52,830 nucleotides of DNA, from the NCBI GenBank assembly GCA_964490075.1, contig CAZBBK010000038.1, forward strand, positions 1 through 52,830. The letters are read 5' to 3'. Source of the DNA: an uncultured Gemmatimonadota bacterium. GTDB lineage: Bacteria > GCA-2686955. Positions 1 through 52,830 of this stretch are shown piece by piece. The notes beneath the pieces are model-generated. The model had not been told where the DNA came from, did no database searches, and saw nothing but the letters and a program-made list of their open reading frames with translations. How positions within the stretch are numbered: position 1 is the stretch's first letter; each line of letters begins with the position of its first letter. The position numbers were made by a program, and so were the translations under genes.

Positions 1-33
1 CCGTGATCTGGACACTGGCTCTCCCGAAGGAGA

Positions 34-328
34 GTTCCCTGCTCTGGAGCTCCGGGGCGTGGATTGAGACAGAGAGTACGAGACCCTCCAGGAGTACAAG
101 GATCACCACGATCAGGAAGTTCCCTGCTCTGGAGCTCCGGGGCGTGGATTGAGACATCGGCCGATGCCTGGATGGCGATGGCGCAGTTCTCACCTCGCCT
201 GTTCCCTGCTCTGGAGCTCCGGGGCGTGGATTGAGACTCGACCATCGTATGACCCACGATCGACGTCTCGCCCTTCTCGAGGAAGGACAGGGTTCCCTGC
301 TCTGGAGCTCCGGGGCGTGGATTGAGAC
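34..328 (+). CRISPR. CRISPR array (3' part), 4 identical 37-bp repeats GTTCCCTGCTCTGGAGCTCCGGGGCGTGGATTGAGAC
   Basis: Exact repeats at 34-70, 119-155, 201-237 and 292-328, with unique spacers of 48, 45 and 54 bp. The repeat has a hairpin (GCTCTGG-AGCT-CCGGGGC). The ATTGAGAC 3' end resembles the canonical ATTGAAAC handle, which gives + orientation. Bases 1-33 are probably a partial spacer, so the array likely continues upstream. Confidence 0.97.
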
Positions 329-363
329 AGAGAACTGGCGGTTGACGACCTCGGTGTGGAAGC

Positions 364-500
364 AACAACGTCTTCGACTACCTCGTCGCCCTTCAGCGTC
401 ACCACGAACACGTCAAGCATGAGCCGTCTCGCTGGATGCCCTGGAACTACAGCGAAGCCGTCGCCCAGCTCCTGCCGGACAACGCCCCGCCGGCTGACCC
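364..500 (+). mobile_element. IS66-family transposase C-terminal remnant
   Basis: Frame 1 reads NVFDYLVALQRHHEHVKHEPSRWMPWNY, resembling the NPFDYL...WMPWNY C-terminus of IS66-like transposases. There is an in-frame stop at 343-345 and no N-terminal part. Confidence 0.65.
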
Positions 501-658
501 GCCGCCCCCGCGCCGTCTGGCCCTCTCCCCGCCTCGCCACCGCCGAATCCGGCCCCCGCGCCCCGTCGCGCTTGCTTGCGCACGCTTGCCGAAAGCACAC
601 CGAAGACTCGCGCATGAGCAATGCCGCTCGGTACTCTTGAGTTTTGGATGCCTTGACC

Positions 659-997
659 ATGAGTCGTGGGCGAGCCGCGAACGAAATCGACGAAATCGAG
701 CTAGAGAAGATCGTGAGAGCGATTGTGCGCCTCGTAGAGCCCGAGAAGCTCATTCTCTTCGGGTCCGCGGCGCGCGGCGAAATGACCTCGGATAGCGATC
801 TGGACTTCCTCGTCATCAAGCGCGGCGTCCATCGCCGTCATCTGGCGCGTGAGATTCGCAAGTCCCTGGGGCTCCGGCTCTACCCGATCGACATCCTGGT
901 TGCCCATCCGGAAGATGTGGAGCAGTACGGAGAGTCCCCTTTTCTGGTGTATCGCGCCGCCCTCGAAGAAGGGAGAGTCGTGCATGACGCAGGATGA
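659..997 (+). CDS. Minimal nucleotidyltransferase (MNT) antitoxin-like protein
   Basis: LILFGSAARGEMTSDSDLDFLVI is a Pol-beta NTase GS...DxD motif; ~112 aa. Confidence 0.9.
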   Translation: MSRGRAANEIDEIELEKIVRAIVRLVEPEKLILFGSAARGEMTSDSDLDFLVIKRGVHRRHLAREIRKSLGLRLYPIDILVAHPEDVEQYGESPFLVYRAALEEGRVVHDAG

Positions 998-1072
998 TTC
1001 TCACGATCCGACCACTCCCGCCGCCTGGATGCTCCGTGCCCGGAGCAATCTCGCGATCGCCAGAGCCGGTGC
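984..1072 (+). pseudogene. Truncated HEPN toxin N-terminus (partner of MNT)
   Basis: ATG overlaps the MNT 3' end. MTQDDSHDPTTPAAWMLRARSNLAIARAG resembles HEPN helix 1 (W..RA.S.L..A); similarity ends after ~30 codons. Confidence 0.6.
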
Positions 1073-1074
1073 CG

Positions 1075-1300
1075 GCGGATCCGCGTCGCCCGTCTCGCCC
1101 GCGGCCTGCCGGCCGTGCTCGATGCGTTCGGCAAGGGGCGCGTCCATCTGGCTGGCCTGGCGGTGCTGGGGCCGCATCCGACGGCGGGGAATCACCGCGA
1201 GCTCCGGTCCGCGGCCTCGGGCCTGACGAAGCGGAAGAGCGAGGAGCTGGTGGCCGATCACTTTCCCGGAGCCTCGCCGCCACACCGGCGCAGCTCGATC
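1075..1300 (+). pseudogene. Fragment of DUF222/HNH endonuclease-like protein
   Basis: RIRVARLARGLPAVLDAFGKGRVHLAGLAVLGPHPTAGNHRELRSAASGLTKRKSEELVADHFP resembles the helical region of DUF222-HNH proteins. No start and no HNH domain. Confidence 0.55.
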
Positions 1301-2086
1301 CGGCGCCTACGGGCGACGGTTTCGACGGGCCGGCAGCGGACGGTCGGAGTGGCGGACGCTTCGTCTGGTTTGGATCGTGAGGCGCCGACGGTGAGGACGC
1401 CCGCAGACCGACGACTGCTGCTCAGCTCATCACGAAAGAAGATGCCGAGCCCAACGCTTCGCGCGAAGGGCCGCGAAGTGTTGCTGCCGTGCCGGCGCCG
1501 GTTTCCCTGGCTCCCGAAGCCGACAAGGTCTGGGCCCGAGGCGGCGGCCCGACACCAGCGACCGCTGAACCGTCGCGGGCGGGGCCTTCGCGAACCGGCC
1601 GCCGAGATCGGAGTTGACCGGCAGATGAACAAACGAATCGTCCTTGCCTTGACCATTTCCGAAAGGGGCGAATGGAAAGCCCCCGTCGGAAACGCGCTCT
1701 TGGCCGCCAACTTCGGGATCCGAGATGCCGGTCCCGGACGCCTCCGGTGTTGGCCCGCCGGCGATGAGTGGAGCGGCTCTGTCGCGCCCCCGGCCTCGGG
1801 CTCAGCTACTCGAATCTCCCCAGCCCCATCTACTGGGCGGATGGCATCGCGGGCTTCAAGCCCGGCGACTTGCGCTTCGGCGGGCAAGGAGCTGTGCGGG
1901 TCGCTTGAGATTGAGACACCATCAGGCAAGCGCGAACGGGCTTGTCTCCCCCGCCCCCATCCACTACGCTCCCGCCCTCACGCCTGGAGCCATAATGCTG
2001 ACTCGCCAGCCCCATCCTGAACCGCGACGGAGCGCGAGCGGATGGGCGCCGGCCCGAACCATGCCGCATGAAGGGAAGTCCGCCGG

Positions 2087-5000
2087 ATGGAAGATGTGGA
2101 GCAATCCGCCGCGGAGGCGGTCGAGACCATTACCCGCTGCTGGAAGGAGGCGTTCGAAAACGACGCCCTGTCTTCTGAGAACAGCCCACGTTTCAAACGC
2201 TGGGGGGAGCAGCGCACGACCCACCTGCCGGCCACCCTGCGGATCATCAGCGCCCGCCTCTCGCGCCCCGCGGAGCCCCATCCCGGCCGCCTGATCCTCT
2301 GCATCGGACTGAGCGAGGAGCAGCTCGCTCTCTCGGTAGCCCTGCACGCCCGGCTGGCCGGCGACCTGAGCGTGGTGCCGGTCGGACCGCCCGAGACCTG
2401 GGTGAAGGTCCGCGACGAACTTCGCGAGCTGCTGGCGATCCTCGAGACGGAAGTCCGCTGGGAAGCCGCGATCCACACTTCGCGCGCCGACCCGGCCGAG
2501 GCATTCCGTGCGGTGCTCGGCGCGCTGCGCGAGACCCCCGCCTGGGTCGACACGACCGGTGGGCAGAAGCCGATGTCGAACGGCGCCGCTTTCGCCGCCA
2601 GCTACTTCGGCGCACCCACCGGCTACCTGGGATTCGACGATTACTCGATTCTCCATCGCCGCCCGCTGCCCTGGACCGCGCGCTACGCCTGGCCTTCCCA
2701 GCCCGACGGCGCCTTCGCGCTCGAGCATCGCCGGGCGGTGCTGCGCGCCTACGAGCGCAAGGACTTCGCCAGCGCCAATGCCTTGCTGGAGCAGGCGCTC
2801 CGCTCGGCCAGGCAAAGCGGCTACCTCGATCAGCGCGACGTCGAGCGGCTGGAGAAGGGGCGCGAGCTGATCGAGAGCGCGCGACTCTGGATGAGCGCCC
2901 AGTACCACCGGCTCGGCGTCGATGCGGCCCTGCGGGACTGGTTCGACGCTCAACTGCAATCAGCACCGCAAAGGGACGACGGCGAGTCGTTGGGCGACGC
3001 GCTGAGCGCCCAGCCGAATGTCGCGGTCCCCTATATGGCCGACGAGTACTGGCGAATCGGCCTCCTGCTCGACCTGGGGCAGCAGCGCGAGGCCCTGATC
3101 GCTCTGGCGGGCCTCGCCGAGCTGGCCGGCAACACCGCGTTGAAGATGGTGGCGGGACGAGTGCGGGTCACGTCGATCAGGAGCAACGGTGGCTGGTTCA
3201 GCCCCTCTCGCGCGGTCCTTCCTCCCCATCGCATCCCGCCCGGCACCCTCAGCAAGAAGATGCGGCTTCTGCGAAGAGGCGAATGTACCTGGTCGGCGAA
3301 GCTCCACGAATCGGAGCTCCGCGCGGGTCTGGATCCGACGCTGTCCGTGCCAGAGCCACCGTGGCGCCAGGCCACTCTGAGGCTCACCCTCGCCAACCCC
3401 CCGCTAGGCTGCGACAACGATTGCTGGAGTCGCTCCTTCGCCACGCGGCGCGACGACGACGGATGGAGATGGGTCGACGAACGTCACATGCTCGTCCACT
3501 CACGCGTCCCCTTGCTCGAACCATCTCTGGTCGGCACACCTTTCAAGCGAATCGTGCCCCGGTTGATCGAAGTCTGCTACCGACTCTGGAAAGGCACAGC
3601 CTTGGAGATCGAATCGGCCGGGCGCGACGACTGGTTGACCTGGCGACAGGAGCTCGGCCGCGACCAACGCCTGGCCTGGTTCCAACCCAACGAGCTGAGC
3701 GGAATCCTGGAGATCTCAAGAGCCCGCGCAGGGAACGCAACCCCAATGACCACCCCGAACCCCACCCACCTGGTAGTCACCGACGTGCCGGGCATCCAGA
3801 GCTACCTGATGGCGTCGGTGCGGCTGCGCGAGATTCAGGGCGCCAGCTCGCTGATCTCGGCTCACGACGAGGAGGCGGCCACGCTCGCCGCCGAGCACGG
3901 GGGATTCGTGGTCTACGCCGCGGGCGGTGCCTGCCTGACCCTCTTCCCCTCGAAGGACCATGCGCAGCGCTTCACGCGCGAATTGGAGACCGCGCTGCTC
4001 GACGCCACCCTCACCGCCCGCTTCGCGGCCAGCGACCCGATCGACCTCGAGCAGGCCGGCGGATTCGATCCCGCCCACGCGCTTGCCCGCGCCTCTCTGG
4101 AACACACCAAGCGCTCCGCCGGCGCCTCCTGCGAGCTGCTCACCATGCCGCTGGCCCGGCGCTGCGCCTCCTGCGGCATCGAACCGGCGTCGGAGCGCGT
4201 CGAGCGCGGCGACGAGCACCGCTGGCTGGGTCTGGCCTGCAAGGCCAAGCACGACGCGCGCCGGCGGAGCAGCATCGAGCTGCTGAAGAGCGATCCCGAA
4301 GACGACTCCTGGGCCTGGCTGCAAGAACGTCACGCCCCCGATGATTTCGCCGAGCTGGTCGCTCCCGGCGGCGACCTGGGGATCGTCGTCGCCGACGTCG
4401 ACGGCGCCGGAGCGCGCCTGACCTCCCTGAAGAGCCAGACCGACATCGGCACCTTCTCGAAAGAGCTCTCCAAAGCGGTCCAGCACGCCCTGGCGACCGC
4501 CCTGCGCACGGCCTGCGACAGCGTGCGCGGGAAGGTCGAGGAGAAGAACGCCAAGCTCCCGGTCGAGGTCCTCTTCGCCGGTGGCGACGACCTGCTCCTC
4601 GCCTGCCGCCACGACCTCGCCCTGCCGATCTGCAAGACCCTCTCGGAGACCTTCCACCCGGCCTCCCAATCCCTCCCCGGCGGCCGCCTCGGCATGTCGA
4701 GCGCCGCCGTCATCGTCCGCCCCTCCTTCCCCTTCCGCGCCGGCCACGACCTGGCCAAGCGGCTGCTCGGCCACGCCAAGGACGTCGCCCGAACCAAGGG
4801 CTGGCCCGCCGGAGCGGTCGACTTCGCCGTCGTGACCGAGGCCTCGGCCGACGCCGACCGCCTGCTGGCCGACCGCGAGCACGCGGGCGGCACCGATCGC
4901 CTGGCGCTCACCGGACGCCCCTACCAGGTCGACGGCGTCAACGCCGAAAGATCACTGACCCGGTTCCAGGTCGCCTGCGGACACCTTTCCGGCGAATTCC

Positions 5001-5296
5001 CGCGCGGCAAGCTGGTCGCCCTGCGCTCGCTCGGCAGCGCCAGCGCGCTCGGCCTGGGTCCCGCCACCGATCTCCCCGCCGCGCTGGACGAGATCGACCA
5101 CCGGCTGTCCGAATGGCGCGCCCAGATCCACCGCTCGCGCGACCACGCCGCGGCATGGAAGAAGGCCATGGAAGAGCTGAACGCCGGCGACGGCCTGGTC
5201 CGCCCCACCGACAACGGTGAGGGCGACGGATGGACCCCGGCCCCCGATCTCGCCGACGGCATCGAGCTCTGGGGATTCCGGGAGGAGACGCGATGA
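2087..5296 (+). CDS. cas10: CARF + HEPN-like effector in frame with type III-D Cas10 (HD-less; Cas10 part from ATG 3746)
   Basis: CARF motifs LILCIGLSEEQLALSV and DTTGGQKPMS (2549-2578); RHMLVH R-x4-H motif (3482-3499); Cas10 motifs DVPGIQSYL..RLREIQGAS, RCASCG, VVADVDGAG and FAGGDD (GGDD 4580-4591). No stop between the two parts. Confidence 0.88.
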   Translation: MEDVEQSAAEAVETITRCWKEAFENDALSSENSPRFKRWGEQRTTHLPATLRIISARLSRPAEPHPGRLILCIGLSEEQLALSVALHARLAGDLSVVPVGPPETWVKVRDELRELLAILETEVRWEAAIHTSRADPAEAFRAVLGALRETPAWVDTTGGQKPMSNGAAFAASYFGAPTGYLGFDDYSILHRRPLPWTARYAWPSQPDGAFALEHRRAVLRAYERKDFASANALLEQALRSARQSGYLDQRDVERLEKGRELIESARLWMSAQYHRLGVDAALRDWFDAQLQSAPQRDDGESLGDALSAQPNVAVPYMADEYWRIGLLLDLGQQREALIALAGLAELAGNTALKMVAGRVRVTSIRSNGGWFSPSRAVLPPHRIPPGTLSKKMRLLRRGECTWSAKLHESELRAGLDPTLSVPEPPWRQATLRLTLANPPLGCDNDCWSRSFATRRDDDGWRWVDERHMLVHSRVPLLEPSLVGTPFKRIVPRLIEVCYRLWKGTALEIESAGRDDWLTWRQELGRDQRLAWFQPNELSGILEISRARAGNATPMTTPNPTHLVVTDVPGIQSYLMASVRLREIQGASSLISAHDEEAATLAAEHGGFVVYAAGGACLTLFPSKDHAQRFTRELETALLDATLTARFAASDPIDLEQAGGFDPAHALARASLEHTKRSAGASCELLTMPLARRCASCGIEPASERVERGDEHRWLGLACKAKHDARRRSSIELLKSDPEDDSWAWLQERHAPDDFAELVAPGGDLGIVVADVDGAGARLTSLKSQTDIGTFSKELSKAVQHALATALRTACDSVRGKVEEKNAKLPVEVLFAGGDDLLLACRHDLALPICKTLSETFHPASQSLPGGRLGMSSAAVIVRPSFPFRAGHDLAKRLLGHAKDVARTKGWPAGAVDFAVVTEASADADRLLADREHAGGTDRLALTGRPYQVDGVNAERSLTRFQVACGHLSGEFPRGKLVALRSLGSASALGLGPATDLPAALDEIDHRLSEWRAQIHRSRDHAAAWKKAMEELNAGDGLVRPTDNGEGDGWTPAPDLADGIELWGFREETR

Positions 5297-7500
5297 GCTG
5301 CCAGATCGAGGTCACCTGGTCGCTGCGCTCCGACTTCCACGTCGGAACCGGGATGGGCCTGGGCAGAACGATCGACGACCTCTGCCTGCGCGACTCCGAG
5401 GGCCGCGCCACCATCCCCGGGTCGACCATCAAGGGACTGGTCCGCGACCAGATGCGCATCCTGCGCGCGGCCCTGCCCGCGGTCCCCGAGGAGAGGATCG
5501 CCGACCTGCTCGGCGCTCCCGGCGGAATCGAAGGCGCGGCCGTCTTCGACGACGCCCGGCCGAGCGCCGCCCCGCGCGACCCCGCCCGGCTGCACGGCCG
5601 CAGCGCCCGCGACCGGTCGACCGGCGGTCCCATGAAGAAGGCCCTCTTCCACTACGAGGACGCCGCCGCCGGCACCTTCGAATCGCGCGTCAGCGCCGCG
5701 CGCGACCTCGCCCCCGGCGAGATCGCCCTGCTGGTCACCGCGCTGCGCAAGATCGATGCCCTCGGCGGCCAGCGCCGCCGCGGCAAGGGGCAGGTCGAAG
5801 TGACCGTCCGCGTGGCCCAGCCCGGCTCCCTGCTCGACCGGCTGGAGCTGCCCGACGACGGCACCAGCGGCGCGGGCCTGATCTACCGCCGAATCATGCA
5901 GAAGATCGAGCGCAGCGCCCCCGACCCCTGGGATCGCCCGGAGCCCCCACCGCTCCCCGGCCCACGCCCGATCCCCGGCGCCCCCGACCGCGTCACCCTG
6001 CTGGTCGTCGCCGAAGCCGCCGGCCCCCTCGCCCCGCTGTGGCGCCCGCAGGCCGGCAACGTCATCGACTCGCTCGATCATATCCCCGGCACCAGCCTGC
6101 GCGGCGCCCTGGCGCGCCGCCTCATCCACAGCGGCTGGCACCCATCCAGCGACCCCTTCCAGCGCGCCTTCGTGCGCGACCAGATCTGCTTCGGCCCCCT
6201 CTACCCCGCTCGCGCCTGGCGCGGCGAACACCGCAGCGCCCCCTTCCCCGCCCCGCGCTCCCTGATCACCTGCAGCCGCCTGCCGGGACTCCGCGACGGC
6301 GTCGCCCGCGCCGACCAGGTCCACGGCCTGCGCGACATGCTGCGCGCCCGAAACCCCCTGGCCACCTGCCACTGCGGCGCCCGCATGGCCGGCTGGCCGG
6401 GATGGCTGCAGGTGCGCCGCGAAACCACCGGCCACGCCCTGCAGGACTGCCGCCCGGAGCGCCACACCATTCAGCGCACCGCCATCGACCCCGACACCCA
6501 GCGCGGCGACGATGGCACTCTGCGCGCCACCCGCCGCCTGCCGCGCCGCACCTGGATGGTCGGCTACATCTGGGCCCGTCGCGACCTCGCCGAGATGCTG
6601 CTCGCCACCCTCGGCGACGACCCGATCGACCTGCGCGTCGGCAAGGGCCGGACCCGCGGTCAGGGCGCCCTCTGGGCCCGCGTCTTGCGCCAGGAGCCGC
6701 GCCACGAAAGCTACCCCCTGCTCCTCCCCGCCGGCCACGACCCCGAGCGCCCGAGCGCCGGCGACAAGGGCTTCGCGCTCACCCTCTACAGCGACCTGGT
6801 GGCCGTCGACCGCCTGCTCCGCCCCCTCGCCACCCTCGACCCGCCCGCCCTCTGGGACCTGCTCGGCGGCGACGCCAAGAGCCCCGTCCCCTTCAGCGCC
6901 GGCGCCGCCTTCTCCGGGCAGCGCGAAGTGGCCGGCTTCAACGGCGTCCCCGGCCTGCCGCGCAGCCCCGACACCGTCATCGAGGCCGGCAGCACCTGGT
7001 GGTTCGACTGGCTCCCCGGCACCGAGCCGAAGGCCGTCGAGAACGCCCGCAGGCTGCTCGCCAAGGCCCAGCGCCACGGCCTGGGCCTGCGCCGCGGCGA
7101 AGGCTTCGGCCGCGTCATCGTCGACCACCCCCTGCACGCCGCCGCCGTCGACCAGACCCGACCGGGCGCCTCCCACCAGGTGAGCATCGACTGCGACACC
7201 GACCTCGTCGACGCCGACAGCCGTCTCGAACCCGTCGCCGCCGGCGCCGACAGGCGCCCCGCCCCCCACAGCCCGGTCGCGGTCGACATCAAAGCGTCGG
7301 AGCGCGAGGGATTCGTGCGGCTCCTCCTGGAGCTCGCCCAGGAGCCCGACCCGAGCGCCCGGATCGACCAGATCCTCGCCTCCGATCGCGGCGGCTCCGG
7401 CGGCGCCAAGGCGGTCGCCAAGGCCCTGAAGAAGCTCAGGAGCGCCGGCCCCGAGAAGCTCCTGGCCACCGCCGCCCGCCTGGCATCGCGGGAGAGCTGA
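5293..7500 (+). CDS. csx10: Cas7-Cas5 (Csx10) RAMP fusion, possibly with a C-terminal Cas11-like helical segment
   Basis: ATG 5293 overlaps the cas10 stop. First RAMP: FHVGTG, IPGSTIKG, LGGQRRRGKG. Second: HIPGTSLRGA, RVGKGRTRGQG, GLGLRRGEGFG. The short helical tail as Cas11 is inference only. Confidence 0.85.
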   Translation: MSCQIEVTWSLRSDFHVGTGMGLGRTIDDLCLRDSEGRATIPGSTIKGLVRDQMRILRAALPAVPEERIADLLGAPGGIEGAAVFDDARPSAAPRDPARLHGRSARDRSTGGPMKKALFHYEDAAAGTFESRVSAARDLAPGEIALLVTALRKIDALGGQRRRGKGQVEVTVRVAQPGSLLDRLELPDDGTSGAGLIYRRIMQKIERSAPDPWDRPEPPPLPGPRPIPGAPDRVTLLVVAEAAGPLAPLWRPQAGNVIDSLDHIPGTSLRGALARRLIHSGWHPSSDPFQRAFVRDQICFGPLYPARAWRGEHRSAPFPAPRSLITCSRLPGLRDGVARADQVHGLRDMLRARNPLATCHCGARMAGWPGWLQVRRETTGHALQDCRPERHTIQRTAIDPDTQRGDDGTLRATRRLPRRTWMVGYIWARRDLAEMLLATLGDDPIDLRVGKGRTRGQGALWARVLRQEPRHESYPLLLPAGHDPERPSAGDKGFALTLYSDLVAVDRLLRPLATLDPPALWDLLGGDAKSPVPFSAGAAFSGQREVAGFNGVPGLPRSPDTVIEAGSTWWFDWLPGTEPKAVENARRLLAKAQRHGLGLRRGEGFGRVIVDHPLHAAAVDQTRPGASHQVSIDCDTDLVDADSRLEPVAAGADRRPAPHSPVAVDIKASEREGFVRLLLELAQEPDPSARIDQILASDRGGSGGAKAVAKALKKLRSAGPEKLLATAARLASRES

Positions 7501-7503
7501 GCC

Positions 7504-8892
7504 ATGAACGAGTATCGCTACCTGCTCTCCTGCACCCTCAGCACCCCGGCGCGCATCGGCACCGGCGCCGCCAACCTCTTCACCGACGCCACCCTCCGCC
7601 GCAGCGCCGCCGGCCGACCGGTCGTTCCCGGCACCGGCCTGGCCGGCGCCTTGCGCGCCATCGCCGAGCGGGTCGCCCCCGACGACCCACCCTGCCGAAT
7701 CGCCACCGGTCCCGCTCGGCGCGCCTCCACCCCCTGCCCCTGCCTGGTCTGCGAGCTCTTCGGCAACGTTCGCCCCACCGGCGAGACCGCCCGCGCCTCC
7801 CGCGTCACCGTCCTCGACGCACCGCTCACCCGAGCGCGCACCCGCATCATCGACGGCGTCAGCCTCGACCGCGACCGCGGATCGGCGGCCGACCGGCTGC
7901 GTTTCGACGCCGAGGAGCTGCTGCCCGGCGCCTCCTTCCAGATCGAGCTCCGCGCCCGCGACCTCGACGAGGAGCAGAGCGCCCTGCTGGAGACAGTCCT
8001 CGCGACCGCCAAAGACCAGGGACTGATCCTTGGAGCCCGGGCAGCCGCCGGAATGGGCCGCGTCACCCTCGACGCGATCGAGCGCCGCGGCCGCGACCTG
8101 TCGAACATCGAGCACCTGGTCGCCGCCGCCCGCCACCCCTCTCGCCACTTCTCCGCCTGGCCGCAAGGGGCGGGAGCCGGTCCGCGCACGCACCAGCCCC
8201 TCCCCGCCCCCGCCGTCGTCGCCTTCACCCTCACCTCCCCCGCCCACAGCACCTTCCTGGTCGCCGACCCCACCGAAGCCACCCGCGCCGGCCGGGACCG
8301 CGCCCCCCGCGGCGGCCCGACCACCCCCGAGCTCCCCGGCAGCTCCCTGCGCGGCGCCCTGCGCTCCGCCGCCGAACGGATCCTGCGCACCCTCGGCACC
8401 GGCGCCGCTTGCACCGCCCGCACCCGCAAGGGCCGCTGCGGCCTGCATCGTGGTCGCTGCCTGGCCTGCGAGCTCTTCGGCGACGTCAGCGCCGCATCGC
8501 CGCTGCGCGTCGTCGTCGAAACGCCGGACCGGCACCGCGCCTCTCCCGCCCCCTTCGACCACGTCGCCCTCGACCGCTTCACCGGCGGAGCGCGCGACGC
8601 TCTCAAGTTCGACGCCCTGGCCGCGCGCGGCGCCTCCTTCCAAGTCACCCTCGAGCTGCGCGCGAAACAGGCGCGGCGCCCCTGGATGGCCGGTCTCCTG
8701 CTCCTGGCCCTGGCCGATCTGCACCACGGCCTGGCGACAGTCGGCCACGGCGGCGCCAAGGGTCACGGTTGGATGAGGGTCGATGGCCGACCGCGAATCG
8801 ACGGCATCGACGCGGGGCACCAGCAATGTGTCGACGCGCTCTGGAAGCGCCTCGGTCCGGCGTCCGCGCGGCAGCAGGAGGAGACACAATGA
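7504..8892 (+). CDS. cas7: Double Cas7 (Csm3-like x2) RAMP protein
   Basis: Two RAMP units: VPGTGLAGALR/CLVCELFG/LGARAAAGMG and LPGSSLRGALR/CLACELFG/VGHGGAKGHG. Confidence 0.9.
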   Translation: MNEYRYLLSCTLSTPARIGTGAANLFTDATLRRSAAGRPVVPGTGLAGALRAIAERVAPDDPPCRIATGPARRASTPCPCLVCELFGNVRPTGETARASRVTVLDAPLTRARTRIIDGVSLDRDRGSAADRLRFDAEELLPGASFQIELRARDLDEEQSALLETVLATAKDQGLILGARAAAGMGRVTLDAIERRGRDLSNIEHLVAAARHPSRHFSAWPQGAGAGPRTHQPLPAPAVVAFTLTSPAHSTFLVADPTEATRAGRDRAPRGGPTTPELPGSSLRGALRSAAERILRTLGTGAACTARTRKGRCGLHRGRCLACELFGDVSAASPLRVVVETPDRHRASPAPFDHVALDRFTGGARDALKFDALAARGASFQVTLELRAKQARRPWMAGLLLLALADLHHGLATVGHGGAKGHGWMRVDGRPRIDGIDAGHQQCVDALWKRLGPASARQQEETQ

Positions 8893-9425
8893 GCTGGAGA
8901 GCGTGGACCTGTGATTTGAAGGACGACCAGCTGAACACGCTGGTGGCAAGCGCGGCCTCCCCCGGCCAGTTCTCGACTGGAGCGGCAATCGGGTTCTTCG
9001 AGGGACCGACGCATTGCATCTTCGACCAGGCCCAGTCGGCTCCCCCATCCCACCAGCTCTGGTCCCAGCGGATCTTCGGCGAGCGGGGCGAGCTGGCGGC
9101 GCGGCGGCTCGACCACGAACGGGAAAGACCCTGGCGCGTGCGCTGGATCAGCACCAGCGAGCCCCCGAAGGCAGAGCACTGGAGCCATCCGGTGGAGCTG
9201 GGCGATCCCGACACCAGCCGGGCGCCCCTCTTCGGACGGGGCACGCCGCGGGGAGAGCTGCGTGAGGACCGATTCCGCGCCGCGTTGCCGGCGGGCGGAG
9301 CGCCGATCGCCGAGGGGACCGAGCTCTTCCTCGAGTGTGCCCGGCACCCCGCTCCGGGGGGCGCGTTGCTGCGTTGGAACAAAGTTGTCGCGTCGCATCA
9401 AGAGAAGGTTGGGAGCAATGGCTAG
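8889..9425 (+). CDS. csx19: Csx19-like type III-D subunit
   Basis: ATG 8889 overlaps the upstream TGA. ~178 aa, in the canonical position between double Cas7 and Cas7-insert; RIFGERGEL and LFG motifs. Confidence 0.7.
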   Translation: MSWRAWTCDLKDDQLNTLVASAASPGQFSTGAAIGFFEGPTHCIFDQAQSAPPSHQLWSQRIFGERGELAARRLDHERERPWRVRWISTSEPPKAEHWSHPVELGDPDTSRAPLFGRGTPRGELREDRFRAALPAGGAPIAEGTELFLECARHPAPGGALLRWNKVVASHQEKVGSNG

Positions 9426-11808
9426 AACGCACCGCAATGGGCAGCGAAGGAACAACCGCCCCCAGCGCCCGCGCGCGATCCGGCCCTTCGTCCACCCCTA
9501 CAACTTCATCCCGCTCCCCGAGCAGGGCCTCGGCGAGGCCGCGGAAGAGACCCCTTTCGCCCGCGCCCCCTTCCCCACCCATGCGCGCTACCTGAGCGGT
9601 CGCCATAGCGGCACCTTGACCTGCTCGCTGACGCTCGAGACGCACGCCTTTATCCCTCATCCACGCAAATGCGTGGCGAGCGAAGAGAACAACAAGGAAC
9701 ACAAAGAGCTCGGCTACTTCACCCTCGACCCGGTCGGCGAATGGGATCCGAACACCGACGACACAGTTCCGGCGCTGCCGGCCGGCAGTCTGCGCGGCAT
9801 GGTGCGCTCCACCTTCGAGACGCTGACCCTCTCCTGCTTCTCGGTCTTCGATGGCGGGCGACTCGACTACCGGCTCGGGCGAGATCCCTCGAGCCGCGGC
9901 GGCGCTCGTTATCTGCCGGCACGGGTCGTCGAGCTGAAGCGTGAAGATGGCAGCTTCGAATGCAAGGTGGAGCTGCTCGAGGGGCGGAGCGCGGCTGACC
10001 GGGCGCGAAAAGTGCTTCCTGTAGCTTTGCTCTATGCATACAACGAAAGAGTGAGGTTCAAGGACCGCGACTGGCGATGGACCACGGGAAGACAGACGAA
10101 GCTCTTTCGTGGGATCACCGCGAGGAACGGCGAACCGGTCGCGGTCGCCCTGGGCGCAATGACACGCGCCAGAAAGGGCTACCAATACCGGCCGGTCGAA
10201 GATCTCGAACCCGCAGGCGATCACGCCAAACTGCACACCGCCGGATGCCGCCCCCGCGACATCCGCTTCGGGTACCTGGTGGTCACCGGCCCCAACATCG
10301 AGAACAAGCACCATGAGCGGGTCTTCTTCGATGCCGACGCCACGTGCAACACCGATTTCCAAATGTCGCCAGAAGACAGATACCAGGCGTTCCTCTCGGC
10401 CAGACCAACGACCACCAAGGTCGGCGCCCGAATCGTGGAGGAGGCCGATCAGATGCTCGCCGGCTACGCCGATCGCCACGAGAAGGACCTGAAAAGAGCC
10501 CAGAGGGCCCCGCGCAGGATCTCCAACGGCAAGCCACCCCACCTGAGCGATTTCGTCGGCGCCAAGAAGCTGCGCGAGGACGATCTGGTCTACGCCTTGA
10601 TCGACGGCAACGGCACAATACAAGGCATCTACCCGGTCGCGATCCCGCGCATGACCCATCCCCAGGGGCGCGGCGATCTGCTGCACGAGGACTTCCACAA
10701 GTGTCGCGAACCGGAAGAGCTGTGCGCCGCCTGCCGGGTCTTCGGCTGGGTCCGCGGCGACGAGGTCGGGCGCAAGCACGAGCGGGACCAGGATCGCGAC
10801 GATGCCGTGCGCGGCCACGTTCGCTTCAGCCATGGACTGCTCCAGGGCGCCTGGGGTGACCGGCCGGAGCGCCAATCGATCCGTTGCGAGCTGCCGATCC
10901 TCGGCAGTCCCAAGCCGACGACCACCGGCTTCTATCTGCGGGAGCGAAAAGGCGTCGCCAACGCCCGCAAGAGACGCTGGCCGCAAGCCTGCAACGCCCC
11001 CGGCGCCTTCCCGCCCGGTCATCCCATGTATCGTGCGGAGGAGAGTCGGCTGCGAGGCCGCAAGCACTACCGCCGGCGTGAGAAGATCGATCCCGGAAGC
11101 AACGATCCAACCCGGGACGGCCTGCGCCGTCCCGAGGGCGAGCCTGACAGCCAGAGCAGAACCGTCCACCTCCTGCCGCCGAGGCTCCAGTTCCGCTTCC
11201 ACGTCCATTTCGACAACCTGAGCGGCCAGGAGCTCGGTGCCTTGCTGCAGTCGCTGGAGCTCGCCGAGAATGACGCGGCGGGCTGGCGCGCTCCGGCCGA
11301 AGGAGGATTCCGGCACGCCCTCGGCGCGGGCAAGCCGCTCGGCATGGGGGCGTGCCGCGTGCAGGTGCGGGAGATGCGCATCCATCACCGAGCAGAGAAT
11401 CCCAGTGCTCGCTACAAGGTCGCGCCCTGGGGCGAGGGCGACGTCGAGCCTCCCGAGAAGCCAACGATCTCCGATCTTCGGAAGGAGCTCTTCGATGCCT
11501 GGTCGGCCGCGGAGAGGAAGTCCCCCGACCTGGGGGCAACCCGCGCCGCCTTCTGCGAGCTCTACGCGGCCACTCCACCGAACGCGCCGATCCACTACCC
11601 GCCCAATCCCATGGGGCGGTTCGACAAGAACTTCGAGTGGTTCGTGCAGAACAAGCGGGGGCGGAGGGAGCGCGTCGACGGCGATTGGGTCACGCACGGG
11701 GGCCTGTCTCGTTCCCTCGCAACCCCGACCGAAGAGCGCGAGGAAGAAGCGAAGCGGCTGCCGGTCGACCCGGTCGAAGAGCGCGCGGCCACTCGACGGG
11801 GGAGGTGA
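9418..11808 (+). CDS. cas7: Cas7 with large insertion (TIGR03986-like RAMP)
   Basis: FVHPYNFIPL, LPAGSLRGMVRSTFETLT, KHHERVF, LCAACRVFG, ILGSPKPT, LRGRKHY, LGAGKPLGMG. Confidence 0.9.
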   Translation: MARTHRNGQRRNNRPQRPRAIRPFVHPYNFIPLPEQGLGEAAEETPFARAPFPTHARYLSGRHSGTLTCSLTLETHAFIPHPRKCVASEENNKEHKELGYFTLDPVGEWDPNTDDTVPALPAGSLRGMVRSTFETLTLSCFSVFDGGRLDYRLGRDPSSRGGARYLPARVVELKREDGSFECKVELLEGRSAADRARKVLPVALLYAYNERVRFKDRDWRWTTGRQTKLFRGITARNGEPVAVALGAMTRARKGYQYRPVEDLEPAGDHAKLHTAGCRPRDIRFGYLVVTGPNIENKHHERVFFDADATCNTDFQMSPEDRYQAFLSARPTTTKVGARIVEEADQMLAGYADRHEKDLKRAQRAPRRISNGKPPHLSDFVGAKKLREDDLVYALIDGNGTIQGIYPVAIPRMTHPQGRGDLLHEDFHKCREPEELCAACRVFGWVRGDEVGRKHERDQDRDDAVRGHVRFSHGLLQGAWGDRPERQSIRCELPILGSPKPTTTGFYLRERKGVANARKRRWPQACNAPGAFPPGHPMYRAEESRLRGRKHYRRREKIDPGSNDPTRDGLRRPEGEPDSQSRTVHLLPPRLQFRFHVHFDNLSGQELGALLQSLELAENDAAGWRAPAEGGFRHALGAGKPLGMGACRVQVREMRIHHRAENPSARYKVAPWGEGDVEPPEKPTISDLRKELFDAWSAAERKSPDLGATRAAFCELYAATPPNAPIHYPPNPMGRFDKNFEWFVQNKRGRRERVDGDWVTHGGLSRSLATPTEEREEEAKRLPVDPVEERAATRRGR

Positions 11809-13718
11809 TGGTGAAACAGTTGCTGCTCATGAGTGTGGGTCCGGTACAGGATTTCATCGCGACCGCCCGCACCTGTCAGGATCTCTGGTTCGGCTCCCGG
11901 CTGCTGAGCGACCTCTCCGAGACGGTCGCCCGATGCGCCGAATCCGAGACCGGATCGCCCGCGCTGATCTTCCCCGCGGATCTGACCCACGAAAGACCGG
12001 CGGTGGCGAACAAAGTGCTTATCGAGGTGGACGAAGGCTCGGCGGAATCGGTGGCGCAGGCATGTGAAGAGGCGCTCGGGGAACGCTTCGCGGAGATCGG
12101 GGAGCGGACGCTCTCGAAAGTGCGTCGTGAGCACCTGCTGGAGGATGTCGCTCGATCCCAGCTCATCGGGCTTCGCGAGTTCGACTGGACCGCGGTCGAG
12201 ATCTCCGGATCGTACGAAGATGCCAGACTCGCGGCCGAAAGTTGGCTGGCGGCCACCAAGAACGCGCGGCCCTGGTCCCAACCCGCCTGGCCGACGGCCA
12301 CGTCCGGCGGCGAAGGCATTCCCAAGTGTTCCATTTGCGGTGCCCGCGAATCGGTGCTGCGGGAAGACGCCTTCGACCTGGCCGCGGACGAGCTGTGGCG
12401 CGGATACCGGGCGGGAGAGGGCGAACGCCTCTGCGGGGTGGATCTGGTCAAGCGCTGGGGAGTCGACCCGAGCGTCGGGGATGCGCTCTTCGGCGATCGG
12501 CGACCCGTCTTTCACTCCACCTCGCATGTCGCTTCCGCGCCGCTCCTGGCGCGGATCGACGACTCCGCCCCGGCCGCGGTCGGCCGCTACCTCGGCGAGC
12601 TGGAGGTTCTCGGGCTCGACATCGATCTGCTGCGGATCAGGGTCCCGGGCGCGTCTCACGTCGAGCTTGGCGATCCTCTGCGCGGCGACAGGAGTCTGCG
12701 CGTTCCGCTCGCCGCCGCCCTCGATGCCCCAGCGCGACGCGGAATCGATGGTCGCATCTTCTACGAAGGGCAGCTCCGAGCCATGCTGCGGGAGGAGCGG
12801 ACCGAGATCGCGCCACCCTTCGAGGAAGGCGACGTCGAGAAGGCGCGGCAGGCGCTGGCGGCGGTGCTGGGTGAGCTCGAAGTGACCGAGCCCTTCCCCT
12901 ACTACGCATTCCTGCTCGCCGACGGCGACAAGATGGGGCAGGCGATCGAGACGATGGGGGAGGCCGATCGCCACCGCGCGCTCAGCGCACGACTCGAGGT
13001 CTTCTCGCGCACGACCCGCGACATCTTCGCGGGCCACCAGGGGAGCCTGATCTACGCCGGCGGTGACGACGTTCTGGGACTCGTGCCGGTGCATACCGCA
13101 CTGCAGTGCGCGACCGAGCTCAAGGATCGATTCGAGACCGAGCTCGCGCCGGTTTTCGAGGCCGGCGAGGAGCGCCCGACCCTCAGCGTCGGCCTCGCCT
13201 TCGTTCACCACCTGGAACCGATGACCCGGGCGCGCGCCCTGGCCAGGCGCGCCGAGGATCTGGCCAAGCGCGGCCCCGACGGCACGCCGGCGCGGGCGCA
13301 ACGCAACGCCCTCGGAATCGTCTACAGCCCGAGGAGCGGGGGCGAAATCAGCTGGAGATCTCAGTGGGGAGAAGGCGATCGATTGTGTCGCGGGTTGTGG
13401 GCCTGGGCGCGCCGCTATCTCGACGGCAGTCTGCCGCACGGCGCGCCCTTCGAGCTGGAGAACGCCCTCGCGCCTCTCCGCCTGGGGGACTCCTCGGAGA
13501 CCGACGACGCAGTGGTCCGCGGTCTCGCGCGGCGGGTTCTGGGGCGCCGTCGCGATGCCGGGGATGCGCCGATCGACACGACCGCATTCGAGGATCGTAT
13601 CGACGATCTCGAGGCCATTCAGTCACTGATCAGCGAGCTGCTCGTAGCGCGCCTGATGGCCCGTGCCTACGCGCAGGCGTGGGGCCCGCTGGAGACCGAC
13701 GAGGAGGATGGCGAGTGA
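11808..13718 (+). CDS. cmr2: Type III-B Cas10/Cmr2 (HD-less)
   Basis: SVGPVQDFIATARTCQDLWFGSRLLS, KCSICG, YYAFLLADGDKMG, IYAGGDD (GGDD 13059-13070). ATG overlaps the upstream TGA after GGAGG. Confidence 0.95.
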   Translation: MVKQLLLMSVGPVQDFIATARTCQDLWFGSRLLSDLSETVARCAESETGSPALIFPADLTHERPAVANKVLIEVDEGSAESVAQACEEALGERFAEIGERTLSKVRREHLLEDVARSQLIGLREFDWTAVEISGSYEDARLAAESWLAATKNARPWSQPAWPTATSGGEGIPKCSICGARESVLREDAFDLAADELWRGYRAGEGERLCGVDLVKRWGVDPSVGDALFGDRRPVFHSTSHVASAPLLARIDDSAPAAVGRYLGELEVLGLDIDLLRIRVPGASHVELGDPLRGDRSLRVPLAAALDAPARRGIDGRIFYEGQLRAMLREERTEIAPPFEEGDVEKARQALAAVLGELEVTEPFPYYAFLLADGDKMGQAIETMGEADRHRALSARLEVFSRTTRDIFAGHQGSLIYAGGDDVLGLVPVHTALQCATELKDRFETELAPVFEAGEERPTLSVGLAFVHHLEPMTRARALARRAEDLAKRGPDGTPARAQRNALGIVYSPRSGGEISWRSQWGEGDRLCRGLWAWARRYLDGSLPHGAPFELENALAPLRLGDSSETDDAVVRGLARRVLGRRRDAGDAPIDTTAFEDRIDDLEAIQSLISELLVARLMARAYAQAWGPLETDEEDGE

Positions 13719-14800
13719 CACTCTGGATCGCCGAGCCCCGAGACACGCTCGTGGTTCGTGACGGACGCCGTGAGTTCTCGGGCATGGGTCCGATGCGCTC
13801 GGTCGCCCTTCCCTGGCCGTCGACCACGGCCGGTTTCGTTCGCACCCGCGTCGGGCGCGACGAATCCGGGCGCTTTCGGTCGACCGTGGCCGAGGCGCGG
13901 GCGATCGAGGTGACCGGCGCCTGGCTGGCGCGTCTCGATGGCGAGGGCGAGGTCGATCAGTGGCTCTTTCCCGCCCCCCGCGACGCGCTCTGGGGCGCGG
14001 CGAAGAGCGGCACCCAGATGCGCCATCGTCTCGCGCCGGAGCCGGTTCCCGGCGGCATCACGACCAGCTGCAGGCTGCCGATGCTGCCTCGGCCACGCAC
14101 CGAGCTCCCGGCCGGAAAACCGACGCCGGGCCCGGCGTTCTGGACCGGCGCGGAGCTGGCCGACTGGCTCGCCGATCCCACGGATGCCGCGGCGGTCGGC
14201 AGCTTCGGTCACGACGCCCTGCACGACGAAACCCGCATTCACGTCTCGATCGAGGCGCAAACCAGGACGGCAAAGGAAGGCGCTCTCTTCGGTGAGGTCG
14301 GCCTGCGCTTCGTGACACCCGAACGCCGTCGTCTGGCGGTCGGCTTCCGCTGTGATCACGCCGGCCTGCGCGGCGGCGCGGGAACGCTGGGGGGAGAGCG
14401 GCGTGTATCGTATCTAAGACAGACTTCCAGGCGCCTGCCGGCACTGCCCCAAGCGTTCCCCGGAGATCTGGTCCGCGTCGTCCTGCTGACCCCGGCCATC
14501 TTCGCGGATGGCTACCTGCCGGCGAGCGGAGCGCTCTCCGGAACCGCGGTGGTCGCCGCCTGTGTCGGCCGCCCCGAGCCGATCTCCGGCTGGTCCTTCG
14601 AGACGATCCGGGACGCCGAGGGGAAGCGCGTGCAGAAGGGGCCGAAGCCGGTGCGCTGGATGGCCCCGGCCGGCAGCGTCTACTGGGTGAAGCCCGCCGA
14701 TCCCGTATCCTGGGCGGCCCGGCATCACCTCCAATGCGTCTCCGACGACACACAGGACCGCAAGGACGGTTTCGGCCTCGCGGCCGCGGGAGTGGGCTGA
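13715..14800 (+). CDS. cmr3: Cmr3 (Cas5 group)
   Basis: EPRDTLVVRDGR, LPWPSTTAG, TLGGERR, LLTPAIF, PAGSVYW, DGFG; GTG overlaps the cmr2 stop. Confidence 0.93.
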   Translation: MTLWIAEPRDTLVVRDGRREFSGMGPMRSVALPWPSTTAGFVRTRVGRDESGRFRSTVAEARAIEVTGAWLARLDGEGEVDQWLFPAPRDALWGAAKSGTQMRHRLAPEPVPGGITTSCRLPMLPRPRTELPAGKPTPGPAFWTGAELADWLADPTDAAAVGSFGHDALHDETRIHVSIEAQTRTAKEGALFGEVGLRFVTPERRRLAVGFRCDHAGLRGGAGTLGGERRVSYLRQTSRRLPALPQAFPGDLVRVVLLTPAIFADGYLPASGALSGTAVVAACVGRPEPISGWSFETIRDAEGKRVQKGPKPVRWMAPAGSVYWVKPADPVSWAARHHLQCVSDDTQDRKDGFGLAAAGVG

Positions 14801-15963
14801 TGCGGCGGACCAACGAGACACCGCGGAAGATGATCCGGCGCGACGGTCGGCCGTTGAAGCGACGCTTCGAAGTGATCTCTCCGGTGCATGACGGGGGCGT
14901 GGCCGCGGCAGGCGAGGCCGATCCCGTCACACCGGTGAGAACAGCGGCGATCCGTGGCCAGCTACGCTTCTGGTGGCGAGCCACCTGCGGCGTGGAGCGC
15001 GAAAGTGTCGCGGATATGCTGGCCGCGGAGACGCGGATCTGGGGCGCCGCCAGCAGCCCCGGCGCGGTCGCGCTCGCGATCACGGAACAGCCGGTCGCCA
15101 AGACGATGGAGCTGCCGGGCATCGGCGAGCCTCTCGGCTACGGCGGTTTCGGGTTGCGCACCTCGGCCGGGAAGCTCGGGATGTTCGAGGGAGAGTGCCA
15201 GCTGGTGCTGAGTGGCCCCGGGCTGGCGGACGCGGGAATCCGCGCGGAGGTGGAACGGGCGCTCGACGCGTGGTTGACTTTCGGAGGCATCGGCGGCCGC
15301 ACCCGGCGGGGTTTTGGCGCCGTCGCGTCGGCCGAGGGAGAATGCGATCCGGAAGAGACACTGAGGCGCCTGCGGCCGGGCTCGACGCTGCCCGACACGC
15401 CGAGCCTGAGTGGAGCACGGCTGGTGCTGGCGCCGGGCCGCAGCAGCACCGGGCGGGCGGCGCAGCAGAAGGCTCTGAAGCTGATGATGGACTTCCGCCA
15501 GAAGCCGGGATTGGCGCGCCGGGAAGGCGGGAAGCGCCCGGGGCGGAGCTTCTGGCCGGAAGCCGACGCCATCCGCCGCATCGCCGATAACCACAAGAAA
15601 GGACATGAGCCGGAGCACCCGGTCCACCAGAAAGCCCCCCGCGCCGAGTTCGGGCTTCCGCTCATCATCCAGTTCAAAGACAAGGACCGAGGAGATCCAC
15701 GGCAGCACGAGATCAAGCCGAAGGACTCGGAGCGGCTGGCGTCGCCGATTCTGCTTCGCCCGATCCGCATCAAGAAGAACAGCTACCGGGCGGCGGCCCT
15801 GCTCCTGGACGGCATCCGCGCCCGCGACCTCGCCCTGGAGACGAAGGGGGCGGGCCTCGAGGCCGGGCTCACGGAAGCCGAAGCCGCCCAGATCCGCCCT
15901 CTCGCCGGCAACGCCGATCCCCTGGACGCTTTCCTTGACTTCTTCTCACGTGGAGGCACTTGA
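14800..15963 (+). CDS. cmr1: Cmr1
   Basis: AIRGQLRFWWRA, FGGIGGRTRRGFG, PRAEFGLP, RLASPILLRP. Confidence 0.93.
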   Translation: MRRTNETPRKMIRRDGRPLKRRFEVISPVHDGGVAAAGEADPVTPVRTAAIRGQLRFWWRATCGVERESVADMLAAETRIWGAASSPGAVALAITEQPVAKTMELPGIGEPLGYGGFGLRTSAGKLGMFEGECQLVLSGPGLADAGIRAEVERALDAWLTFGGIGGRTRRGFGAVASAEGECDPEETLRRLRPGSTLPDTPSLSGARLVLAPGRSSTGRAAQQKALKLMMDFRQKPGLARREGGKRPGRSFWPEADAIRRIADNHKKGHEPEHPVHQKAPRAEFGLPLIIQFKDKDRGDPRQHEIKPKDSERLASPILLRPIRIKKNSYRAAALLLDGIRARDLALETKGAGLEAGLTEAEAAQIRPLAGNADPLDAFLDFFSRGGT

Positions 15964-16841
15964 TGAATCTCCGATTGATGTTCGTTCACGCCCTCTCGCC
16001 GCTGCACGCCGGAACCGGGCAGTCGGTGGGGGCCATCGATCTCGCCATCGCCAGAGATCGCGCCACCTCGTTCCCGTACCTGCCGGGCAGCTCGATCAAG
16101 GGATCGCTGCGGGATCGCGCCGGCGGCGCCAACGACGAAGTCATGGTCTTCGGTCCCCCTACGCAGAAGGCCCATGAGCACGCCGGCGCGCTGATCGTCG
16201 GCGACGCCAACCTGCTCCTTCTTCCGGTCCGGTCGGTGCGCGGAACCTACGCGTGGGCGACCTCGCCGTACCTGCTAGCTCGCTACGCTCGCGACGCCGT
16301 GGAGGCTGGCCTGAGCCCGCCCCAGGTGCCGAAGGTCGAGTCGATCGACCGGGGCCTCGTCGCCGGCGGCACTTCGTTGGCGGACAATCAAAATCGGATC
16401 ATCCTCGAAGATCTCGATTTCAAGGTCACGGCGGGCGACCAGGCAAATCAGTGGGCGGAGCACATCGCGAAGCTGCTCTTCCCCGGAAAAGCAGGAAAAG
16501 ACGATCCGTGGCCGGAGCTCTTGAAGAAACGCTTCTGCATCCTGCACGACGACACCATGGTCTTCCTGGCCCGTCATGCGACCGATGTGGTGGCGCGGAT
16601 CTCCATCGAAAACGACACCAAGACGGTCAAGAAGGGTGGGCTCTGGTATGAGGAGAGCCTGCCGGTCGAGACCATCCTGGTGGCGCTGATGGCAGCACAG
16701 GAGATCCCCGCGTCGAATGCAACCGCTACCGACGTGCTGAGGGCACTCGAGGGCTACAGCCGGGAGCCGCTGCAGCTGGGCGGAAACGCCACGGTTGGCC
16801 GGGGGCGCTGCCGCCTGGTGCTGGCGCGGGGGAACAACTGA
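15963..16841 (+). CDS. cmr4: Cmr4
   Basis: HALSPLHAGTGQSVGAIDLAIARD, PGSSIKG, GLWYEESLP, QLGGNATVGRG. Confidence 0.96.
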   Translation: MNLRLMFVHALSPLHAGTGQSVGAIDLAIARDRATSFPYLPGSSIKGSLRDRAGGANDEVMVFGPPTQKAHEHAGALIVGDANLLLLPVRSVRGTYAWATSPYLLARYARDAVEAGLSPPQVPKVESIDRGLVAGGTSLADNQNRIILEDLDFKVTAGDQANQWAEHIAKLLFPGKAGKDDPWPELLKKRFCILHDDTMVFLARHATDVVARISIENDTKTVKKGGLWYEESLPVETILVALMAAQEIPASNATATDVLRALEGYSREPLQLGGNATVGRGRCRLVLARGNN

Positions 16842-17215
16842 TGGCTACACGGCAACAACGATGGTCCAGCAAGGCGCTCGCCTGCGTCGAGGAGCGCCAG
16901 GCGGAGGGGCAAGCCAAGGACTTCGCGATCTCCAAGTACAAGACGCGCTGTCTCTCCACCCCCTCTCTCGTGCAACAGGCCGGCGTGGTTCAGGCGCTCG
17001 CCTTCATCATCTCGCGGGACCAAACCGGGCGCGACTTCGCCGACGATCTGGCCCAGACCTACGGCTTGAAGGACCGCGACGAGCTACTCAGGAAGGCCCA
17101 GAATGGTGGTCTCGGCGAGTACATGACACTGTCGGCCGACCTCATCTCGGTGGCGACATGGTTCCGGCGCTTCGCGCAATCGGAGCTCACGGCGGTCGAA
17201 GAGGACGACTCGTGA
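16841..17215 (+). CDS. cmr5: Cmr5 (small subunit)
   Basis: 124 aa helical protein between cmr4 and cmr6; TRQQRW, PSLVQQAGVVQALAF, WFRRFA. Confidence 0.9.
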   Translation: MATRQQRWSSKALACVEERQAEGQAKDFAISKYKTRCLSTPSLVQQAGVVQALAFIISRDQTGRDFADDLAQTYGLKDRDELLRKAQNGGLGEYMTLSADLISVATWFRRFAQSELTAVEEDDS

Positions 17216-18564
17216 GATCCCGCCGAAGCGCCCTGGGTGGCGTCAAACCCACGGCCGATACGCACCGCGGCCTGTGGCTCGACCGTTTCCTGACCGAGCA
17301 GAGAAACGCCGATGGCTCCTCATCCGACGACACCAAGAGCGCGCGCCAGAACCTGATCGAGAGCTGCGAGGACCACCCCGCGCCCGACGGATATGGCCAG
17401 GCGCACCGGCGCTGGAAGAGCTCTTTCGGCGACGACGCAACGCTCGCTCTGGCGACCGCGCGGGGCCGCATCGCTCTCGGCCTCGGCCAGGCCACGCCCC
17501 TGGAGGTGGGGCTGACGCTCGACCACACCTGGGGAGTGCCGAAGCTGCCCGGCACGGCCCTCAAAGGCCTCGCGGCCGCCGCCGCCCGCCATCTGCTCGG
17601 CTCTCCCGAGTGGGACGTCGGCGGCGAAAGCTACGACACCCTCTTCGGGACCACCGAACAGGCCGGAGTCGTGGACTTCATGGATGCCTGGTGGGAGCCG
17701 TCGGATGATGGGGCGAGCACCCCCATCCACCTCGACGTCATGACGGTTCATCACGGCGACTACTACGCCCGCGCCGGGAAGACCGGCGAGACGCCGCCGC
17801 CGCTCGACACCGACAAGCCCAATCCGGTCTCTTTCGCCAGCGTCAGCGGGAGCTACCTCGTGGTGGTTCGGGGACCGGCCGAATGGCGCGAGGCGGCGCT
17901 CGCCCTGCTCTGGATCGGCCTGAAAGAGCTCGGGATCGGAGCCAAGACCAACGCCGGCTACGGCCGAATGAGCCTCGATGCGAGCAACTCCTTGATCGAC
18001 GGGCTTCGCACGCAAGAGGAGCAGGCCGAAAAGCAGCGCAAGGAAGAGGAAGAAGAGCGGCGCAAACAGATCGAGGAGCAGCTCGCGGAGAAGGCCAAGA
18101 AGGCAGAAGCCGACGCCCGGGAGAGGCAGCGCATACGGGATCTTGCCAAGCTCGGGCACGAAAACTGCGGACACCTGATGCCCAGGCTCCTGGAGACCGA
18201 ATCCGAGGAGCTCAGGAAGAAGGTGCTGCTACACGCCCGGGAGCTCGGACTCGAGTTCGTGAGGGGCCGCGAAGAGAAGGGCCTGCCCTGGGCCAAGGCA
18301 GTGATGGATGCATGGCCTGAGGAGGAACGTCCCAAACCGGCCCCCGTGGATCAGGAGCTGGCGAAAGTCCAATCGGCGGGAGAAGACGCCGAAGAGCTTC
18401 GCCGGCTCAAACAGCAATGCATGGAGGCGGAGGGCTGGTCGCCGGATGCCCGGGCCGCCCTGCTGGGCGCGCTCAAGAAGAAGTTCGGAGGCCGGCGGGT
18501 GAATCCCAAGAACAAGAGGCACTATACCGAGTTCAACGACTGGTACAAGAGCCAGAAGCGGTGA
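17212..18564 (+). CDS. cmr6: Cmr6 with long charged C-terminal extension
   Basis: EVGLTLDHTWGVPKLPGTALKG, DVMTVHH..YY, GIGAKTNAGYG, followed by a ~190-aa E/K/R-rich tail. Confidence 0.92.
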   Translation: MRSRRSALGGVKPTADTHRGLWLDRFLTEQRNADGSSSDDTKSARQNLIESCEDHPAPDGYGQAHRRWKSSFGDDATLALATARGRIALGLGQATPLEVGLTLDHTWGVPKLPGTALKGLAAAAARHLLGSPEWDVGGESYDTLFGTTEQAGVVDFMDAWWEPSDDGASTPIHLDVMTVHHGDYYARAGKTGETPPPLDTDKPNPVSFASVSGSYLVVVRGPAEWREAALALLWIGLKELGIGAKTNAGYGRMSLDASNSLIDGLRTQEEQAEKQRKEEEEERRKQIEEQLAEKAKKAEADARERQRIRDLAKLGHENCGHLMPRLLETESEELRKKVLLHARELGLEFVRGREEKGLPWAKAVMDAWPEEERPKPAPVDQELAKVQSAGEDAEELRRLKQQCMEAEGWSPDARAALLGALKKKFGGRRVNPKNKRHYTEFNDWYKSQKR

Positions 18565-18653
18565 AGCTCGGCCTCGACGGGCCGGCTTGAGCAGCGCCCA
18601 ATCGCACCCACTCCCCCACACGCACACCACGCTCGAGCTACCCTGCCCCCAGG

Positions 18654-20675
18654 ATGCCCCGCCCCACCCCACCCGTCGACCCCGCCGACCTCGACCTCTA
18701 CGCCCTGCTGGATCGTGTGCTGCACGCGGTTAGCACGCCGACGAGGCTCGAGATGCTGCGCGCCGGCCAAAAGCTCGGTCTGCTGATCGAGGTCCTGCTC
18801 GGGCATCCGCCGATCCGCGGTCGCAGCCGCCCGCGCGACTTCCCTTTCGCCCCCCACCAGGACGAAGCCCTCGAGATCGCGCGCCGACTGGCGGGCCGGG
18901 AGGTCTCGAGCGACAACATCAGGCGGGGGGGGCCGAGCTACAACCTCTACGATTGGCTCGTCGCCTGCGCCCTGCTCGGCTGTGGCGACGACGACGAGAA
19001 GCGCTGCCAAGACCGGATCTTCTATCTGCTGCAGCACTTGGAGCAGACACTCGGACTGCGGCGGAGCCTGTTTCGGGAACAGATCTGGGATCTCCTCGGG
19101 CTGTTCGACGCCCCGAACAGCCGCGATCGGGGAGAGGTGTTCACCGAGACCACCAAGACCGCGGTGGTGGCGGCGCTCCTGGCGCGCCATGCCGGCTTCG
19201 ACCAGAGCAGCGATCAGCTGATCGACGAGCTCTGGGATGACAAGAAAGCACGCCGCTTCGTCCGCAATCAGCGCGACCGCCTGCGCGCGACCCGGCGTTG
19301 GCGGATCGACCTCAAGGCGGCCGGAGTCCAGGATTTCCTCGACGCATGTCGCCTGGTCTTCATTCGTCGCGGCGCCAGCACTTGGTCCGCGCAGACTCTG
19401 GCGCTGCTGCGCGACGACATCGCCTGGGGGCCGCTCGGGCACTGGCCCTTCAAGACCCGCCCCCGGCTCCTGATCGACTCCAACTCCGTGGTCAGCTTCT
19501 GGACCGAAAGCGCGGTCGCCGGCGAGGAGCTGGCGGCGGGAGTGCGCGATGCACTGGACCGAGCGCTCCAGGGATCAGAGGGCAGCGCGGTGGGGCTCGA
19601 CAAGCGATATCCACTCCTGATGCCGTACCGGCGGGAAGCCTGGGAGATGTACGAGACACATCTCGGGGCCCCCGAGCGTTGCCTTGCGGAGTTGGGCACG
19701 GTGTTTCCTGACGTGAAAGTCCAGGCCCTTCCGATGTCGTTGGAACGACTCGCGATGCAGCGAGCTCGCTACCAACCGGAATACGAGGGCCACGACAACA
19801 GCTGGCGGACGGTCCGCTGCTTCGGGGGTACCGCAAGGTCGGTCGAGAGCGGTTCGACGCCGGACTGCAAGGGAAGACCGGGCGATCCAGCCCTGGCGTC
19901 TAGAATTCCCCCCTGGTACAAACGCAATCCGAGCTCCGACGAAAGCTACGGATGGGCGGCCTTCGCCTACTCCCTGGTCGGCCGGATCTACCGCCGAACC
20001 GCCGAGCGGGGGCTCGCGAGCATCGCTTTCCCCGACCGCAAAGACGGGCGCCTGCGCGACCTCAACGCCGCGCGCCGGCTGCGGGCAATCGACCGCAAGC
20101 TGGGCGGTGAGGGGCGCCTGGCTCTTTTGAAGCTGGACGGCGATCGCGTCGGAAAGGGCTTCGTAGAAAGACCGATGCTGCGGGCGCCGGCGCTCAGTGT
20201 CGGCATCGAGTCGGTGATGCTGGAGCGAGTGCAACGAGCAGTCCACACGATCTGCGCGGAGCATCGCGCGGATCTGGAAGGAGGGCTGCCGCTCGACCTG
20301 ATCTACTTCGGCGGCGACGACCTGGAGCTGCGCGTTCCTGCGCTCCTGGTAGAGACTCTGCTCGAGGATTTCGCGACTCCACTGCCCACCGATCGCACGG
20401 CGCTCGGAGAGCTCTCGATCACCTGGTCGGCAGCCGCGATCGAGCTCGAATGCGCAACGGAACCCGGCGTACCGGCCGAGGAGATCGTGGCGGCGAGGAG
20501 AATCGGCGAGCTGCTCGAGCTGGCGAAGGCGCGCAGCCCTCTACGGGGCCGGCGGCAGGATGTGACGCCAACGATCGACGGATTGACCGGCGTGGTGGAA
20601 TGGTCGCCACGCCAACATCATGAGCGCCTCTTCGGAATGCGCGCTCGGATCGGAAAGGCGACGGCCGAACCATGA
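18654..20675 (+). CDS. Divergent Cas10-like GGDD polymerase/cyclase
   Basis: DLKAAGVQDFL...IRRGAS (Palm1-like), LALLKLDGDRVGKGF and LIYFGGDD (GGDD 20310-20321; Palm2), ITWSAAA. The N-terminal ~210 aa is unassigned. Confidence 0.75.
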   Translation: MPRPTPPVDPADLDLYALLDRVLHAVSTPTRLEMLRAGQKLGLLIEVLLGHPPIRGRSRPRDFPFAPHQDEALEIARRLAGREVSSDNIRRGGPSYNLYDWLVACALLGCGDDDEKRCQDRIFYLLQHLEQTLGLRRSLFREQIWDLLGLFDAPNSRDRGEVFTETTKTAVVAALLARHAGFDQSSDQLIDELWDDKKARRFVRNQRDRLRATRRWRIDLKAAGVQDFLDACRLVFIRRGASTWSAQTLALLRDDIAWGPLGHWPFKTRPRLLIDSNSVVSFWTESAVAGEELAAGVRDALDRALQGSEGSAVGLDKRYPLLMPYRREAWEMYETHLGAPERCLAELGTVFPDVKVQALPMSLERLAMQRARYQPEYEGHDNSWRTVRCFGGTARSVESGSTPDCKGRPGDPALASRIPPWYKRNPSSDESYGWAAFAYSLVGRIYRRTAERGLASIAFPDRKDGRLRDLNAARRLRAIDRKLGGEGRLALLKLDGDRVGKGFVERPMLRAPALSVGIESVMLERVQRAVHTICAEHRADLEGGLPLDLIYFGGDDLELRVPALLVETLLEDFATPLPTDRTALGELSITWSAAAIELECATEPGVPAEEIVAARRIGELLELAKARSPLRGRRQDVTPTIDGLTGVVEWSPRQHHERLFGMRARIGKATAEP

Positions 20676-22174
20676 AGACCGCAATGATCGTTCTAGCCAG
20701 CGAGCAGCTCTGGCCCAACCTGAGCGGGCTCGTGCACTGGCACGAAAACGAGGGCGGTGTCGACGCCCTGTTCATCTACCACACCGGCGACGAGAGACGA
20801 TCCGAGGCGCCGGCCGGGCGCCTGAAGCGGCTCTGTAGAGCGGTCTACCCGGAGATCGAGGTCATCCTGCCCGAGAAGCCGTGTGGCATCGTACCGAGCG
20901 CGGTTCGGGCGCAGATTGGGAGCTGGCGGACCGGGCGTGGCGACGAGTGGCGGTGGGTCATCAACGCGACCGGAGGTGTCAAGTTGATGTTCGAGGGCGC
21001 CATGGCGTTCTGCTCGGAGGAGCGTTGCCAGGTGATCTATCGGGAGCTTTCCGGGCAGTGGTTCGAGCTGACGCGGACCACAGAGTTAGGGCATGTCGAG
21101 GCGGTCGAGATCGAGATCGATCCTGGAGTGACTGACGACGTCGAGGTCGACAGACTGATCGAGATGCAGTCCGACGCGCCGGCAGGGATGCGGTGGAATA
21201 CGGCCAGGCCACGCCGGCTGCCGGTGGATCGCATCACCGAGACGGGCATAAGCAACGATTGGAACTGGGAGAAAGCGTTCCGGTCGGCCGGTATCGATCC
21301 CAGGGGGCGCCAGGGCGGACTGCTCTTCGAGGAGTACGTGGCTGCGGCATTGCGCCTGCTCGACGTGACCAACTGCAAGATCAACGCGGAGCTGCAGGGT
21401 GCGGTCGGCCAGGGCGCCCAGGCCGTCAGCGAGACCGACATCGTCGCCAACGCCGGCGGCCGCTTGCTGATGATCGACTGCAAGCTGCGCGAGGCCGATC
21501 AGGCCGGCGACACTCCATTGACCGATCAGATCAGCCGTGCGGCGAACTTGCAGCGTAGAATGGGCGGCTTGAGCGCGGCCTGTGCCCTGGTGCGGCCCAA
21601 TCGGGAGTTTAGCGACCTGCACCGCCGCTATGCCGAGAGCGCCAGATTGACGGTCATCGACCGCGGCCAGGCCCCGAGCTTCTTCAGCGCCTTGGCGAAG
21701 TTCGTCGGCAGGAGGAACCCCGACGATCTGCCGCCAGAGCTGGCCGACGCGCAGGCCCGCCTGAACCGTGCGCACCGAGAGGGGAAGCTGATCTTCGGAC
21801 GAATGAGCGCGGCCGCGCAGCTCGATCCGAAGCAGGCGAAGCAACTCGAGGAGGATGGGTTCCTGAACCTGATGCGCGCGGCCGATGCGACCATGGCGGA
21901 GCTCGAACAGGACTGGTTCTGCCACTCTTGGCGCGGGCGCTGGCACCTCTACTGGCAACCATCAGCGGCGGTCGATTCCAGCGATCCGCCTCGTGCGGTG
22001 TTGGAGAACATGCTCCGGAAAGAGCTGGGAAGAGCATGGGAGATCGGGGCCGAGCCCTCCAAGAAAGGCGCCTCCTGCTACGCCTCGATCATGCCGCGGC
22101 CAGGCTGCAAGGAGCCCGCTGCCGGAATCCGCCGCTTCCTCGAAAGCCGACGCGGCAAAACGCTCCTCCCCTGA
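20672..22174 (+). CDS. CARF + PD-(D/E)xK nuclease (Card1/Can2, DUF1887-like)
   Basis: CARF: IVLASEQLWPNL, INATGGVKLM. Nuclease: GLLFEEYV...ETDIV...LLMIDCK. ATGA-coupled to the upstream gene. Confidence 0.85.
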   Translation: MKTAMIVLASEQLWPNLSGLVHWHENEGGVDALFIYHTGDERRSEAPAGRLKRLCRAVYPEIEVILPEKPCGIVPSAVRAQIGSWRTGRGDEWRWVINATGGVKLMFEGAMAFCSEERCQVIYRELSGQWFELTRTTELGHVEAVEIEIDPGVTDDVEVDRLIEMQSDAPAGMRWNTARPRRLPVDRITETGISNDWNWEKAFRSAGIDPRGRQGGLLFEEYVAAALRLLDVTNCKINAELQGAVGQGAQAVSETDIVANAGGRLLMIDCKLREADQAGDTPLTDQISRAANLQRRMGGLSAACALVRPNREFSDLHRRYAESARLTVIDRGQAPSFFSALAKFVGRRNPDDLPPELADAQARLNRAHREGKLIFGRMSAAAQLDPKQAKQLEEDGFLNLMRAADATMAELEQDWFCHSWRGRWHLYWQPSAAVDSSDPPRAVLENMLRKELGRAWEIGAEPSKKGASCYASIMPRPGCKEPAAGIRRFLESRRGKTLLP

Positions 22175-22205
22175 GCCGCCCCGCCCCGGCCCCGTCCGCC
22201 GCCAC

Positions 22206-22739
22206 TCAAGATACCGCCTCGATCACCCCCTGCGTACGCCGGCCGTCCTTCAGAAGCGCGACCCGATCCCCCGCGGCCTTGCCGGCCAGGGCCGCCCCCA
22301 GGGGGGCCGCGCGGCTCACGAACAAGACCGGACCGCGCGCTGAGTCGACCGGCTCGGAGTCGCCGACCGGCGACACGAAGTAGTGTCTCCAGATCGGCGA
22401 ACCGGCGGAGTCGCCGTCCTCCAGCGCCACGGTCACCAGCGCACCGACCTTCACGCACTCCAGCTCGCGACGTAGATTCGGCGCGCTTTCCAGGTAGTCG
22501 CGGAGCAGCGCCAGATTCTGGCGCAGCTCGGCCACGCGCCTGGCCTGTCCGGCCGCCAGATTCTGCGCCTCTTCCTTGAAGGTGTCGTAGCGGGACTGCA
22601 TCGCGCCCTTGTGCGCATTGGCGTCGCTCTGTGCGGAGCTGCGCCCCTCCTCGGCGCGCGCCAAGCGCTCCTGGTAGCGCTCGATGAAACGAGCCATCAG
22701 CTCGGGCTTGTCGACCTGTCCCCGTCTCTCGCTGCTCAT
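22206..22739 (-). CDS. GreA/GreB-family transcription elongation factor-like protein
   Basis: Coiled coil with AMQSRYDTFKEEAQNL, then VKVGALV and VSRAAPLGAALAGKAAGD (GreA/B C-terminal motif). Confidence 0.8.
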   Translation of the reverse strand: MSSERRGQVDKPELMARFIERYQERLARAEEGRSSAQSDANAHKGAMQSRYDTFKEEAQNLAAGQARRVAELRQNLALLRDYLESAPNLRRELECVKVGALVTVALEDGDSAGSPIWRHYFVSPVGDSEPVDSARGPVLFVSRAAPLGAALAGKAAGDRVALLKDGRRTQGVIEAVS

Positions 22740-22863
22740 GTCCTCGGCTCCTCGTTCAGGATGGGTTCTCCTCTCTCATGACAGGACGCCCGGCTTCCGA
22801 GGATGTGACGGTAAAGCTCCGGCCGCGCGTCACAAGGGCAAGCTCGGGTTCGTCGTTTCGGAC

Positions 22864-23487
22864 ATGAGTAGGGAAACACACGACCCGAATCGGCGCCAGG
22901 CGCCGCGCCATCCCTTCGTCGTGATCGAGGGCGTCGACGGCACCGGCAAGAGCACCGTCGCGGAGCTTCTCGCGAACGAGCTGCGCGGTATCTACTTCCG
23001 CACTCCGTCCGGACCCTACGCAACGCTGCGCCGGTTCGTGGACAAGGGCTTCGACCCGGCCATCCGCTTCCGCTTCTACCTGGAGGCGGTCGCACACGCG
23101 AGCAGCGAGATCCGCGCATTGATCGACCACCGCCCGGTGGTCTGTGATCGCTACCTGCGCTCCACCCTGGTGTACCACCGGGCCCTGGGCGCCTGCGTCG
23201 ATCTCGAGCCTGAGCTGGAAGACGCCCTGATCATGCCCGACTTCGAGTTCGTCCTCACGGCGAGCTCCGGCGTTCGGAACGAACGTCTCGCGCGGCGCGA
23301 CGACCGGGATGCATCGGACCGTCACATCGAGATGAACTCCACGTTCCTCGACCGCGCGCAAGAGGGCTTCCTCGCCGGTGAGATCGTCGCACTCGACACC
23401 AGCCGCACCGCGCCCCGAGAGCTGGTGAAGATGATGCTCGGGCAGATCCGTCAGCCTGCCTGCGCGAACGGAAGGGCGCTGCCGTGA
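22864..23487 (+). CDS. Thymidylate/CMP kinase-like P-loop nucleotide kinase
   Basis: FVVIEGVDGTGKST Walker A; VVCDRYLRSTLVYH DRY motif; PDF...L..RNERLARR. Confidence 0.88.
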   Translation: MSRETHDPNRRQAPRHPFVVIEGVDGTGKSTVAELLANELRGIYFRTPSGPYATLRRFVDKGFDPAIRFRFYLEAVAHASSEIRALIDHRPVVCDRYLRSTLVYHRALGACVDLEPELEDALIMPDFEFVLTASSGVRNERLARRDDRDASDRHIEMNSTFLDRAQEGFLAGEIVALDTSRTAPRELVKMMLGQIRQPACANGRALP

Positions 23488-24641
23488 GCGCCCGGGACCG
23501 GCCGAGACCTCTGCCGCTGCTCGATGCGCTGCACGTCGCCCGGCTCTGGGCCGCCGCCGGTGGCGCCAGAAGGGTCGAGCTCGGAGCCCTCGAGCCGCTG
23601 CTGTGGCGTGACGGCGGGCATCGTCCGGCCGACCTGGTGCGGGCGCTGCGCGACGAGAACTTCGACGTCAGCCTGACCACCAACGGAAGCCTGCTCGGAC
23701 AGCACGCGAGCGATCTGGCCGCGGCGCGACTGTCGCTGGCCCGGGTCAGCTGGCACACTTGCGACCCGGCGCTGTTCCGAGAGATCGCCGGAATCGACTG
23801 CTACGACATGTTCCGCGAGGGCATCGACGCCGCGGCCCGCGCCCGGCTGCCGATGGCATTCAACCGTGTTCTGTTTCGCGGCCACACCGATGACCTGCCG
23901 CGCCAGCTCGACTTCGTCGAAGACCAGGGCGCCCGCCTCAAACTCTACGAGCTCATGTGGACACCGGAAATCGCGCACTGCTACTCCGACATCCACCAGA
24001 GAGTGATGCCGGTGATCGACCGCCACGTCGCTCCCAGGGCGATCGCGATCGATCGCATCGAGGATTCCATCGGACGAGCACGACTTCGCTACCGGCTTCG
24101 GCGCGGCGGCAGCGTGGAGATCAAGCTCGGAAACGAGGTCGACCGCGGCGTCGCGCCCTGCTCTCGCTGTCGCTCTCGCGGCGTCTGCGAGGAGGCATTC
24201 GGCGACTACCTTCGCGTCGAGGCGAATCTCCAGGCCTTCTTCTGCTACATGCGCAGGGATATCGGCTTCGATCTGAATCGGGTGCGCGACGCCGGCGAGC
24301 TGATCACCTCCCTGCGAGCGCACTTCGGAGAGGCGACCGAAGAGCTACTGCGCGCTTCCACCCTGCGCTACATCTTGATGCCGCGCTGCAACTTCAACTG
24401 CTACCTGCCCGGCACCAACCGCTCCTGGTGCCACAAGAGGGACGGCAACTACCGGTGGCCGCGGCGCGATGTGGCGGCCGCGCGGGTGCCGGTCGCGCAG
24501 GCCGCGACAGCTTTCCAACACGATCGTCAGGCCTCCTCCTCCTCGTCGATCGTCTCGCGAATGGCCTTGAGGCCACGGAAAACGTCCTGGCGGATGCCCG
24601 CCTCCTTGATCTTCCGTTCCCGCGGATCGGCGCCGAGATAG
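23484..24641 (+). CDS. MoaA-like radical SAM protein, apparently circularly permuted
   Basis: GALEPLL (GGEPLL variant), SLTTNGSLL, Cys cluster CSRCRSRGVCEE...FCYMRRD. The only CxxxC..C motif (LRYILMPRCNFNCYLPGTNRSWCH) lies near the C-terminus. GTG overlaps the kinase stop. Confidence 0.75.
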   Translation: MSARDRPRPLPLLDALHVARLWAAAGGARRVELGALEPLLWRDGGHRPADLVRALRDENFDVSLTTNGSLLGQHASDLAAARLSLARVSWHTCDPALFREIAGIDCYDMFREGIDAAARARLPMAFNRVLFRGHTDDLPRQLDFVEDQGARLKLYELMWTPEIAHCYSDIHQRVMPVIDRHVAPRAIAIDRIEDSIGRARLRYRLRRGGSVEIKLGNEVDRGVAPCSRCRSRGVCEEAFGDYLRVEANLQAFFCYMRRDIGFDLNRVRDAGELITSLRAHFGEATEELLRASTLRYILMPRCNFNCYLPGTNRSWCHKRDGNYRWPRRDVAAARVPVAQAATAFQHDRQASSSSSIVSRMALRPRKTSWRMPASLIFRSRGSAPR

Positions 24642-25246
24642 TCATCACCGTGCAGGACGGCCGCAACCTCCGCCGCGCTAAGATCTTGGAGATGAAAGAG
24701 CAACACTGTGTTCAGCTGCCGCCTGGCCACCTCGCCACGCCGCGCGAGCCTCGCCATCTCCCGCACGACACACGCCATCGAGGCGGAGGCCTCCAGTTGG
24801 CGCGCGACCTGCTCGTCCAGCAGCGAGCTCGGATCGATCAGCGTGTGGAAGGTCTGATGCTCCCCGTCGTCCTCTCCGTCCGGGCCATCGATCGATACCA
24901 AGCGAATGCGCGTCGGATCCTCGCCGGTCTCCAGCACTCTCCGGAGTCCGCGGAGATAGTCGGCCCGCACGCTCTTGCAGATCTTCTTCAGCCACGCGTA
25001 GAGCTCCCTCGGGGTCCGTGCGCGAAGGTCCGCCGCATAGCGAACGATCCTCTGCCACGCGTTCTGCACCAGGTCCTCGTGAATCCTCGCGCGCTCTTCG
25101 ACCGGTCCCAGGTACACCCACGCACGCATCTGCGGGCTCACCGCATCGTGAAACATCGAGGCCCCCACCGCGTCCTGACCCGACTCGATATTCGCCACGA
25201 ACCGGTGGAAGAGATCCAGAGTCGACACATCCTTGCCCATCGCCAC
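24527..25246 (-). CDS. ECF-type sigma-70 factor-like protein
   Basis: EDLVQNAWQRI and YAWLKKICKSVRADYLR (region 2); LHLQDLSAAEVAAVL and RGLKAIRE (region 4 HTH). Confidence 0.7.
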   Translation of the reverse strand: MAMGKDVSTLDLFHRFVANIESGQDAVGASMFHDAVSPQMRAWVYLGPVEERARIHEDLVQNAWQRIVRYAADLRARTPRELYAWLKKICKSVRADYLRGLRRVLETGEDPTRIRLVSIDGPDGEDDGEHQTFHTLIDPSSLLDEQVARQLEASASMACVVREMARLARRGEVARRQLNTVLLFHLQDLSAAEVAAVLHGDDYLGADPRERKIKEAGIRQDVFRGLKAIRETIDEEEEA

Positions 25247-25398
25247 ACTCCCAGTTGCCTGCCGGGGTCCAACTCCGGCAGGGACATGAGAATGGCACAG
25301 TCAGAGCGGGCGTGCAAGAGATAAATGTCGTGTCTTCGGTGAGCGCCGTGGCGGGGGTGGACCAGGCCAACGAAGTCCAATCGCCTGTGCGTCGCCCC

Positions 25399-25641
25399 CT
25401 ACAGATCGCGCGTCGCTCGAGAGCCCACGAGAGCGCCCGACGTCAACCCGACAACCCACCCGATCATGAATCCCACCGCGGCGCCGGGCGGCCCACCGAT
25501 CGCGCCGATCGCGGCACCGCTGCCGCCGCCGCCGGTTGCGCCCGCCATCGCTCCGCCGCCGATCGCCGCTCCGCGGACTGTCGCGCGCACCAGCGTCTCC
25601 GGGCCTTGCGCCTCGATGTCGTGTTCGTGGTTGTGAGACAT
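25399..25641 (-). CDS. Small glycine-zipper hydrophobic peptide
   Basis: GAAIGAIGGPPGAAVGFMIGWVVG; purine-rich RBS upstream. Confidence 0.6.
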   Translation of the reverse strand: MSHNHEHDIEAQGPETLVRATVRGAAIGGGAMAGATGGGGSGAAIGAIGGPPGAAVGFMIGWVVGLTSGALVGSRATRDL

Positions 25642-25716
25642 GAGCTCCGCCCCCCTTTCTTGATTCCGATCGGTCCGATCTCAGAGTGCCTCGCCACGGG
25701 GCGTGCGCTCTCCGGC

Positions 25717-25842
25717 CTACTGGCGACCCAGATCGGTGTGAATGTCACGCGCGGCCTCCGCCAGGTCCTTGGCGCCGGCCAGGACGGCCAGGGATGCCTC
25801 CACACCCAGCTTGAAGGCGGTCTTCAGAAGCTCCAGGCTCAT
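25717..25842 (-). CDS. 41-aa hypothetical amphipathic peptide
   Basis: AAAGGAG RBS, then MSLELLKTAFKLGVEASLAVLAGAKDLAEAARDIHTDLGRQ with high-GC3 codons; too short for the supplied ORF track. Confidence 0.5.
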   Translation of the reverse strand: MSLELLKTAFKLGVEASLAVLAGAKDLAEAARDIHTDLGRQ

Positions 25843-25970
25843 CACTTTGCTCCTTTCGGCGGGCGCTCACCGGCCCTGATCCCGCACAGTGCGCAACGGT
25901 CCGGTTGCTCTCTTCTACCAGACGGCGGTCGTGCGGCAATGTGACAAGGAGGGGCTCAGAAAAATGCCCC

Positions 25971-27893
25971 TCACCCCCCACCCGGCTCCCCCCGCTCCAC
26001 CGCCCGCCGCGCCGTGCGCACGTTGCGGCTGTAGTCGACGTTGGTCGGCTCCAGGCGCAGCGCGGCCTGGAAGTGCTCGAGCGCCTGGTCGGGGCGGCCC
26101 AGCCGTGCCAGGGCGACGCCGGCGCCGTTGTGGGCGATGGAGTCGCCGGGATCGAGTCGGGCGGCGCGCTGAAAGTACATCGCCGCCGCGGCGAAACGCC
26201 GCTGCTCCAGGAGTGCTTCGGCGAGCGCTCGCTGCGACTCGGCGCGCATGAAGCCCAGCTCGGCCGCGCGGTCGAGCAGCTCCGCGGCCTCGTCGACCGC
26301 CCCGCGCAGGGCCAGGATGGCGCCCAGGTTGAGCAGGATCTGTGGGCCGTCGGGGACCAGGGCGCGGGCGGAGCGCAGGGTCTCGATCGCCGCCTCGACT
26401 TGGTGGTTCTGGTAGTAGGCGATGCCCAGGTTGACCAGGGCGGGCACGTAGTCCGGCGAATGCTCGAGGCTGGCCCGGTAGTGCCCGATCGCCTGTTCCA
26501 GGTCGCCGCGGCGCGCGCTCACCAGACCGAGGTTGTTCCAGGCCTCGTAGTAGTCGGGCTTGATCGTGAGCGCGGTCTCGAAGTGTTGCTGGGCGGCGCC
26601 GAGGTCGCCGCGCCGGGTCTCGATCAAACCCAGCTCGCTGTGCGCGGCGAAGGCCCGAGGATTGCGCGTCAGAGTCGCTCGCCACAAGGTTTCGGCATCG
26701 GTGTAGTCGTGGGCCTGGCGCCAAGTCAGGAGCGCGGCCAGGGCGAGCGGTCCGGCCCAGGCGAGGGCGCGCCATGGGGAAGCGCGAAACCCTGTCGTCA
26801 AGAGCGCCGCCAATGGCACCAACACTCCGATGCTGGCCAGGTACTGAAAGTGGTCGGCCACGAACGCGAAGCGCATCGGGTAGAAGCTGACGAAGCCGAG
26901 CGCCGGGAAGAGGGTGCCGGCGAAGAAGAGCAGGGCCGCCAAGGGACCGCGGCCGAGCCGCCGCCGCGCCCCCCACAGCGCCGCCGTCAGCGCGACGAAC
27001 GCGGTCGGGTACAGGTACTGCGACCAGGCGCCGGCGTCGATCGGCCAGAGCGGATAGAAGAAGGTCAAATCGCTCGGCACCACGAGCTTGCCGGCGTAGA
27101 ACCAGAGCGCCCGACCGGCGATCAGGACGCGCTCGGCGAAGCTGAAGCTCCAGGCCGCCCCCTCGGCGCCGACGTGCTGCTGCTCGAGCCCCGCGGTCGC
27201 CAATCCGGCGGCCGCGCCGAGCGCCAGGAGCGGCGCCAGCCGCGCCACATCACCCCGGCCGATCCGCCCCTTCCGCCACCACAGCCCCACCGCCACCGCC
27301 GCCGGAAAGGAGGCCGTCACCGACTTGCTGAGCAGCGCGCAGCCGAAGAGTGCCGCCGCCGCTGCGTACAGCAGCCATCGGTTCGCCGGGCGCGTCCCCG
27401 GCTCCCCCCCCGCAGACTTCGCTCCAAAACCCTCGAAACGGCAGTAGCACAACGCAGCCACCAGATAGCACAGTCCCGACAACACGTTCTTGCGCTCGGT
27501 GATCCACGCCACCGACTCCACGTGCACCGGATGCACCGCGAAGAGCGCGGCCGCCAGCCAGGCCCCCGGCGTCCCCAGCCGCCGCAGCACCCGCCACAGC
27601 ACCAGCGCCGCCCCCGCGTGCAGCAAGACGTTCACCACGTGGTAGCCGGCCGGATCCTCCCCCCACAACCGTCGCTCCAACCAGAACGAGGTGAAGACCA
27701 GGGGGTAGTACTGGGGCGAGGCCTTCCGGTCGAGCCAGATCGCCCGCAGCCCGCCCGGCTCGGTCAGAGTCGGATTCTCGGTCAGGTAGGAATCGTCGTC
27801 CCAGATGGTGCCGGCGCCGACCGCCGGCCAGTAGACCGCCAGCGTCAGCGCCACCAGCGCCAGGGCCGGAACGACTCGCCGCGCAATCGCCAA
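25971..27893 (-). CDS. Multi-TM glycosyltransferase-like (TMTC-like) protein with C-terminal TPRs
   Basis: IWDDDSY, YYPL, FAVHPVHVESVAWITERKNVLS, VADHFQYLAS, TPR repeats. TTG start uncertain. Confidence 0.88.
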   Translation of the reverse strand: MAIARRVVPALALVALTLAVYWPAVGAGTIWDDDSYLTENPTLTEPGGLRAIWLDRKASPQYYPLVFTSFWLERRLWGEDPAGYHVVNVLLHAGAALVLWRVLRRLGTPGAWLAAALFAVHPVHVESVAWITERKNVLSGLCYLVAALCYCRFEGFGAKSAGGEPGTRPANRWLLYAAAAALFGCALLSKSVTASFPAAVAVGLWWRKGRIGRGDVARLAPLLALGAAAGLATAGLEQQHVGAEGAAWSFSFAERVLIAGRALWFYAGKLVVPSDLTFFYPLWPIDAGAWSQYLYPTAFVALTAALWGARRRLGRGPLAALLFFAGTLFPALGFVSFYPMRFAFVADHFQYLASIGVLVPLAALLTTGFRASPWRALAWAGPLALAALLTWRQAHDYTDAETLWRATLTRNPRAFAAHSELGLIETRRGDLGAAQQHFETALTIKPDYYEAWNNLGLVSARRGDLEQAIGHYRASLEHSPDYVPALVNLGIAYYQNHQVEAAIETLRSARALVPDGPQILLNLGAILALRGAVDEAAELLDRAAELGFMRAESQRALAEALLEQRRFAAAAMYFQRAARLDPGDSIAHNGAGVALARLGRPDQALEHFQAALRLEPTNVDYSRNVRTARRAVERGEPGGG

Positions 27894-28110
27894 CGATCGC
27901 CCCTTTCGCGATGGTTCCGGGCGTCCTCCGATCCCGGATCGACGCCTCGACGCGGCACGATAACACGGCGTCCCGCCCTCCCATCCCCAACCGCGCCCGA
28001 CCGATCTGATACCCTGCTGCGCCCTCCTCACGTCCCGAGGAGATCTCGGCGCACCACGCTTCGACCACTCGAAGCGCGGCGCGGCTCACGACGACTACCA
28101 GGAGAATCTG

Positions 28111-28650
28111 ATGACCAAGTTGTTCTCGACCCTCGCGTGCGCAGCTCTCGCTGCGGCTGCCGCTTCGCCTGCTCCCGCCCAGATGTCGTTTGGACTGGGC
28201 TCCGTCTCCGCGGGCCTGGCGCTCGTGTCGCCCGAGGATATCGATGGCACCTTCGGCATCACGCTGGGCGCCGAGGTCGGCACCATCCTGGAGAATCTCG
28301 ATGCCCGCGCCGACCTGATCTGGTGGAGCACCAGCGAGGGCACGACGGGGGCCTAGGCGTCGTTCCGCGACATCGGCATTCTGCCCGGCGTCCGCTATCA
28401 CTTCTCCATGGGCGAAGACGTGCCCATCACGCCTTTCGCCGACGGCGGTCTCGGCATCCACCTGTTCAAGGCCGAGGTCGATACCTTTCTGGGGTCGGTC
28501 AGCGACACCACGACCGAGATCGGGATCTTCTTCGGTGGAGGCGCCGCTTACGAGATCAGCGACACGATGACCCTGGCCGGCATCGCCCGGTTCAACCTCA
28601 TGGACGTCAACTTCATCACGTTCGGCGCCGAGATCTCCATCGATCTGTAA
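28111..28650 (+). pseudogene. Outer-membrane beta-barrel (porin-like) protein interrupted by in-frame TAG
   Basis: Signal peptide and alternating beta strands. ORFs 28111-28356 and 28408-28650 are in the same frame, split by TAG 28354-28356; the intervening codons read ASFRDIGILPGVRYHFS. Confidence 0.75.
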
Positions 28651-28666
28651 AGGGCGCGTGCGACCC

Positions 28667-29170
28667 ATGGGAGCGGTGATCCGCGAGCTCGGACCGGACG
28701 ACGATCTGGAAGCCCTCACCGAGCTGCTGCACCGCGCCTACGCCGGTCTGGCGCGCCGGAACCTGCTTTACGTCGCTACCCACCAGAGCGTCGCCGTCAC
28801 CCGCAGCCGGATCTCCAAGGGCACCTGCTTCGTCGCCGAGCTCGACGGCCGCCTCGCCGGCACGCTGACCTACGTCGACCCCGCGCGCACTGCCGGCTGC
28901 GAGGTCTACGACCGCCCCGGAGTCGCCAGCTTCCACCAGTTCGGGGTCGAGCCGGCCTTGCAGGGCCGCGGTATCGGCGACCTCCTCCTGGCGCGCGCCG
29001 GGCAGGCCGCGCGCGCCGACGGTGCCCGCGCCCTGGCCCTCGACACCGCCGAGCCCGCCCGCCAACTGATCGCCATGTATCGGCGCCGCGGCTACCGCGT
29101 CGAAGGGCATGCGGACTGGCCGGAGACCAACTACCGCAGTGTCATCATGGTGCGCTCGCTGGAGCCATAG
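28667..29170 (+). CDS. GNAT family N-acetyltransferase
   Basis: FGVEPALQGRGIG acetyl-CoA motif; LDTAEPA...YRRRGY. Confidence 0.92.
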   Translation: MGAVIRELGPDDDLEALTELLHRAYAGLARRNLLYVATHQSVAVTRSRISKGTCFVAELDGRLAGTLTYVDPARTAGCEVYDRPGVASFHQFGVEPALQGRGIGDLLLARAGQAARADGARALALDTAEPARQLIAMYRRRGYRVEGHADWPETNYRSVIMVRSLEP

Positions 29171-29318
29171 ACGCCCAGGTCATCCGCGACGCCGCGTCAT
29201 CCCTTACGATGAGCCTGAGCCCCCGCGGCCAAGACGACCCCGGAAGACCCAAGAGCACGCGGCATTCTCTGCTTACGATGTAGGTACCGGTTCCCCGCAC
29301 CCCACTCCCGGAGGCAGC

Positions 29319-32087
29319 ATGAAGCTCCGTTCCGCCCTGCCCTGCGCCCTTCTTCTCCTCTCCGTCCTCCTCGCGCCCCGCGTCGCGCACGCCGGCGCCC
29401 TCGATCCCGATCTGGAGATGCGCCTTCGAGCCGCGTCGCCGAGCACCGAGTTCCGCGTGATCGCGATGCTCGAGGACCGCCCCGACGTCACGACCCAGGC
29501 CCGGCGCCTCTACCGCGAGGGCTGGGACCCGGCCGCGCGCCACGAACAGGTGGTGCGCACCCTGCAGCGAGCCGCCGCTCGCTCCCAGGGCCCCCTGCTG
29601 CGCCGGCTGCACGAGAGCAAGAGGCGCGGCGCGGTGAGCGCGATCACGCCGCTGTGGATCGTCAACGCCGTCGCCTTCGAGGGATTGCCGGGCGCCATTC
29701 GAGCCGCCTCACGCGCGGCCGGCGTCGACCAGATCGTCGAGGATTCGCCGATCGCCCTGGAGGAGCCGGTCGAGATGCAGCCCGACGCGCCGCGCGTCCA
29801 GTCCCACGAGTGGGGGCTCGACATGATCCGCGCCCCCGAGGTCTGGGCGCTGGGCTACTTCGGTGCCGGCCGGGTGGTCTGCAACCTCGACACCGGTGTG
29901 GAGGGCGACCATCCGGCCCTGGCCGACAAGTGGCGCGGCGTCGATGGGGGGGATTGGCGCCATCACTGGTTCGATCCCAGCACCGGCTCCAGCTTCCCGA
30001 TCGACGACAGCTACCACGGCACCCACACCATGGGAACCATGGTCGCCGCCGAAGTCGGCGACACGGTCGGCGTCGCACCCGGCGCCCAGTGGATCGCCGC
30101 CCTCACCATCGGCGGGTCCGGCGACTTCGTCTCCAAGTCGCTGCAGGCCTTCGAGTGGGCCACCGATCCCGACGGCGACCCCGGCACCCCCGACTATCCG
30201 GACGTGATCAGCAACTCCTGGACCGACCTGCAGCCCCGGTGCCTGTCCACCTTCCACCAGGCGATCGACAACGCCGAGGCGGCCGGGGCGGCGGTGGTGT
30301 TCAGCGCCGGCAACTCCGGCCCCGGATCGGAGAGCATCACCTCCCCGAAGAACCGCGCCACCACCCCGGTCAACATCTTCGCCACCGGCGCTCTGCAGAG
30401 CAACGAGCAGATCGCGTCGTTCTCCTCGCGCGGCCCTTCTTACTGCGACCACGTGACGATCAAGCCGGAGGCGACCGCCCCCGGCGACGACGTGCGCTCG
30501 ACCATGCCCTCCGGCTACGGACTGCTCTCGGGAACCTCGATGGCCGCTCCGCACGTGGCGGGAGCCGTGGCGATCTTGAAGGAGGTCAATCCCTCCCTCG
30601 ACCCCGAGACCGTCAAGACGATTCTGATCGAAACCGCACGCGACGCCGGCAGCCCGGGAGAAGACAACACTTACGGCAACGGCATCATCGATCTGTACGA
30701 GGCCTTTCTGGCCGCCGCGACCGGCTACGGCACCCTGGCCGGCCAAGTGCAGGACGCTGCCAGCGGGGCTCCCCTGTCGGCCGCGATCGAGGTGGTCGGC
30801 ACTCCGCGCCGCACCCGCGCCGGTGAAGACGGGCTGTTCATCCTGCCGCTTCCCGCCGACTCCACCTTCGACATTGTCGCCACCTACTTCGGCTACCTGC
30901 CGGCCGAGTTTCAGGTCGAGCTCGCCCCCGGCGACACTCTGCGGAAGCTCGTCGCGATGGACGCGGCCGCCACCGGCGGCATCGCCGGCATCGTGCGCGA
31001 CGAAGGCGCGGTGCCGGTAGTGGGCGCCGAGGTCGCGCTGCTCGATACGCCTCTGCCGAGCGTCTACACCGACGCCTTCGGGGCCTTCACGATCGACGCC
31101 GCGCCGGCCGACTCCACCTACCGTCTCGGCGCCGAGGCATGCGGGCTGCTGCCCGGAGGCCGCCTGGTCACGGTGCTGGCCGGGCAGGTCGCCGACGGCG
31201 ACCTGACGCTGAGCGAGCTGAGCGCCGACGACATGGAATCGGGCGAGAACGGCTGGACCCACGCCGCGGTCACACCGGGCTACCTCGACGAATGGCACCT
31301 GTCGCAGCAACGCAACCACACTCCCGGTGGCGACACTTCGTGGAAATGTGGCGACACCGGTTTCGGCGACTACGAGGATCTGGTCGACGCCGGCCTGGTG
31401 ACGCACTGTCTCGACCTGCGTCCGGGCAGCACGCTGCGTTTCTGGCACTGGATCGACGCGGAGATCGAGACCGCCACCGAGGCCTGGGACGGCGGAATCG
31501 TCGAGATCTCGAGCGACGGCGAGAGCTTCGATCAGATCACGCCCGAGGGCGGCTACCCCTACACCATCGTCGACAACCCAGCCTCGCCCTTCGAGCCGGG
31601 CACACCCTGCTTCAGCGGCAGTCACGACTGGCGGCAGGAGTCCTTCGATCTTTCCGCCTACGCCGGCGAGGCCTATGTGCGTTTCCGCTTCGGCACCGAC
31701 GGCTACGTGACCGAGGAGGGCTGGTACATCGACGACCTGACGCTCGACAGCGACCGCCCCGACGTCTCGATCGCCGTGCTCGGAGCGCCGGCCACGGTAT
31801 CTCCCGGAGAGCTCGCCGAGTGGGATCTGACCGTCTCCAACAACACAGCACTGCCCCAGACCGTCGACGTCTGGCTGCATATCGACGGCAATGGCGTCGA
31901 AGGGGCGCGAGTGCTGGTCAGCGACATCACGCTGCTCGCGGGCCAGTCGGGCACGCGCGGCGTGCGGCTGCTGGTGCCGCCGATCACGCCCGAGGGTGTC
32001 TACACGGTCGAGAGCACCGTCGGGATCTTCCCCGATGAGCCCTACGATCTCGACCGACGCACGGTGGAGGTGACGGCTGGCCGCTGA
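29319..32087 (+). CDS. Secreted S8 subtilase (bacillopeptidase F-like) with C-terminal beta-sandwich domains
   Basis: Signal peptide; catalytic triad LDTG, HGTHTMG, GTSMAAPHVAG. Confidence 0.95.
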   Translation: MKLRSALPCALLLLSVLLAPRVAHAGALDPDLEMRLRAASPSTEFRVIAMLEDRPDVTTQARRLYREGWDPAARHEQVVRTLQRAAARSQGPLLRRLHESKRRGAVSAITPLWIVNAVAFEGLPGAIRAASRAAGVDQIVEDSPIALEEPVEMQPDAPRVQSHEWGLDMIRAPEVWALGYFGAGRVVCNLDTGVEGDHPALADKWRGVDGGDWRHHWFDPSTGSSFPIDDSYHGTHTMGTMVAAEVGDTVGVAPGAQWIAALTIGGSGDFVSKSLQAFEWATDPDGDPGTPDYPDVISNSWTDLQPRCLSTFHQAIDNAEAAGAAVVFSAGNSGPGSESITSPKNRATTPVNIFATGALQSNEQIASFSSRGPSYCDHVTIKPEATAPGDDVRSTMPSGYGLLSGTSMAAPHVAGAVAILKEVNPSLDPETVKTILIETARDAGSPGEDNTYGNGIIDLYEAFLAAATGYGTLAGQVQDAASGAPLSAAIEVVGTPRRTRAGEDGLFILPLPADSTFDIVATYFGYLPAEFQVELAPGDTLRKLVAMDAAATGGIAGIVRDEGAVPVVGAEVALLDTPLPSVYTDAFGAFTIDAAPADSTYRLGAEACGLLPGGRLVTVLAGQVADGDLTLSELSADDMESGENGWTHAAVTPGYLDEWHLSQQRNHTPGGDTSWKCGDTGFGDYEDLVDAGLVTHCLDLRPGSTLRFWHWIDAEIETATEAWDGGIVEISSDGESFDQITPEGGYPYTIVDNPASPFEPGTPCFSGSHDWRQESFDLSAYAGEAYVRFRFGTDGYVTEEGWYIDDLTLDSDRPDVSIAVLGAPATVSPGELAEWDLTVSNNTALPQTVDVWLHIDGNGVEGARVLVSDITLLAGQSGTRGVRLLVPPITPEGVYTVESTVGIFPDEPYDLDRRTVEVTAGR

Positions 32088-32164
32088 GGGTCCGCGCCGG
32101 CGTGCATTTCGCGGCCGACCGCGGAGAAGTCGACTTCACTCCGATCGCCCACACGGAGAGCACC

Positions 32165-32644
32165 ATGAAGATCGAAGTGCGACAACTGAGTCCGCTCCGC
32201 GTGGCCTTCCTGCGCCACGTCGGCCCCTACGACGAGGTCGGGAAGACTTGGGAAGGGCTGTGCGATTGGGCCGGAGAACACTGTCTCTTCGGTCCCGACG
32301 TGCAGCTCTTCGGCGCCTCCTACGACGACCCCGAGATCACTCCGGCCGACAAGCTGCGCTACGATGCCTGCCTGACCGTCTCTGATAGCGTCACCGGCGA
32401 GGGTGAGATCGGCGTGCAGACGATCGGTGGCGGCGAGTACGCGGTGGCCTTGCACGAGGGGCCCTACTCCTCGCTGACGGAGACCTACGCCGAGATCTTC
32501 GGCCGCTGGCTCCCCGGCACCGGGCGCGAGCCGGGGCCGGCCCCGTGCCTGGAGTTCTACCTGAACGATCCCGACTCCACCGTGCCGGAAGATCTGTTCA
32601 CAGAAGTGTGGGTGCCGATTCTCTCTCCGCGCGATTCAGTCTGA
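32165..32644 (+). CDS. GyrI-like small-molecule-binding protein
   Basis: RHVGPY, YDDPEITPADKLRYDAC, YAVALHEGPY, LEFYLNDP. Confidence 0.92.
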   Translation: MKIEVRQLSPLRVAFLRHVGPYDEVGKTWEGLCDWAGEHCLFGPDVQLFGASYDDPEITPADKLRYDACLTVSDSVTGEGEIGVQTIGGGEYAVALHEGPYSSLTETYAEIFGRWLPGTGREPGPAPCLEFYLNDPDSTVPEDLFTEVWVPILSPRDSV

Positions 32645-32667
32645 GTCTCCTAAGGAGCCCAGAAATC

Positions 32668-33335
32668 ATGTCTCCAGCGAAATCACCGGCGCCGAATCAG
32701 GGGACGGGCGTCCCCAAGATCGACCTCTTCAAGCTGCACAAGGACGACTACGTCAAGCCCAAGAAGCCGGCACTGATCGAGGTGGCGCCGGCCCGCTATC
32801 TGGCGGTCGATGGCGTCGGGGCCCCCGGCGGCGAGAGCTTCGGAGAGCGCATCGGCGCGCTCTACGGCATGGCCTATACGATCAAGTTCACCAGCAAGTT
32901 CGCGGGCCGCGACTTCGCCGTTTGCAGGCTCGAGGCGCTCTATGGGGTCGACGGGCAAGGCAGCGCATTCGCCGAGCTGCCGCAGGACGAATGGCGCTGG
33001 CGCATGCTGATCCGCCTGCCCGAGTTCATCGGCGACACCGACCTGGAGGCCGCCCGCGCCACGCTGCGGGAGAAGCAGAAGCCGGGGGACTTCGACGCAG
33101 TGCGCTTGCAGGCGATCGATGAGAGCCTCTGCGTGCAGATGCTGCACCTCGGCCCCTACGAGGAGGAGCACGAGACGATCGCCCAGATGGATGCATTCGG
33201 GGCGCCGAGCAGAGCCTCGAGCCCCACCTCTGGCACCACGACATCTACCTGAGCGATCCCCGCCGCGTGCCGCCCGAGCGGCTCAAGACGATTCTGCGCC
33301 GGCCGGTGGTGAAAAGGCACGGCCACACTGCCTGA
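32668..33335 (+). pseudogene. GyrI-like domain protein, frameshifted near 33200
   Basis: CVQMLHLGPYEEE is in frame 1; the conserved tail HHDIYLSDPRRVPPERLKTILRRPV is in frame 3, ending at TGA 33333-33335. Confidence 0.8.
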
Positions 33336-33391
33336 CTTTGATGTCCACTTCCCGGTAGACAGGTTCGAGGGGGGCGGCGATCGTGGAGGGC

Positions 33392-34537
33392 ATGCTCACG
33401 AAAACGCAGCTCTCGCACGCTGAGATGTACCAGGCCTTGGTGAAGCGCGACGCGGCCTATGAAGGGCTTGTTATCGTCGCCGTGCGCACCACCGGCATCT
33501 TCTGTCGGCCCACCTGTCCGGCCCGCAAACCGGCGCGCAAGAACGTGGAGTTCTACCGGTCCGTGTCACGGGCGCTCTTCGCCGGCTACCGGCCCTGCAA
33601 GCGCTGCCATCCCCTGGAGCCGGCGGGACAGGCGCCGGATTGGCTGCGCGGGCTGCTCGAGGCGCTCGAGCGCGACCCCGGCCGGCGCTGGCGCGACGCC
33701 GATCTACGCGCCGCCGGGCTCGACCCGACGCGCGTGCGTCGCTGGTTCAAGACCCACCACGACATGACCTTTCACTCCTACCAACGGGCCCGCCGGCTCG
33801 GCCGGGCCCTGGGCCAACTCTCGTTGGGAGCCGATATCTTGGACACCGCCTATCGCAACGGATACCAATCCCTGAGCGGCTTCAACGACGCGCTGCGGCG
33901 CCTTGCGGGCGACTCACCCGGCCGCAGCCGCGACGCCTCGCTCGTGCACCTGACACGCATCCCTTCGCCTCTGGGCCCCTTGGTCATCGGCGCCACCGAC
34001 CAGGCCCTGTGCCTTCTGGAGTTCGCCGACCGGCCGATGCTCGAAACCCAGCTGAAGCGGATCCGCAAGGTGCTCGGTGCGGTCATCGTGCCCGGAGAAA
34101 CCGAGATCACCGGCCTGGCGGCGGAGCAGATCGAGCTCTACTTCCGGGGCTCGTTGCGGGAGCTCACGGTTCCCCTGCGCACCGCCGGCACCGCCTTCCA
34201 GGAGAACGTCTGGGGCGAGCTGCGCACCATCGGCTATGGCGAAACCCGCAGCTACAGCGAGCAAGCCCGCCGCCTCGGCCGGCCGCGGGCGGTGCGGGCG
34301 GTGGCCCGGGCCAACGGCGACAACCGCATCGCCATCATCATTCCCTGCCACCGAGTGATCGGCGCCGACGGCAATCTCACCGGCTACGGCGGTGGCTTGT
34401 GGCGCAAGCGTTGGTTGTTGGAGCTCGAATCGGGGCGGCCACAGGAGTCCCGCCCCGAGTCGATCAGCGCTCATTCCTCCTTTTCGAGATCAAACCCAGA
34501 GCTCGACCAGACCCGCCAGGGGTCGCCGCCCAGGTAG
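33392..34537 (+). CDS. ada: Bifunctional Ada regulator / O6-methylguanine-DNA methyltransferase
   Basis: TTGIFCRPTCP and YRPCKRCHP (Zn site); AraC HTH; IPCHRV active site. Confidence 0.95.
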   Translation: MLTKTQLSHAEMYQALVKRDAAYEGLVIVAVRTTGIFCRPTCPARKPARKNVEFYRSVSRALFAGYRPCKRCHPLEPAGQAPDWLRGLLEALERDPGRRWRDADLRAAGLDPTRVRRWFKTHHDMTFHSYQRARRLGRALGQLSLGADILDTAYRNGYQSLSGFNDALRRLAGDSPGRSRDASLVHLTRIPSPLGPLVIGATDQALCLLEFADRPMLETQLKRIRKVLGAVIVPGETEITGLAAEQIELYFRGSLRELTVPLRTAGTAFQENVWGELRTIGYGETRSYSEQARRLGRPRAVRAVARANGDNRIAIIIPCHRVIGADGNLTGYGGGLWRKRWLLELESGRPQESRPESISAHSSFSRSNPELDQTRQGSPPR

Positions 34538-37041
34538 ACCTCGTAACGATACTCGCCGGCGGGGGCGACACCGGGCACCGATCCTTCCTCATCGGCGTCG
34601 CCGGTTGCTCCCGCGGGCAGCGTCAGCCCGGGACGAGATTCGATTCCGCCGATCACGCGCCCTCCTGGAAGTGTCGCTTCGGACCAGAGATCGACGGTCA
34701 CCGGGGTCAGCAGGCCGTTGGTGACGGCAACATTGTAGCGCACGGTTCCGCCTTGCGCAGGCACCACGACCGGCGCATCGTAGGGGGTTGCGCTCACCAC
34801 CACGTCGCTGGGTAGGGGGTCGGCAGTGTAGAGGATCGCGCAACGATCGTCGATCGGGGCCACGTTTTCATCGTAGAGCCCATCGAAAGCGAGCTGCAAG
34901 CCGATCGTCTCGTTCTCGTTTTCGATCCCGAAGGTGGCCCCACCGGGGTCGGTCACCTGGTCGTAGAGACAGACCACGAAGCCGTCGCCGGTCGCCGTCG
35001 GATGGTGCGCGGGATCGAGCAGGATCACCTCGAAGGTCTCGCGCACGTCGCTGGAGCCATAGTGGGCGATGTTGAACCACTCGACGATGAACCAACCTCC
35101 CGCGCTGTCGTGGTAGGTACAGATCTCGGTTCCCCCGTAGGCAGGGTTCAGGTCGGTCCAGAAGGCGGCGATCATGGCCGCGGGACCATCTGAATTCGGG
35201 ATGGCCGAATTGGTGTAGTCGGTCGACGTGGTCGAGCCCATCGCCAGCCAGCCGTTCGGACTGATGGTGATCTGCTGGTAATCCTGCCCGTAGTAACGGA
35301 ACGAGAATGGAAGCGACAGTTGCACGGGGTTATCGTCTGAAGTGGGGCCGTTGAGGACTCCCGGTCCCCCACGCGCGGGCGCGATCTCGGTCCATTGATG
35401 CAGGGGACCGGGGCGATCCGGTGTATCGCAAGCGAGATAGCCGTAGCTGTCGGGGCCGGTCGGCTCGGCGAAAGGATCACCGACCATGAACGATACCCTG
35501 AGATCGGTCTCGATTCCGCCGTCCGCGCTCACCGAGAGTTCGAGCTCGACCACGTGACCGATCAGACAATCGGCGTCGATATCGAGCTCGAAGGGGGGCG
35601 AGCCAGCGCCGCTCTCGAAGCTGTCGAGATCGGGGAAGTCGGCCGATGCTTGGGTGATCTCGACCAGGGTGTCGGATGTCGACAGGGCGCCCGAGATGCC
35701 GGTGGCGATCTCGCCACCCACGTTGACCAGGGTCACCTCCAGCGAGCCGCTCTCGCCCGGATCGATCTTGCCGTCGTTGTTGCCGCCGATATCATCACTC
35801 TCGGCGCCGGCGAGCAACAGAAAAGGCCCCGAGGCGGTGGGCCAAAGGGTCGTCACCGCACCGACCCCGGCCGGGTAGTCGTCGTACTGCGGATCCTCGT
35901 CCGACTGATCGTGGGCCTCGGCGTAGACGAACGCTTCCTCCATGGAGACCACGCCGTCGGAGTTGGCATCGGCGTCGACCGGCACGCCATAGGCGTCCTC
36001 GCCCATCACCGCCGCGGTCCAGTGAAACACATAGGTGTCGTAGACATAGTCGGGCGGCATCGCCCAGGAGTACTCGTCGTGGCGACAGGCCGAAGAGGCG
36101 ATGCGCGGTCCCGGCGGCACCACCACGTCGTCCAGGAATCCGCCCGAGAAGCAGGGCTCGAAAGTCTGGATGATCTTGCACTGGGGCAGTGCGTCGAGCA
36201 ACGACGCAAAATGTGAGTCGGTCAGCTCGTCGCCGTCCCAGAGATTGAAGTAGGTGTTCCAGCCGCCGTTCGAGCCGCCGTGGTCGGTGGTGAAGACGAA
36301 GAGCTTGTCCTGTGGCGTGAGGATCGTCGCGAGCTGCGCGAAGACCGCGTCGACCGACGCCAGGTCGCAAGGGAACATGATGTCGTCGTCGCCGTCGCCG
36401 TCGAGATCCGGGTGCGAGTTCTCGCCGTTCGACTGGTCGACCGCCGGATCGAGCCCATCCGAACAGAGCACGATGATGCGTTCGTCGGCAAAGCCGTAGA
36501 CCGCGTTCAAGGCCACGTAGATGTTGGACAGGTCGTTCCAGTAGCGCACGTGGTTGCTCGAGCGCGAGGCGCCGCCGTTCATCAGCACCGCCCAGCGATG
36601 GGGGTCGTCGGGCACGGTGTGCAACGCCGGAGACCGCGAGCGCCGGTTGCGCGCCGCATCCAAGATGCGCCCGATCTCGGTCTCGACGGGCCGATAGTCG
36701 GCGTCGTTGCGCGGCGGCTGGTCGGCTACGACCACGTCACCCAGCTCACCGCCGGCGGCCACGAAGGCGTAGCGCACCGGATGCGAGAAGTTGGCGCTCG
36801 GGTGGTCGTCGATGAAGACCACGGTCCCCGGGGCGGGGGCGACCAGCAGGAGCTCTTTCAGGCTCCAGATCTCCGTCCCCGCCGCCACCGGTCCCCACAC
36901 CTGCAGCACCACTCCGTCCCTGCCCTCGGGGAGCAAGGCCGCCTCGACCGTTGCGACGATGGTCTCGACGCGTTTTGGACCGTGCTCGGCCACCGCCGCG
37001 GTTCCCAGAAGGAGAATCGATGCCAAGATCGAGATGCTCAT
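34471..37041 (-). CDS. Secreted C13 (legumain/caspase-fold) peptidase, multidomain
   Basis: Signal peptide; WAVLMNGG, RYWND, FTTDHGG (His), FEPCFSGGF (Cys); GPDSYGY module. Confidence 0.85.
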   Translation of the reverse strand: MSISILASILLLGTAAVAEHGPKRVETIVATVEAALLPEGRDGVVLQVWGPVAAGTEIWSLKELLLVAPAPGTVVFIDDHPSANFSHPVRYAFVAAGGELGDVVVADQPPRNDADYRPVETEIGRILDAARNRRSRSPALHTVPDDPHRWAVLMNGGASRSSNHVRYWNDLSNIYVALNAVYGFADERIIVLCSDGLDPAVDQSNGENSHPDLDGDGDDDIMFPCDLASVDAVFAQLATILTPQDKLFVFTTDHGGSNGGWNTYFNLWDGDELTDSHFASLLDALPQCKIIQTFEPCFSGGFLDDVVVPPGPRIASSACRHDEYSWAMPPDYVYDTYVFHWTAAVMGEDAYGVPVDADANSDGVVSMEEAFVYAEAHDQSDEDPQYDDYPAGVGAVTTLWPTASGPFLLLAGAESDDIGGNNDGKIDPGESGSLEVTLVNVGGEIATGISGALSTSDTLVEITQASADFPDLDSFESGAGSPPFELDIDADCLIGHVVELELSVSADGGIETDLRVSFMVGDPFAEPTGPDSYGYLACDTPDRPGPLHQWTEIAPARGGPGVLNGPTSDDNPVQLSLPFSFRYYGQDYQQITISPNGWLAMGSTTSTDYTNSAIPNSDGPAAMIAAFWTDLNPAYGGTEICTYHDSAGGWFIVEWFNIAHYGSSDVRETFEVILLDPAHHPTATGDGFVVCLYDQVTDPGGATFGIENENETIGLQLAFDGLYDENVAPIDDRCAILYTADPLPSDVVVSATPYDAPVVVPAQGGTVRYNVAVTNGLLTPVTVDLWSEATLPGGRVIGGIESRPGLTLPAGATGDADEEGSVPGVAPAGEYRYEVYLGGDPWRVWSSSGFDLEKEE

Positions 37042-37226
37042 GCTTCACCATCCACTTCGGCCCTTGTTCGATGCGCCGAGCGTCGAGCTTCCGTCTCGCG
37101 AGGCCGCCAGGGCGCTTACTCTTGAGCCTAACGCGCAATTCTCACCGCTCCTACTGGTGCCGCCCACAAGTCGACCGAAAGCCGGTCGATGGCAGGCGCG
37201 GTTCCACGCTTTCAGGAAACCGCTCG

Positions 37227-38042
37227 ATGAAGAACTCGTTGATCGCGTGCGCCGCCGCCCTGCTCGCGGCGAGCGTCTCGGTTCCGGCGCTGGCGGACGG
37301 CCCGGCGCCCGGAACCCCAGCTCCCGACTTCACCTTGCACGACGTGAGCTACGTCGACCACAGTCTCTCGGACTTCCGCGGCAAGGTGATCATGCTCAAC
37401 TTCTGGGCCTCATGGTGAAGCTCGTGCCGTGCGGAGTTGCCGCACCTCGAAGATATCGCCACTGAATACGCCGAGCGGGGAGTCGTGGTGATCGCTCCCA
37501 ACTACAAGGAGAGCCACTCCATCGTCCAGAGCTACCAGGACCTGTATCCCAATATCCTGATGTTGGAGGACACCGACGGAACCGCCTACGGCCTCTATCG
37601 TTACACGGGGTACATCCCGCTGAACTACGTGATCGACCACGACCTGTGGCAGACCGTCGACTACCGGATGGAGGGCTACAACGACCAAGTCATCAGGAGC
37701 CACATCGACGGCCTGCTCTCCGACGTGGTCGCGACCATCACGGCCGATTCCGAGACCTACTCCCCGGGCGGCAACCTGGGCTTCGATCTCCACTACCACA
37801 ACTGGGGCGCCGCCACCCACTCGGTCTACACCACACTCGACGTCAAGCTCCCCGAGGGCGGCTACCTCAACGTCGAGACTTCGGAGCTCTCGCTCGATCC
37901 CGGCGAGACCGTCACCCTGCGTCAAGATCTGACGATCCCAGGCGCGGCGCCGCTCGACTCCTACGTGATGCGGATCCGCCTCGGTTTGCCTCCCAACGAC
38001 ATGTGGAGCTCCGACTACTTCGACTTCGAGCTGGTTCCCTGA
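37227..38042 (+). CDS. Secreted TlpA-like redoxin, probable selenoprotein (UxxC, Sec64)
   Basis: APDFTL...GKVIMLNFWASW-TGA(37416-37418)-SSCRAELPHL; the frame stays open to 38042. A SECIS-like hairpin follows. Confidence 0.88.
37429..37445 (+). promoter_or_regulatory. Bacterial SECIS-like hairpin
   Basis: GTGCGG-AGTTG-CCGCAC; the apical loop starts 17 nt after the UGA and has G in its second position. Confidence 0.65.
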
Positions 38043-38048
38043 GTGCGA

Positions 38049-38081
38049 TCCGGAGCCCCTCGGCGACCGGGGGGTTCCGGA
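38049..38081. terminator. GC hairpin between convergent genes
   Basis: TCCGGAGCCCCTCGG-CGA-CCGGGGGGTTCCGGA inverted repeat; no U-tract. Confidence 0.5.
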
Positions 38082-38083
38082 GT

Positions 38084-39040
38084 CTACGTCACATCCAACA
38101 CCGCCGCCTCGAGCCCCCGCCCGCGGCGCACCTCGACCACCGGCGCGCCGGCGTCGAGCAAGAGCCGCAGCAGGGCGGGGATCATCGTCTCGGCCGGCGC
38201 CTGCTGCGGATCGAAACCGACCACGAAGCTCCGCTCGCCGGGCCGCCAATCGACCGCAATGACGTGTTTCTGCTGCGTCATCGCCCGCCGCGCCGCATCC
38301 GCCCGGCCCCCTGACTCTCCCGCCTCGTCCCACCCCGCGGCGATCACGAAGCTGACCTCGGCGTGGGCCGCGGTGAGAACGCTCATCGTCCCCTCCTGCA
38401 CCACCCGCCCCTCCCGCAGAATCGCCGCGCAGTCGCAGAGCGTCTCCAGCTCCGCCAGGTTGTGGCTCGAGATCAGGATCGTGGCCTTCCCGCGCAGCGC
38501 ACCGATCCGGCGCCGCACCAGAGCCGCCGACTTCGGATCGAGGCTGTCGGTCGGCTCGTCGAGCAGCACCAGCTCCGGCTCGCCGAGAAAGGCCTGGGCC
38601 AGAGCCACTCGCCGGGCCAGCCCGTGGCTCAGGGTGCCGATCCGGGTCGCCTCGGCGGTCTCCATGCCGGTCTTCTCGAGCGCGTCATGGGCCGCCGCGC
38701 GCGCGTCATGCGCCCTCATCGCGAGCAGTCGAGCGCAGTCTCTCAGGTAGCGGCCGACCGTCTCGTGCGGTGGCAAAGCCGCTCCCTGCGGCAGCACCCC
38801 GATGCGGCCGAGCAGCCGCTTCCGATCCCGCGGCAAGAGCGCCCCCAGAACCGCCACCTCCCCCGCATCGACCCCCAGAAAACCGGCCAGCACCCCCAGC
38901 AGCGTGGTCTTGCCGGCCCCATTCGGACCGATCACCCCGTAGACCGATCCGCGCTCCACCCGCAGGTCGAGTCCGGCCAGCGCCCGCACCGACCCGAAGC
39001 GCTTCTCGACCCCACGCACGTCGATCGCCGCGTCAGACAT
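38084..39040 (-). CDS. ABC transporter ATP-binding protein
   Basis: GPNGAGKTT, LSHG signature variant, LLDEPT, SSH. Confidence 0.95.
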   Translation of the reverse strand: MSDAAIDVRGVEKRFGSVRALAGLDLRVERGSVYGVIGPNGAGKTTLLGVLAGFLGVDAGEVAVLGALLPRDRKRLLGRIGVLPQGAALPPHETVGRYLRDCARLLAMRAHDARAAAHDALEKTGMETAEATRIGTLSHGLARRVALAQAFLGEPELVLLDEPTDSLDPKSAALVRRRIGALRGKATILISSHNLAELETLCDCAAILREGRVVQEGTMSVLTAAHAEVSFVIAAGWDEAGESGGRADAARRAMTQQKHVIAVDWRPGERSFVVGFDPQQAPAETMIPALLRLLLDAGAPVVEVRRGRGLEAAVLDVT

Positions 39041-39890
39041 CGCGCCTCCCGAGCGCCCACGCCGCCAGCCCCGCCAACACGCCGCAGAAGGCGACATGAA
39101 CCGCCGCCCCGCGCGCCACCTGCCCCGGAATCACCAGGCTGCGCCACTGCACATAGGGCGAGAGCCGCGCCAGATCCACCCCGCCCAGGTCAGGACCCAG
39201 GAGCCAGATCAGCGCCCATCCCACCAGCGACACCACCCCGAGCAAGAGCGCCGCGCCGCCCGTCGTCGCCACGCTCGAGATCGCACAGGCCGCGCAGACG
39301 AAGACCGCGCCGAAGAGCAGCCCGAGGCACCAGTAGCGCCCCACCACCAACCCCGTCACGACCCAGCCGGGCGCCAGTCCGCGCAGCTCCCCGAGCGCCA
39401 CCATGAGCGCGCCGCAGATCGCCGTCAGCAACCCGAGCACAGCGATCTGTCCCAGCATCTTGCCGGCCAGGTAGCTGCCACGCCCGCAGCGCGTCAGAGC
39501 GAAGCGAATCGCCCCGCTCTGGATATCCCCGGCGATCGCGTCCGACGCGATCAGCGTCGCGAGCAAAGGCAGCGACAGATAGGAGACCACCAGAAAGAAG
39601 AGCGCCACCGGCGGCGTAGTCACCAGCGCCGCCGCCAGCTCTCCCCCGGCCCCGCCCCCCAGTAGATCGACGAAGGAGATCGACTCCTCGCCCGCCCCGC
39701 CGCCCAAGGTCGCCACCGACACCCGCAGCGCCCCCTCCGCGCCCGCCGCGATCCGCGCCAGCAGGTTGCCCCAGAACAGGTAGAAGCCGACGTAGAGCAC
39801 CGCCAGCACCACTCCGCGCCGGCCGCGCAGCACCCGCCGCAGCTCCGCCCCGGCAATCACGGCAATGCTGCGGGCGCGCACTGTCATCAC
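39033..39890 (-). CDS. ABC-2 type permease
   Basis: About 6 TM segments; DAIAGDIQSGAIRFALTR..R..YLAGK; coupled to the ATPase. Confidence 0.9.
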   Translation of the reverse strand: MMTVRARSIAVIAGAELRRVLRGRRGVVLAVLYVGFYLFWGNLLARIAAGAEGALRVSVATLGGGAGEESISFVDLLGGGAGGELAAALVTTPPVALFFLVVSYLSLPLLATLIASDAIAGDIQSGAIRFALTRCGRGSYLAGKMLGQIAVLGLLTAICGALMVALGELRGLAPGWVVTGLVVGRYWCLGLLFGAVFVCAACAISSVATTGGAALLLGVVSLVGWALIWLLGPDLGGVDLARLSPYVQWRSLVIPGQVARGAAVHVAFCGVLAGLAAWALGRRDV

Positions 39891-39897
39891 CCGGACG

Positions 39898-42864
39898 CTA
39901 CAGGATTCCCGGCTTGCCCTGGGCGAAGCGCCGGAACTCCGTCGCCAACAGGTCGATATGCTCTTCCTCTTCCGCCTCGAGCTCCTGGTAGAGGGTATGA
40001 GTCGCCGACTCCGGATCGAACTTCTCCCGCTCCGCGGCGAAGAAGTCGCGCGCCCGCTCCTCCAGGTGGATCGCCAGCTTCAGCACGTCGACCCCGTCGT
40101 TCACCGGCTCGTCGAAGCCGGCGTAGACCGCCGCCTGGGCCGTGGTCATCCGCTTTCCCTCCACGCTCTTGGGCGGACCGACGTGGTAGCGGTGGGCCAG
40201 CGTCTCGACGTGCTCGCGCTCCATCTCCGCCAGGCGCCGGAAGAGCTCGCGCAGCTCGCCATCCTCCACCTCTTCGGCATGGCTCTCGTAGAAATGAGCC
40301 GCCCCGAGCTCGATCTCGAAGGCCTGGCGCACCGCCCGGCGCGCCTCGTCGTCCTCCAGGTCGCCCACGTCCTCCACCACCATGTGGCCGTTGCAGGCCG
40401 GGCACAGTCCCCAGGGGAAGGCGAAGCCTTCGTAGACCTTCTTGCAGCTCTCGCAGTGCCAGGTCAGCTCGGTGTCGGCGCAGCAGACGTAGGTCTCGCG
40501 CCCCTCGATCGGGCGATGGCAGCGGCTGCACAGGAACTCCACTTTGTGCTCGTCGACCGCCGCGGCCTCCTCGACATCTTCTTCCGCCTGCGGCCACTCC
40601 CAGCGCTCGAGATAGTCGGCGATCGCCGCCGCCGCCCGCCGCCCGGCCCCCATCGCCAAGATCACCGTCGCACCACCGGTCACGATGTCGCCCCCGGCGA
40701 ACACCCCCTCGATGTTGGTGGCCTGGGTTTCGGGGTCGGCCACGATGTAGCCGTTGCCGCGCGTCTTCAGGTCGGGCGTCGATTGGGCGATGATCGGGTT
40801 GGCACGGGTGCCGAGCGCGTAGATCACCGTGTCGCATTCGATCGTCTCGATCTCGCCCTCGACCGCCCGCGGCCGGCGCCGCCCGGAGTCGTCCGGCTCG
40901 CCGAGCTCCATCACCTGGCAGCGCATCGACCGCACGTCGCCCTCGTGGTTGGTCACGATCTCGACCGGGCCGCGCAGCCAGTGGAAGTGGATCCCCTCTT
41001 CCTTGGCATGACGCAGCTCCTCGAGGCGCGCCGGCACCTCGGCCTCGGTGCGCCGGTAGACGCAGTGCACCGACTCGGCCCCCAGCCGCACCGCCACCCG
41101 CAAGCAATCCATCGCCGTGTTGCCGGCGCCGATCACCACCACCTTCGGCCCCATCGCCACCGGCGTATCCTCGAGCGGGAACTGGTCGCCGCGCATCAGA
41201 TTGACGCGCGTCAAGAACTCGTTGGCGCTGTAGACCTGACCGGCGAACTCCCCGGGAATCCCCAGGAACATCGGAAAGCCCGCGCCGGTCGCCACGAACA
41301 CCGCGTCATAACCCATCTCCTCGCGCAGCTGCTGGATCGAGAAGGTCTTGCCGACGATCTTGTTGAGCTCGATGTTCACCCCGGCGCGCTCCAGGCAGCC
41401 CAGCTCCTGGTCGATCACCCGCCGCGGCAGCCGGAAGGCCGGAATTCCGTAAGACAGCACCCCACCGGCCACGTGCAGCGCCTCGAAGATCGTCACGCTC
41501 GCCCCGCGACGCGTCAAGTCGGCCGCGCAAGCCAGTCCCCCCGGCCCCGACCCGACGATCGCCACCTTGCCGATCGCCTTGCGATGCTCTCCGCCGCACT
41601 TGATCTGGCCCGACGCGTGGTCGCCCACGAAGCGCTCCAGCCGCCCGATCGCCACCGGCTCCACCTTCTTGCCGATGATGCACTGCGCCTCGCACTGGCT
41701 TTCCTGGGGGCAGACCCGCCCGCAGATCGACGGAAAGACGTTGGTCTCGCGAATCACCCCGAGCGCCCCCTCGATGTCGCGCACCACGATGTGGCGAATG
41801 AAGCGCGGGATGTCGATCGACACCGGGCAGCCGGCGATGCACAGGGGACGCACGCACTGGATGCAGCGCTCCGCCTCGGCCACCGCATCGCCCATGCTGT
41901 AGCCCAGGTTCACCTCCTGGAAGTTGCTCACGCGGTCGGCCGCTGGGCGCTCCGGCATGGGGACCGCCGTCGGCAGCAAATCCTTGATCTTCTTGTAGTT
42001 GCGCTTCTCTTGCTCGAACAGCTCGGCCTCGATGCTGCAGATCCGATCGTAGTCCGCCTCGGCCTTGCGCTCGTGGGTCTTGAAGCGTTGCTGGCGCAGC
42101 ATCAGCTCGTCGAAGTCGACCGCGTGGGCGTCGAACTCGGGACCGTCGACGCAGGCGAAGCGCACCTCGCCGCCGACCGTGACGCGGCACGAACCGCACA
42201 TCCCCGTGCCGTCGACCATGATCGCATTCAGGCTCACCACCGTGCGCACCCCGCTCTCGCGCGTCACCTCCGCGCAGGCCCGCATCATCGGCAGGGGGCC
42301 GATGGCCACCACCAGATCGGGCGGCGAGTCGCCGCTGATCACGTCGCGCAGCGCCTCGGTCACGAAGCCCGGCCGCCCGAAGGAGCCGTCGTCGGTGCAG
42401 ACGATCAGCTCGTCCGAGTGGGGCGCGAAGCGATCCTCCCAGAAGACCAGGTCCTTCGACCGAAAGCCGATGATCGAGGTGGTGCGATTCCCCGCCTGGT
42501 GAAAGGCGCGCAGTTGCGGAAAGACCGGCGCCACGCCGAGCCCTCCACCCACCATCACCACGTGCCCCACCTTCTCGATCTCGCTGGCCAGCCCCAGGGG
42601 CCCCGCGAAGTCGGTGAAGGTGTCGCCGGCGCGATACTCGTCGAGCATCTTGCGCGTGCTCTTGCCGACCGCCTGCACCACGATGGTGACGGTGCCGGCG
42701 TCGACGTCGTAGTCGGCGACGGTGAGCGGGATGCGCTCCCCGCCTTCATCGAGCCGAACGATGACGAACTGACCGGGGACCGCGGCACGCGCCACATCGG
42801 GCGCCTCCACGACCCAGGCGAAGGTGGTATCGGAGTACTGCTCTTTTTCGAGGATCTTGTACAT
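39898..42864 (-). CDS. NfnA-NfnB-like fused flavin/Fe-S oxidoreductase with C-terminal CxxC pairs and a ferritin/rubrerythrin-like domain
   Basis: GERIPLT, GGGLGVAP, MVDGTGMCGSCRV..CVDGPEF (NfnA); EAERCIQC, CGRVCPQE, GSGPGG, GAGNTAMD, GGDIVTG (NfnB/GltD-like); CSRC, CESC, CPAC; EREH and EEEH. Confidence 0.9.
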   Translation of the reverse strand: MYKILEKEQYSDTTFAWVVEAPDVARAAVPGQFVIVRLDEGGERIPLTVADYDVDAGTVTIVVQAVGKSTRKMLDEYRAGDTFTDFAGPLGLASEIEKVGHVVMVGGGLGVAPVFPQLRAFHQAGNRTTSIIGFRSKDLVFWEDRFAPHSDELIVCTDDGSFGRPGFVTEALRDVISGDSPPDLVVAIGPLPMMRACAEVTRESGVRTVVSLNAIMVDGTGMCGSCRVTVGGEVRFACVDGPEFDAHAVDFDELMLRQQRFKTHERKAEADYDRICSIEAELFEQEKRNYKKIKDLLPTAVPMPERPAADRVSNFQEVNLGYSMGDAVAEAERCIQCVRPLCIAGCPVSIDIPRFIRHIVVRDIEGALGVIRETNVFPSICGRVCPQESQCEAQCIIGKKVEPVAIGRLERFVGDHASGQIKCGGEHRKAIGKVAIVGSGPGGLACAADLTRRGASVTIFEALHVAGGVLSYGIPAFRLPRRVIDQELGCLERAGVNIELNKIVGKTFSIQQLREEMGYDAVFVATGAGFPMFLGIPGEFAGQVYSANEFLTRVNLMRGDQFPLEDTPVAMGPKVVVIGAGNTAMDCLRVAVRLGAESVHCVYRRTEAEVPARLEELRHAKEEGIHFHWLRGPVEIVTNHEGDVRSMRCQVMELGEPDDSGRRRPRAVEGEIETIECDTVIYALGTRANPIIAQSTPDLKTRGNGYIVADPETQATNIEGVFAGGDIVTGGATVILAMGAGRRAAAAIADYLERWEWPQAEEDVEEAAAVDEHKVEFLCSRCHRPIEGRETYVCCADTELTWHCESCKKVYEGFAFPWGLCPACNGHMVVEDVGDLEDDEARRAVRQAFEIELGAAHFYESHAEEVEDGELRELFRRLAEMEREHVETLAHRYHVGPPKSVEGKRMTTAQAAVYAGFDEPVNDGVDVLKLAIHLEERARDFFAAEREKFDPESATHTLYQELEAEEEEHIDLLATEFRRFAQGKPGIL

Positions 42865-43661
42865 GGCGATCTTGGGGGCGAGGAGGGGGAGAAGGAGGTC
42901 GCTGCGCGGCCCCGCCTCGTCTCGAAGAGGGCTGCCAGGCAAACCTGGAGGGTAGCACGGGGCGGGCCTGAGCCCACCGCCCCCGGCGACCGTCCCCCTC
43001 ACCCGACAAAACTCCCAACTCATGATCGAGAGATCCGAGTCACGACCGGATATCGGTCATGGCTCGCGTCTCATCCTCGAGAGTCCCGAGCCATGGCCGT
43101 ATTTCCGCCACAACTCCCAACTCTCCTTCGAGAGTGCGGAGTCGTGACCGAAATCCGCGACGCAGCGTGCCACTCCGCGCCCAGAACGAGGAGTCATGAC
43201 GGGAGTTGGGGCTGCGGAAGGACCCGATCCGCGCGGCTGTGGTCGCTCCTCGGTCAAATCCCCTGCCTGAGACGACTCAGCAGCCCAGCCACCCTTCCGA
43301 AGCACAGCCTCCGCCCCCACGCCAAGCCCGACCGGTCCGGGTGAAAGCCCCCAGCCACGAAAATGCATGGGCGATTCCGCGCGATCGACCCTCGCCGGAT
43401 CGATCCCCCGCCCCCCTCCGCGACCCCGCCCGATCGCCATAACCCATTGCAGCAAAGCGAGGTAAGTTGGTTACCATAGTGTCGCCGCCCGGTGGCACGG
43501 GCTTTGCCTGCTCCCCACAGCGTTCCTCAACATTCCTTCTCTACCGTGAGCTCGCCCCTTCCCGTTCACGCCGCCGGTGCGCCTCAGCCCCCCAGGCGCC
43601 GGCGGCGCAACCGAGTTCGCCCTCCAGAGCAGCCGGTCCGCCCGGCGGTAAGGAGCTTTCG

Positions 43662-44144
43662 ATGACCATGAAGACCGCATGCGCGGCGGCGGCGGCCGGC
43701 CTCTTGGCCCTCTCCACCACCTCCGGCGCCACCGTGCTGATCAAGAAGAACCTCGTCGACCTCTCGAACGAAGCCGAGTCGATCGTCACCGGCACCGTCA
43801 CCGAAGTCTGGTCGGAGCCCGCCGGCGGGTCGATCGACAGCTACGCCGAGGTCCAGGTCTCCGAGTGGATCAAGGGCGATTCCAACGCCGCGACGGTCAC
43901 CGTGAAGGTCCCGGGCGGGACCATCGGCGACTTCTCGGTCGAGGTCCCCGGCACCCCGGATCTGCGCGCGGGCCAGGAGCTCTACCTCTTCCTGCACAAC
44001 GACACCAACCTCCCGACCACGGTCGTGGGATGGGCCCAGGGCGCCTTCCACGTCGAGGACGGAGTCGTGGTCGAAGTCGGCGCGCCGCTGCACGCCTTCG
44101 AGCGTCGTCTGGAAGCCATCCTCGACAGCTCGGTCAACCAGTAA
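43662..44144 (+). CDS. Secreted hypothetical protein (OB-fold-like, matrixin-associated)
   Basis: AAGGAG RBS; signal peptide; LVDLSNEAESIVTGTV, VPGGTIG, GWAQG. Confidence 0.75.
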   Translation: MTMKTACAAAAAGLLALSTTSGATVLIKKNLVDLSNEAESIVTGTVTEVWSEPAGGSIDSYAEVQVSEWIKGDSNAATVTVKVPGGTIGDFSVEVPGTPDLRAGQELYLFLHNDTNLPTTVVGWAQGAFHVEDGVVVEVGAPLHAFERRLEAILDSSVNQ

Positions 44145-44166
44145 GCGCTAACGGAGGTTCGAATCG

Positions 44167-44727
44167 ATGAAATCCCTGACCACCATTTCGACCCTGGCCG
44201 TCCTGGCGCTCGCCGCATCCAGCGCATCGGCCTATACCACCTGGGGCACCAAGGACGGCAACGCCCGCATGGACTGCTCCGCCAACTCCGGCTACACCAG
44301 CGCCCAGTACTCCGCCATGGAGCGCGGCGCGATCACCTGGAACAACGTCTCCTGCTCCAACTTCACCTTCCGCAAGGACAACCCGACGATCATCAACCGC
44401 ACCGTCCCCAAGAAGGACGGGCGCAACCACATCAAGTATGGCGACACCGGCGGCGCGCTCGGCGTCACCTACCTGATGAACAACTCGTCGAATCGCGAAT
44501 GCGACATGATCATCGAGCAGAACATCAACTGGAACGACGGCCCCGGATCGACTCCGTGGAACAAGTACGACCTGGAAGGGGTCGTCTGCCACGAGTTCGG
44601 CCACTTCCTGGGACTGGGCCATTCCAGCGTCTCGGCGGCGACCATGTACTACGCCATCGGCTCCGGTGACGACTCCAAGCGCACCCTGCATTCCGACGAC
44701 GAAAACGGAGTCTGCGCCCTCTACTAG
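44167..44727 (+). CDS. Matrixin (M10) metzincin metalloprotease
   Basis: HEFGHFLGLGH zinc motif; ATMY Met-turn; signal peptide. Confidence 0.92.
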   Translation: MKSLTTISTLAVLALAASSASAYTTWGTKDGNARMDCSANSGYTSAQYSAMERGAITWNNVSCSNFTFRKDNPTIINRTVPKKDGRNHIKYGDTGGALGVTYLMNNSSNRECDMIIEQNINWNDGPGSTPWNKYDLEGVVCHEFGHFLGLGHSSVSAATMYYAIGSGDDSKRTLHSDDENGVCALY

Positions 44728-44910
44728 CCCCCGATCCTCCCCCGGCCACCATCGAGTCGGCTCGAAGCCCTTGCATCCAAGGTCGCTTCGAGCCGACTCT
44801 TCTCGTACCGAGCGCCTTGACGCGGAATCGATCCGCGCTGGGCGAGATCCGGGCGAGGATGGTGACGCATCTGGGCCATACGCGCGGCCGCGGTCTTCCT
44901 GGCCATCGAA

Positions 44911-46734
44911 GTGCTGGTGTTCCTGCCGGAGCACTACAACCCGGTGCACGTCAAGACCGTGCTGCTGCACGGAGCGGCGCTGGCCTGCGCGATCGCGCTC
45001 CTGCTGCGCCCACCGCGCTGGCCCGAGGAGCTGCGCGCGGTCGGGTTGGCGGCGCTGGCGTTGGTGGGATGGAGCGCGGCGTCGGCGCTCTGGTCGGACG
45101 ATCCGACGACCGCCCTGGCGGTGACCGGGGATCTCGCGGCGCGCGCGCTCACGGCGGTCGGGGCGGCGATGCTCGCGGCGCGGGCCGGCTCGCGGGGGGT
45201 GGTCCGGGTGGTCGACTCGTTGCTCGCCGCCACCGCGATCGCCTCCCTCTACGGCCTGATCCAGCGCACCGGGTTCGACGCCGTGGAGTACCGCGAGCTG
45301 CCCTCCACCGCGCGCGGCACCCTCGGCAACCCCAACTTTCTGGCCGGCCTCCTGGTGCTGGTGCTGCCGGTGGCGCTGCTGCGGGCGGCTCAGCTACGAG
45401 GCGCGGCTCGGCGTTCCCGGCCCGGGGGGACTCGGATCGGGCCGGCGGCCCGCTGGTCGCTCGCCACGGCGCTGCTGCTGGCGACGACGCTTGTGGCGGC
45501 GGGGTCTACCGGGGCGCTGCTGGCCGTGGTAGCCCTGGCGGGTCTGGTGATCGCTCTGCGGGGCGGACGCCCCGGACGCTGGATCGGAGCGGCCGCGATC
45601 GTGGTGGGACTGGTGGGCGCCGGCATGGCGATCGCACTGGCGCTGCGGGTGGCGCCCAGCGAGCTCGAGGGGCTCGCGGCGGCGATTCGCAGCGGCACCA
45701 CGGAGACCCGGCTGGCGATCTGGGGCGGAAGCCTGCGGGCGGCGGCCGCGGCGCCCTTGCTGGGCGCCGGCGCCGGCGCCTTCCCGGTCGCCTTCGCCCT
45801 CCACCGGCCCTGGGACTACCCGCTGCGCGCGGTCAGCCTCAACACCCGCCACGCCCACAACGAAGCGCTCGAGCTGCTGGTCGAGCTGGGCGCGGTCGGA
45901 CTGGTGCTCGGCGCGGCGCTGGTGCTGGCCGCGGCCAGGGTGACGGCGCGGGCGGCGGCCGAGCGGCGCGGCGAGCGCGACGTGGTGCTGGGGCTGGCGT
46001 TGCTGCTCGGCGTGGCGGGAGTGCTCACCCACGGCGTCGTCGAGGTAATCACGCGCTGGACCGTGCCGGGAGCCATGGCCTGGATCGTCGCCGGGCTGGG
46101 CCTGGGGCTGGTGGCCCGCGGCTCCGCTCCCGCCGGGCGGATGCGCGGCGTGGGGGCCTCCGGGCGGATGGTCGCGGCGCTGCTGCTGCCCCTGGTCGTC
46201 CTGGCGCTGGCCGGCAGCGCTCGCCGGCTCACGATCCAGGCCGATCTCAATCGCGGCGAGCAGGCGCTCCATGCCGGCCGGCCGAAGGCGGCCCGGGCTC
46301 CGCTGGAGCGGGTCGTGGCGCGCGCCCCCCGCGACCTGGAGGGACTCTACAAGCTGGCCTTCGTCGAGCAGGAAGCGGGCAACCACCGGCGGGCGCTGGC
46401 GCTCTACGACCGGATCGCGGCGCTCTCTCCGCAGTTCTCCGAGATCCACCTGAACCGCGGCGTCTGCCTGCTCGGGCTGGGCGACCACGCGGGCGCCTTG
46501 CGGGAGCTCGGGGAGCACCACCGCCGCTCTTGCTCCGACATGGCGCTCTTCTATGCCGCACGGATCGCCGCGACACTCGGGGATCTGGAGCGGGCGCGCG
46601 CGCACGCGCGCGAGATGCGCCGCCTGCAGCGAATCTACCCGGCCGGCCGCATGCCCTTCGGCTGGAAGCCCTTCCTGCGCCAGGTGTCGCCGGAGCACGT
46701 CGCGGCGCTGGAGGCACTGATCGGCACCGACTGA
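44911..46734 (+). CDS. O-antigen ligase-like membrane protein with TPRs (start uncertain)
   Basis: GTLGNPNFLAG, RLAIW, HAHNEALELLVELG, TPRs. The hydrophobic frame extends upstream to ~44866 without an in-frame start. Confidence 0.85.
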   Translation: MLVFLPEHYNPVHVKTVLLHGAALACAIALLLRPPRWPEELRAVGLAALALVGWSAASALWSDDPTTALAVTGDLAARALTAVGAAMLAARAGSRGVVRVVDSLLAATAIASLYGLIQRTGFDAVEYRELPSTARGTLGNPNFLAGLLVLVLPVALLRAAQLRGAARRSRPGGTRIGPAARWSLATALLLATTLVAAGSTGALLAVVALAGLVIALRGGRPGRWIGAAAIVVGLVGAGMAIALALRVAPSELEGLAAAIRSGTTETRLAIWGGSLRAAAAAPLLGAGAGAFPVAFALHRPWDYPLRAVSLNTRHAHNEALELLVELGAVGLVLGAALVLAAARVTARAAAERRGERDVVLGLALLLGVAGVLTHGVVEVITRWTVPGAMAWIVAGLGLGLVARGSAPAGRMRGVGASGRMVAALLLPLVVLALAGSARRLTIQADLNRGEQALHAGRPKAARAPLERVVARAPRDLEGLYKLAFVEQEAGNHRRALALYDRIAALSPQFSEIHLNRGVCLLGLGDHAGALRELGEHHRRSCSDMALFYAARIAATLGDLERARAHAREMRRLQRIYPAGRMPFGWKPFLRQVSPEHVAALEALIGTD

Positions 46735-46740
46735 CGTTAC

Positions 46741-48393
46741 TCAGCCGGCCTCCGGCACCCCTTCCCCCTCGCGCAGAGTCCGGTAACGATCCGCCGCCCC
46801 CCCCGCGAAGCGCTCCACCTTCCCGCCGGTCCAGTGCACCTCCAGCCACTCCACCTCGGCGGCATCGCCCAACCCGAAGTGCATCCTGGGGTCGGACTGG
46901 CTCAGGTAGCCGCTCACCGGTTGGTGGACCGCGACCCGCTCCCGCCCGCCCGCGCGCAGACGGACCCTCGCCCCCACAGTCGCCGCCGGCCCGGCCCGCC
47001 CTCGGAGCGTGATCCCGAGCCAGTGGCGGCGGCTGCCGACCTCGTTGCGCAGCAGCACCGCGCCGGCGATCAGGTCGACATGCGACACGATCAGATCGAG
47101 ATCGCCGTCGTCGTCGTAGTCGATCGTGGCCGCGGCGCGCCCCGAGCGCTTGCCGCGGAAGTAGTCCCCCGCCCTCGCCGCGGCGTTCGCGAAATGTCCC
47201 CGCCCGTCGTTCTCCAGGAGCAGAGGAGGCTGCAGCACCAGCTCCTCGGCCGTGCCGTTGGCCGAGAAGATGTCCAGGTCGCCGTCGTTGTCGTAGTCGA
47301 AGAGCGCCGCCGACCACTCCCCCTTGCCGCGAAAAGCTGTCGCGATCGCGCTCGACTCGGTGATGTCGGCGAACGCGCCGCCTCCCAGATTGCGGTAGAG
47401 CGCGCCGTAGCGCAGGTCGGTGACCAGCAGATCCACCCGTCCGTCGCCGTCGACGTCGCCGAGCGTGCCGTGCATCGATCCGGTCGGCATTCCCTGGTCA
47501 TTGGCGGCGACCCCCGCGCCGCGGGCGATGTCGACGAAGCGGCCGGCGCCCTCGTTGCGGAACAGGAAATTGAGCTGGTGGTCGTTGCCCTGGAAGAGAT
47601 CCAGATCGCCGTCGTCGTCGCAGTCGAAGAGCGTCAGCCCCATGCACTTGGAGTCGGGAAAGTGCAGCCCGAGCTGTTTCGTCACGGCGGCGAAACGACC
47701 GTCGCTCCCGCGCCGGTAGAACATCGACGCCTGGCCGCGGTACTCCCCGGGGTGCGGCATCATGTCGGGCGCCGTCGGCGACACATATTCCGGATCGAAG
47801 GCCAGGAAGTTGGCGACCATCAGATCGAGAGCGCCGTCCCGGTCCTGATCCCAGAACAGCGCCCCGACGCTCCACTTGGTGAAGCCGTTCAACAGGTCGG
47901 GACCGCGCAGCCCCAGCTCGTCGGTGGAATCGACGAAGCTGCCGTCGCCGCGATTCTCGTAGAAGACGTTGGGGCCGTAGTTCAACAGGTAGATGTCGGT
48001 GTCACCGTCGGCGTCGACGTCGAACGCCGCCGCGGCCATGCTCCAGTGGCGATCGGCCACCCCGCAGCGTTCGGCGACCTCGGTGAAGGTGCCGTCGCCG
48101 TCGTTGCGGTAGAGAGAGTTGGCGGTGTTGGCGTTCACGCTGCCCGCGAGATCGCTGATCCCTTCCAGGTAGGTGCCGTTGAGCAGGTAGAGATCCATGT
48201 CGCCGTCGCCGTCGTAGTCGAGCACGGTGACGCCCGAGCCGCTGCTTTCCAGGATGTTCTGGTAGCTGGTGTCGCCGAAGGTGTAGCGGAAGTCGATCCC
48301 CGCCTCTTCCGTCACATCGGTGAAGACGACCGGAGCGGGCGAGCCGCAGGCGGCACAAATCAGGGGCAGCAGGAAGGAACACACTCGGCGCAT
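46741..48393 (-). CDS. CRTAC1 / FG-GAP repeat ASPIC-UnbV lipoprotein
   Basis: Repeated DYDGDGDxDL motifs; GYLSQSDPRMHFGLG; lipobox-like CAAC. Confidence 0.93.
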   Translation of the reverse strand: MRRVCSFLLPLICAACGSPAPVVFTDVTEEAGIDFRYTFGDTSYQNILESSGSGVTVLDYDGDGDMDLYLLNGTYLEGISDLAGSVNANTANSLYRNDGDGTFTEVAERCGVADRHWSMAAAAFDVDADGDTDIYLLNYGPNVFYENRGDGSFVDSTDELGLRGPDLLNGFTKWSVGALFWDQDRDGALDLMVANFLAFDPEYVSPTAPDMMPHPGEYRGQASMFYRRGSDGRFAAVTKQLGLHFPDSKCMGLTLFDCDDDGDLDLFQGNDHQLNFLFRNEGAGRFVDIARGAGVAANDQGMPTGSMHGTLGDVDGDGRVDLLVTDLRYGALYRNLGGGAFADITESSAIATAFRGKGEWSAALFDYDNDGDLDIFSANGTAEELVLQPPLLLENDGRGHFANAAARAGDYFRGKRSGRAAATIDYDDDGDLDLIVSHVDLIAGAVLLRNEVGSRRHWLGITLRGRAGPAATVGARVRLRAGGRERVAVHQPVSGYLSQSDPRMHFGLGDAAEVEWLEVHWTGGKVERFAGGAADRYRTLREGEGVPEAG

Positions 48394-48397
48394 GCGC

Positions 48398-49138
48398 TCA
48401 GCGCTCGAACACCAGGAAGTGCTGGTAGGGCAGAATCTCGGTGTGCTCGCCGACCAGGCGCAGATCGGCCGCCGCCATCAGCGACAGAATCTGCTCTTTG
48501 GCGATCTTCATCGCCTCGGGCGGGCCCTTCGGCAGCGGCCCTTCGCGAAACTCGATCAGCGCCACCCGCGCTCCGGGCTCGAGCGCGCCGTGGATCCGCC
48601 TCAGCCAGGCCGGGCGTTCGGCGACGTGGTGCAACACATCGCAGATGAACACCAGGTCGGTGCCGGCCGGGACCGCCGGATCGTCCGGCGCGGTGAGCAG
48701 CGCTTCGATGTTGGCGACACCGGCGGTCATCGCCTTGTGGTGGACGTGGCGCACCATCTCCGCCTCGATGTCGATCGCCCAGACCTTGCCGCGCGGGGCC
48801 GCGGCGGCCAGGGGGAAGCTGAAGTAGCCCGAGCCCGCCCCGACGTCGGCGATCACCTCGTCCCCCTTCAACCCCAGCGCGGCGACCACAGCCTCGGGCT
48901 TCTGCCACTCGGCGCGGTCCGGCTTCTCGAGGAACTCGATGTACTTCTCGACCTCTTCGAAGGGCCGCAGGGCGTGGGGATCGATGCCCTTCTTGCGCAG
49001 GGGGCAGTCGATCTCGGGCTTGCCGGCGTGGGGGGCGGCCGAATCGCCGGCCGGGGTGTGCTGGGCTCGGGCGCTGGGGAGGAGGAAGAGCAGGCTCGAG
49101 GCGGTGGCGGTCGCGACGAGGAGGGCCTTGGGCTGCAT
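48398..49138 (-). CDS. Class I SAM-dependent methyltransferase with N-terminal signal peptide
   Basis: RAEWQKPE, IADVGAGSGYF, VWAIDI, LPYQHFLVF. Confidence 0.9.
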   Translation of the reverse strand: MQPKALLVATATASSLLFLLPSARAQHTPAGDSAAPHAGKPEIDCPLRKKGIDPHALRPFEEVEKYIEFLEKPDRAEWQKPEAVVAALGLKGDEVIADVGAGSGYFSFPLAAAAPRGKVWAIDIEAEMVRHVHHKAMTAGVANIEALLTAPDDPAVPAGTDLVFICDVLHHVAERPAWLRRIHGALEPGARVALIEFREGPLPKGPPEAMKIAKEQILSLMAAADLRLVGEHTEILPYQHFLVFER

Positions 49139-49382
49139 CGTTTTGGCAATCGTCGGGGTGGGAGGGCGTGGTTGGTGGGCGTGGGAGGATAGCGCAGGGA
49201 GAGGGAAGTCGGACGAAGGCCGATCTCCCCCTTGACAATCTCCCCTCACCCCGAAACCCTCAGAATGCAATCTGGTCAGCGGACCACCAGGGTTTCGAGC
49301 AAGCGCGGTCGAGAATCGCCGCGTCGAGAGAGCAGGGTCCGCAGCAATGGATGAGAGGTAACCCATAGAGAGCAGCACTCGC

Positions 49383-49417
49383 GTTCGCCGTTCGCCGTTC
49401 GCCGTTCGCCGTTCGCC
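49383..49417. repeat. Heptamer tandem repeat (GTTCGCC)x5
   Basis: Five perfect copies read directly. Confidence 0.95.
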
Positions 49418-49448
49418 TAAGACGTGCCTGAGCTTCGACCGCTTTTCA

Positions 49449-49473
49449 AGCCCCTTTTCGGGGCTCTTTTCTT
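49449..49473 (+). terminator. Intrinsic terminator-like hairpin
   Basis: AGCCCC-TTTTC-GGGGCT followed by CTTTTCTT. Confidence 0.55.
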
Positions 49474-49584
49474 GTACGCCATGCCCGCGTTCGCAGATTT
49501 CCCGGCCACTGGCTTCTTCTACCCCACCCAGACGACCCGTGCAGGGGCAATGACTATCAGGCTCGCTACCAGTTCGCGGAGGCC

Positions 49585-51594
49585 ATGGAGATGCTCTACG
49601 AGAGCCGCGCCGCGGGCATGGGATCCTCAGCGGTCGAGCTCTGGAACCAGGAGCATGGAAACCTCGGCCCCGATGGCGGCTTTCCGATCGACAGCTTCAC
49701 CGACAAAGCCGACGACAACTCGCTGCTCAATCTCTACGACGCCGAATGGCTGGCCTATCACCCCGAGCTCGACTACCCGATCCTGAAGGCGGCGCTCGAA
49801 GAGATCGACTGCGATGGCGAACAGCTCCGGGTCCTGACCCAGATCGCCGACACCGACTTCTCCGAGCTCTACCCCTACGGTGAAGACGAGGTTGTCGACC
49901 ACGACCTCGGACGTTTTCTGACCGCGGAGGACGGCAAGTACTTCATGCGAATGGTCGGGGGGGCGAGCTTGCACGTCGGCCCCTGCACCGAGTTCGACAC
50001 GATTCAAGAAGCGATCGATGCCGCCGCCGACGGCGACAGTGTCCTGGTGGCGCCGGGCGTCTATCGCGAGCATGTCTACTGGGATGCCAAAGGGATCTCG
50101 CTCATCGGGACGGGAGGGAGCACGAGAACCGCGATCTGTGACACGGTGCCTTTGGAGGCTATCGTGGATGTCGGCTTCACCGTCGCCTCGCCGAACCTAA
50201 TACAGGGTTTCACGATCGAACCGATGCTTGGGCGCGCGATCCACAGCTATCGTGTAGAGATGACAATTCGCGACATCGTCATCAGCGGCTGGCGTCCAGA
50301 TGAGGAAGGCGTCGGTAACCCCGGCTCCAGCATCGGCCTGGCTGTCGGTGGCATGGAAGGCAACGCCCTGATCGAGGACTGCCGCTTCACCGACAACGTG
50401 TGCCGTGAGGCAGTGTCGATAGAAGCCCTGAGCGGCCGCACCAATCTGGTTGTTCGAAACTGCTGGTTCGAGAACAACCGCCACATGGAGTGGAGCACCG
50501 CGGGGGCAACCGCGCTCAGCATCGGCAATACGCCGGAGCGGTCACTCGTGGAGCGTTGCGTATTCATCGACAACCGGCACCTGCTGCAGCCGATGGCGGA
50601 CAGCTTCGGAGCGGCGGTCACCATCACCGGCAACAGCCACATTCGCGGCAACTGGTTCGAGGGGAACTGGGCGCATGAAGGCGCCGCGCTCTGGGTGCAG
50701 GGCTACCACCCCGGCACCTACACTCGAGTATTGAACAACGTCTTCTTGCGCAACCGGGCCATCCCGGAGGACGGCACTGACTACGAACCGGGCAAGAAGG
50801 GTGGCATCGGGGCCGGCCTACTCACTTGGTATCCGTTCGACGACATCACCATCACCAACAACCTCTTCTACGAGAACTTCTGCGAAGCCCACGCCGATTC
50901 CGAAGCCACCGCCCCCTACGGCTCCGCCCTCTCCACCTTCGGGCCCGGCTACGTCTGCAACAACATCATCGTCGGCAACGATGGCGCCGCCGCCCTGCAT
51001 CTGCGCTCCGGGTACCTCGATGCTCACCACAACCTGCTCTACCGCAATCCCGGCGGCAACTACGGCGGAGTCGTCCCCGACACCACCCACGACCTCCACG
51101 CCGACCCCCTCTTCTTCGACCCCGCCCGGGGCGGCTTCCAGCTCCGCCCCGGTTCCCCCGCCATCGACGCCGGCGACCCATCCCCGCCGCTCGGCATCCG
51201 CGATCCCGACGGCACCCGCCTCGATCTCGGCCCCTACCCCTTCGATCGGCGCGCGACCGAGCTGCTCTACGTCGTCCCGCGCCGCAGCGCTGTCCTCGCC
51301 GGCACCTCCATCGAGTTCCACGTGCTGGCCTCCAACCTCGAAGACCACCCCCGCAGTATCGACCTCGATCTCGCCTTCGGCCCCGCCGACAACCCCGAGC
51401 CGATCCTCATCGCCCGCCGCGGCAAACGCCCGGTGCGCGCCCGCGGCTCCTGGGAGGGCACCCTGGAGTTCACCGTCCCCGACGACTCCTTTCCCGGCCC
51501 CTACCGCCTGCGCTTGAGCGCCGGCGACGTGGTGGAAGAAATCGAGATCGAGGTGTTGCCGGGGCGGATCGCGCAAGTACCCGCGGAGCGCTGA
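49585..51594 (+). CDS. Right-handed parallel beta-helix protein (start uncertain)
   Basis: TIQEAIDAA.DGDSVLVAPGVYRE, Asn-ladder repeats (F.DN, F.GN), DPLF...SPAIDAGDP, DGTRLDLG. Confidence 0.85.
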   Translation: MEMLYESRAAGMGSSAVELWNQEHGNLGPDGGFPIDSFTDKADDNSLLNLYDAEWLAYHPELDYPILKAALEEIDCDGEQLRVLTQIADTDFSELYPYGEDEVVDHDLGRFLTAEDGKYFMRMVGGASLHVGPCTEFDTIQEAIDAAADGDSVLVAPGVYREHVYWDAKGISLIGTGGSTRTAICDTVPLEAIVDVGFTVASPNLIQGFTIEPMLGRAIHSYRVEMTIRDIVISGWRPDEEGVGNPGSSIGLAVGGMEGNALIEDCRFTDNVCREAVSIEALSGRTNLVVRNCWFENNRHMEWSTAGATALSIGNTPERSLVERCVFIDNRHLLQPMADSFGAAVTITGNSHIRGNWFEGNWAHEGAALWVQGYHPGTYTRVLNNVFLRNRAIPEDGTDYEPGKKGGIGAGLLTWYPFDDITITNNLFYENFCEAHADSEATAPYGSALSTFGPGYVCNNIIVGNDGAAALHLRSGYLDAHHNLLYRNPGGNYGGVVPDTTHDLHADPLFFDPARGGFQLRPGSPAIDAGDPSPPLGIRDPDGTRLDLGPYPFDRRATELLYVVPRRSAVLAGTSIEFHVLASNLEDHPRSIDLDLAFGPADNPEPILIARRGKRPVRARGSWEGTLEFTVPDDSFPGPYRLRLSAGDVVEEIEIEVLPGRIAQVPAER

Positions 51595-51715
51595 GCACCG
51601 CCACGCCCTCGGGCCTTCCGCGAGACCCCGCCACGGCGCCATCACAACGCGCAACCTCGGCCCGACCCCAAAGGCCAAAGTCCAAAGCCTGAAGCCCCGG
51701 CCGAAGGCCGACCCC

Positions 51716-52096
51716 TCAACCACGAAATCCAAGTGCCCGGGCCACCTCCGATTGACGCCGATCGAAGCTGAAAAAGCACAGCTCCTCGGGCCGACCGGCG
51801 ATGTGCAAGGCACAGGCCAGGTACCAGAGATCGGCGCCGCGCAGATACCCGTGCTCCAGCACGCGGGCGATCTCGGCGGACAGGGGTTCCGCCGGGTGAA
51901 CCCAGGTGATCCAGCTCAGGAAACGATCGACATCGGCGACCTGCTCGCGGGCGAAGGCCGAGCGCAGCTCCGCTTCGAGCAGTCCCGAGGCGATCAGGCG
52001 ATCGAAGCCGCGCAGCCGGCGGGCGACCTTGCGCGCACCGGGCTCATCGAAGGCGATGGCGACCAGAACCGAGGTGTCGACGTAGGCGAGCTTCAA
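51716..52096 (-). CDS. vapC: PIN-domain toxin (VapC family)
   Basis: AYVDTSVLV, LEAEL, LRGADLWYLACAL, FDRRQ. Confidence 0.9.
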   Translation of the reverse strand: MKLAYVDTSVLVAIAFDEPGARKVARRLRGFDRLIASGLLEAELRSAFAREQVADVDRFLSWITWVHPAEPLSAEIARVLEHGYLRGADLWYLACALHIAGRPEELCFFSFDRRQSEVARALGFRG

Positions 52097-52374
52097 TCGC
52101 GAGACTCCAGGAAGCGCTCGAGGGCTCCCTCGCGCGCCGCCGCGGGTCGCAGATCACCGCTGGGTGTCGCCGGCGCTCCCAACACCCCGCTCGCCTGCAG
52201 TCGATCCACACGCTGCTCCAGACTCAAATCGTCCTCACCGATCGGGCGAATCACCGCGACCCCTTCGCCGCGATAGGTGACGACCACCGACGCCCCGTCG
52301 CGGACCTTTCGCAGCAGCTCGCTGAAGCGCGCCTTGGCCTCATAGGTGGAATAGACGAGGGGTGGGCTCTCCAT
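52093..52374 (-). CDS. Phd/YefM family antitoxin
   Basis: YSTYEAKARFSELLRKVRDGASVVVTYRG; overlaps the vapC start. Confidence 0.92.
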   Translation of the reverse strand: MESPPLVYSTYEAKARFSELLRKVRDGASVVVTYRGEGVAVIRPIGEDDLSLEQRVDRLQASGVLGAPATPSGDLRPAAAREGALERFLESRD

Positions 52375-52457
52375 GCCGACAAGCTAATCGATCTAGTCAG
52401 ACCAGTCAAATAATCGCAAAACATGCCGGCCAACCCCAAGCGTGTCGACCGCGGTGG

Positions 52458-52647
52458 TCACGGATCAGCCGCGCCGCGAATCTCGGTCATGAGCTCATCC
52501 ACGTCGCGTCCCTCGATGTGCCGCAGGTGACCGACCCAACGATCCCAACTTCCATCGTCCCCCTCCAGAGCGCGGAGCACGACGCAAGGCCGCGGGAATC
52601 GTGACCTGACCCTTGCTCGTGATCGTGGCGGTCGCGTGGGTGTCCAT
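52458..52647 (-). pseudogene. AbrB/MazE-family antitoxin, internally deleted/frameshifted
   Basis: GAGGAG RBS; MDTHATATITSKGQVTIPAALRRA, then a shifted frame reading SWDRWVGHLRHIEGRDVDELMTEIRG. Confidence 0.7.
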
Positions 52648-52830
52648 GGCTGGCTCCTCGAGTCTCCGTGCCAGGTCTATCGACCGGGGTCTGGTCCTCC
52701 ACCGCTCCCCGAGATGTTAGGCGTCGGGGACGAGGTTGGAGTGCTCTTCAAAACGGCCCCTCCTCGCGAGGGCAGTTCCTCCTACAGGGCCCGGGGCCAG
52801 CTTCAGGGAGTGATGATGGAGTGGAGATCA

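Follow-up and report, generated by a model that had tools for sequence, protein, structure and literature searches.

In this study, we show that one contig of an uncultured marine bacterium, analysed over its whole length of 52,830 nucleotides (the window), carries 13 + strand genes (2087-22174) downstream of a CRISPR array that reaches the edge of the contig: a type III-Dv-like module, then a complete Cmr (III-B) module, and finally a Cas10-like GGDD protein paired with a CARF nuclease. Moreover, the first gene, which a sequence-only reading of this DNA had called a plain cas10, is instead an in-frame fusion of a Csx1/Csm6-type CARF-HEPN protein to an HD-less Cas10d (1069 aa). We consider it probable that the genes act as one coupled operon behind one array, whose III-Dv-like and Cmr complexes, both HD-less with intact cyclase sites, would signal to CARF nucleases.

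All 13 reading frames proposed by the sequence-only reading are open and end where it placed them, and profile searches with Pfam, NCBIfam, and PADLOC name every gene but the 178-aa ORF at 8889-9425. From 2087 to 18564 the genes do overlap or abut, with successive spacings of -4, +3, -4, -8, -1, -4, -1, -1, -1, and -4 nt (+, gap; -, overlap), and the two modules meet at TGATG (11806-11810), where TGA stops the cas7-insertion gene and ATG opens cmr2. The third GGDD gene follows a gap of 89 nt, and the last gene overlaps it (-4). Shine-Dalgarno-like purine-rich stretches precede most starts; within the gene string, no promoter-like sites were found (0.9 expected) and terminator-like sites showed no excess (six against 8.9 expected), so that co-transcription appears plausible. 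An independent Logan contig of 18,330 nt equals window positions 299-18628 with one mismatch and no gaps, which argues against misassembly; the Logan data list no indels, and the single variant listed, at 6905, comes from four runs belonging to one study.

The N-terminal half of gene 1 (2087..3736, + strand) is a full-length Csx1/Csm6-type CARF-HEPN protein (PADLOC CARF1 CARF_HEPN, E 5.7e-19; Csx1/Csm6, E 2.1e-14) with a CARF motif, TGGQKPM (residues 157-163), and a HEPN motif, R466-x4-H471. In an alignment of this half and 12 stand-alone homologues (about 460-595 aa long), TGGxKPM was invariant, and R466 and H471 were present in at least 90% of the 13 sequences. Gene 1 thus has the CARF domain and the R-x4-6-H motif of Csx1/Csm6 effectors, but these are free-standing proteins and here the effector shares one open frame with Cas10d. 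The C-terminal half (3737..5296, + strand; PADLOC Cas10, E 2.3e-58, and Cas10d, E 5e-42) contains the Zn-finger Cys set, a VADVDG motif, and GGDD (FAGGDDLL); the sole PDB match of the gene is the III-Dv Cas10, 8s9t_C.

The fusion would have originated when the stop codon dividing two genes, adjacent yet separate in relatives, was lost, and it is possible, though doubtful, that this loss is recent and neutral or harmful, with the working Cas10 started at Met551 and the long product inactive or unstable; the locus would then merely hold two ordinary adjacent type III modules. A search of 1.84 billion (1.84e9) representative proteins returned 2206 matches at E<=1e-3, and the full fusion occurs in none of the 149 other best matches of these 2206, of which 125 match only residues ~539-1065 and 24 only ~3-546, the longest being 862 aa. 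Both related metagenomic loci keep the two parts as separate genes, with CARF-HEPN placed 23-30 nt upstream of cas10d, and the frame that contains the module's Cas10 measures 475-603 aa in 18 of the 20 other genomes that have a TIGR03986 gene. The linker is about 10 residues, and Met551, from which Cas10 could be made alone as an alternative product, lines up with Met1 of stand-alone Cas10d. Another match (P0049, 654 aa) has a decayed CARF fragment in frame ahead of Cas10, indicating that run-through at the CARF/Cas10 junction recurs as decay. The fusion is known from one population only, in four samples that all belong to a single study and may include the source itself. Against a neutral or harmful loss, the fused half is full length with CARF and HEPN motifs intact, third-position G+C is high across the entire frame, and a working precedent exists in the NucC-Cas10 fusions of III-D systems (PMC11229360).

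The rest of the first module resembles type III-Dv. The Cas7-Cas5(Csx10) fusion (735 aa; 5293..7500, + strand) matches PADLOC Cas7_IIId (residues 8-78) and Cas5_IIId (253-618), and its sole PDB match is 8s9t_A, a Cas7-Cas5-Cas11 chain (residues 5-55); the Cas5 match is followed by a helical-looking tail of 117 residues, without a match in Pfam, where a Cas11 domain might sit. The double Cas7, Cas7-2x (462 aa; 7504..8892, + strand; Pfam RAMPs in two stretches, E 5.6e-36; NCBIfam Csx7, 121.4 bits, cut-off 108; PADLOC Cas7_IIId, E 7.4e-67), has two Cas7 domains in one protein, as III-Dv requires; the III-D2 counterpart is defined by three (PMC13294483). The Cas7 with a large insertion (796 aa; 9418..11808, + strand) has the III-Dv insertion-domain architecture of TIGR03986 (NCBIfam, 269.8 bits, cut-off 161.35; PADLOC Csm3/Cas7_IIId, E 3.1e-75). 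The 178-aa ORF (8889..9425, + strand) had no match in Pfam, NCBIfam, PADLOC, or PDB and gave an unusable AF2 model (pLDDT 29.8); it is homologous to a 187-aa ORF that takes the corresponding position in another locus (L030; E 3e-6). The III-Dv gene order that had been recognized stands for the four profile-named genes, by comparison with the description in PMC11026444, and its 'csx19' is a small ORF assigned by slot.

The second module was rightly described as a full Cmr set, for Cmr1 to Cmr6 are all found by Pfam, NCBIfam, and PADLOC, on the + strand in the order cmr2-3-1-4-5-6. Cmr2 (Cas10b, 636 aa; 11808..13718; NCBIfam Cmr2, 159.9 bits, cut-off 79.4) has the GGDD motif YAGGDDVL, its residues 3-620 cover positions 2-516 of the 519 of the PADLOC Cas10 model, and it lacks an HD domain since the protein begins directly at the Cmr2_N region. 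It is followed by Cmr3 (13715..14800; Pfam Cas_Cmr3, 192 bits; PADLOC, E 4.5e-62), Cmr1 (14800..15963; NCBIfam, 41.4 bits, cut-off 28.65; PADLOC, E 4.5e-20), Cmr4 (15963..16841; NCBIfam, 220.2 bits, cut-off 87), Cmr5 (Cas11; 16841..17215; PADLOC, E 9.4e-20), and Cmr6 (17212..18564; NCBIfam, 102.4 bits, cut-off 51.1), which has a Lys/Glu-rich C-terminal extension of ~195 residues, the PADLOC matches stopping at residue 254 of 450.

The array itself (34..328, + strand) has four identical 37-nt repeats (GTTCC...ATTGAGAC) at 34, 119, 201, and 292, with spacers of 48, 45, and 54 nt, and continues past the first base of the contig. The repeat is predicted to fold into a hairpin with a 3' tail of 7-8 nt, has no match in Rfam, and is absent from all other contigs of the genome. 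The array is separated from the cas genes by an MNT-type, antitoxin-like nucleotidyltransferase (644..997, + strand; Pfam NTP_transf_2, E 2.3e-11), whose NCBIfam MntA-like match is below cut-off. It had been noted that the window has no cas6, cas1, or cas2, and on this contig no Cas1 or Cas6 family match was found; the wider search of the genome, suggested at the time as a check, located a Cas6 and an RT-Cas1 on another contig (C50). Their absence from the window would be due to an assembly break inside the array: because the window is a whole contig with the array running past its first base, absence of cas1, cas2, and cas6 says little. On C50 the Cas6, RT-Cas1, CorA(-like), Csx1, and Can2-like genes adjoin a second Cmr module, 30-45% identical to that of the window, and the 411-aa Csx1 differs from the fused CARF-HEPN; the window contig is not linked to a Cas6 able to process this repeat.

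It is unlikely that the III-Dv and Cmr modules share a defence island as independent systems, each with its own array or Cas6 and with no common crRNAs or signalling. In favor of this, the second genomic Cmr module has its own Cas6 and RT-Cas1, and G+C by codon position is unlike between the modules, being ~0.93-0.98 at third positions in 5.4-8.4 kb versus 0.7-0.88 in 9.3-18.5 kb, a contrast which is compatible with two units of different history side by side and is silent on cooperation. In a sample of 401 genomes with 20 other III-D-type modules (TIGR03986 gene), none of the 20 has a second Cas10 abutting or within 3 kb downstream, and in one (G302) a Cmr module follows on the same strand at a distance of 5.5 kb. 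On the other hand, the stop and start codons at 11808 overlap by 1 nt with GGAGG just 5', the junction has no terminator-like site, and the one array in the window shares its strand with both interference modules. We keep the single coupled operon as the preferred reading.

The third GGDD gene encodes a divergent stand-alone Cas10-like protein (673 aa; 18654..20675, + strand; weak Cas10 profile matches) with an N-terminal helical region of ~210 residues followed by palm1-like and palm2 parts. DGD and GGDD are invariant in its alignments, and the GGDD motif of the protein itself reads YFGGDDLE. In Foldseek, from a low-confidence model, all 43 matches at E<=1e-3 are Cas10 chains, with alignments to the full chains that extend over 484-775 columns, and its language-model neighbours in the Atlas belong to Cas10/Cmr2 clusters. 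The protein lacks a C-terminal Cas11-like domain, palm2 stopping ~30-40 residues short of the stop codon. Around two distant relatives, neither Cas7 nor Cas5 genes are in view; the first relative neighbours a CHAT protease and Mokosh-like helicase genes, and the second an E1-like enzyme. This context points away from an effector-complex subunit and toward a small stand-alone Cas10-like family. That the protein is an alternative large subunit swapping into the Cmr or III-Dv complex is quite improbable: its place after cmr6 on the same strand and its full-length Cas10 neighbours in fold and language-model space would fit, but the missing Cas11-like domain, the siting of its relatives, and its translational coupling to the CARF nuclease rather than to the cmr genes speak against it.

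That nuclease (500 aa; 20672..22174, + strand) is Can2/Card1-like, with CARF plus PD-(D/E)xK nuclease according to PADLOC (CARF4 CARF_PDDEXK, E 5.1e-15), the Pfam Card1_endonuc model giving only 21.1 bits against a cut-off of 26.4; it bears a C-terminal extension. The count of two CARF effectors is thus right in that there are two CARF modules by PADLOC, one of them being the N-terminal part of gene 1. The three GGDD motifs (FAGGDDLL, YAGGDDVL, and YFGGDDLE) are all present, with cyclase residues invariant in the Cas10d alignment and in those of the third protein. As reported before, no HD nuclease family is found in the three proteins by Pfam (E<=0.01) and none is listed by NCBIfam or PADLOC; no HD dipeptide is conserved among the five aligned sequences of the third, and CARF-HEPN occupies the N-terminus of gene 1. 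With intact cyclase motifs, no HD nuclease, and CARF effectors, second-messenger-driven immunity is a reasonable reading. The suggestion of a different messenger for each effector finds no backing, given that both CARF classes are treated as cA4-activated, and co-occurring effectors mostly have one activator in common, according to PMC11229360. CorA, the mark of SAM-AMP signalling, is absent among the scanned window genes.

We propose that a Cas6 from another part of the genome would cut the repeat transcripts, leaving the 8-nt AUUGAGAC handle, and that the III-Dv-like and Cmr complexes would both load crRNAs of the array. Binding of a foreign transcript would switch on the Cas10 palm domains to make cyclic oligoadenylate, most likely cA4, which would activate the Can2/Card1-like DNase/RNase and the Csx1/Csm6-type HEPN RNase fused to the III-Dv Cas10. 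The Cas10-like cyclase and its Can2-like nuclease most likely form a separate sensor-effector module using the same kind of messenger. Since CARF-HEPN enzymes act as homodimers and a type III complex has one Cas10, the activity of the fused RNase may be lost or may depend on a second complex. More tentatively, the III-Dv complex might carry its own messenger-gated RNase, so that one particle would both produce and sense the signal, with the cyclase/Can2-like pair as a crRNA-independent sensor or amplifier. If this were true, activation might need two target-bound complexes pairing via their CARF-HEPN halves, which amounts to a built-in threshold, and the stand-alone Cas10-family cyclase would be previously undescribed, drawing as an amplifier on the same messenger pool.

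In type III immunity the signal maker, Cas10, is normally separate from freely diffusing signal readers. A dimeric CARF-HEPN RNase fused to Cas10 raises the question of signalling in cis or between paired complexes, and would give RNA-detection tools a compact point of departure. Published precedents exist for hybrid type III loci and for effector-Cas10 fusions (NucC-Cas10). The Synechocystis sp. PCC 6803 III-Dv system (8s9t; PMC11026444) has the same order of cas10, cas7-cas5 fusion, cas7-2x, small ORF, and cas7-insertion, likewise an HD-less Cas10 with GGDD, CARF-HEPN accessory genes (Csm6, Csx1) upstream of the operon, and a 37-nt repeat that begins GTTC and ends GAAAC/GAGAC. Unlike in that system, the upstream CARF-HEPN gene here forms one frame with cas10, neither the small ORF nor the putative Cas11 tail has a sequence match, and a Cmr operon abuts instead of cas6/adaptation genes. 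NucC-Cas10 of III-D (e.g., Virgibacillus pantothenticus), as cited in PMC11229360, also has a cyclic-oligoadenylate-activated nuclease on the Cas10 N-terminus; by comparison, the effector here is a CARF-HEPN RNase of a dimer family, whereas NucC is a hexamer, and it has no adjacent stand-alone copy.

Hybrid loci called by CRISPRCasTyper (bioRxiv 10.1101/2020.05.15.097824) similarly bring modules of two subtypes into one locus with an array in common, a sharing that is presumed here, and lack their own adaptation module; in contrast, the modules here are joined through a 1-nt stop/start overlap. The survey PMC11229360 left out type III + type III hybrids carrying two or more cas10 genes, and the abutting III-Dv and Cmr operons are a natural system in which to ask about common guides and one messenger pool. 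Like Can2/Card1, the last protein has a CARF (NATGGVK) and then a PD-(D/E)xK-type nuclease region (IDCK), but with 500 aa it has an extra tail of ~150 residues, it falls below the cut-off of the Pfam Card1 nuclease model, and its gene overlaps by 4 nt that of a stand-alone Cas10-like cyclase. This cyclase recalls mCpol, a Cas10-type palm with GGDD outside an effector-complex operon and beside a nucleotide-sensing effector; it gave no match to the mCpol Pfam model PF18182, and differs in its 673 aa, two palm-like regions, and a modelled fold that appears to match whole Cas10 chains. Stand-alone Cas10-like cyclases adjoin varied candidate effectors (CARF nuclease, CHAT protease, E1-like enzyme), and this small family may form a branch of nucleotide signalling that is still unexplored.

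In this analysis, we show that the first gene of the type III CRISPR-Cas locus (gene 1, 2087..5296, 1069 aa) carries a CARF-HEPN half and a Cas10d half in a single reading frame. PADLOC profiles matched residues 69-353 as CARF1 CARF_HEPN (E 5.7e-19) and Csx1-Csm6 (E 2.1e-14), and residues 560-981 as Cas10/Cas10d (E 2.3e-58). The sequence-only reading had called this gene cas10, a name that fits its Cas10d half; a plain Cas10 it is not, because the CARF-HEPN half lies in the same frame. Alignment of the N-terminal half with 12 stand-alone relatives showed that the TGGxKPM CARF motif is invariant, and the same alignment shows a W...R-H-x-L-V-H-x-R block, whose R466 and H471 (gene 1 numbering) form the HEPN Rx4H motif. 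When the Cas10 half was aligned with 18 stand-alone Cas10d proteins, the zinc-finger cysteines, the Asp of VADVDG and the GGDD were invariant, and Met551 of gene 1 aligned with the first Met of the stand-alone proteins.

Gene 1 was searched with HMMER against the full set of 1.84 billion representative proteins, giving 2206 matches at E<=1e-3, the best 150 of which were inspected. Among the 149 other proteins in these best 150 of 2206, 125 matched the Cas10 half only (query ~539-1065; mostly ~480-620 aa; identity up to 44%) and 24 the N-terminal half only (query ~3-546; 319-699 aa, most of them 460-699); none contained the full fusion, the longest (862 aa) being too short for both halves. Ten of the homologues were scanned with PADLOC. 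The 862-aa protein, P0118, was without a CARF match, and P0049 (654 aa) has a CARF fragment of 75-90 residues in frame ahead of its Cas10 part, without HEPN, which looks like the decay of the upstream gene. In both related metagenomic loci, a separate CARF-HEPN gene (556 or 645 aa) is followed after 23-30 nt by cas10d (481-539 aa), and in one of the two, L030, the genes after cas10d are the same as in the window. Because both related loci have two separate genes, the fusion is a derived state. Its most plausible origin is that the first gene lost its stop codon and the short spacer became a translated linker of ~10 residues. Synteny statistics are thin, as only two loci each were recovered when genomes and metagenomes were scanned for relatives. 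With gene 1 as the query, no homologue was found in four further genomes from its GTDB phylum. Among the papers listed by full-text searches for Cas10-CARF fusions, no title or abstract dealt with a CARF-HEPN-Cas10 fusion; supplements could list such cases. Other kinds of fusion occur in the same III-D lineage: P0125 (740 aa) is a Cas10d-Cas7 fusion by PADLOC, and one frame of L029 (4386-6935) joins a Cas6 match (residues 221-508) to a ParB-like region (residues 597-765), which could be an over-long ORF call.

The misassembly named by the sequence-only reading as a possible refutation is not borne out. An 18,330-nt Logan contig from run X1 spans 299-18628 with one mismatch and no gaps, crossing both the fusion junction and the junction between the III-Dv-like and Cmr modules; it is a second assembly of a possible source sample, independent in method, not in sample. 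No indels were listed across four runs of one study (the sole listed variant is at 6905), and the exact 1069-aa protein is on record from four contigs. Therefore, in the DNA of this population, both junctions are genuine. Short 'joints' in the read mapping (20-22 nt per side) derive from unrelated G+C-rich contigs and were disregarded. None of the public runs listed as containing the locus was an RNA run.

The 13 + strand genes between 2087 and 22174 were defined via third-position G+C plus start and stop checks. Between 2087 and 18564, consecutive genes are spaced by -4, +3, -4, -8, -1, -4, -1, -1, -1 and -4 nt, followed by an 89-nt gap and a 4-nt overlap before the last two genes; the TGATG reported to join the two modules at 11806-11810 is exact. 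A simple scan found no sigma-70-like promoter within the gene string, and terminator-like sites number six there against 8.9 in shuffles, with none at the module junction. Gene identities were concordant among Pfam, NCBIfam and PADLOC. The first module contains, in order, Cas10/Cas10d, a Cas7 + Cas5(Csx10) fusion, a double Cas7, a 178-aa ORF and a TIGR03986 Cas7 with an insertion (269.8 bits; cut-off 161.35). This is the gene order described for the Synechocystis III-Dv operon (PMC11026444), in agreement with the earlier III-Dv-like assignment, and the PDB sequence matches of genes 1 and 2 are solely the Cas10 and Cas7-Cas5-Cas11 chains of that complex (8s9t). III-Dv is separated from III-D2 by having two, not three, Cas7 domains in one protein (PMC13294483, introduction). 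Profile searches likewise confirmed the second module as a complete Cmr set (gene order cmr2-3-1-4-5-6). GGDD and the upstream metal-binding Asp are present in each of the three Cas10-type proteins, and, as had been read from the sequence, none of the three matched an HD family in Pfam at E<=0.01; Cmr2 opens directly at Cmr2_N and is covered end to end by the HD-less Cas10 model of PADLOC. According to the largest survey of type III systems, only 3% of III-D Cas10 proteins have an HD domain (PMC11229360). Cmr6 ends in a Lys/Glu-rich extension of ~195 residues (17980-18564) without a family match, and the other Cmr6 of this genome, on contig C50, is likewise long (440 aa).

The 178-aa ORF had no match in Pfam, NCBIfam, PADLOC or PDB, and PDB was also negative with a two-sequence profile that included its L030 homologue. 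That homologue (BLASTP E 3e-6) occupies the same slot in L030, so the ORF is a conserved small subunit at the csx19 position and, by position, a candidate Csx19. Its AF2 model (pLDDT 29.8) was unusable for fold search, and word-index homologue searches with gene 1 and with this ORF found nothing beyond the query itself or a copy with 99% identity. The Cas7-Cas5 fusion ends in a 117-residue tail that could be a Cas11 domain, but neither Pfam nor PDB supports this: the tail has no Pfam match, and the PDB match of the protein lies elsewhere.

For the third GGDD protein (18654..20675, 673 aa), two close homologues share 47% and 42% identity with it, and two distant ones from genome collections share 30% and 26%. 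The family alignments show no variation in DGD and YFGGDDLE, and the three closest members have a strongly conserved N-terminal block in common. AF2 modelled the protein with low to moderate confidence (pLDDT 54.7), yet all 43 Foldseek matches of this model at E<=1e-3 were Cas10 chains, over 484-775 columns with low TM-scores (0.22-0.40). In view of these matches, of its language-model neighbours, which are Cas10/Cmr2 clusters, and of a palm1-like IDLKAAGVQDFL motif near residue 214, the protein appears to be a Cas10 relative that has two palms but lacks the C-terminal helical domain, rather than a minimal mCpol. Both distant relatives are outside effector operons: one, in the region L027 30-8486, comes after Mokosh-like helicase genes (MkoA/MkoB) and before the gene of a 759-aa protein whose CHAT protease domain is Csx29-like (E 2e-12), and the other, in L028, follows a ThiF/E1-like gene ~6 kb from RT-Cas1 and a 25-repeat array. 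In L028 (1-12085) the array, RT-Cas1, two NYN-like genes and the ThiF/E1-like gene precede the relative, with no Cas7 or Cas5 in view. In the window, the third GGDD gene overlaps by 4 nt the gene of a Can2/Card1-like CARF nuclease (20672..22174), and we infer that the two form a separate cyclase-effector module. Right after the CRISPR operon (22684-24641), a dTMP-kinase-like gene (Pfam Thymidylate_kin, E 2e-16) and a radical SAM gene overlap, the latter with MoaA-like matches and a weak viperin match (NF038283, E 0.0011); the pair could be a prokaryotic viperin-type defence pair.

Both CARF modules of the window fall in the Csx1 and Can1-2 classes, which are cA4-activated by definition, and co-occurring effectors usually have one common activator (PMC11229360). 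SAM-AMP signalling in III-B and III-D2 accompanies CorA (PMC13294483), and no CorA was found in the window. The proposal of different messengers for each effector is therefore without support here. The fusion poses a problem of stoichiometry, as CARF-HEPN enzymes function as dimers (PMC11229360) whereas the III-Dv complex is without repeated subunits (PMC11026444); the fused HEPN RNase would have to pair with another complex or with a free partner. Another possibility is that translation from Met551 yields Cas10 by itself.

The window (52,830 nt, G+C ~68%) is one entire contig, C38, of a genome in 136 contigs that is 95% complete. Four identical 37-nt repeats (at 34, 119, 201 and 292), separated by spacers of 48, 45 and 54 nt, form an array at the extreme start of the contig and running off it. 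The predicted fold of the repeat RNA, a hairpin with a 7-8 nt tail ending AUUGAGAC, is typical of Cas6 substrates and fixes array transcription on the + strand. The earlier statement that cas6 and cas1 are missing holds for the window and not for the genome, which has Cas1 family matches on five contigs other than the window and its sole Cas6 match on C50; since the array sits on the contig end, their absence here is an assembly effect. A repeat-like stretch at 1888-1917, upstream of gene 1, scored 28, which 17 of 200 shuffles equalled and other window chunks exceed (30), and was set aside as chance level. Rfam gave no family at threshold within 1-23000. An MNT nucleotidyltransferase gene lies at 644-997, and its expected HEPN toxin partner seems decayed (849-1380): an ORF from ~984 opens like a HEPN helix (AAWMLRARSNLAIA), with family matches in no frame. 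Three 46-nt direct repeats at 43003-43150, 51 nt apart and with 60-76% identity, are not CRISPR-like.

The first genes of C50 encode Cas6, a CorA-like protein, a 411-aa Csx1, a Can2-like nuclease and RT-Cas1; on the opposite strand this contig has its own Cmr module, 30-45% identical to that of the window. This second type III-B locus (L008, 863-18200; opposite-strand order cmr1-2-3-4-(5)-6) has a CorA effector, which suggests SAM-AMP signalling there. The genome has five Cas10-palm genes in total, and also I-B, I-E and I-G loci. C50 (L008, 1-425) and another contig, C94 (L031, 14199-14623), contain a 425-nt element, 93% identical and in opposite orientation, at exactly the same base of which both contigs end. 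Palindromes around GTTGGAGAATCGA fill the element, and no other site in the genome has this motif; on C94 the element follows genes for an RtcR/PspF-like activator and for BREX-like helicase and kinase, and it may be a regulatory or leader region beside an unassembled repeat. As a link between C50 and the window, GTTGGAGAATCGA was rejected: its three window matches at <=2 mismatches were equalled by 10 of 100 shuffles, so that it is not enriched. The array repeat was on no other contig in a search tolerating up to 6 mismatches, its 12-mer matches elsewhere were scattered single sites, and repeat, 12-mer and motif comparisons tied neither C50 nor C94 to the window array.

Taken as a whole, the sequence-only reading was sound in its observation and is partly supported in its interpretation. 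Two features are worth experiment: one is the fusion of CARF-HEPN to Cas10, the other the family of stand-alone Cas10-like cyclases. Hybrid CRISPR-Cas loci are a recognised class (CRISPRCasTyper preprint), and the largest type III survey left out type III hybrids with more than one cas10 (PMC11229360); such loci are thus known but, in that survey, uncounted. In our sample of 401 genomes from 350 genera, TIGR03986 was above its cut-off in 21, the source genome included. In 18 of the 20 others, the contig with the TIGR03986 gene also carried the Cas10 of its module (frames of 475-603 aa), and a second Cas10 palm lay <=3 kb downstream in none of the 20, some contigs ending soon after the gene. 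In one complete genome, G302, a III-D-type module is followed 5.5 kb on by a Cmr module on the same strand, with a third Cas10 gene upstream. That region (C1:1494000-1533800, L062+L063, of a 2.4-Mb genome) has three Cas10-containing modules on one strand within ~27 kb, the III-D-type one in the middle. Hence, neighbouring III-D and III-B modules are rare, yet G302 shows that they are not unique. Rare NucC-Cas10 fusions are described in III-D (PMC11229360). The locus combines known kinds, a hybrid type III locus and an effector-Cas10 fusion, and what distinguishes it is the 1-nt coupling of its modules together with the fusion.

Follow-up and report, generated by a model that had tools for sequence, protein, structure and literature searches.

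A highly divergent Cas10-like protein coupled to a CARF nuclease beside two type III modules, a candidate ancillary cyclase

The window (the whole stretch of DNA analyzed, 52,830 nucleotides) contains two type III modules, each of which has its own Cas10, and all genes with coordinates below lie on its + strand. The III-D-like module (2087–11808) comprises genes for a 1069-aa Cas10 (2087–5296; palm2 E 1.4e-15) and a Csx10-like protein, two csx7 genes and TIGR03986 RAMP genes. The type III-B module (11805–18564), annotated with NCBIfam and Pfam, consists of cmr2 (~11805–13718; TIGR02577 E 1e-46), cmr3 (13715–14800), cmr1, cmr4, cmr5 and cmr6 (17212–18564). Since the TGA stop codon of cmr6 occupies positions 18562–18564 and the next ORF starts with an ATG at 18654, the two are separated by a gap of 89 bp (18565–18653), as read directly from the sequence. 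This Cas10-like ORF (18654–20675) codes for a protein of 673 aa, and its stop codon (20673–20675) overlaps the ATG (20672–20674) of a 500-aa ORF (20672–22174) in an ATGA arrangement. A pVip/VakA-like pair is found just downstream in the window, and thymidylate-kinase-like and radical SAM genes lie nearby.

An earlier sequence-only reading of this DNA had described a surplus Cas10-like gene ~90 bp after cmr6 that is ATGA-coupled to a CARF/PD-(D/E)xK nuclease, and in these respects it was correct. The motifs it quoted are all present in the translation: AGVQDFL (residues 223–229), IRRGAS (237–242), LKLDGDRVG (492–500), YFGGDD (551–556) and SYNLYDWLVACALL (95–108). By its own sequence, the protein's kinship with Cas10 appears weak: the match to Pfam Cas10-Cmr2_palm2 (PF22335; residues 488–563) has E 0.0024 and 18.4 bits (cut-off 27), that to TIGR02577 Cmr2 has 17.8 bits (cut-off 79.4), and the curated Cas10 thresholds (TIGR02577/TIGR02578, PF22335) are not reached. 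At the level of the family and of structure, the kinship is firm. Contigs C50 and C54 of the assembly carry two more palm2 genes, so that the ORF is the third such gene of the window and the fifth overall. Nor is it a recent duplicate of either resident cas10. BLAST of the protein against both resident Cas10 proteins gave no match at 1e-3, and the profile of its family matched the III-D Cas10 of the window (E 3e-10) and did not match Cmr2. The ORF lies on the same strand as the III-B operon, 89 bp after cmr6, and a consensus scan of positions 18000–23000 found no promoter-like site and no terminator-like site on the + strand; it could be transcribed together with that operon and function within it.

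The 673-aa protein belongs to a family of ~100 clusters at 50% identity, with members mostly 620–720 aa long. Searches retrieved 103 representatives at E<=1e-3, most of them full length, and 57 of the 103 reached E<=1e-30. Conservation was counted over 58 aligned members, and G240, S242, R253, D275, P320, P352, C405, D495, G500, G554, D555 and D556 are invariant in all of them. With Palm residues invariant in 58/58 and this number of relatives, the gene is evidently intact and not a decaying duplicate, an outcome that the sequence-only reading had named as a danger to its proposal. PF22335 matches 42/58 members at E<=0.01; the Pfam mCpol model (PF18182) matches 6/58, the 673-aa protein not being one of them. 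Six members are fused to a C-terminal RelA/SpoT/Mesh1 alarmone-hydrolase-like domain (E 9e-10); five of the six retain the HD dyad, and this fusion fits a nucleotide product. The C-termini of the family share no common terminal Gly or Ala. Plasmids, phages and viral contigs yielded no member, the gene was not detected in the four other genomes of the window's phylum, and no description of the family was found in the literature searched. We conclude that this is an unnamed, apparently undescribed Cas10-derived family that is under constraint.

The AF2 model of the 673-aa protein (pLDDT 90.2, pTM 0.92) was compared with known structures by Foldseek and VIA. Every PDB match that Foldseek listed for the full model, with 8s9t_C at the top (E 8e-9), was a type III complex or an isolated Cmr2/Csm1. 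In the VIA comparison, the Cas10 matches spanned Z 14.2–8.0 and covered both Palm domains, with 509 residues aligned to the SsoCsm Cas10 (8bmw_K, Z 14.2) and Z 11.8 for 8s9t_C. The family profile also matched the 8bmw_K sequence (E 1.5e-9), with the alignment ending at chain residue 681 of 829. Judged from the model, the protein is a highly divergent Cas10 fold from the N-domain through both Palm domains. As in Cas10, a single chain carries two Palm domains, and GGDD lies in the second.

The N-terminal helical domain (residues 1–213; 18654–19292), which the sequence-only reading had left unassigned, can now be assigned a Cas10-type HD-like fold without the HD dyad. Modelled alone (pLDDT 88.5), it gave no Foldseek match at E<=1e-3; VIA placed 8bmw_K first (Z 9.8, 175 residues aligned), followed by a runner-up at 6.5, and HD phosphohydrolases reached Z 3–4.3. 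An HD nuclease domain with the dyad is found in many Cas10 proteins, though not in all. No dyad is present in residues 1–213, as had been noted from the letters, and the only HD in the protein, at residue 380, falls in a part of the chain whose conservation across the family is below 60%. As regards a dyad, H51 and D62 are the only conserved positions. They belong to an Arg-rich loop of the domain, G50-H51...R59-x-R61-D62-x-P64, conserved at G50 (56/58), H51 (46/58), R59 (55/58), R61 (53/58), D62 (57/58) and P64 (55/58).

Palm1 (residues 214–362; 19293–19739) was delimited from the secondary structure of the model and carries G-V-Q-x-F and R-G-A-S motifs. G240, S242, R253 and D275 are each present in 58/58 members, and Q226 and R239 in 57/58. 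The G[IV]Q.[FY] motif is also found in the III-D Cas10 of the window and in the Cas10 of loci L023 and L014; the Cmr2 of the window carries GPVQDFI. Between the Palm domains, Cas10 proteins have a four-Cys zinc finger. The linker at this position (residues 363–487; 19740–20114) has only two Cys, C389 and C405, of which only C405 is invariant (58/58); W421 is kept in 55/58. There is no CxxC pair anywhere in the protein and hence no four-Cys zinc site, in line with the lack of an intact zinc finger reported earlier. The pLDDT, read in 10-residue blocks, falls to 60 near residues 391–400.

Palm2 (residues 488–600; 20115–20453), to which PF22335 aligns over 488–563, contains D495-G-D497 and G553-G-D-D556. 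As D495, G500, G554, D555 and D556 are each found in 58/58 members and G553 in 57/58, the predicted catalytic residues of this domain are intact. Palm2 is followed by only 73 residues (601–673; 20454–20672) that form one helix and a beta-hairpin, with K625 kept in 57/58. In canonical Cas10 proteins, a C-terminal helical D4 domain docks the Cas11 small subunits. The VIA alignments reach model residues 669–673 and end ~130 residues short of the ends of the Cas10 chains (698/829, 426/555 and 467/592), indicating that the D4 domain is missing here.

Compared with type III-D Cas10 (8bmw_K and Synechocystis 8s9t_C), the protein has in common the N-domain-Palm1-Palm2 fold, G-x-Q-x-F and GGDD. It differs by lacking the HD dyad, the four-Cys zinc site and D4, and by being an extra gene beside complete modules with a Cas10 of their own. 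Its best structural matches are Cas10 proteins, and it does not correspond to the standard Cas10 of any known subtype, an outcome that would have spoken against the sequence-only reading. GGDEF diguanylate cyclases, in which a single GGDEF domain acts as a homodimer, superpose on Palm2 only (Z 6.4–7.8, ~140 residues), whereas the 673-aa protein has GGDD and a Palm1 partner in the same chain; with Z of at most 7.8 on one domain versus up to 14.2 for Cas10, identity as a diguanylate cyclase was rejected. The mCpol (minimal CRISPR polymerase) of Panoptes (OptS, 9mnr_A) is a Cas10-type Palm enzyme outside a RAMP complex, as the 673-aa protein may be, and it aligns with Palm2 (VIA Z 6.3, 113 residues). 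However, mCpol is a single Palm of ~110–120 aa, while the protein studied has 673 aa, two Palms plus an N-domain and no PF18182 match, and this identity was also rejected. In Panoptes, mCpol is paired with a membrane effector in inhibitory signalling, in contrast to the CARF nuclease found here.

The 500-aa ORF downstream codes for a CARF plus PD-(D/E)xK nuclease of the Card1/Can2 (Crf4) kind. It matched the PADLOC model CARF4--CARF_PDDEXK with E 5e-15; the Pfam matches, Card1_endonuc (E 2.4e-4) and CARF_Card1 (PF23400, E 0.036), are both under the cut-off, and PF23400 was found on 3 of the 12 homologues. In the PDB, the nuclease family profile matched 8z4i (E 2.5e-7), Can2 7bdv and Card1 6wxw, all within E 2.5e-7 to 8e-7. 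Card1 aligned over the N-terminal CARF part (6wxw, residues 6–139, E 8e-7), and Can2 (7bdv) over the C-terminal PD-(D/E)xK part (residues 207–298), where the E...D...D-x-K motifs are intact. LASEQLWPN, NAxGGxKLM, E220, E254, D256, D269, K271 and Q286 are invariant in 13/13 sequences; the 12 homologues are only 33–47% identical to the window's nuclease. The arrangement of an N-terminal CARF followed by a PD-(D/E)xK domain is that of Card1/Can2, proteins that are activated by cA4. The ORF is longer than these by ~100–130 aa and has an additional C-terminal region of ~150 aa. The pairing of the family gene with a CARF nuclease of this family was seen in the window alone.

Gene neighbourhoods of relatives were surveyed at 14 other family loci, a set without its two nearest homologues (47% and 42% identity), with 46 ORFs scanned against Pfam and a BLAST comparison with the RAMP proteins of the window. 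No RAMP gene was seen among the flanking ORFs checked in these fetched stretches. CARF genes, a Csx15-like gene and Card1 occur near two of the loci: Cas_NE0113 CARF, Cas_VVA1548 and Card1 within 10 kb at L009, and a Cas_APE2256 CARF protein at L011. The gene directly 3' of the family member differs between loci and is effector-like, being the CARF nuclease in the window, TPR-CHAT at L001 and SLFN-NACHT at L005; as no known cOA sensor domain was recognised in the last two, there is no evident route by which a signal would reach them. At L002, a Cap2-like pair of Prok-E2 and E1 genes lies directly upstream, the E1 matching CBASS E1-E2 models (E 4e-15); another locus has a ThiF-like gene 6 kb away, and the E2/E1 pair itself occurs in one locus only. 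L001 adjoins a Mokosh-like SF1 helicase (AAA_11/AAA_12, E ~1e-44), whose neighbour matches MkoB weakly. AIRS and ThyA-like genes lie near L005, and a radical SAM gene near L006.

At the genome level, the family is not CRISPR-independent. RAMP genes (PF03787) were found in 5/6 genomes carrying the family gene, compared to 47/201 and 12/201 sampled relatives (6–23%); the exception, G462, had no RAMP match at E<=1e-5, which is weak evidence of absence because the assembly is fragmented. Genomes G000, G005 and G006 contain RAMP operons of III-D-like type. The examined RAMP operons of G005 and G006 carry their own Cas10, and those of G005 and G204 are on contigs other than that of the family gene. 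Two family loci sit inside type III loci, and ~15 kb separate the gene at L002 from a III-D-like operon that has an array of 57 repeats. Together with the RAMP genes in 5/6 genomes, the latter makes some type III dependence possible. Family members lie mostly outside RAMP operons, and the neighbourhoods are largely in favor of the crRNA-independent enzyme that the sequence-only reading had proposed: the absence of RAMP genes at 14 loci agrees with it, while the RAMP-bearing genomes and the two loci inside type III loci do not. Overall, that interpretation is partly supported.

We give about even odds to a reading in which the 673-aa protein is an active ancillary cyclase that works without crRNA, supplies the CARF nuclease with its signal and is linked to type III signalling networks. 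The protein would act as a nucleotide cyclase or oligomerase, converting ATP to a signal, presumably of the cyclic oligoadenylate type, in a composite Palm1/Palm2 pocket. In the translationally coupled Card1/Can2-type protein, the CARF domain would bind this signal, and the PD-(D/E)xK nuclease would then degrade nucleic acid and so stop the infected cell. The trigger would be something sensed by the enzyme itself and not by the crRNA-RAMP backbone; the candidate sensor is the conserved N-domain, which contains the Arg-rich loop. If this is true, the type III signalling network of the locus has a second, crRNA-independent input, a hint of a second route for switching on CRISPR-type alarm signals.

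It is unlikely that the protein is instead an alternative large subunit that docks in trans on a Cas5-type subunit (Cmr3 or Csx10), replaces Cas10 and makes cOA under crRNA guidance, with another product or with resistance to anti-CRISPRs. Its position directly after cmr6 on the same strand suggests such a role, but the flanks of the 14 other loci contain no RAMP gene. III-D Cas10 is nearest to it in both sequence and structure, and RAMP genes, including III-D-like operons in three host genomes, exceed background; however, G005 and G006 operons have their own Cas10, those of G005 and G204 are on separate contigs, and G462 gave no RAMP match. The Cas10 fold is kept from the N-domain through both Palms, yet the D4 needed for contact with Cas11 is missing. 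As to the latter, a passage of PMC12669027 states that a diverged Cas11 apparently took the place of the Cas10 C-terminal domain in subtype III-H, so a Cas10 without D4 can serve as a complex subunit. By its varying effector-like neighbours and the E2/E1 pair, the family instead resembles a self-contained module.

Those same features could point to a fully CRISPR-independent, CBASS-like two-gene system in which the enzyme senses infection, the CARF nuclease is its private effector, and co-occurrence with type III merely reflects common defence islands and horizontal transfer. We regard this as improbable. The likeness to CBASS consists of the operon logic, a stand-alone cyclase beside a variable effector (nuclease, CHAT protease or NACHT-SLFN), and of one Cap2-like E2/E1 neighbour; CD-NTases have a Pol-beta-type fold, not Palm, while the fold of the 673-aa protein is Palm/Cas10. 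The Mokosh-like helicase at L001 and the pVip/VakA-like pair speak for such a system, as does the failure to find the gene in the four other genomes of the phylum, which is expected of mobile defence genes; on the other side, plasmids, phages and viral contigs yielded no member. Moreover, the RAMP co-occurrence exceeds the measured background, the CARF, Csx15-like and Card1 genes nearby are of kinds that typically accompany type III systems, and two loci are within type III loci.

Finally, that the protein is no signal synthase but a regulator or amplifier responding to cOA of the resident Cas10, or a nucleotidyltransferase making a SAM-AMP-like conjugate or polymer, is very improbable: the alarmone-hydrolase-like HD fusion is also compatible with non-cOA nucleotide metabolism, and nucleotide-metabolism-like genes lie near three loci (the window, L005 and L006), but the protein showed no CARF, SAVED or other known cOA-sensing domain, its conserved residues correspond to the catalytic pocket of Cas10, and the coupled gene codes for a CARF receptor protein.

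Among the remaining features of the window, the cmr6 product has a charged tail of ~195 aa, and a CRISPR array (33–329, + strand), of which four repeats are seen (39 nt as reported, spacing 82–91), occupies the left window edge.

The 673-aa Cas10-like ORF (18654-20675, + strand) starts 89 bp after cmr6, and the start of the 500-aa CARF nuclease ORF that follows it (20672-22174, + strand) overlaps its stop codon as ATGA. The sequence-only reading had quoted Cas10 Palm motifs from this ORF, and all of them were found in the translation at the positions claimed for them. Upstream, on the same strand of a window with a G+C content of 68.6%, lie a CRISPR array (33-329; four repeats, 39 nt as reported, with a spacing of 82-91) that continues beyond the left edge of the window, a type III-D-like module (2087 to 11808), in which a 1069-aa Cas10 gene (2087-5296) is followed by Csx10-like, Csx7x2 and TIGR03986 RAMP genes, and a complete type III-B module (~11805 to 18564) composed of cmr2 (from ~11805), cmr3 (13715-14800), cmr1, cmr4, cmr5 and cmr6 (17212-18564). 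Neither a promoter-like site nor a terminator-like site on the + strand emerged from a consensus scan of positions 18000-23000. The stretch is contained in four DNA sequencing runs of one marine metagenome study; no RNA runs were listed among the sequencing runs containing it. In the whole assembly, the Cas10 Palm2 signature is carried by five genes, three of them in the window, a fourth on contig C50 (E 1.5e-29) and a fifth on contig C54 (E 2.6e-27). C50 also carries three RAMP genes, and at least three type III effector modules are present in the assembly together with the five Palm2 genes.

As a single sequence, the Cas10-like protein matched the Pfam Cas10-Cmr2_palm2 model below the cut-off (E 0.0024) and scored 17.8 bits against TIGR02577, for which the threshold is 79.4; a phmmer search of PDB sequences retrieved none at E<=10. 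Only two relatives (47% and 42% identity) were returned by a word-indexed search of 5.8 billion proteins. A three-sequence profile searched against 1.84 billion representatives retrieved 103 proteins at E<=1e-3, 57 of them at E<=1e-30. Family members are mostly 620-720 aa long and match the profile from end to end. When the source names of ten members were looked up, nine were nameless and one was a "hypothetical protein". The Atlas search with the whole protein listed only Cas10-type clusters plus one unnamed 805-aa cluster, and searches of viral contigs, plasmids (two queries) and phages revealed no members of the family.

Twelve positions are invariant in the alignment of 58 members (G240, S242, R253, D275, P320, P352, C405, D495, G500, G554, D555 and D556), and Q226, R239, W244, G553 and K625 are nearly so. 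The Cas10 Palm2 model matches 42 of the 58 members. The family profile matched the III-D Cas10 of the window (E 3e-10) and gave no match to its Cmr2, and BLAST detected no similarity between the Cas10-like protein and either resident Cas10. Because of the family-wide conservation, the Palm2 matches and the lack of BLAST similarity to resident Cas10, we judge the ORF to be a member of an old, conserved and unnamed family. A decaying duplicate is ruled out by the intact family and its invariant catalytic residues, and a recent duplication of a resident cas10 by the absence of BLAST similarity. A CD-NTase-like C-terminal conjugation site was likewise rejected, since the family has no common terminal Gly or Ala.

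The AlphaFold2 model built from a 58-row alignment reached a pLDDT of 90.2 and a pTM of 0.92. All PDB matches listed by Foldseek (ranks 1-50) were type III effector complexes or isolated Cmr2/Csm1, the best among those listed being Synechocystis III-D Cas10 (8s9t_C; E 8e-9). In VIA, a structure search independent of Foldseek, the top match was the type III-D SsoCsm Cas10 (8bmw_K; Z 14.2, rmsd 4.9, 509 residues aligned), with model residues 6-669 placed on residues 1-698 of the 829 in the chain, followed by 8s9t_C (Z 11.8) and, at Z 8-10, by chains of Cmr2/Csm1. Matches to diguanylate and adenylate cyclases (Z 6-7.8) covered one Palm only, and the Panoptes mCpol was matched at Z 6.3. Since Cas10 matches dominate, a diguanylate cyclase identity is ruled out.

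The structural alignments consistently end ~130 residues short of the C-termini of Cas10 chains, and only 73 residues of the ORF follow Palm2. Therefore, D4, the C-terminal domain of Cas10 that docks Cas11, has no counterpart here. At the other end of the protein, the N-terminal 213 residues, folded alone (pLDDT 88.5), best matched the N-terminal part of SsoCsm Cas10 (Z 9.8, 175 residues aligned; next match Z 6.5), with HD-superfamily phosphohydrolases at Z 3-4.3; Foldseek with this domain alone gave no match at E<=1e-3. Thus, the N-terminus, initially called unassigned, reads in the model as a Cas10-type HD-like fold without the HD dyad. It carries a conserved loop, G50-H51...R55-G56...R59-x-R61-D62-x-P64. 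As had been proposed, there is no intact zinc finger: the linker between the Palm domains has no CxxC pair and a single invariant Cys. It follows from the fold matches, the missing dyad, the missing CxxC pair and the ends of the alignments that the modelled protein is built from an HD-like domain without the dyad, Palm1, a linker without a four-Cys zinc site and Palm2 with GGDD, and has no D4.

Twelve homologues of the 500-aa partner were collected, at 33-47% identity in the alignment. The two named sources are a Gemmatales MAG ("hypothetical protein") and Thermogemmata fonticola ("PDDEXK family nuclease"). The nuclease family profile matched 8z4i (titled "CARF-domain containing dual-activated nuclease"), Can2 (7bdv), Card1 (6wxw) and VC1899 in the PDB with E values of 2.5e-7 to 2.5e-6, and PADLOC assigned the protein to CARF4--CARF_PDDEXK (E 5e-15). 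The CARF loop NAxGGxKLM and nuclease residues E220, E254, D256, D269-x-K271 and Q286 are invariant (13/13). As judged from its sequence, the protein is of the Card1/Can2 (Crf4) type, and the proposed coupling of the Cas10-like gene to a CARF/PD-(D/E)xK nuclease is borne out by the ATGA overlap together with the PADLOC and profile matches. Compared to Card1/Can2, the protein has an extra C-terminal region of ~150 aa, and an Atlas search with its C-terminal 156 residues returned no usable match.

Related loci were retrieved with a 12-row family alignment, and 14 other family loci were compared (L001, L002, L005, L006, L007, L009, L010-L013, L028 and L031-L033). L008 has the same genes in the same order as L009; L014 was left out because its protein is an ordinary Cas10 that has RAMP neighbours and is more similar to the III-D Cas10 of the window. 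No RAMP genes were seen in the 14 loci among 46 ORFs checked by Pfam, several of the contigs being just 2-8 kb long, and BLAST of picked ORFs (non-overlapping, at least 80-100 aa) revealed no match to the RAMP proteins of the window. The expectation that homologues occur with CARF genes and without RAMPs agrees with what was found among the checked ORFs, CARF genes being present near the L009 and L011 members. L009 contains a Cas_NE0113 CARF gene, Cas_VVA1548 (which we take to be Csx15) and a 406-aa Card1, all within 10 kb, and L011 a Cas_APE2256 CARF protein and an SF1 helicase; L010 and L011 have in common an unknown downstream gene of 325-361 aa. In L001, an SF1 helicase and a 432-aa protein precede the Cas10-like gene and TPR-CHAT follows it; in L005, AIR-synthase-like and ThyA-like genes precede it and SLFN/AlbA-NACHT follows; in L006, the opposite strand carries a radical SAM gene and DUF4230. 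In L002, the Cas10-like gene is preceded by RT-Cas1, two NYN genes, Prok-E2 and E1, the latter matching CBASS E1-E2 models (E 4e-15), and ~15 kb upstream on the same contig lies a III-D-like operon that encodes a 512-aa Cas10 of its own and is accompanied by a 57-repeat array.

Several of these loci have further features. On the - strand of L002 (12064-21743), convergent with the Cas10-like gene, are encoded a protein of 1219 aa with no match in Pfam, a MoxR-type AAA ATPase, an unknown protein of 534 aa and a 1058-aa protein in which RNA polymerase Rpb2 domain 6 is joined with Rpb1 domain 2 and which looks like a single-chain two-barrel RNA polymerase. The helicase just upstream of the Cas10-like gene in L001 (3-4264) is of the AAA_11/AAA_12 kind and has a relative in L011, and the adjacent 432-aa protein has a weak MkoB match; a Mokosh-like system may thus adjoin the Cas10-like gene. 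Two members carry N-terminal extensions of ~360-460 aa (L011 5756-9166 and L031 3-2870). The L011 extension has no Pfam match and is 39% identical to the product of a separate 305-aa upstream gene in L006 (3-920), and P0049, a member with an N-terminal extension, has no PDB sequence match.

Six members (P0054, P0065, P0027, P0072, the L009 protein P0064 (L009 9992-12424) and an L013 fragment (L013 2-1180)) have a C-terminal domain of ~170-200 aa that resembles the hydrolase domain of RelA/SpoT as well as Mesh1 and small alarmone hydrolases, with E values of 9e-10 to 1e-5 for P0054. Five of the six retain the HD dyad, four of them within an intact HDxxED motif and one as the dyad alone, and the L013 fragment has a degenerate motif. 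The fused hydrolase-like domain lends independent support to a nucleotide-centred role.

The family was found in six assemblies, G000 (that of the window), G005, G006, G204, G462 and G610. G006 and G204 are the two positives among 201 relatives of G006; G462 and G610 come from a 401-genome phylum sample with four positives, G006 and G204 included; G005 is the sole positive among its 201 relatives. The gene is absent from all four other genomes of the window's own small phylum. PF03787 RAMP genes are present in five of the six family-bearing assemblies, the fragmented G462 having no RAMP match at E<=1e-5, against a background of 47/201 among relatives of G006 and 12/201 among those of G005, positives counted in. 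Coming from few and partly related genomes, this co-occurrence is an indication and not a statistic, but it speaks against the family being fully independent of type III systems.

Three observations suggest an active nucleotide cyclase: the constraint on the composite Palm pocket, the partnership with a CARF nuclease and the hydrolase fusions; the enzyme's catalysis, like its product, trigger and partners, is what we infer. That it works outside the crRNA-RAMP backbone is suggested by its loss of D4, the HD dyad and the zinc site, by contexts that lack RAMP neighbours, by downstream genes that vary and look like effectors, and by the Cap2-like E2/E1 neighbour. A functional tie to type III signalling is suggested, in turn, by the co-occurrence at genome level and by loci that lie within or close to type III/cOA neighbourhoods. 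The best explanation, which we hold to have about an even chance of being right, is an ancillary, crRNA-independent cyclase that would feed the CARF effectors of the locus, the overlapping nuclease first. An alternative large subunit, docking in trans on Cmr3 or Csx10, would share the tie to type III and goes against the loss of D4 and the lack of RAMP neighbours, and we consider it unlikely; a complex prediction for residues 213-673 with Cmr3 (13715-14797), run without controls, scored 0.01 against a mark of 0.32 and counts as no answer. A fully CRISPR-independent CBASS-like pair, to which we assign an equally small chance, would suit the variable downstream genes and the E2/E1 neighbour and is countered by the RAMP genes in five of the six host genomes. 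A non-signalling or regulatory enzyme, against which the Palm constraint and the CARF partner speak, is quite improbable. Overall, the observation is confirmed and its interpretation, as a Cas10-derived orphan or ancillary cyclase family, partly supported.

The ancillary cyclase can be extended to a broader proposal, which we offer tentatively and regard as doubtful in its entirety. The ORF would be the founding example of a Cas10-derived family of stand-alone sensor-cyclases that provide an innate, crRNA-independent input to type III cOA networks. On leaving the RAMP complex, the family would have lost the HD dyad, the zinc site and D4 and evolved an Arg-rich N-terminal sensor loop; it would be regulated or limited in a CBASS-like manner (by the E2/E1 pair beside one member and the fused alarmone-hydrolase-like HD domain in others) and could be coupled to effectors of several kinds (CARF nuclease, CHAT protease, NACHT-SLFN).

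Cas10 is the crRNA-controlled signal generator of type III CRISPR-Cas, and the single-domain Panoptes mCpol is the only Cas10-type enzyme known to us that functions outside RAMP complexes; unlike mCpol, the family is a two-Palm Cas10 derivative. A conserved two-Palm, D4-less derivative outside RAMP operons would imply either a second, guide-independent route into cOA signalling or large-subunit exchange between complexes, and both alternatives bear on how nucleotide signalling of the adaptive (CRISPR) and innate (CBASS-like) kinds arose from one another. At 673 and 500 aa, the two proteins are small and easily tested, the main interest being whether Cas10-type enzymes can signal without a guide RNA complex. 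In the literature searched, no two-Palm Cas10 family that lacks D4 and lies outside RAMP operons was described, and it is therefore with respect to that literature only that we call the family undescribed. The updated CRISPR-Cas classification (PMC12669027) gives the Crf nomenclature and reports inactivated or truncated Cas10 in III-G, III-H and III-I; the family is not among the variants described in its passages on Cas10.

In the window itself, the Cas10 of the III-D-like module (2087-5296, 1069 aa) has no HD dyad in its first 560 residues, and its residues 149-243 weakly match the TIGR02710 CARF family below the cut-off (E 1e-7); the protein is possibly a fusion of Cas10 with a CARF-like sensor. 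Cmr6 ends in a tail of ~195 aa (17977-18564) enriched in E, K and R, which account for 74 of its 196 residues; such a charged tail is unusual for Cmr6. For a 177-aa ORF convergent with the CARF nuclease gene (22206-22739, - strand), the only match, a weak one, was to the C-terminal part of GreA/GreB (E 0.013). The 22684-24641 region, just downstream of the CARF nuclease, contains a thymidylate-kinase-like gene (PADLOC PDC-M51B, E 3.6e-30; VakA, E 4.8e-16) followed by a radical SAM gene (Pfam, E 5.8e-12; PADLOC pVip, E 4.4e-5), and by these matches looks like a defence pair of a viperin-like enzyme and a kinase.

Follow-up and report, generated by a model that had tools for sequence, protein, structure and literature searches.

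A MoaA-like radical SAM protein with its cluster motif at the C-terminus: a very likely natural circular permutation encoded beside a nucleotide kinase and a Gre-like factor

A 52,830-nucleotide stretch of DNA from an uncultured Gemmatimonadota bacterium (in the following, the window) encodes a MoaA-like radical SAM protein that is very likely a natural circular permutation, with the β1 strand and the cluster-loop cysteines near the C-terminus. As an explanation of the gene as a whole, we favour with good confidence an intact, naturally permuted member of the MoaA/viperin-like radical SAM enzymes, with a proposed cluster-binding capacity and a proposed function in nucleotide chemistry and transcription. 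Radical SAM enzymes are usually recognized and annotated through an N-terminal CX3CX2C motif; here this motif is relocated and expanded, and motif-based surveys therefore miss such enzymes. In the open-access literature, neither a permuted radical SAM enzyme nor the gene cassette described below turned up, an earlier description in subscription journals or supplements being possible. Two candidate precedents were rejected, as in the available parts of these articles the circular permutation is that of a lipoate ligase (PMC10332631) and of methyltransferases (PMC1282579). The features discussed are collected in Table 1.

Table 1. Positions of the radical SAM gene, its segments and the neighbouring genes in the window.
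Feature	Coordinates	Strand	Details
MoaA-like radical SAM enzyme, very likely permuted, whole ORF	23484..24641	+	GTG start, 385 aa; conserved part stops near 24476 (residue 331)
Radical SAM core without β1 (residues 1-225)	23484..24158	+	PF04055 positions 22-157; hhalign; VIA; first element is helix α1
Auxiliary Cys cluster region (C226, C229, C235, C254)	24159..24245	+	Invariant in alignment A2; hhalign to the CxxC...C region of MoaA-like proteins; codons checked
Long linker helix (residues 270-291)	24291..24356	+	DSSP on AlphaFold2 model; connects the former C-terminal domain with the former N-terminal strand
Relocated β1 strand and cluster loop (residues 293-316)	24360..24431	+	HMMER, hhalign, invariant residues, strand E293-296; LRYILMPR-C302-NFN-C306-YLPGTNRSW-C316 (CX3CX9C)
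Thymidylate-kinase-like NMP kinase	22684..23487	+	PF02223 E 2e-16; PADLOC PDC-M51B 3.6e-30, VakA 4.8e-16
Gre/Gfh1-like secondary-channel factor	22206..22739	-	177 aa; PDB profile matches; PF01272 matches; tip motif GxMxSRYDTFKEE

The preliminary description had let the protein begin at the segment that follows the cluster motif in MoaA-like enzymes, and the profiles bear this out, since PF04055 and the MoaA profiles match only past that point. In the case of PF04055 (46.5 bits, gathering score 29.5), residues 4-137 correspond to profile positions 22-157 of 166, so that the CxxxCxxC-bearing part of the profile is left unmatched; in the case of the archaeal MoaA model, residues 25-229 correspond to positions 54-254 of 303. 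Residues 9-40 read PLPLLDALHVARLWAAAGGARRVELGALEPLL and include GALEP (residues 34-38), which hhalign aligns to GGEP and which is the equivalent of the GGE motif. This is followed by TTNGSLL at residues 65-71, with TTNG at 65-68. The β1 strand and Cys motif, LRYILMPRCNFNCYLPGTNRSWC, with C302, C306 and C316, appear only near the C-terminus; residues 294-317 read LRYILMPRCNFNCYLPGTNRSWCH, and the three cysteines are encoded by TGC codons at 24387, 24399 and 24429, exactly where they had been placed before.

Compared by HMMER with S. aureus MoaA, the A1 profile matched in two pieces whose order is swapped: profile positions 3-154 correspond to MoaA 47-197 and profile positions 291-305 to MoaA 15-29, the short piece being weak if taken alone (i-Evalue 2.8e+02). 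Profile-profile comparison by hhalign was carried out with alignment A2, whose 54 rows are 40-53% identical to the query. With 66 canonical MoaA-like proteins as the target, Q6-286 aligned to T43-309 (probability 100) and Q295-323 to T14-35 (probability 80.9, E 1.3e-5), the latter interrupted by a single gap of 7 residues after Cys2 and before the aromatic-Cys pair. Against 14 normal-order relatives with a long loop, Q7-271 aligned to T57-319 (probability 100) and Q296-323 to T24-51 without any gap (probability 94.9, E 4.5e-8). Additionally, R295 is aligned to MoaA R17, which belongs to the three Arg that the title of entry 2fb2 mentions. Judged by these comparisons, the homologous segments stand in swapped order within one chain. 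The proposal of a circular permutation with an expanded cluster loop is thus supported both by the swapped-order profile matches and by the existence of both orders in nature.

The segment order and the C-terminal motif are shared by all 55 close homologues (P0003-P0057), which come from independent assemblies. In all 54 aligned sequences of A2, the C-terminal Cys motif is invariant, namely C302, C306 and C316 together with L294, N303, N305, P309 and W315, and the same applies to the auxiliary cysteines C226, C229, C235 and C254. In five permuted relatives, the C-terminal motif is a canonical CX3CX2C. The top cluster in the ESM Atlas (score 0.98, 142 members) probably represents the same permuted family. 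Fused or tandem-duplicated intermediates of 626-2000 aa were sought and none was found at E <= 1e-10, a search that constitutes weak evidence.

These homologues bear directly on a simpler explanation, according to which the ORF is what remains of a decaying MoaA gene that has lost its N-terminus, or else results from faulty assembly or a frameshift, the Cys-rich tail having arisen by chance. It would agree with the lack of an N-terminal Cys motif, which was sought in every frame upstream of the ORF without success, and with the tail beyond residue 330 (about 55 residues), which is unconserved and overlaps a convergent sigma-like ORF. However, a normal N-terminal motif has not merely been deleted here, a possibility raised at the outset, as the 55 homologues have the same start and carry the invariant motif at the end. 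The codon-position GC (0.69/0.49/0.85) is typical of coding sequence, and the junction of linker and motif (24248-24523) recurs with identical sequence on a contig that another sample of the same study yielded; moreover, a canonical MoaA is found elsewhere in the genome. We consider truncation or artefact hardly credible. In particular, an upstream frameshift concealing the motif was rejected, the motif occurring in no frame and the upstream frame being that of the kinase gene. A search of the genome with the family returned this ORF at 23505-24476 (E 1.3e-141). The stretch 22206-24641 was found in four DNA runs, all belonging to one study, and no RNA runs were listed with it.

Regarding the structure, an AlphaFold2 model of the protein was obtained with pLDDT 88.7 and pTM 0.88. 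Its best Foldseek match was MoaA 1tv7 (E 2e-11). Comparison of the model with MoaA by VIA gave Z 19.9 and rmsd 3.5 over 261 aligned residues, model residues 1-284 corresponding to MoaA 39-312; 40 or more other radical SAM structures match at Z > 10, and viperin at Z 13.8-15.8. DSSP assigned the linker helix (270-291, pLDDT blocks 95 and 90) and a paired strand at 293-296, with pLDDT 93 and 88 over residues 291-310, the sequential aligners ending at residue 284-291. On the basis of the model, we are confident in predicting a MoaA-like partial TIM-barrel fold. The predicted chain would begin at helix α1, the element after the cluster loop in ordinary enzymes, run through the rest of the partial barrel with GALEP and TTNG and through the auxiliary four-Cys region, and then return via the long helix to end in strand β1 and the cluster loop.

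From sequence, we infer that the C-terminal loop C302-x3-C306-x9-C316 binds the SAM-cleaving [4Fe-4S] cluster. Alternatively, the fold could be permuted while the C-terminal Cys triad holds a structural metal or another cluster, so that the protein could not function as a radical SAM enzyme. The non-canonical CX3CX9C spacing and the four further invariant cysteines would be in line with this. Yet the GGE equivalent and TTNG are retained, as is the aromatic residue before the third cysteine (W315); five permuted relatives have the canonical motif at the very same C-terminal place, and in the normal-order relatives the long loop sits exactly at the position of the SAM-cluster loop. Altogether, this alternative appears quite improbable, and we continue with a loop that would bind the SAM cluster.

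Non-canonical cluster motifs are established in QueE (CX14CX2C), HmdB (CX5CX2C) and ThiC (C-terminal CX2CX4C), and in these the three cysteines still bind the SAM cluster. The expansion there lies between Cys1 and Cys2, or the cluster is on a separate domain, whereas the present protein has its insertion between Cys2 and Cys3, and its entire β1-loop element is found at the other end of the same domain. To our knowledge, no characterized enzyme has nine residues between Cys2 and Cys3. The β1-loop would tolerate an insertion of seven residues between Cys2 and Cys3, and a cluster-binding element would be able to shift to the opposite chain end, all the while remaining under strong selection.

More distant relatives whose segments stand in the normal order share this unusual expanded loop, which they have at the N-terminus in the form CX3CX8-14C (n=14). 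These long-loop relatives (P0098, P0102, P0104, P0110, P0111, P0113 and others) resemble the permuted family in the loop CNFxCxFPxxxxWCH, the auxiliary Cys pattern and the LKLY..W motif, and differ from it by their ordinary segment order. To place them, a tree was calculated with IQ-TREE on 233 columns of the shared core, including 44 permuted rows. All 44 permuted proteins form one clade (branch 96/87), the long-loop relatives are its sister group or groups, and the permuted and long-loop rows together are split from the canonical rows at 99/94. A single change suffices in 94% of 200 bootstrap trees. As all permuted proteins fall into one clade, the permuted forms are likely to trace back to one permutation event, as far as the sequences indicate. 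In such a history, the loop would have expanded in ancestors with normal order, one permutation would then have given rise to the permuted clade, and one sub-branch of this clade would have gone back to CX3CX2C. Both orders, together with the permuted forms with a canonical loop, offer a natural series for studying how far the barrel of a metallo-enzyme tolerates permutation.

MoaA (GTP 3',8-cyclase; 1tv7, 2fb2, 2fb3) is the best match of the protein in both sequence and fold. The two share the partial TIM barrel, GGE-type and TTNG motifs, an LR...CNFxC β1-loop and a C-terminal Cys-rich auxiliary region. They differ in the order of the segments, in the CX3CX9C as opposed to CX3CX2C motif, in the four auxiliary cysteines that are invariant in the permuted family and in the gene neighbours. 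One could thus suppose a permuted yet isofunctional GTP 3',8-cyclase acting in molybdenum cofactor synthesis, in agreement with these matches and with the correspondence of R295 to MoaA R17. However, the scores are far below the NCBIfam equivalog cut-offs (83.8 vs 325.25 for TIGR02666, 69.5 vs 231 for TIGR02668 and 58.5 vs 284.05 for NF001199). Furthermore, Mob_synth_C (PF06463) gave no match in the ORF at E up to 1 and family members lack the terminal GG, while all seven canonical MoaA matches have both. The genome has its own canonical MoaA with Mob_synth_C (contig C1), the family is rare and patchy, its conserved gene context consists of a kinase, a Gre-like factor and a CYTH protein, and the 25 commonest flank families include no molybdenum cofactor gene. 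We consequently regard the cyclase explanation as very improbable; the gene is not a housekeeping MoaA, and the preferred reading remains that of a permuted enzyme with another role.

It had been predicted that standard HMMs would overlook or misname the protein, and this is precisely what is seen: the Pfam match is partial, the MoaA models score far under their cut-offs, and among the 13 family members that carry a source name, this name is MoaA, cyclic pyranopterin phosphate synthase or molybdenum cofactor biosynthesis protein in 12. Databases thus label permuted enzymes as MoaA. In the case of viperin, model NF038283 gave 18.2 bits against a cut-off of 180, and PADLOC returned for the radical SAM protein only a weak pVip match (E 4.4e-5 over 65 residues). 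The prokaryotic viperins and their associated kinases display the same pairing of a radical SAM enzyme with a nucleotide kinase as found here, and the kinase in the window matches PADLOC VakA. Its permutation, its auxiliary Cys cluster and its linkage with a Gre-like factor set the present protein apart from viperin.

The gene is indeed part of a recurrent cassette. The kinase stop overlaps the GTG start of the radical SAM gene by 4 nt (GTGA), and a kinase gene of the same cluster lies directly upstream of the radical SAM gene in 23 of 27 loci. Homologues of the kinase start near residue 75 of the ORF in the window, and its true start is probably the ATG at 22864. The Gre-like factor is present in 24 of the 27 loci. 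It combines a GreA/GreB C-terminal domain with an N-terminal coiled coil as long as that of these factors, with G45, S49, D52 and T53 invariant. The PDB profile search with alignment A4 matched Gfh1 (2e-8), GreA (9e-7) and GreB (1e-3) over profile positions 55-161, and the copy in locus L005 matched PF01272 at E 7.6e-9. A CYTH protein is a frequent further member. In PHROGs, the radical SAM, Gre-like and CYTH proteins were without match, and PADLOC had no matching model for the Gre-like and CYTH proteins.

Regarding function, the enzyme would act on a nucleotide provided by the translationally coupled TMPK/Vak-like kinase, and its product would affect transcription jointly with the Gre-like factor. 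We put a nucleotide substrate at about even chances, and from the gene linkage we infer a nucleotide-modifying role directed at transcription. Experiments can start from the conserved linkage of the radical SAM gene to those of a viperin-type kinase, a CYTH protein and a Gre-like factor, which may lead to new nucleotide chemistry that acts on transcription.

The permuted family is rare and patchy, and it is scattered across distant phyla: it was found in none of 60 other relatives searched and in none of 400 further genomes from the phylum of G061. Among viral contigs, four pattern matches were obtained, none of them a relative, and the family was not found there. In this genome, the stretch directly upstream of the cassette holds a type III-B CRISPR locus and a CARF nuclease gene. 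The flanks of 25 other loci (118 ORFs) contain mostly housekeeping genes (SSB, S6, EF-P, histidine kinases), with no defence enrichment seen among these ORFs; the CRISPR adjacency is for this reason taken as a single case. The cassette would be a rare mobile accessory module, probably one of conflict or defence; defence taken by itself is a tentative assignment which we rate as rather unlikely.

A physiological regulator outside defence was equally weighed. By analogy with DksA/ppGpp, the target could be the cell's own RNA polymerase, on which a modified nucleotide or alarmone-like ligand would act jointly with the Gre-like factor. The Gre/Gfh1-like factor with its invariant tip motif, present in most loci, the housekeeping flanks in other genomes and the failure to find the family in viral contigs all fit this possibility, but rarity and scatter over distant phyla would be unusual for a core regulator. 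Moreover, the kinase has its closest counterparts among defence-associated kinases, decaying copies occur at two loci (L013, L025), and CRISPR stands beside the cassette in this genome. We therefore hold such a regulator to be possible, although doubtful.

A bolder reading of the cassette, which we offer as a speculation with low odds, is a new nucleotide-based conflict system against RNA polymerase. The kinase would supply an NDP or NTP, and the radical SAM enzyme would convert it to a modified nucleotide that either terminates chains or binds as a ligand in the secondary channel. The dedicated Gre-like factor, whose SRYDT tip is invariant, would have one of two tasks: taking the analogue off the end of the transcript, and so rescuing the host polymerase, or delivering it into the channel. 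The CYTH protein, where present, would trim or cyclise the triphosphate; as part of the same speculation, the radical SAM superfamily would have no natural permutation described before this one. The radical SAM defence system Ophion (10.1101/2025.09.30.679545) was rejected as a match for the cassette, as its partners differ (PHP, PRTase) and the part of the source available makes no mention of permutation.

The surroundings of the long-loop relatives were obtained from a metagenome scan with the 4-row alignment A6, which gave four short loci. The TMPK-like kinase and the Gre-like factor are absent from all four, unlike in the permuted cassette. In two of them (L032, L033), a PfkB-family kinase gene overlaps the start of the radical SAM gene, and in a further one (L031) the neighbours are HEPN and EVE proteins.

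The radical SAM (rSAM) ORF starts with GTG and encodes 385 aa. As read in the preliminary description, the protein begins PLPLLDALHVARLWAAAGGARRVELGALEPLL, continues through TTNGSLL (residues 65-71) into a Cys-rich stretch (C226, C229, C235 and C254), and carries its Cys motif at the C-terminal end alone, as LRYILMPRCNFNCYLPGTNRSWCH (residues 294-317). A codon check again placed the three Cys codons of this motif at 24387, 24399 and 24429. The Pfam Radical_SAM profile aligned its positions 22-157 (of 166) with residues 4-137, thus the Cys-bearing part of the profile is left without a partner at the N-terminus. Upstream of the rSAM start, no Cys motif was found in the other frames; the DNA there belongs to the thymidylate-kinase-like gene, the stop codon of which overlaps the rSAM GTG. 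Codon-position GC values in the conserved part of the gene (0.69/0.49/0.85) are typical of a coding region. The final ~55 residues are unconserved and overlap a convergent ECF-sigma-like ORF by 115 nt.

Features of the cassette and its surroundings in the window
Feature	Coordinates	Strand	Remarks
Type III-B (Cmr) CRISPR-Cas locus	11352-22174		whole locus
Cas10/Cmr2	11352-13718		type III-B locus
Cmr3	13106-14800		type III-B locus
Three RAMP genes	14734-18564		type III-B locus
673-aa ORF	18654-20675		between RAMP genes and nuclease; weak Cas10 palm2 match, E 0.0024
CARF-PDDEXK/Card1-like nuclease	20672-22174		type III-B locus
Gre-like factor	22206-22739	-	cassette
Thymidylate-kinase-like kinase	22684-23487	+	cassette
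rSAM enzyme	23484-24641	+	cassette
ECF-sigma-like ORF	24527-25246	-	Sigma70_r2 E 3.8e-5; weak match to type III-E CRISPR-associated sigma model
TPR protein	25971-28031	-	ordinary gene
Large S8 peptidase	29109-32087		ordinary gene
Ada-type regulator/methyltransferase	33383-34537		Ada_Zn_binding, HTH_18, DNA_binding_1

Searching 5.8 billion proteins yielded 63 matches, including the window's own protein. Close homologues (P0003-P0057, n = 55) have E <= 3.4e-54, 40-54% identity and 282-357 aa; the remaining 7 of the 63 are ordinary MoaA-like proteins at E >= 3.1e-9. The C-terminal motif is present in all 55 homologues. An ordinary N-terminal motif simply lost by deletion is contradicted by the complete homologues, which share the start point of the window protein; P0055-P0057 are fragmentary or carry an unrelated N-terminus. 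In alignment A2 (54 homologue rows, 40-53% identity to the query), L294, C302, N303, N305, C306, P309, W315 and C316 are invariant, and so are the four auxiliary Cys. The forecast that standard models would mislabel such proteins came true: the NCBIfam MoaA models align from model positions 49-55 onward with scores far under their cut-offs, and 12 of 13 named family members are called MoaA, cyclic pyranopterin phosphate synthase or molybdenum cofactor biosynthesis protein. Neither NCBIfam nor Pfam holds a dedicated model for the permuted family.

Circular permutation is supported by MoaA-homologous pieces whose order is swapped. A profile built from alignment A1 matched S. aureus MoaA in two pieces, profile positions 291-305 with MoaA 15-29 (LRLSVTDRCNFRC), weak when taken alone, and positions 3-154 with MoaA 47-197. 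With hhalign, A2 was compared to a profile of 66 canonical MoaA-like proteins (cluster loop CX3CX2C): Q6-286 matched T43-309 with probability 100, and Q295-323 matched T14-35 with probability 80.9 (E 1.3e-5), the latter interrupted once, by a 7-residue gap that separates the second Cys from the aromatic-Cys pair. An AlphaFold2 model built from A2 (query trimmed to 337 aa) reached pLDDT 88.7 and pTM 0.88; in it a long helix spans 270-291 and a strand 293-296 (residues 291-310, pLDDT 93 and 88). MoaA ranked first in Foldseek (E 2e-11). VIA-align superposed model residues 1-284 on MoaA 39-312 (Z 19.9, rmsd 3.5, 261 residues), thus the model starts at the end of the MoaA cluster loop. The GGE-type and TTNG motifs are retained in the family alongside the Cys triad. 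We infer that the C-terminal strand takes its place in the fold and that the three Cys converge there.

A wider profile search of 1.84 billion representatives gave 5951 proteins at E <= 0.001, 882 at <= 1e-10 and 57 at <= 1e-30. Motif order and loop type were classified for 167 of 213 proteins, excluding P0002, P0056, P0057 and any below 290 or above 420 aa. Permuted order with the long loop was found in 78, permuted order with a C-terminal CX3CX2C in five (P0106, P0108, assigned by eye, P0112, P0115 and P0123), normal order with CX3CX2C in 66, and no motif in four. The remaining 14 combine normal order with the same long loop placed N-terminally, CNFxCxFPxxxxWCH (P0098, P0102, P0104, P0110, P0111, P0113, P0114, P0117, P0120-P0122, P0125, P0131 and P0180); the C-terminal 28 columns of the window protein's family aligned with this loop without gaps (hhalign probability 94.9, E 4.5e-8). 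To our knowledge, insertions between the second and third Cys of a radical SAM cluster loop are without precedent. As a separate observation, ESM Atlas rank 3 comprises 50 radical SAM proteins of ~274 aa, all viral (Uroviricota), with a feature score of 0.95 against the window protein.

A tree was calculated from 233 core columns, motif excluded, for 87 rows: 39 of the 78 permuted long-loop, all five permuted canonical, all 14 normal-order long-loop and 29 of the 66 canonical proteins. In the careful IQ-TREE run, one branch sets apart all 44 permuted rows (ultrafast bootstrap 96, SH-aLRT 87) and another splits off the canonical rows (99/94), with the bootstrap incompletely settled and several long branches flagged (P0093, P0130 and others). 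A single change of order suffices in 94% of 200 bootstrap trees. If the canonical rows are taken as the root, the most economical history would have the loop expand first, a single permutation follow, and one permuted sub-branch later lose the insertion.

Neither a permuted radical SAM enzyme nor the rSAM/kinase/Gre cassette was found described in the open-access full texts searched, nor in the papers listed that link Gre factors or the secondary channel to radical SAM. In two candidate precedents, the passages at issue concern other proteins.

For the cassette, ORFs of 26 loci, found when one genome per species was scanned for the pattern, were clustered with the window (n = 27). A Gre-like protein (~162 aa) occurs in 24 loci, a thymidylate-kinase-like protein (~188 aa) is encoded immediately upstream in 23, mostly overlapping the rSAM start, and a CYTH protein (~192 aa) is found in 21, mostly downstream and convergent; CYTH is missing from the window and from loci L001, L003 and L019, and contig edges end several loci. 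Pfam confirms these identities (GreA_GreB, Thymidylate_kin, CYTH). The common order is Gre, kinase, rSAM, with CYTH on the opposite strand; L001 and L003 show kinase, rSAM, Gre, and the Gre-like gene of the window is divergently oriented. Flanks vary between loci and are mostly housekeeping (118 ORFs). The Gre-like family, whose profile matches Gfh1, GreA and GreB structures, has the tip motif GxMxSRYDTFKEE with G45, S49, D52 and T53 invariant. Against PADLOC, the kinase matched PDC-M51B (3.6e-30) and the viperin-associated kinase VakA (4.8e-16). The window kinase ORF carries a 60-residue N-terminal extension (22684-22864) absent from its homologues; translation more likely starts at the ATG at 22864, in which case a ~125-nt divergent intergenic region would face the Gre-like gene. 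Two loci resemble decaying cassettes: at L013:7992-8999 the rSAM gene is in two ORFs (170 + 161 aa), and at L025:7308-9445 kinase and CYTH are each in two pieces and rSAM is called as a 161-aa piece. One Paceibacterota locus has a second, more divergent CYTH upstream (L011:5671-6213, minus strand) beside the usual downstream one.

Four short loci showed the neighbourhoods of normal-order long-loop relatives. At L032:2248-4132 and L033:962-2846 an upstream PfkB-family kinase gene overlaps the rSAM start, and kinase coupling may be older than the permutation. HEPN (RiboL-PSP) and EVE-domain genes lie near the relative at L031:859-2916.

The rSAM gene is uncommon and patchily distributed. Most of the 26 loci are in Patescibacteria lineages; the rest include Acidobacteria, Solibacteraceae, Myxococcota and one gammaproteobacterial MAG. 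At E <= 1e-30 the family was not found in any of the 60 other relatives examined, including three within the same taxonomic family; nor was it found in 400 further genomes sampled from the phylum to which G061, another carrier, belongs. That the gene is the housekeeping MoaA was rejected, since a different contig of the window's genome (5.7 Mb, 95% complete) encodes a canonical MoaA with Mob_synth_C.

Regarding function, the SAM-cleaving cluster would be held by C302, C306 and C316, and a second cluster by the four auxiliary Cys. The substrate is probably a nucleotide, by analogy with the nearest solved relatives of the model (MoaA, AbmM, BlsE and viperin), which act on nucleotides or nucleosides; R295, aligned with MoaA R17 in the A1 match, R244, which hhalign pairs with an Arg in the CxxCxRxR region of MoaA-like proteins, and the kinase, translationally coupled both in the window and in the sister group, argue in the same direction. 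From gene neighbourhood we infer the role of the cassette: conservation of the Gre-like partner suggests RNA polymerase as its target or beneficiary, and the cassette may serve in phage defence or regulate the cell's own transcription.

The window cassette comes after the type III-B locus, a single instance of CRISPR adjacency. Within that locus, the 673-aa ORF could encode a divergent second cyclase-like protein. Further on, the TPR, S8 peptidase and Ada-type genes are ordinary and mark the close of the defence-like stretch.
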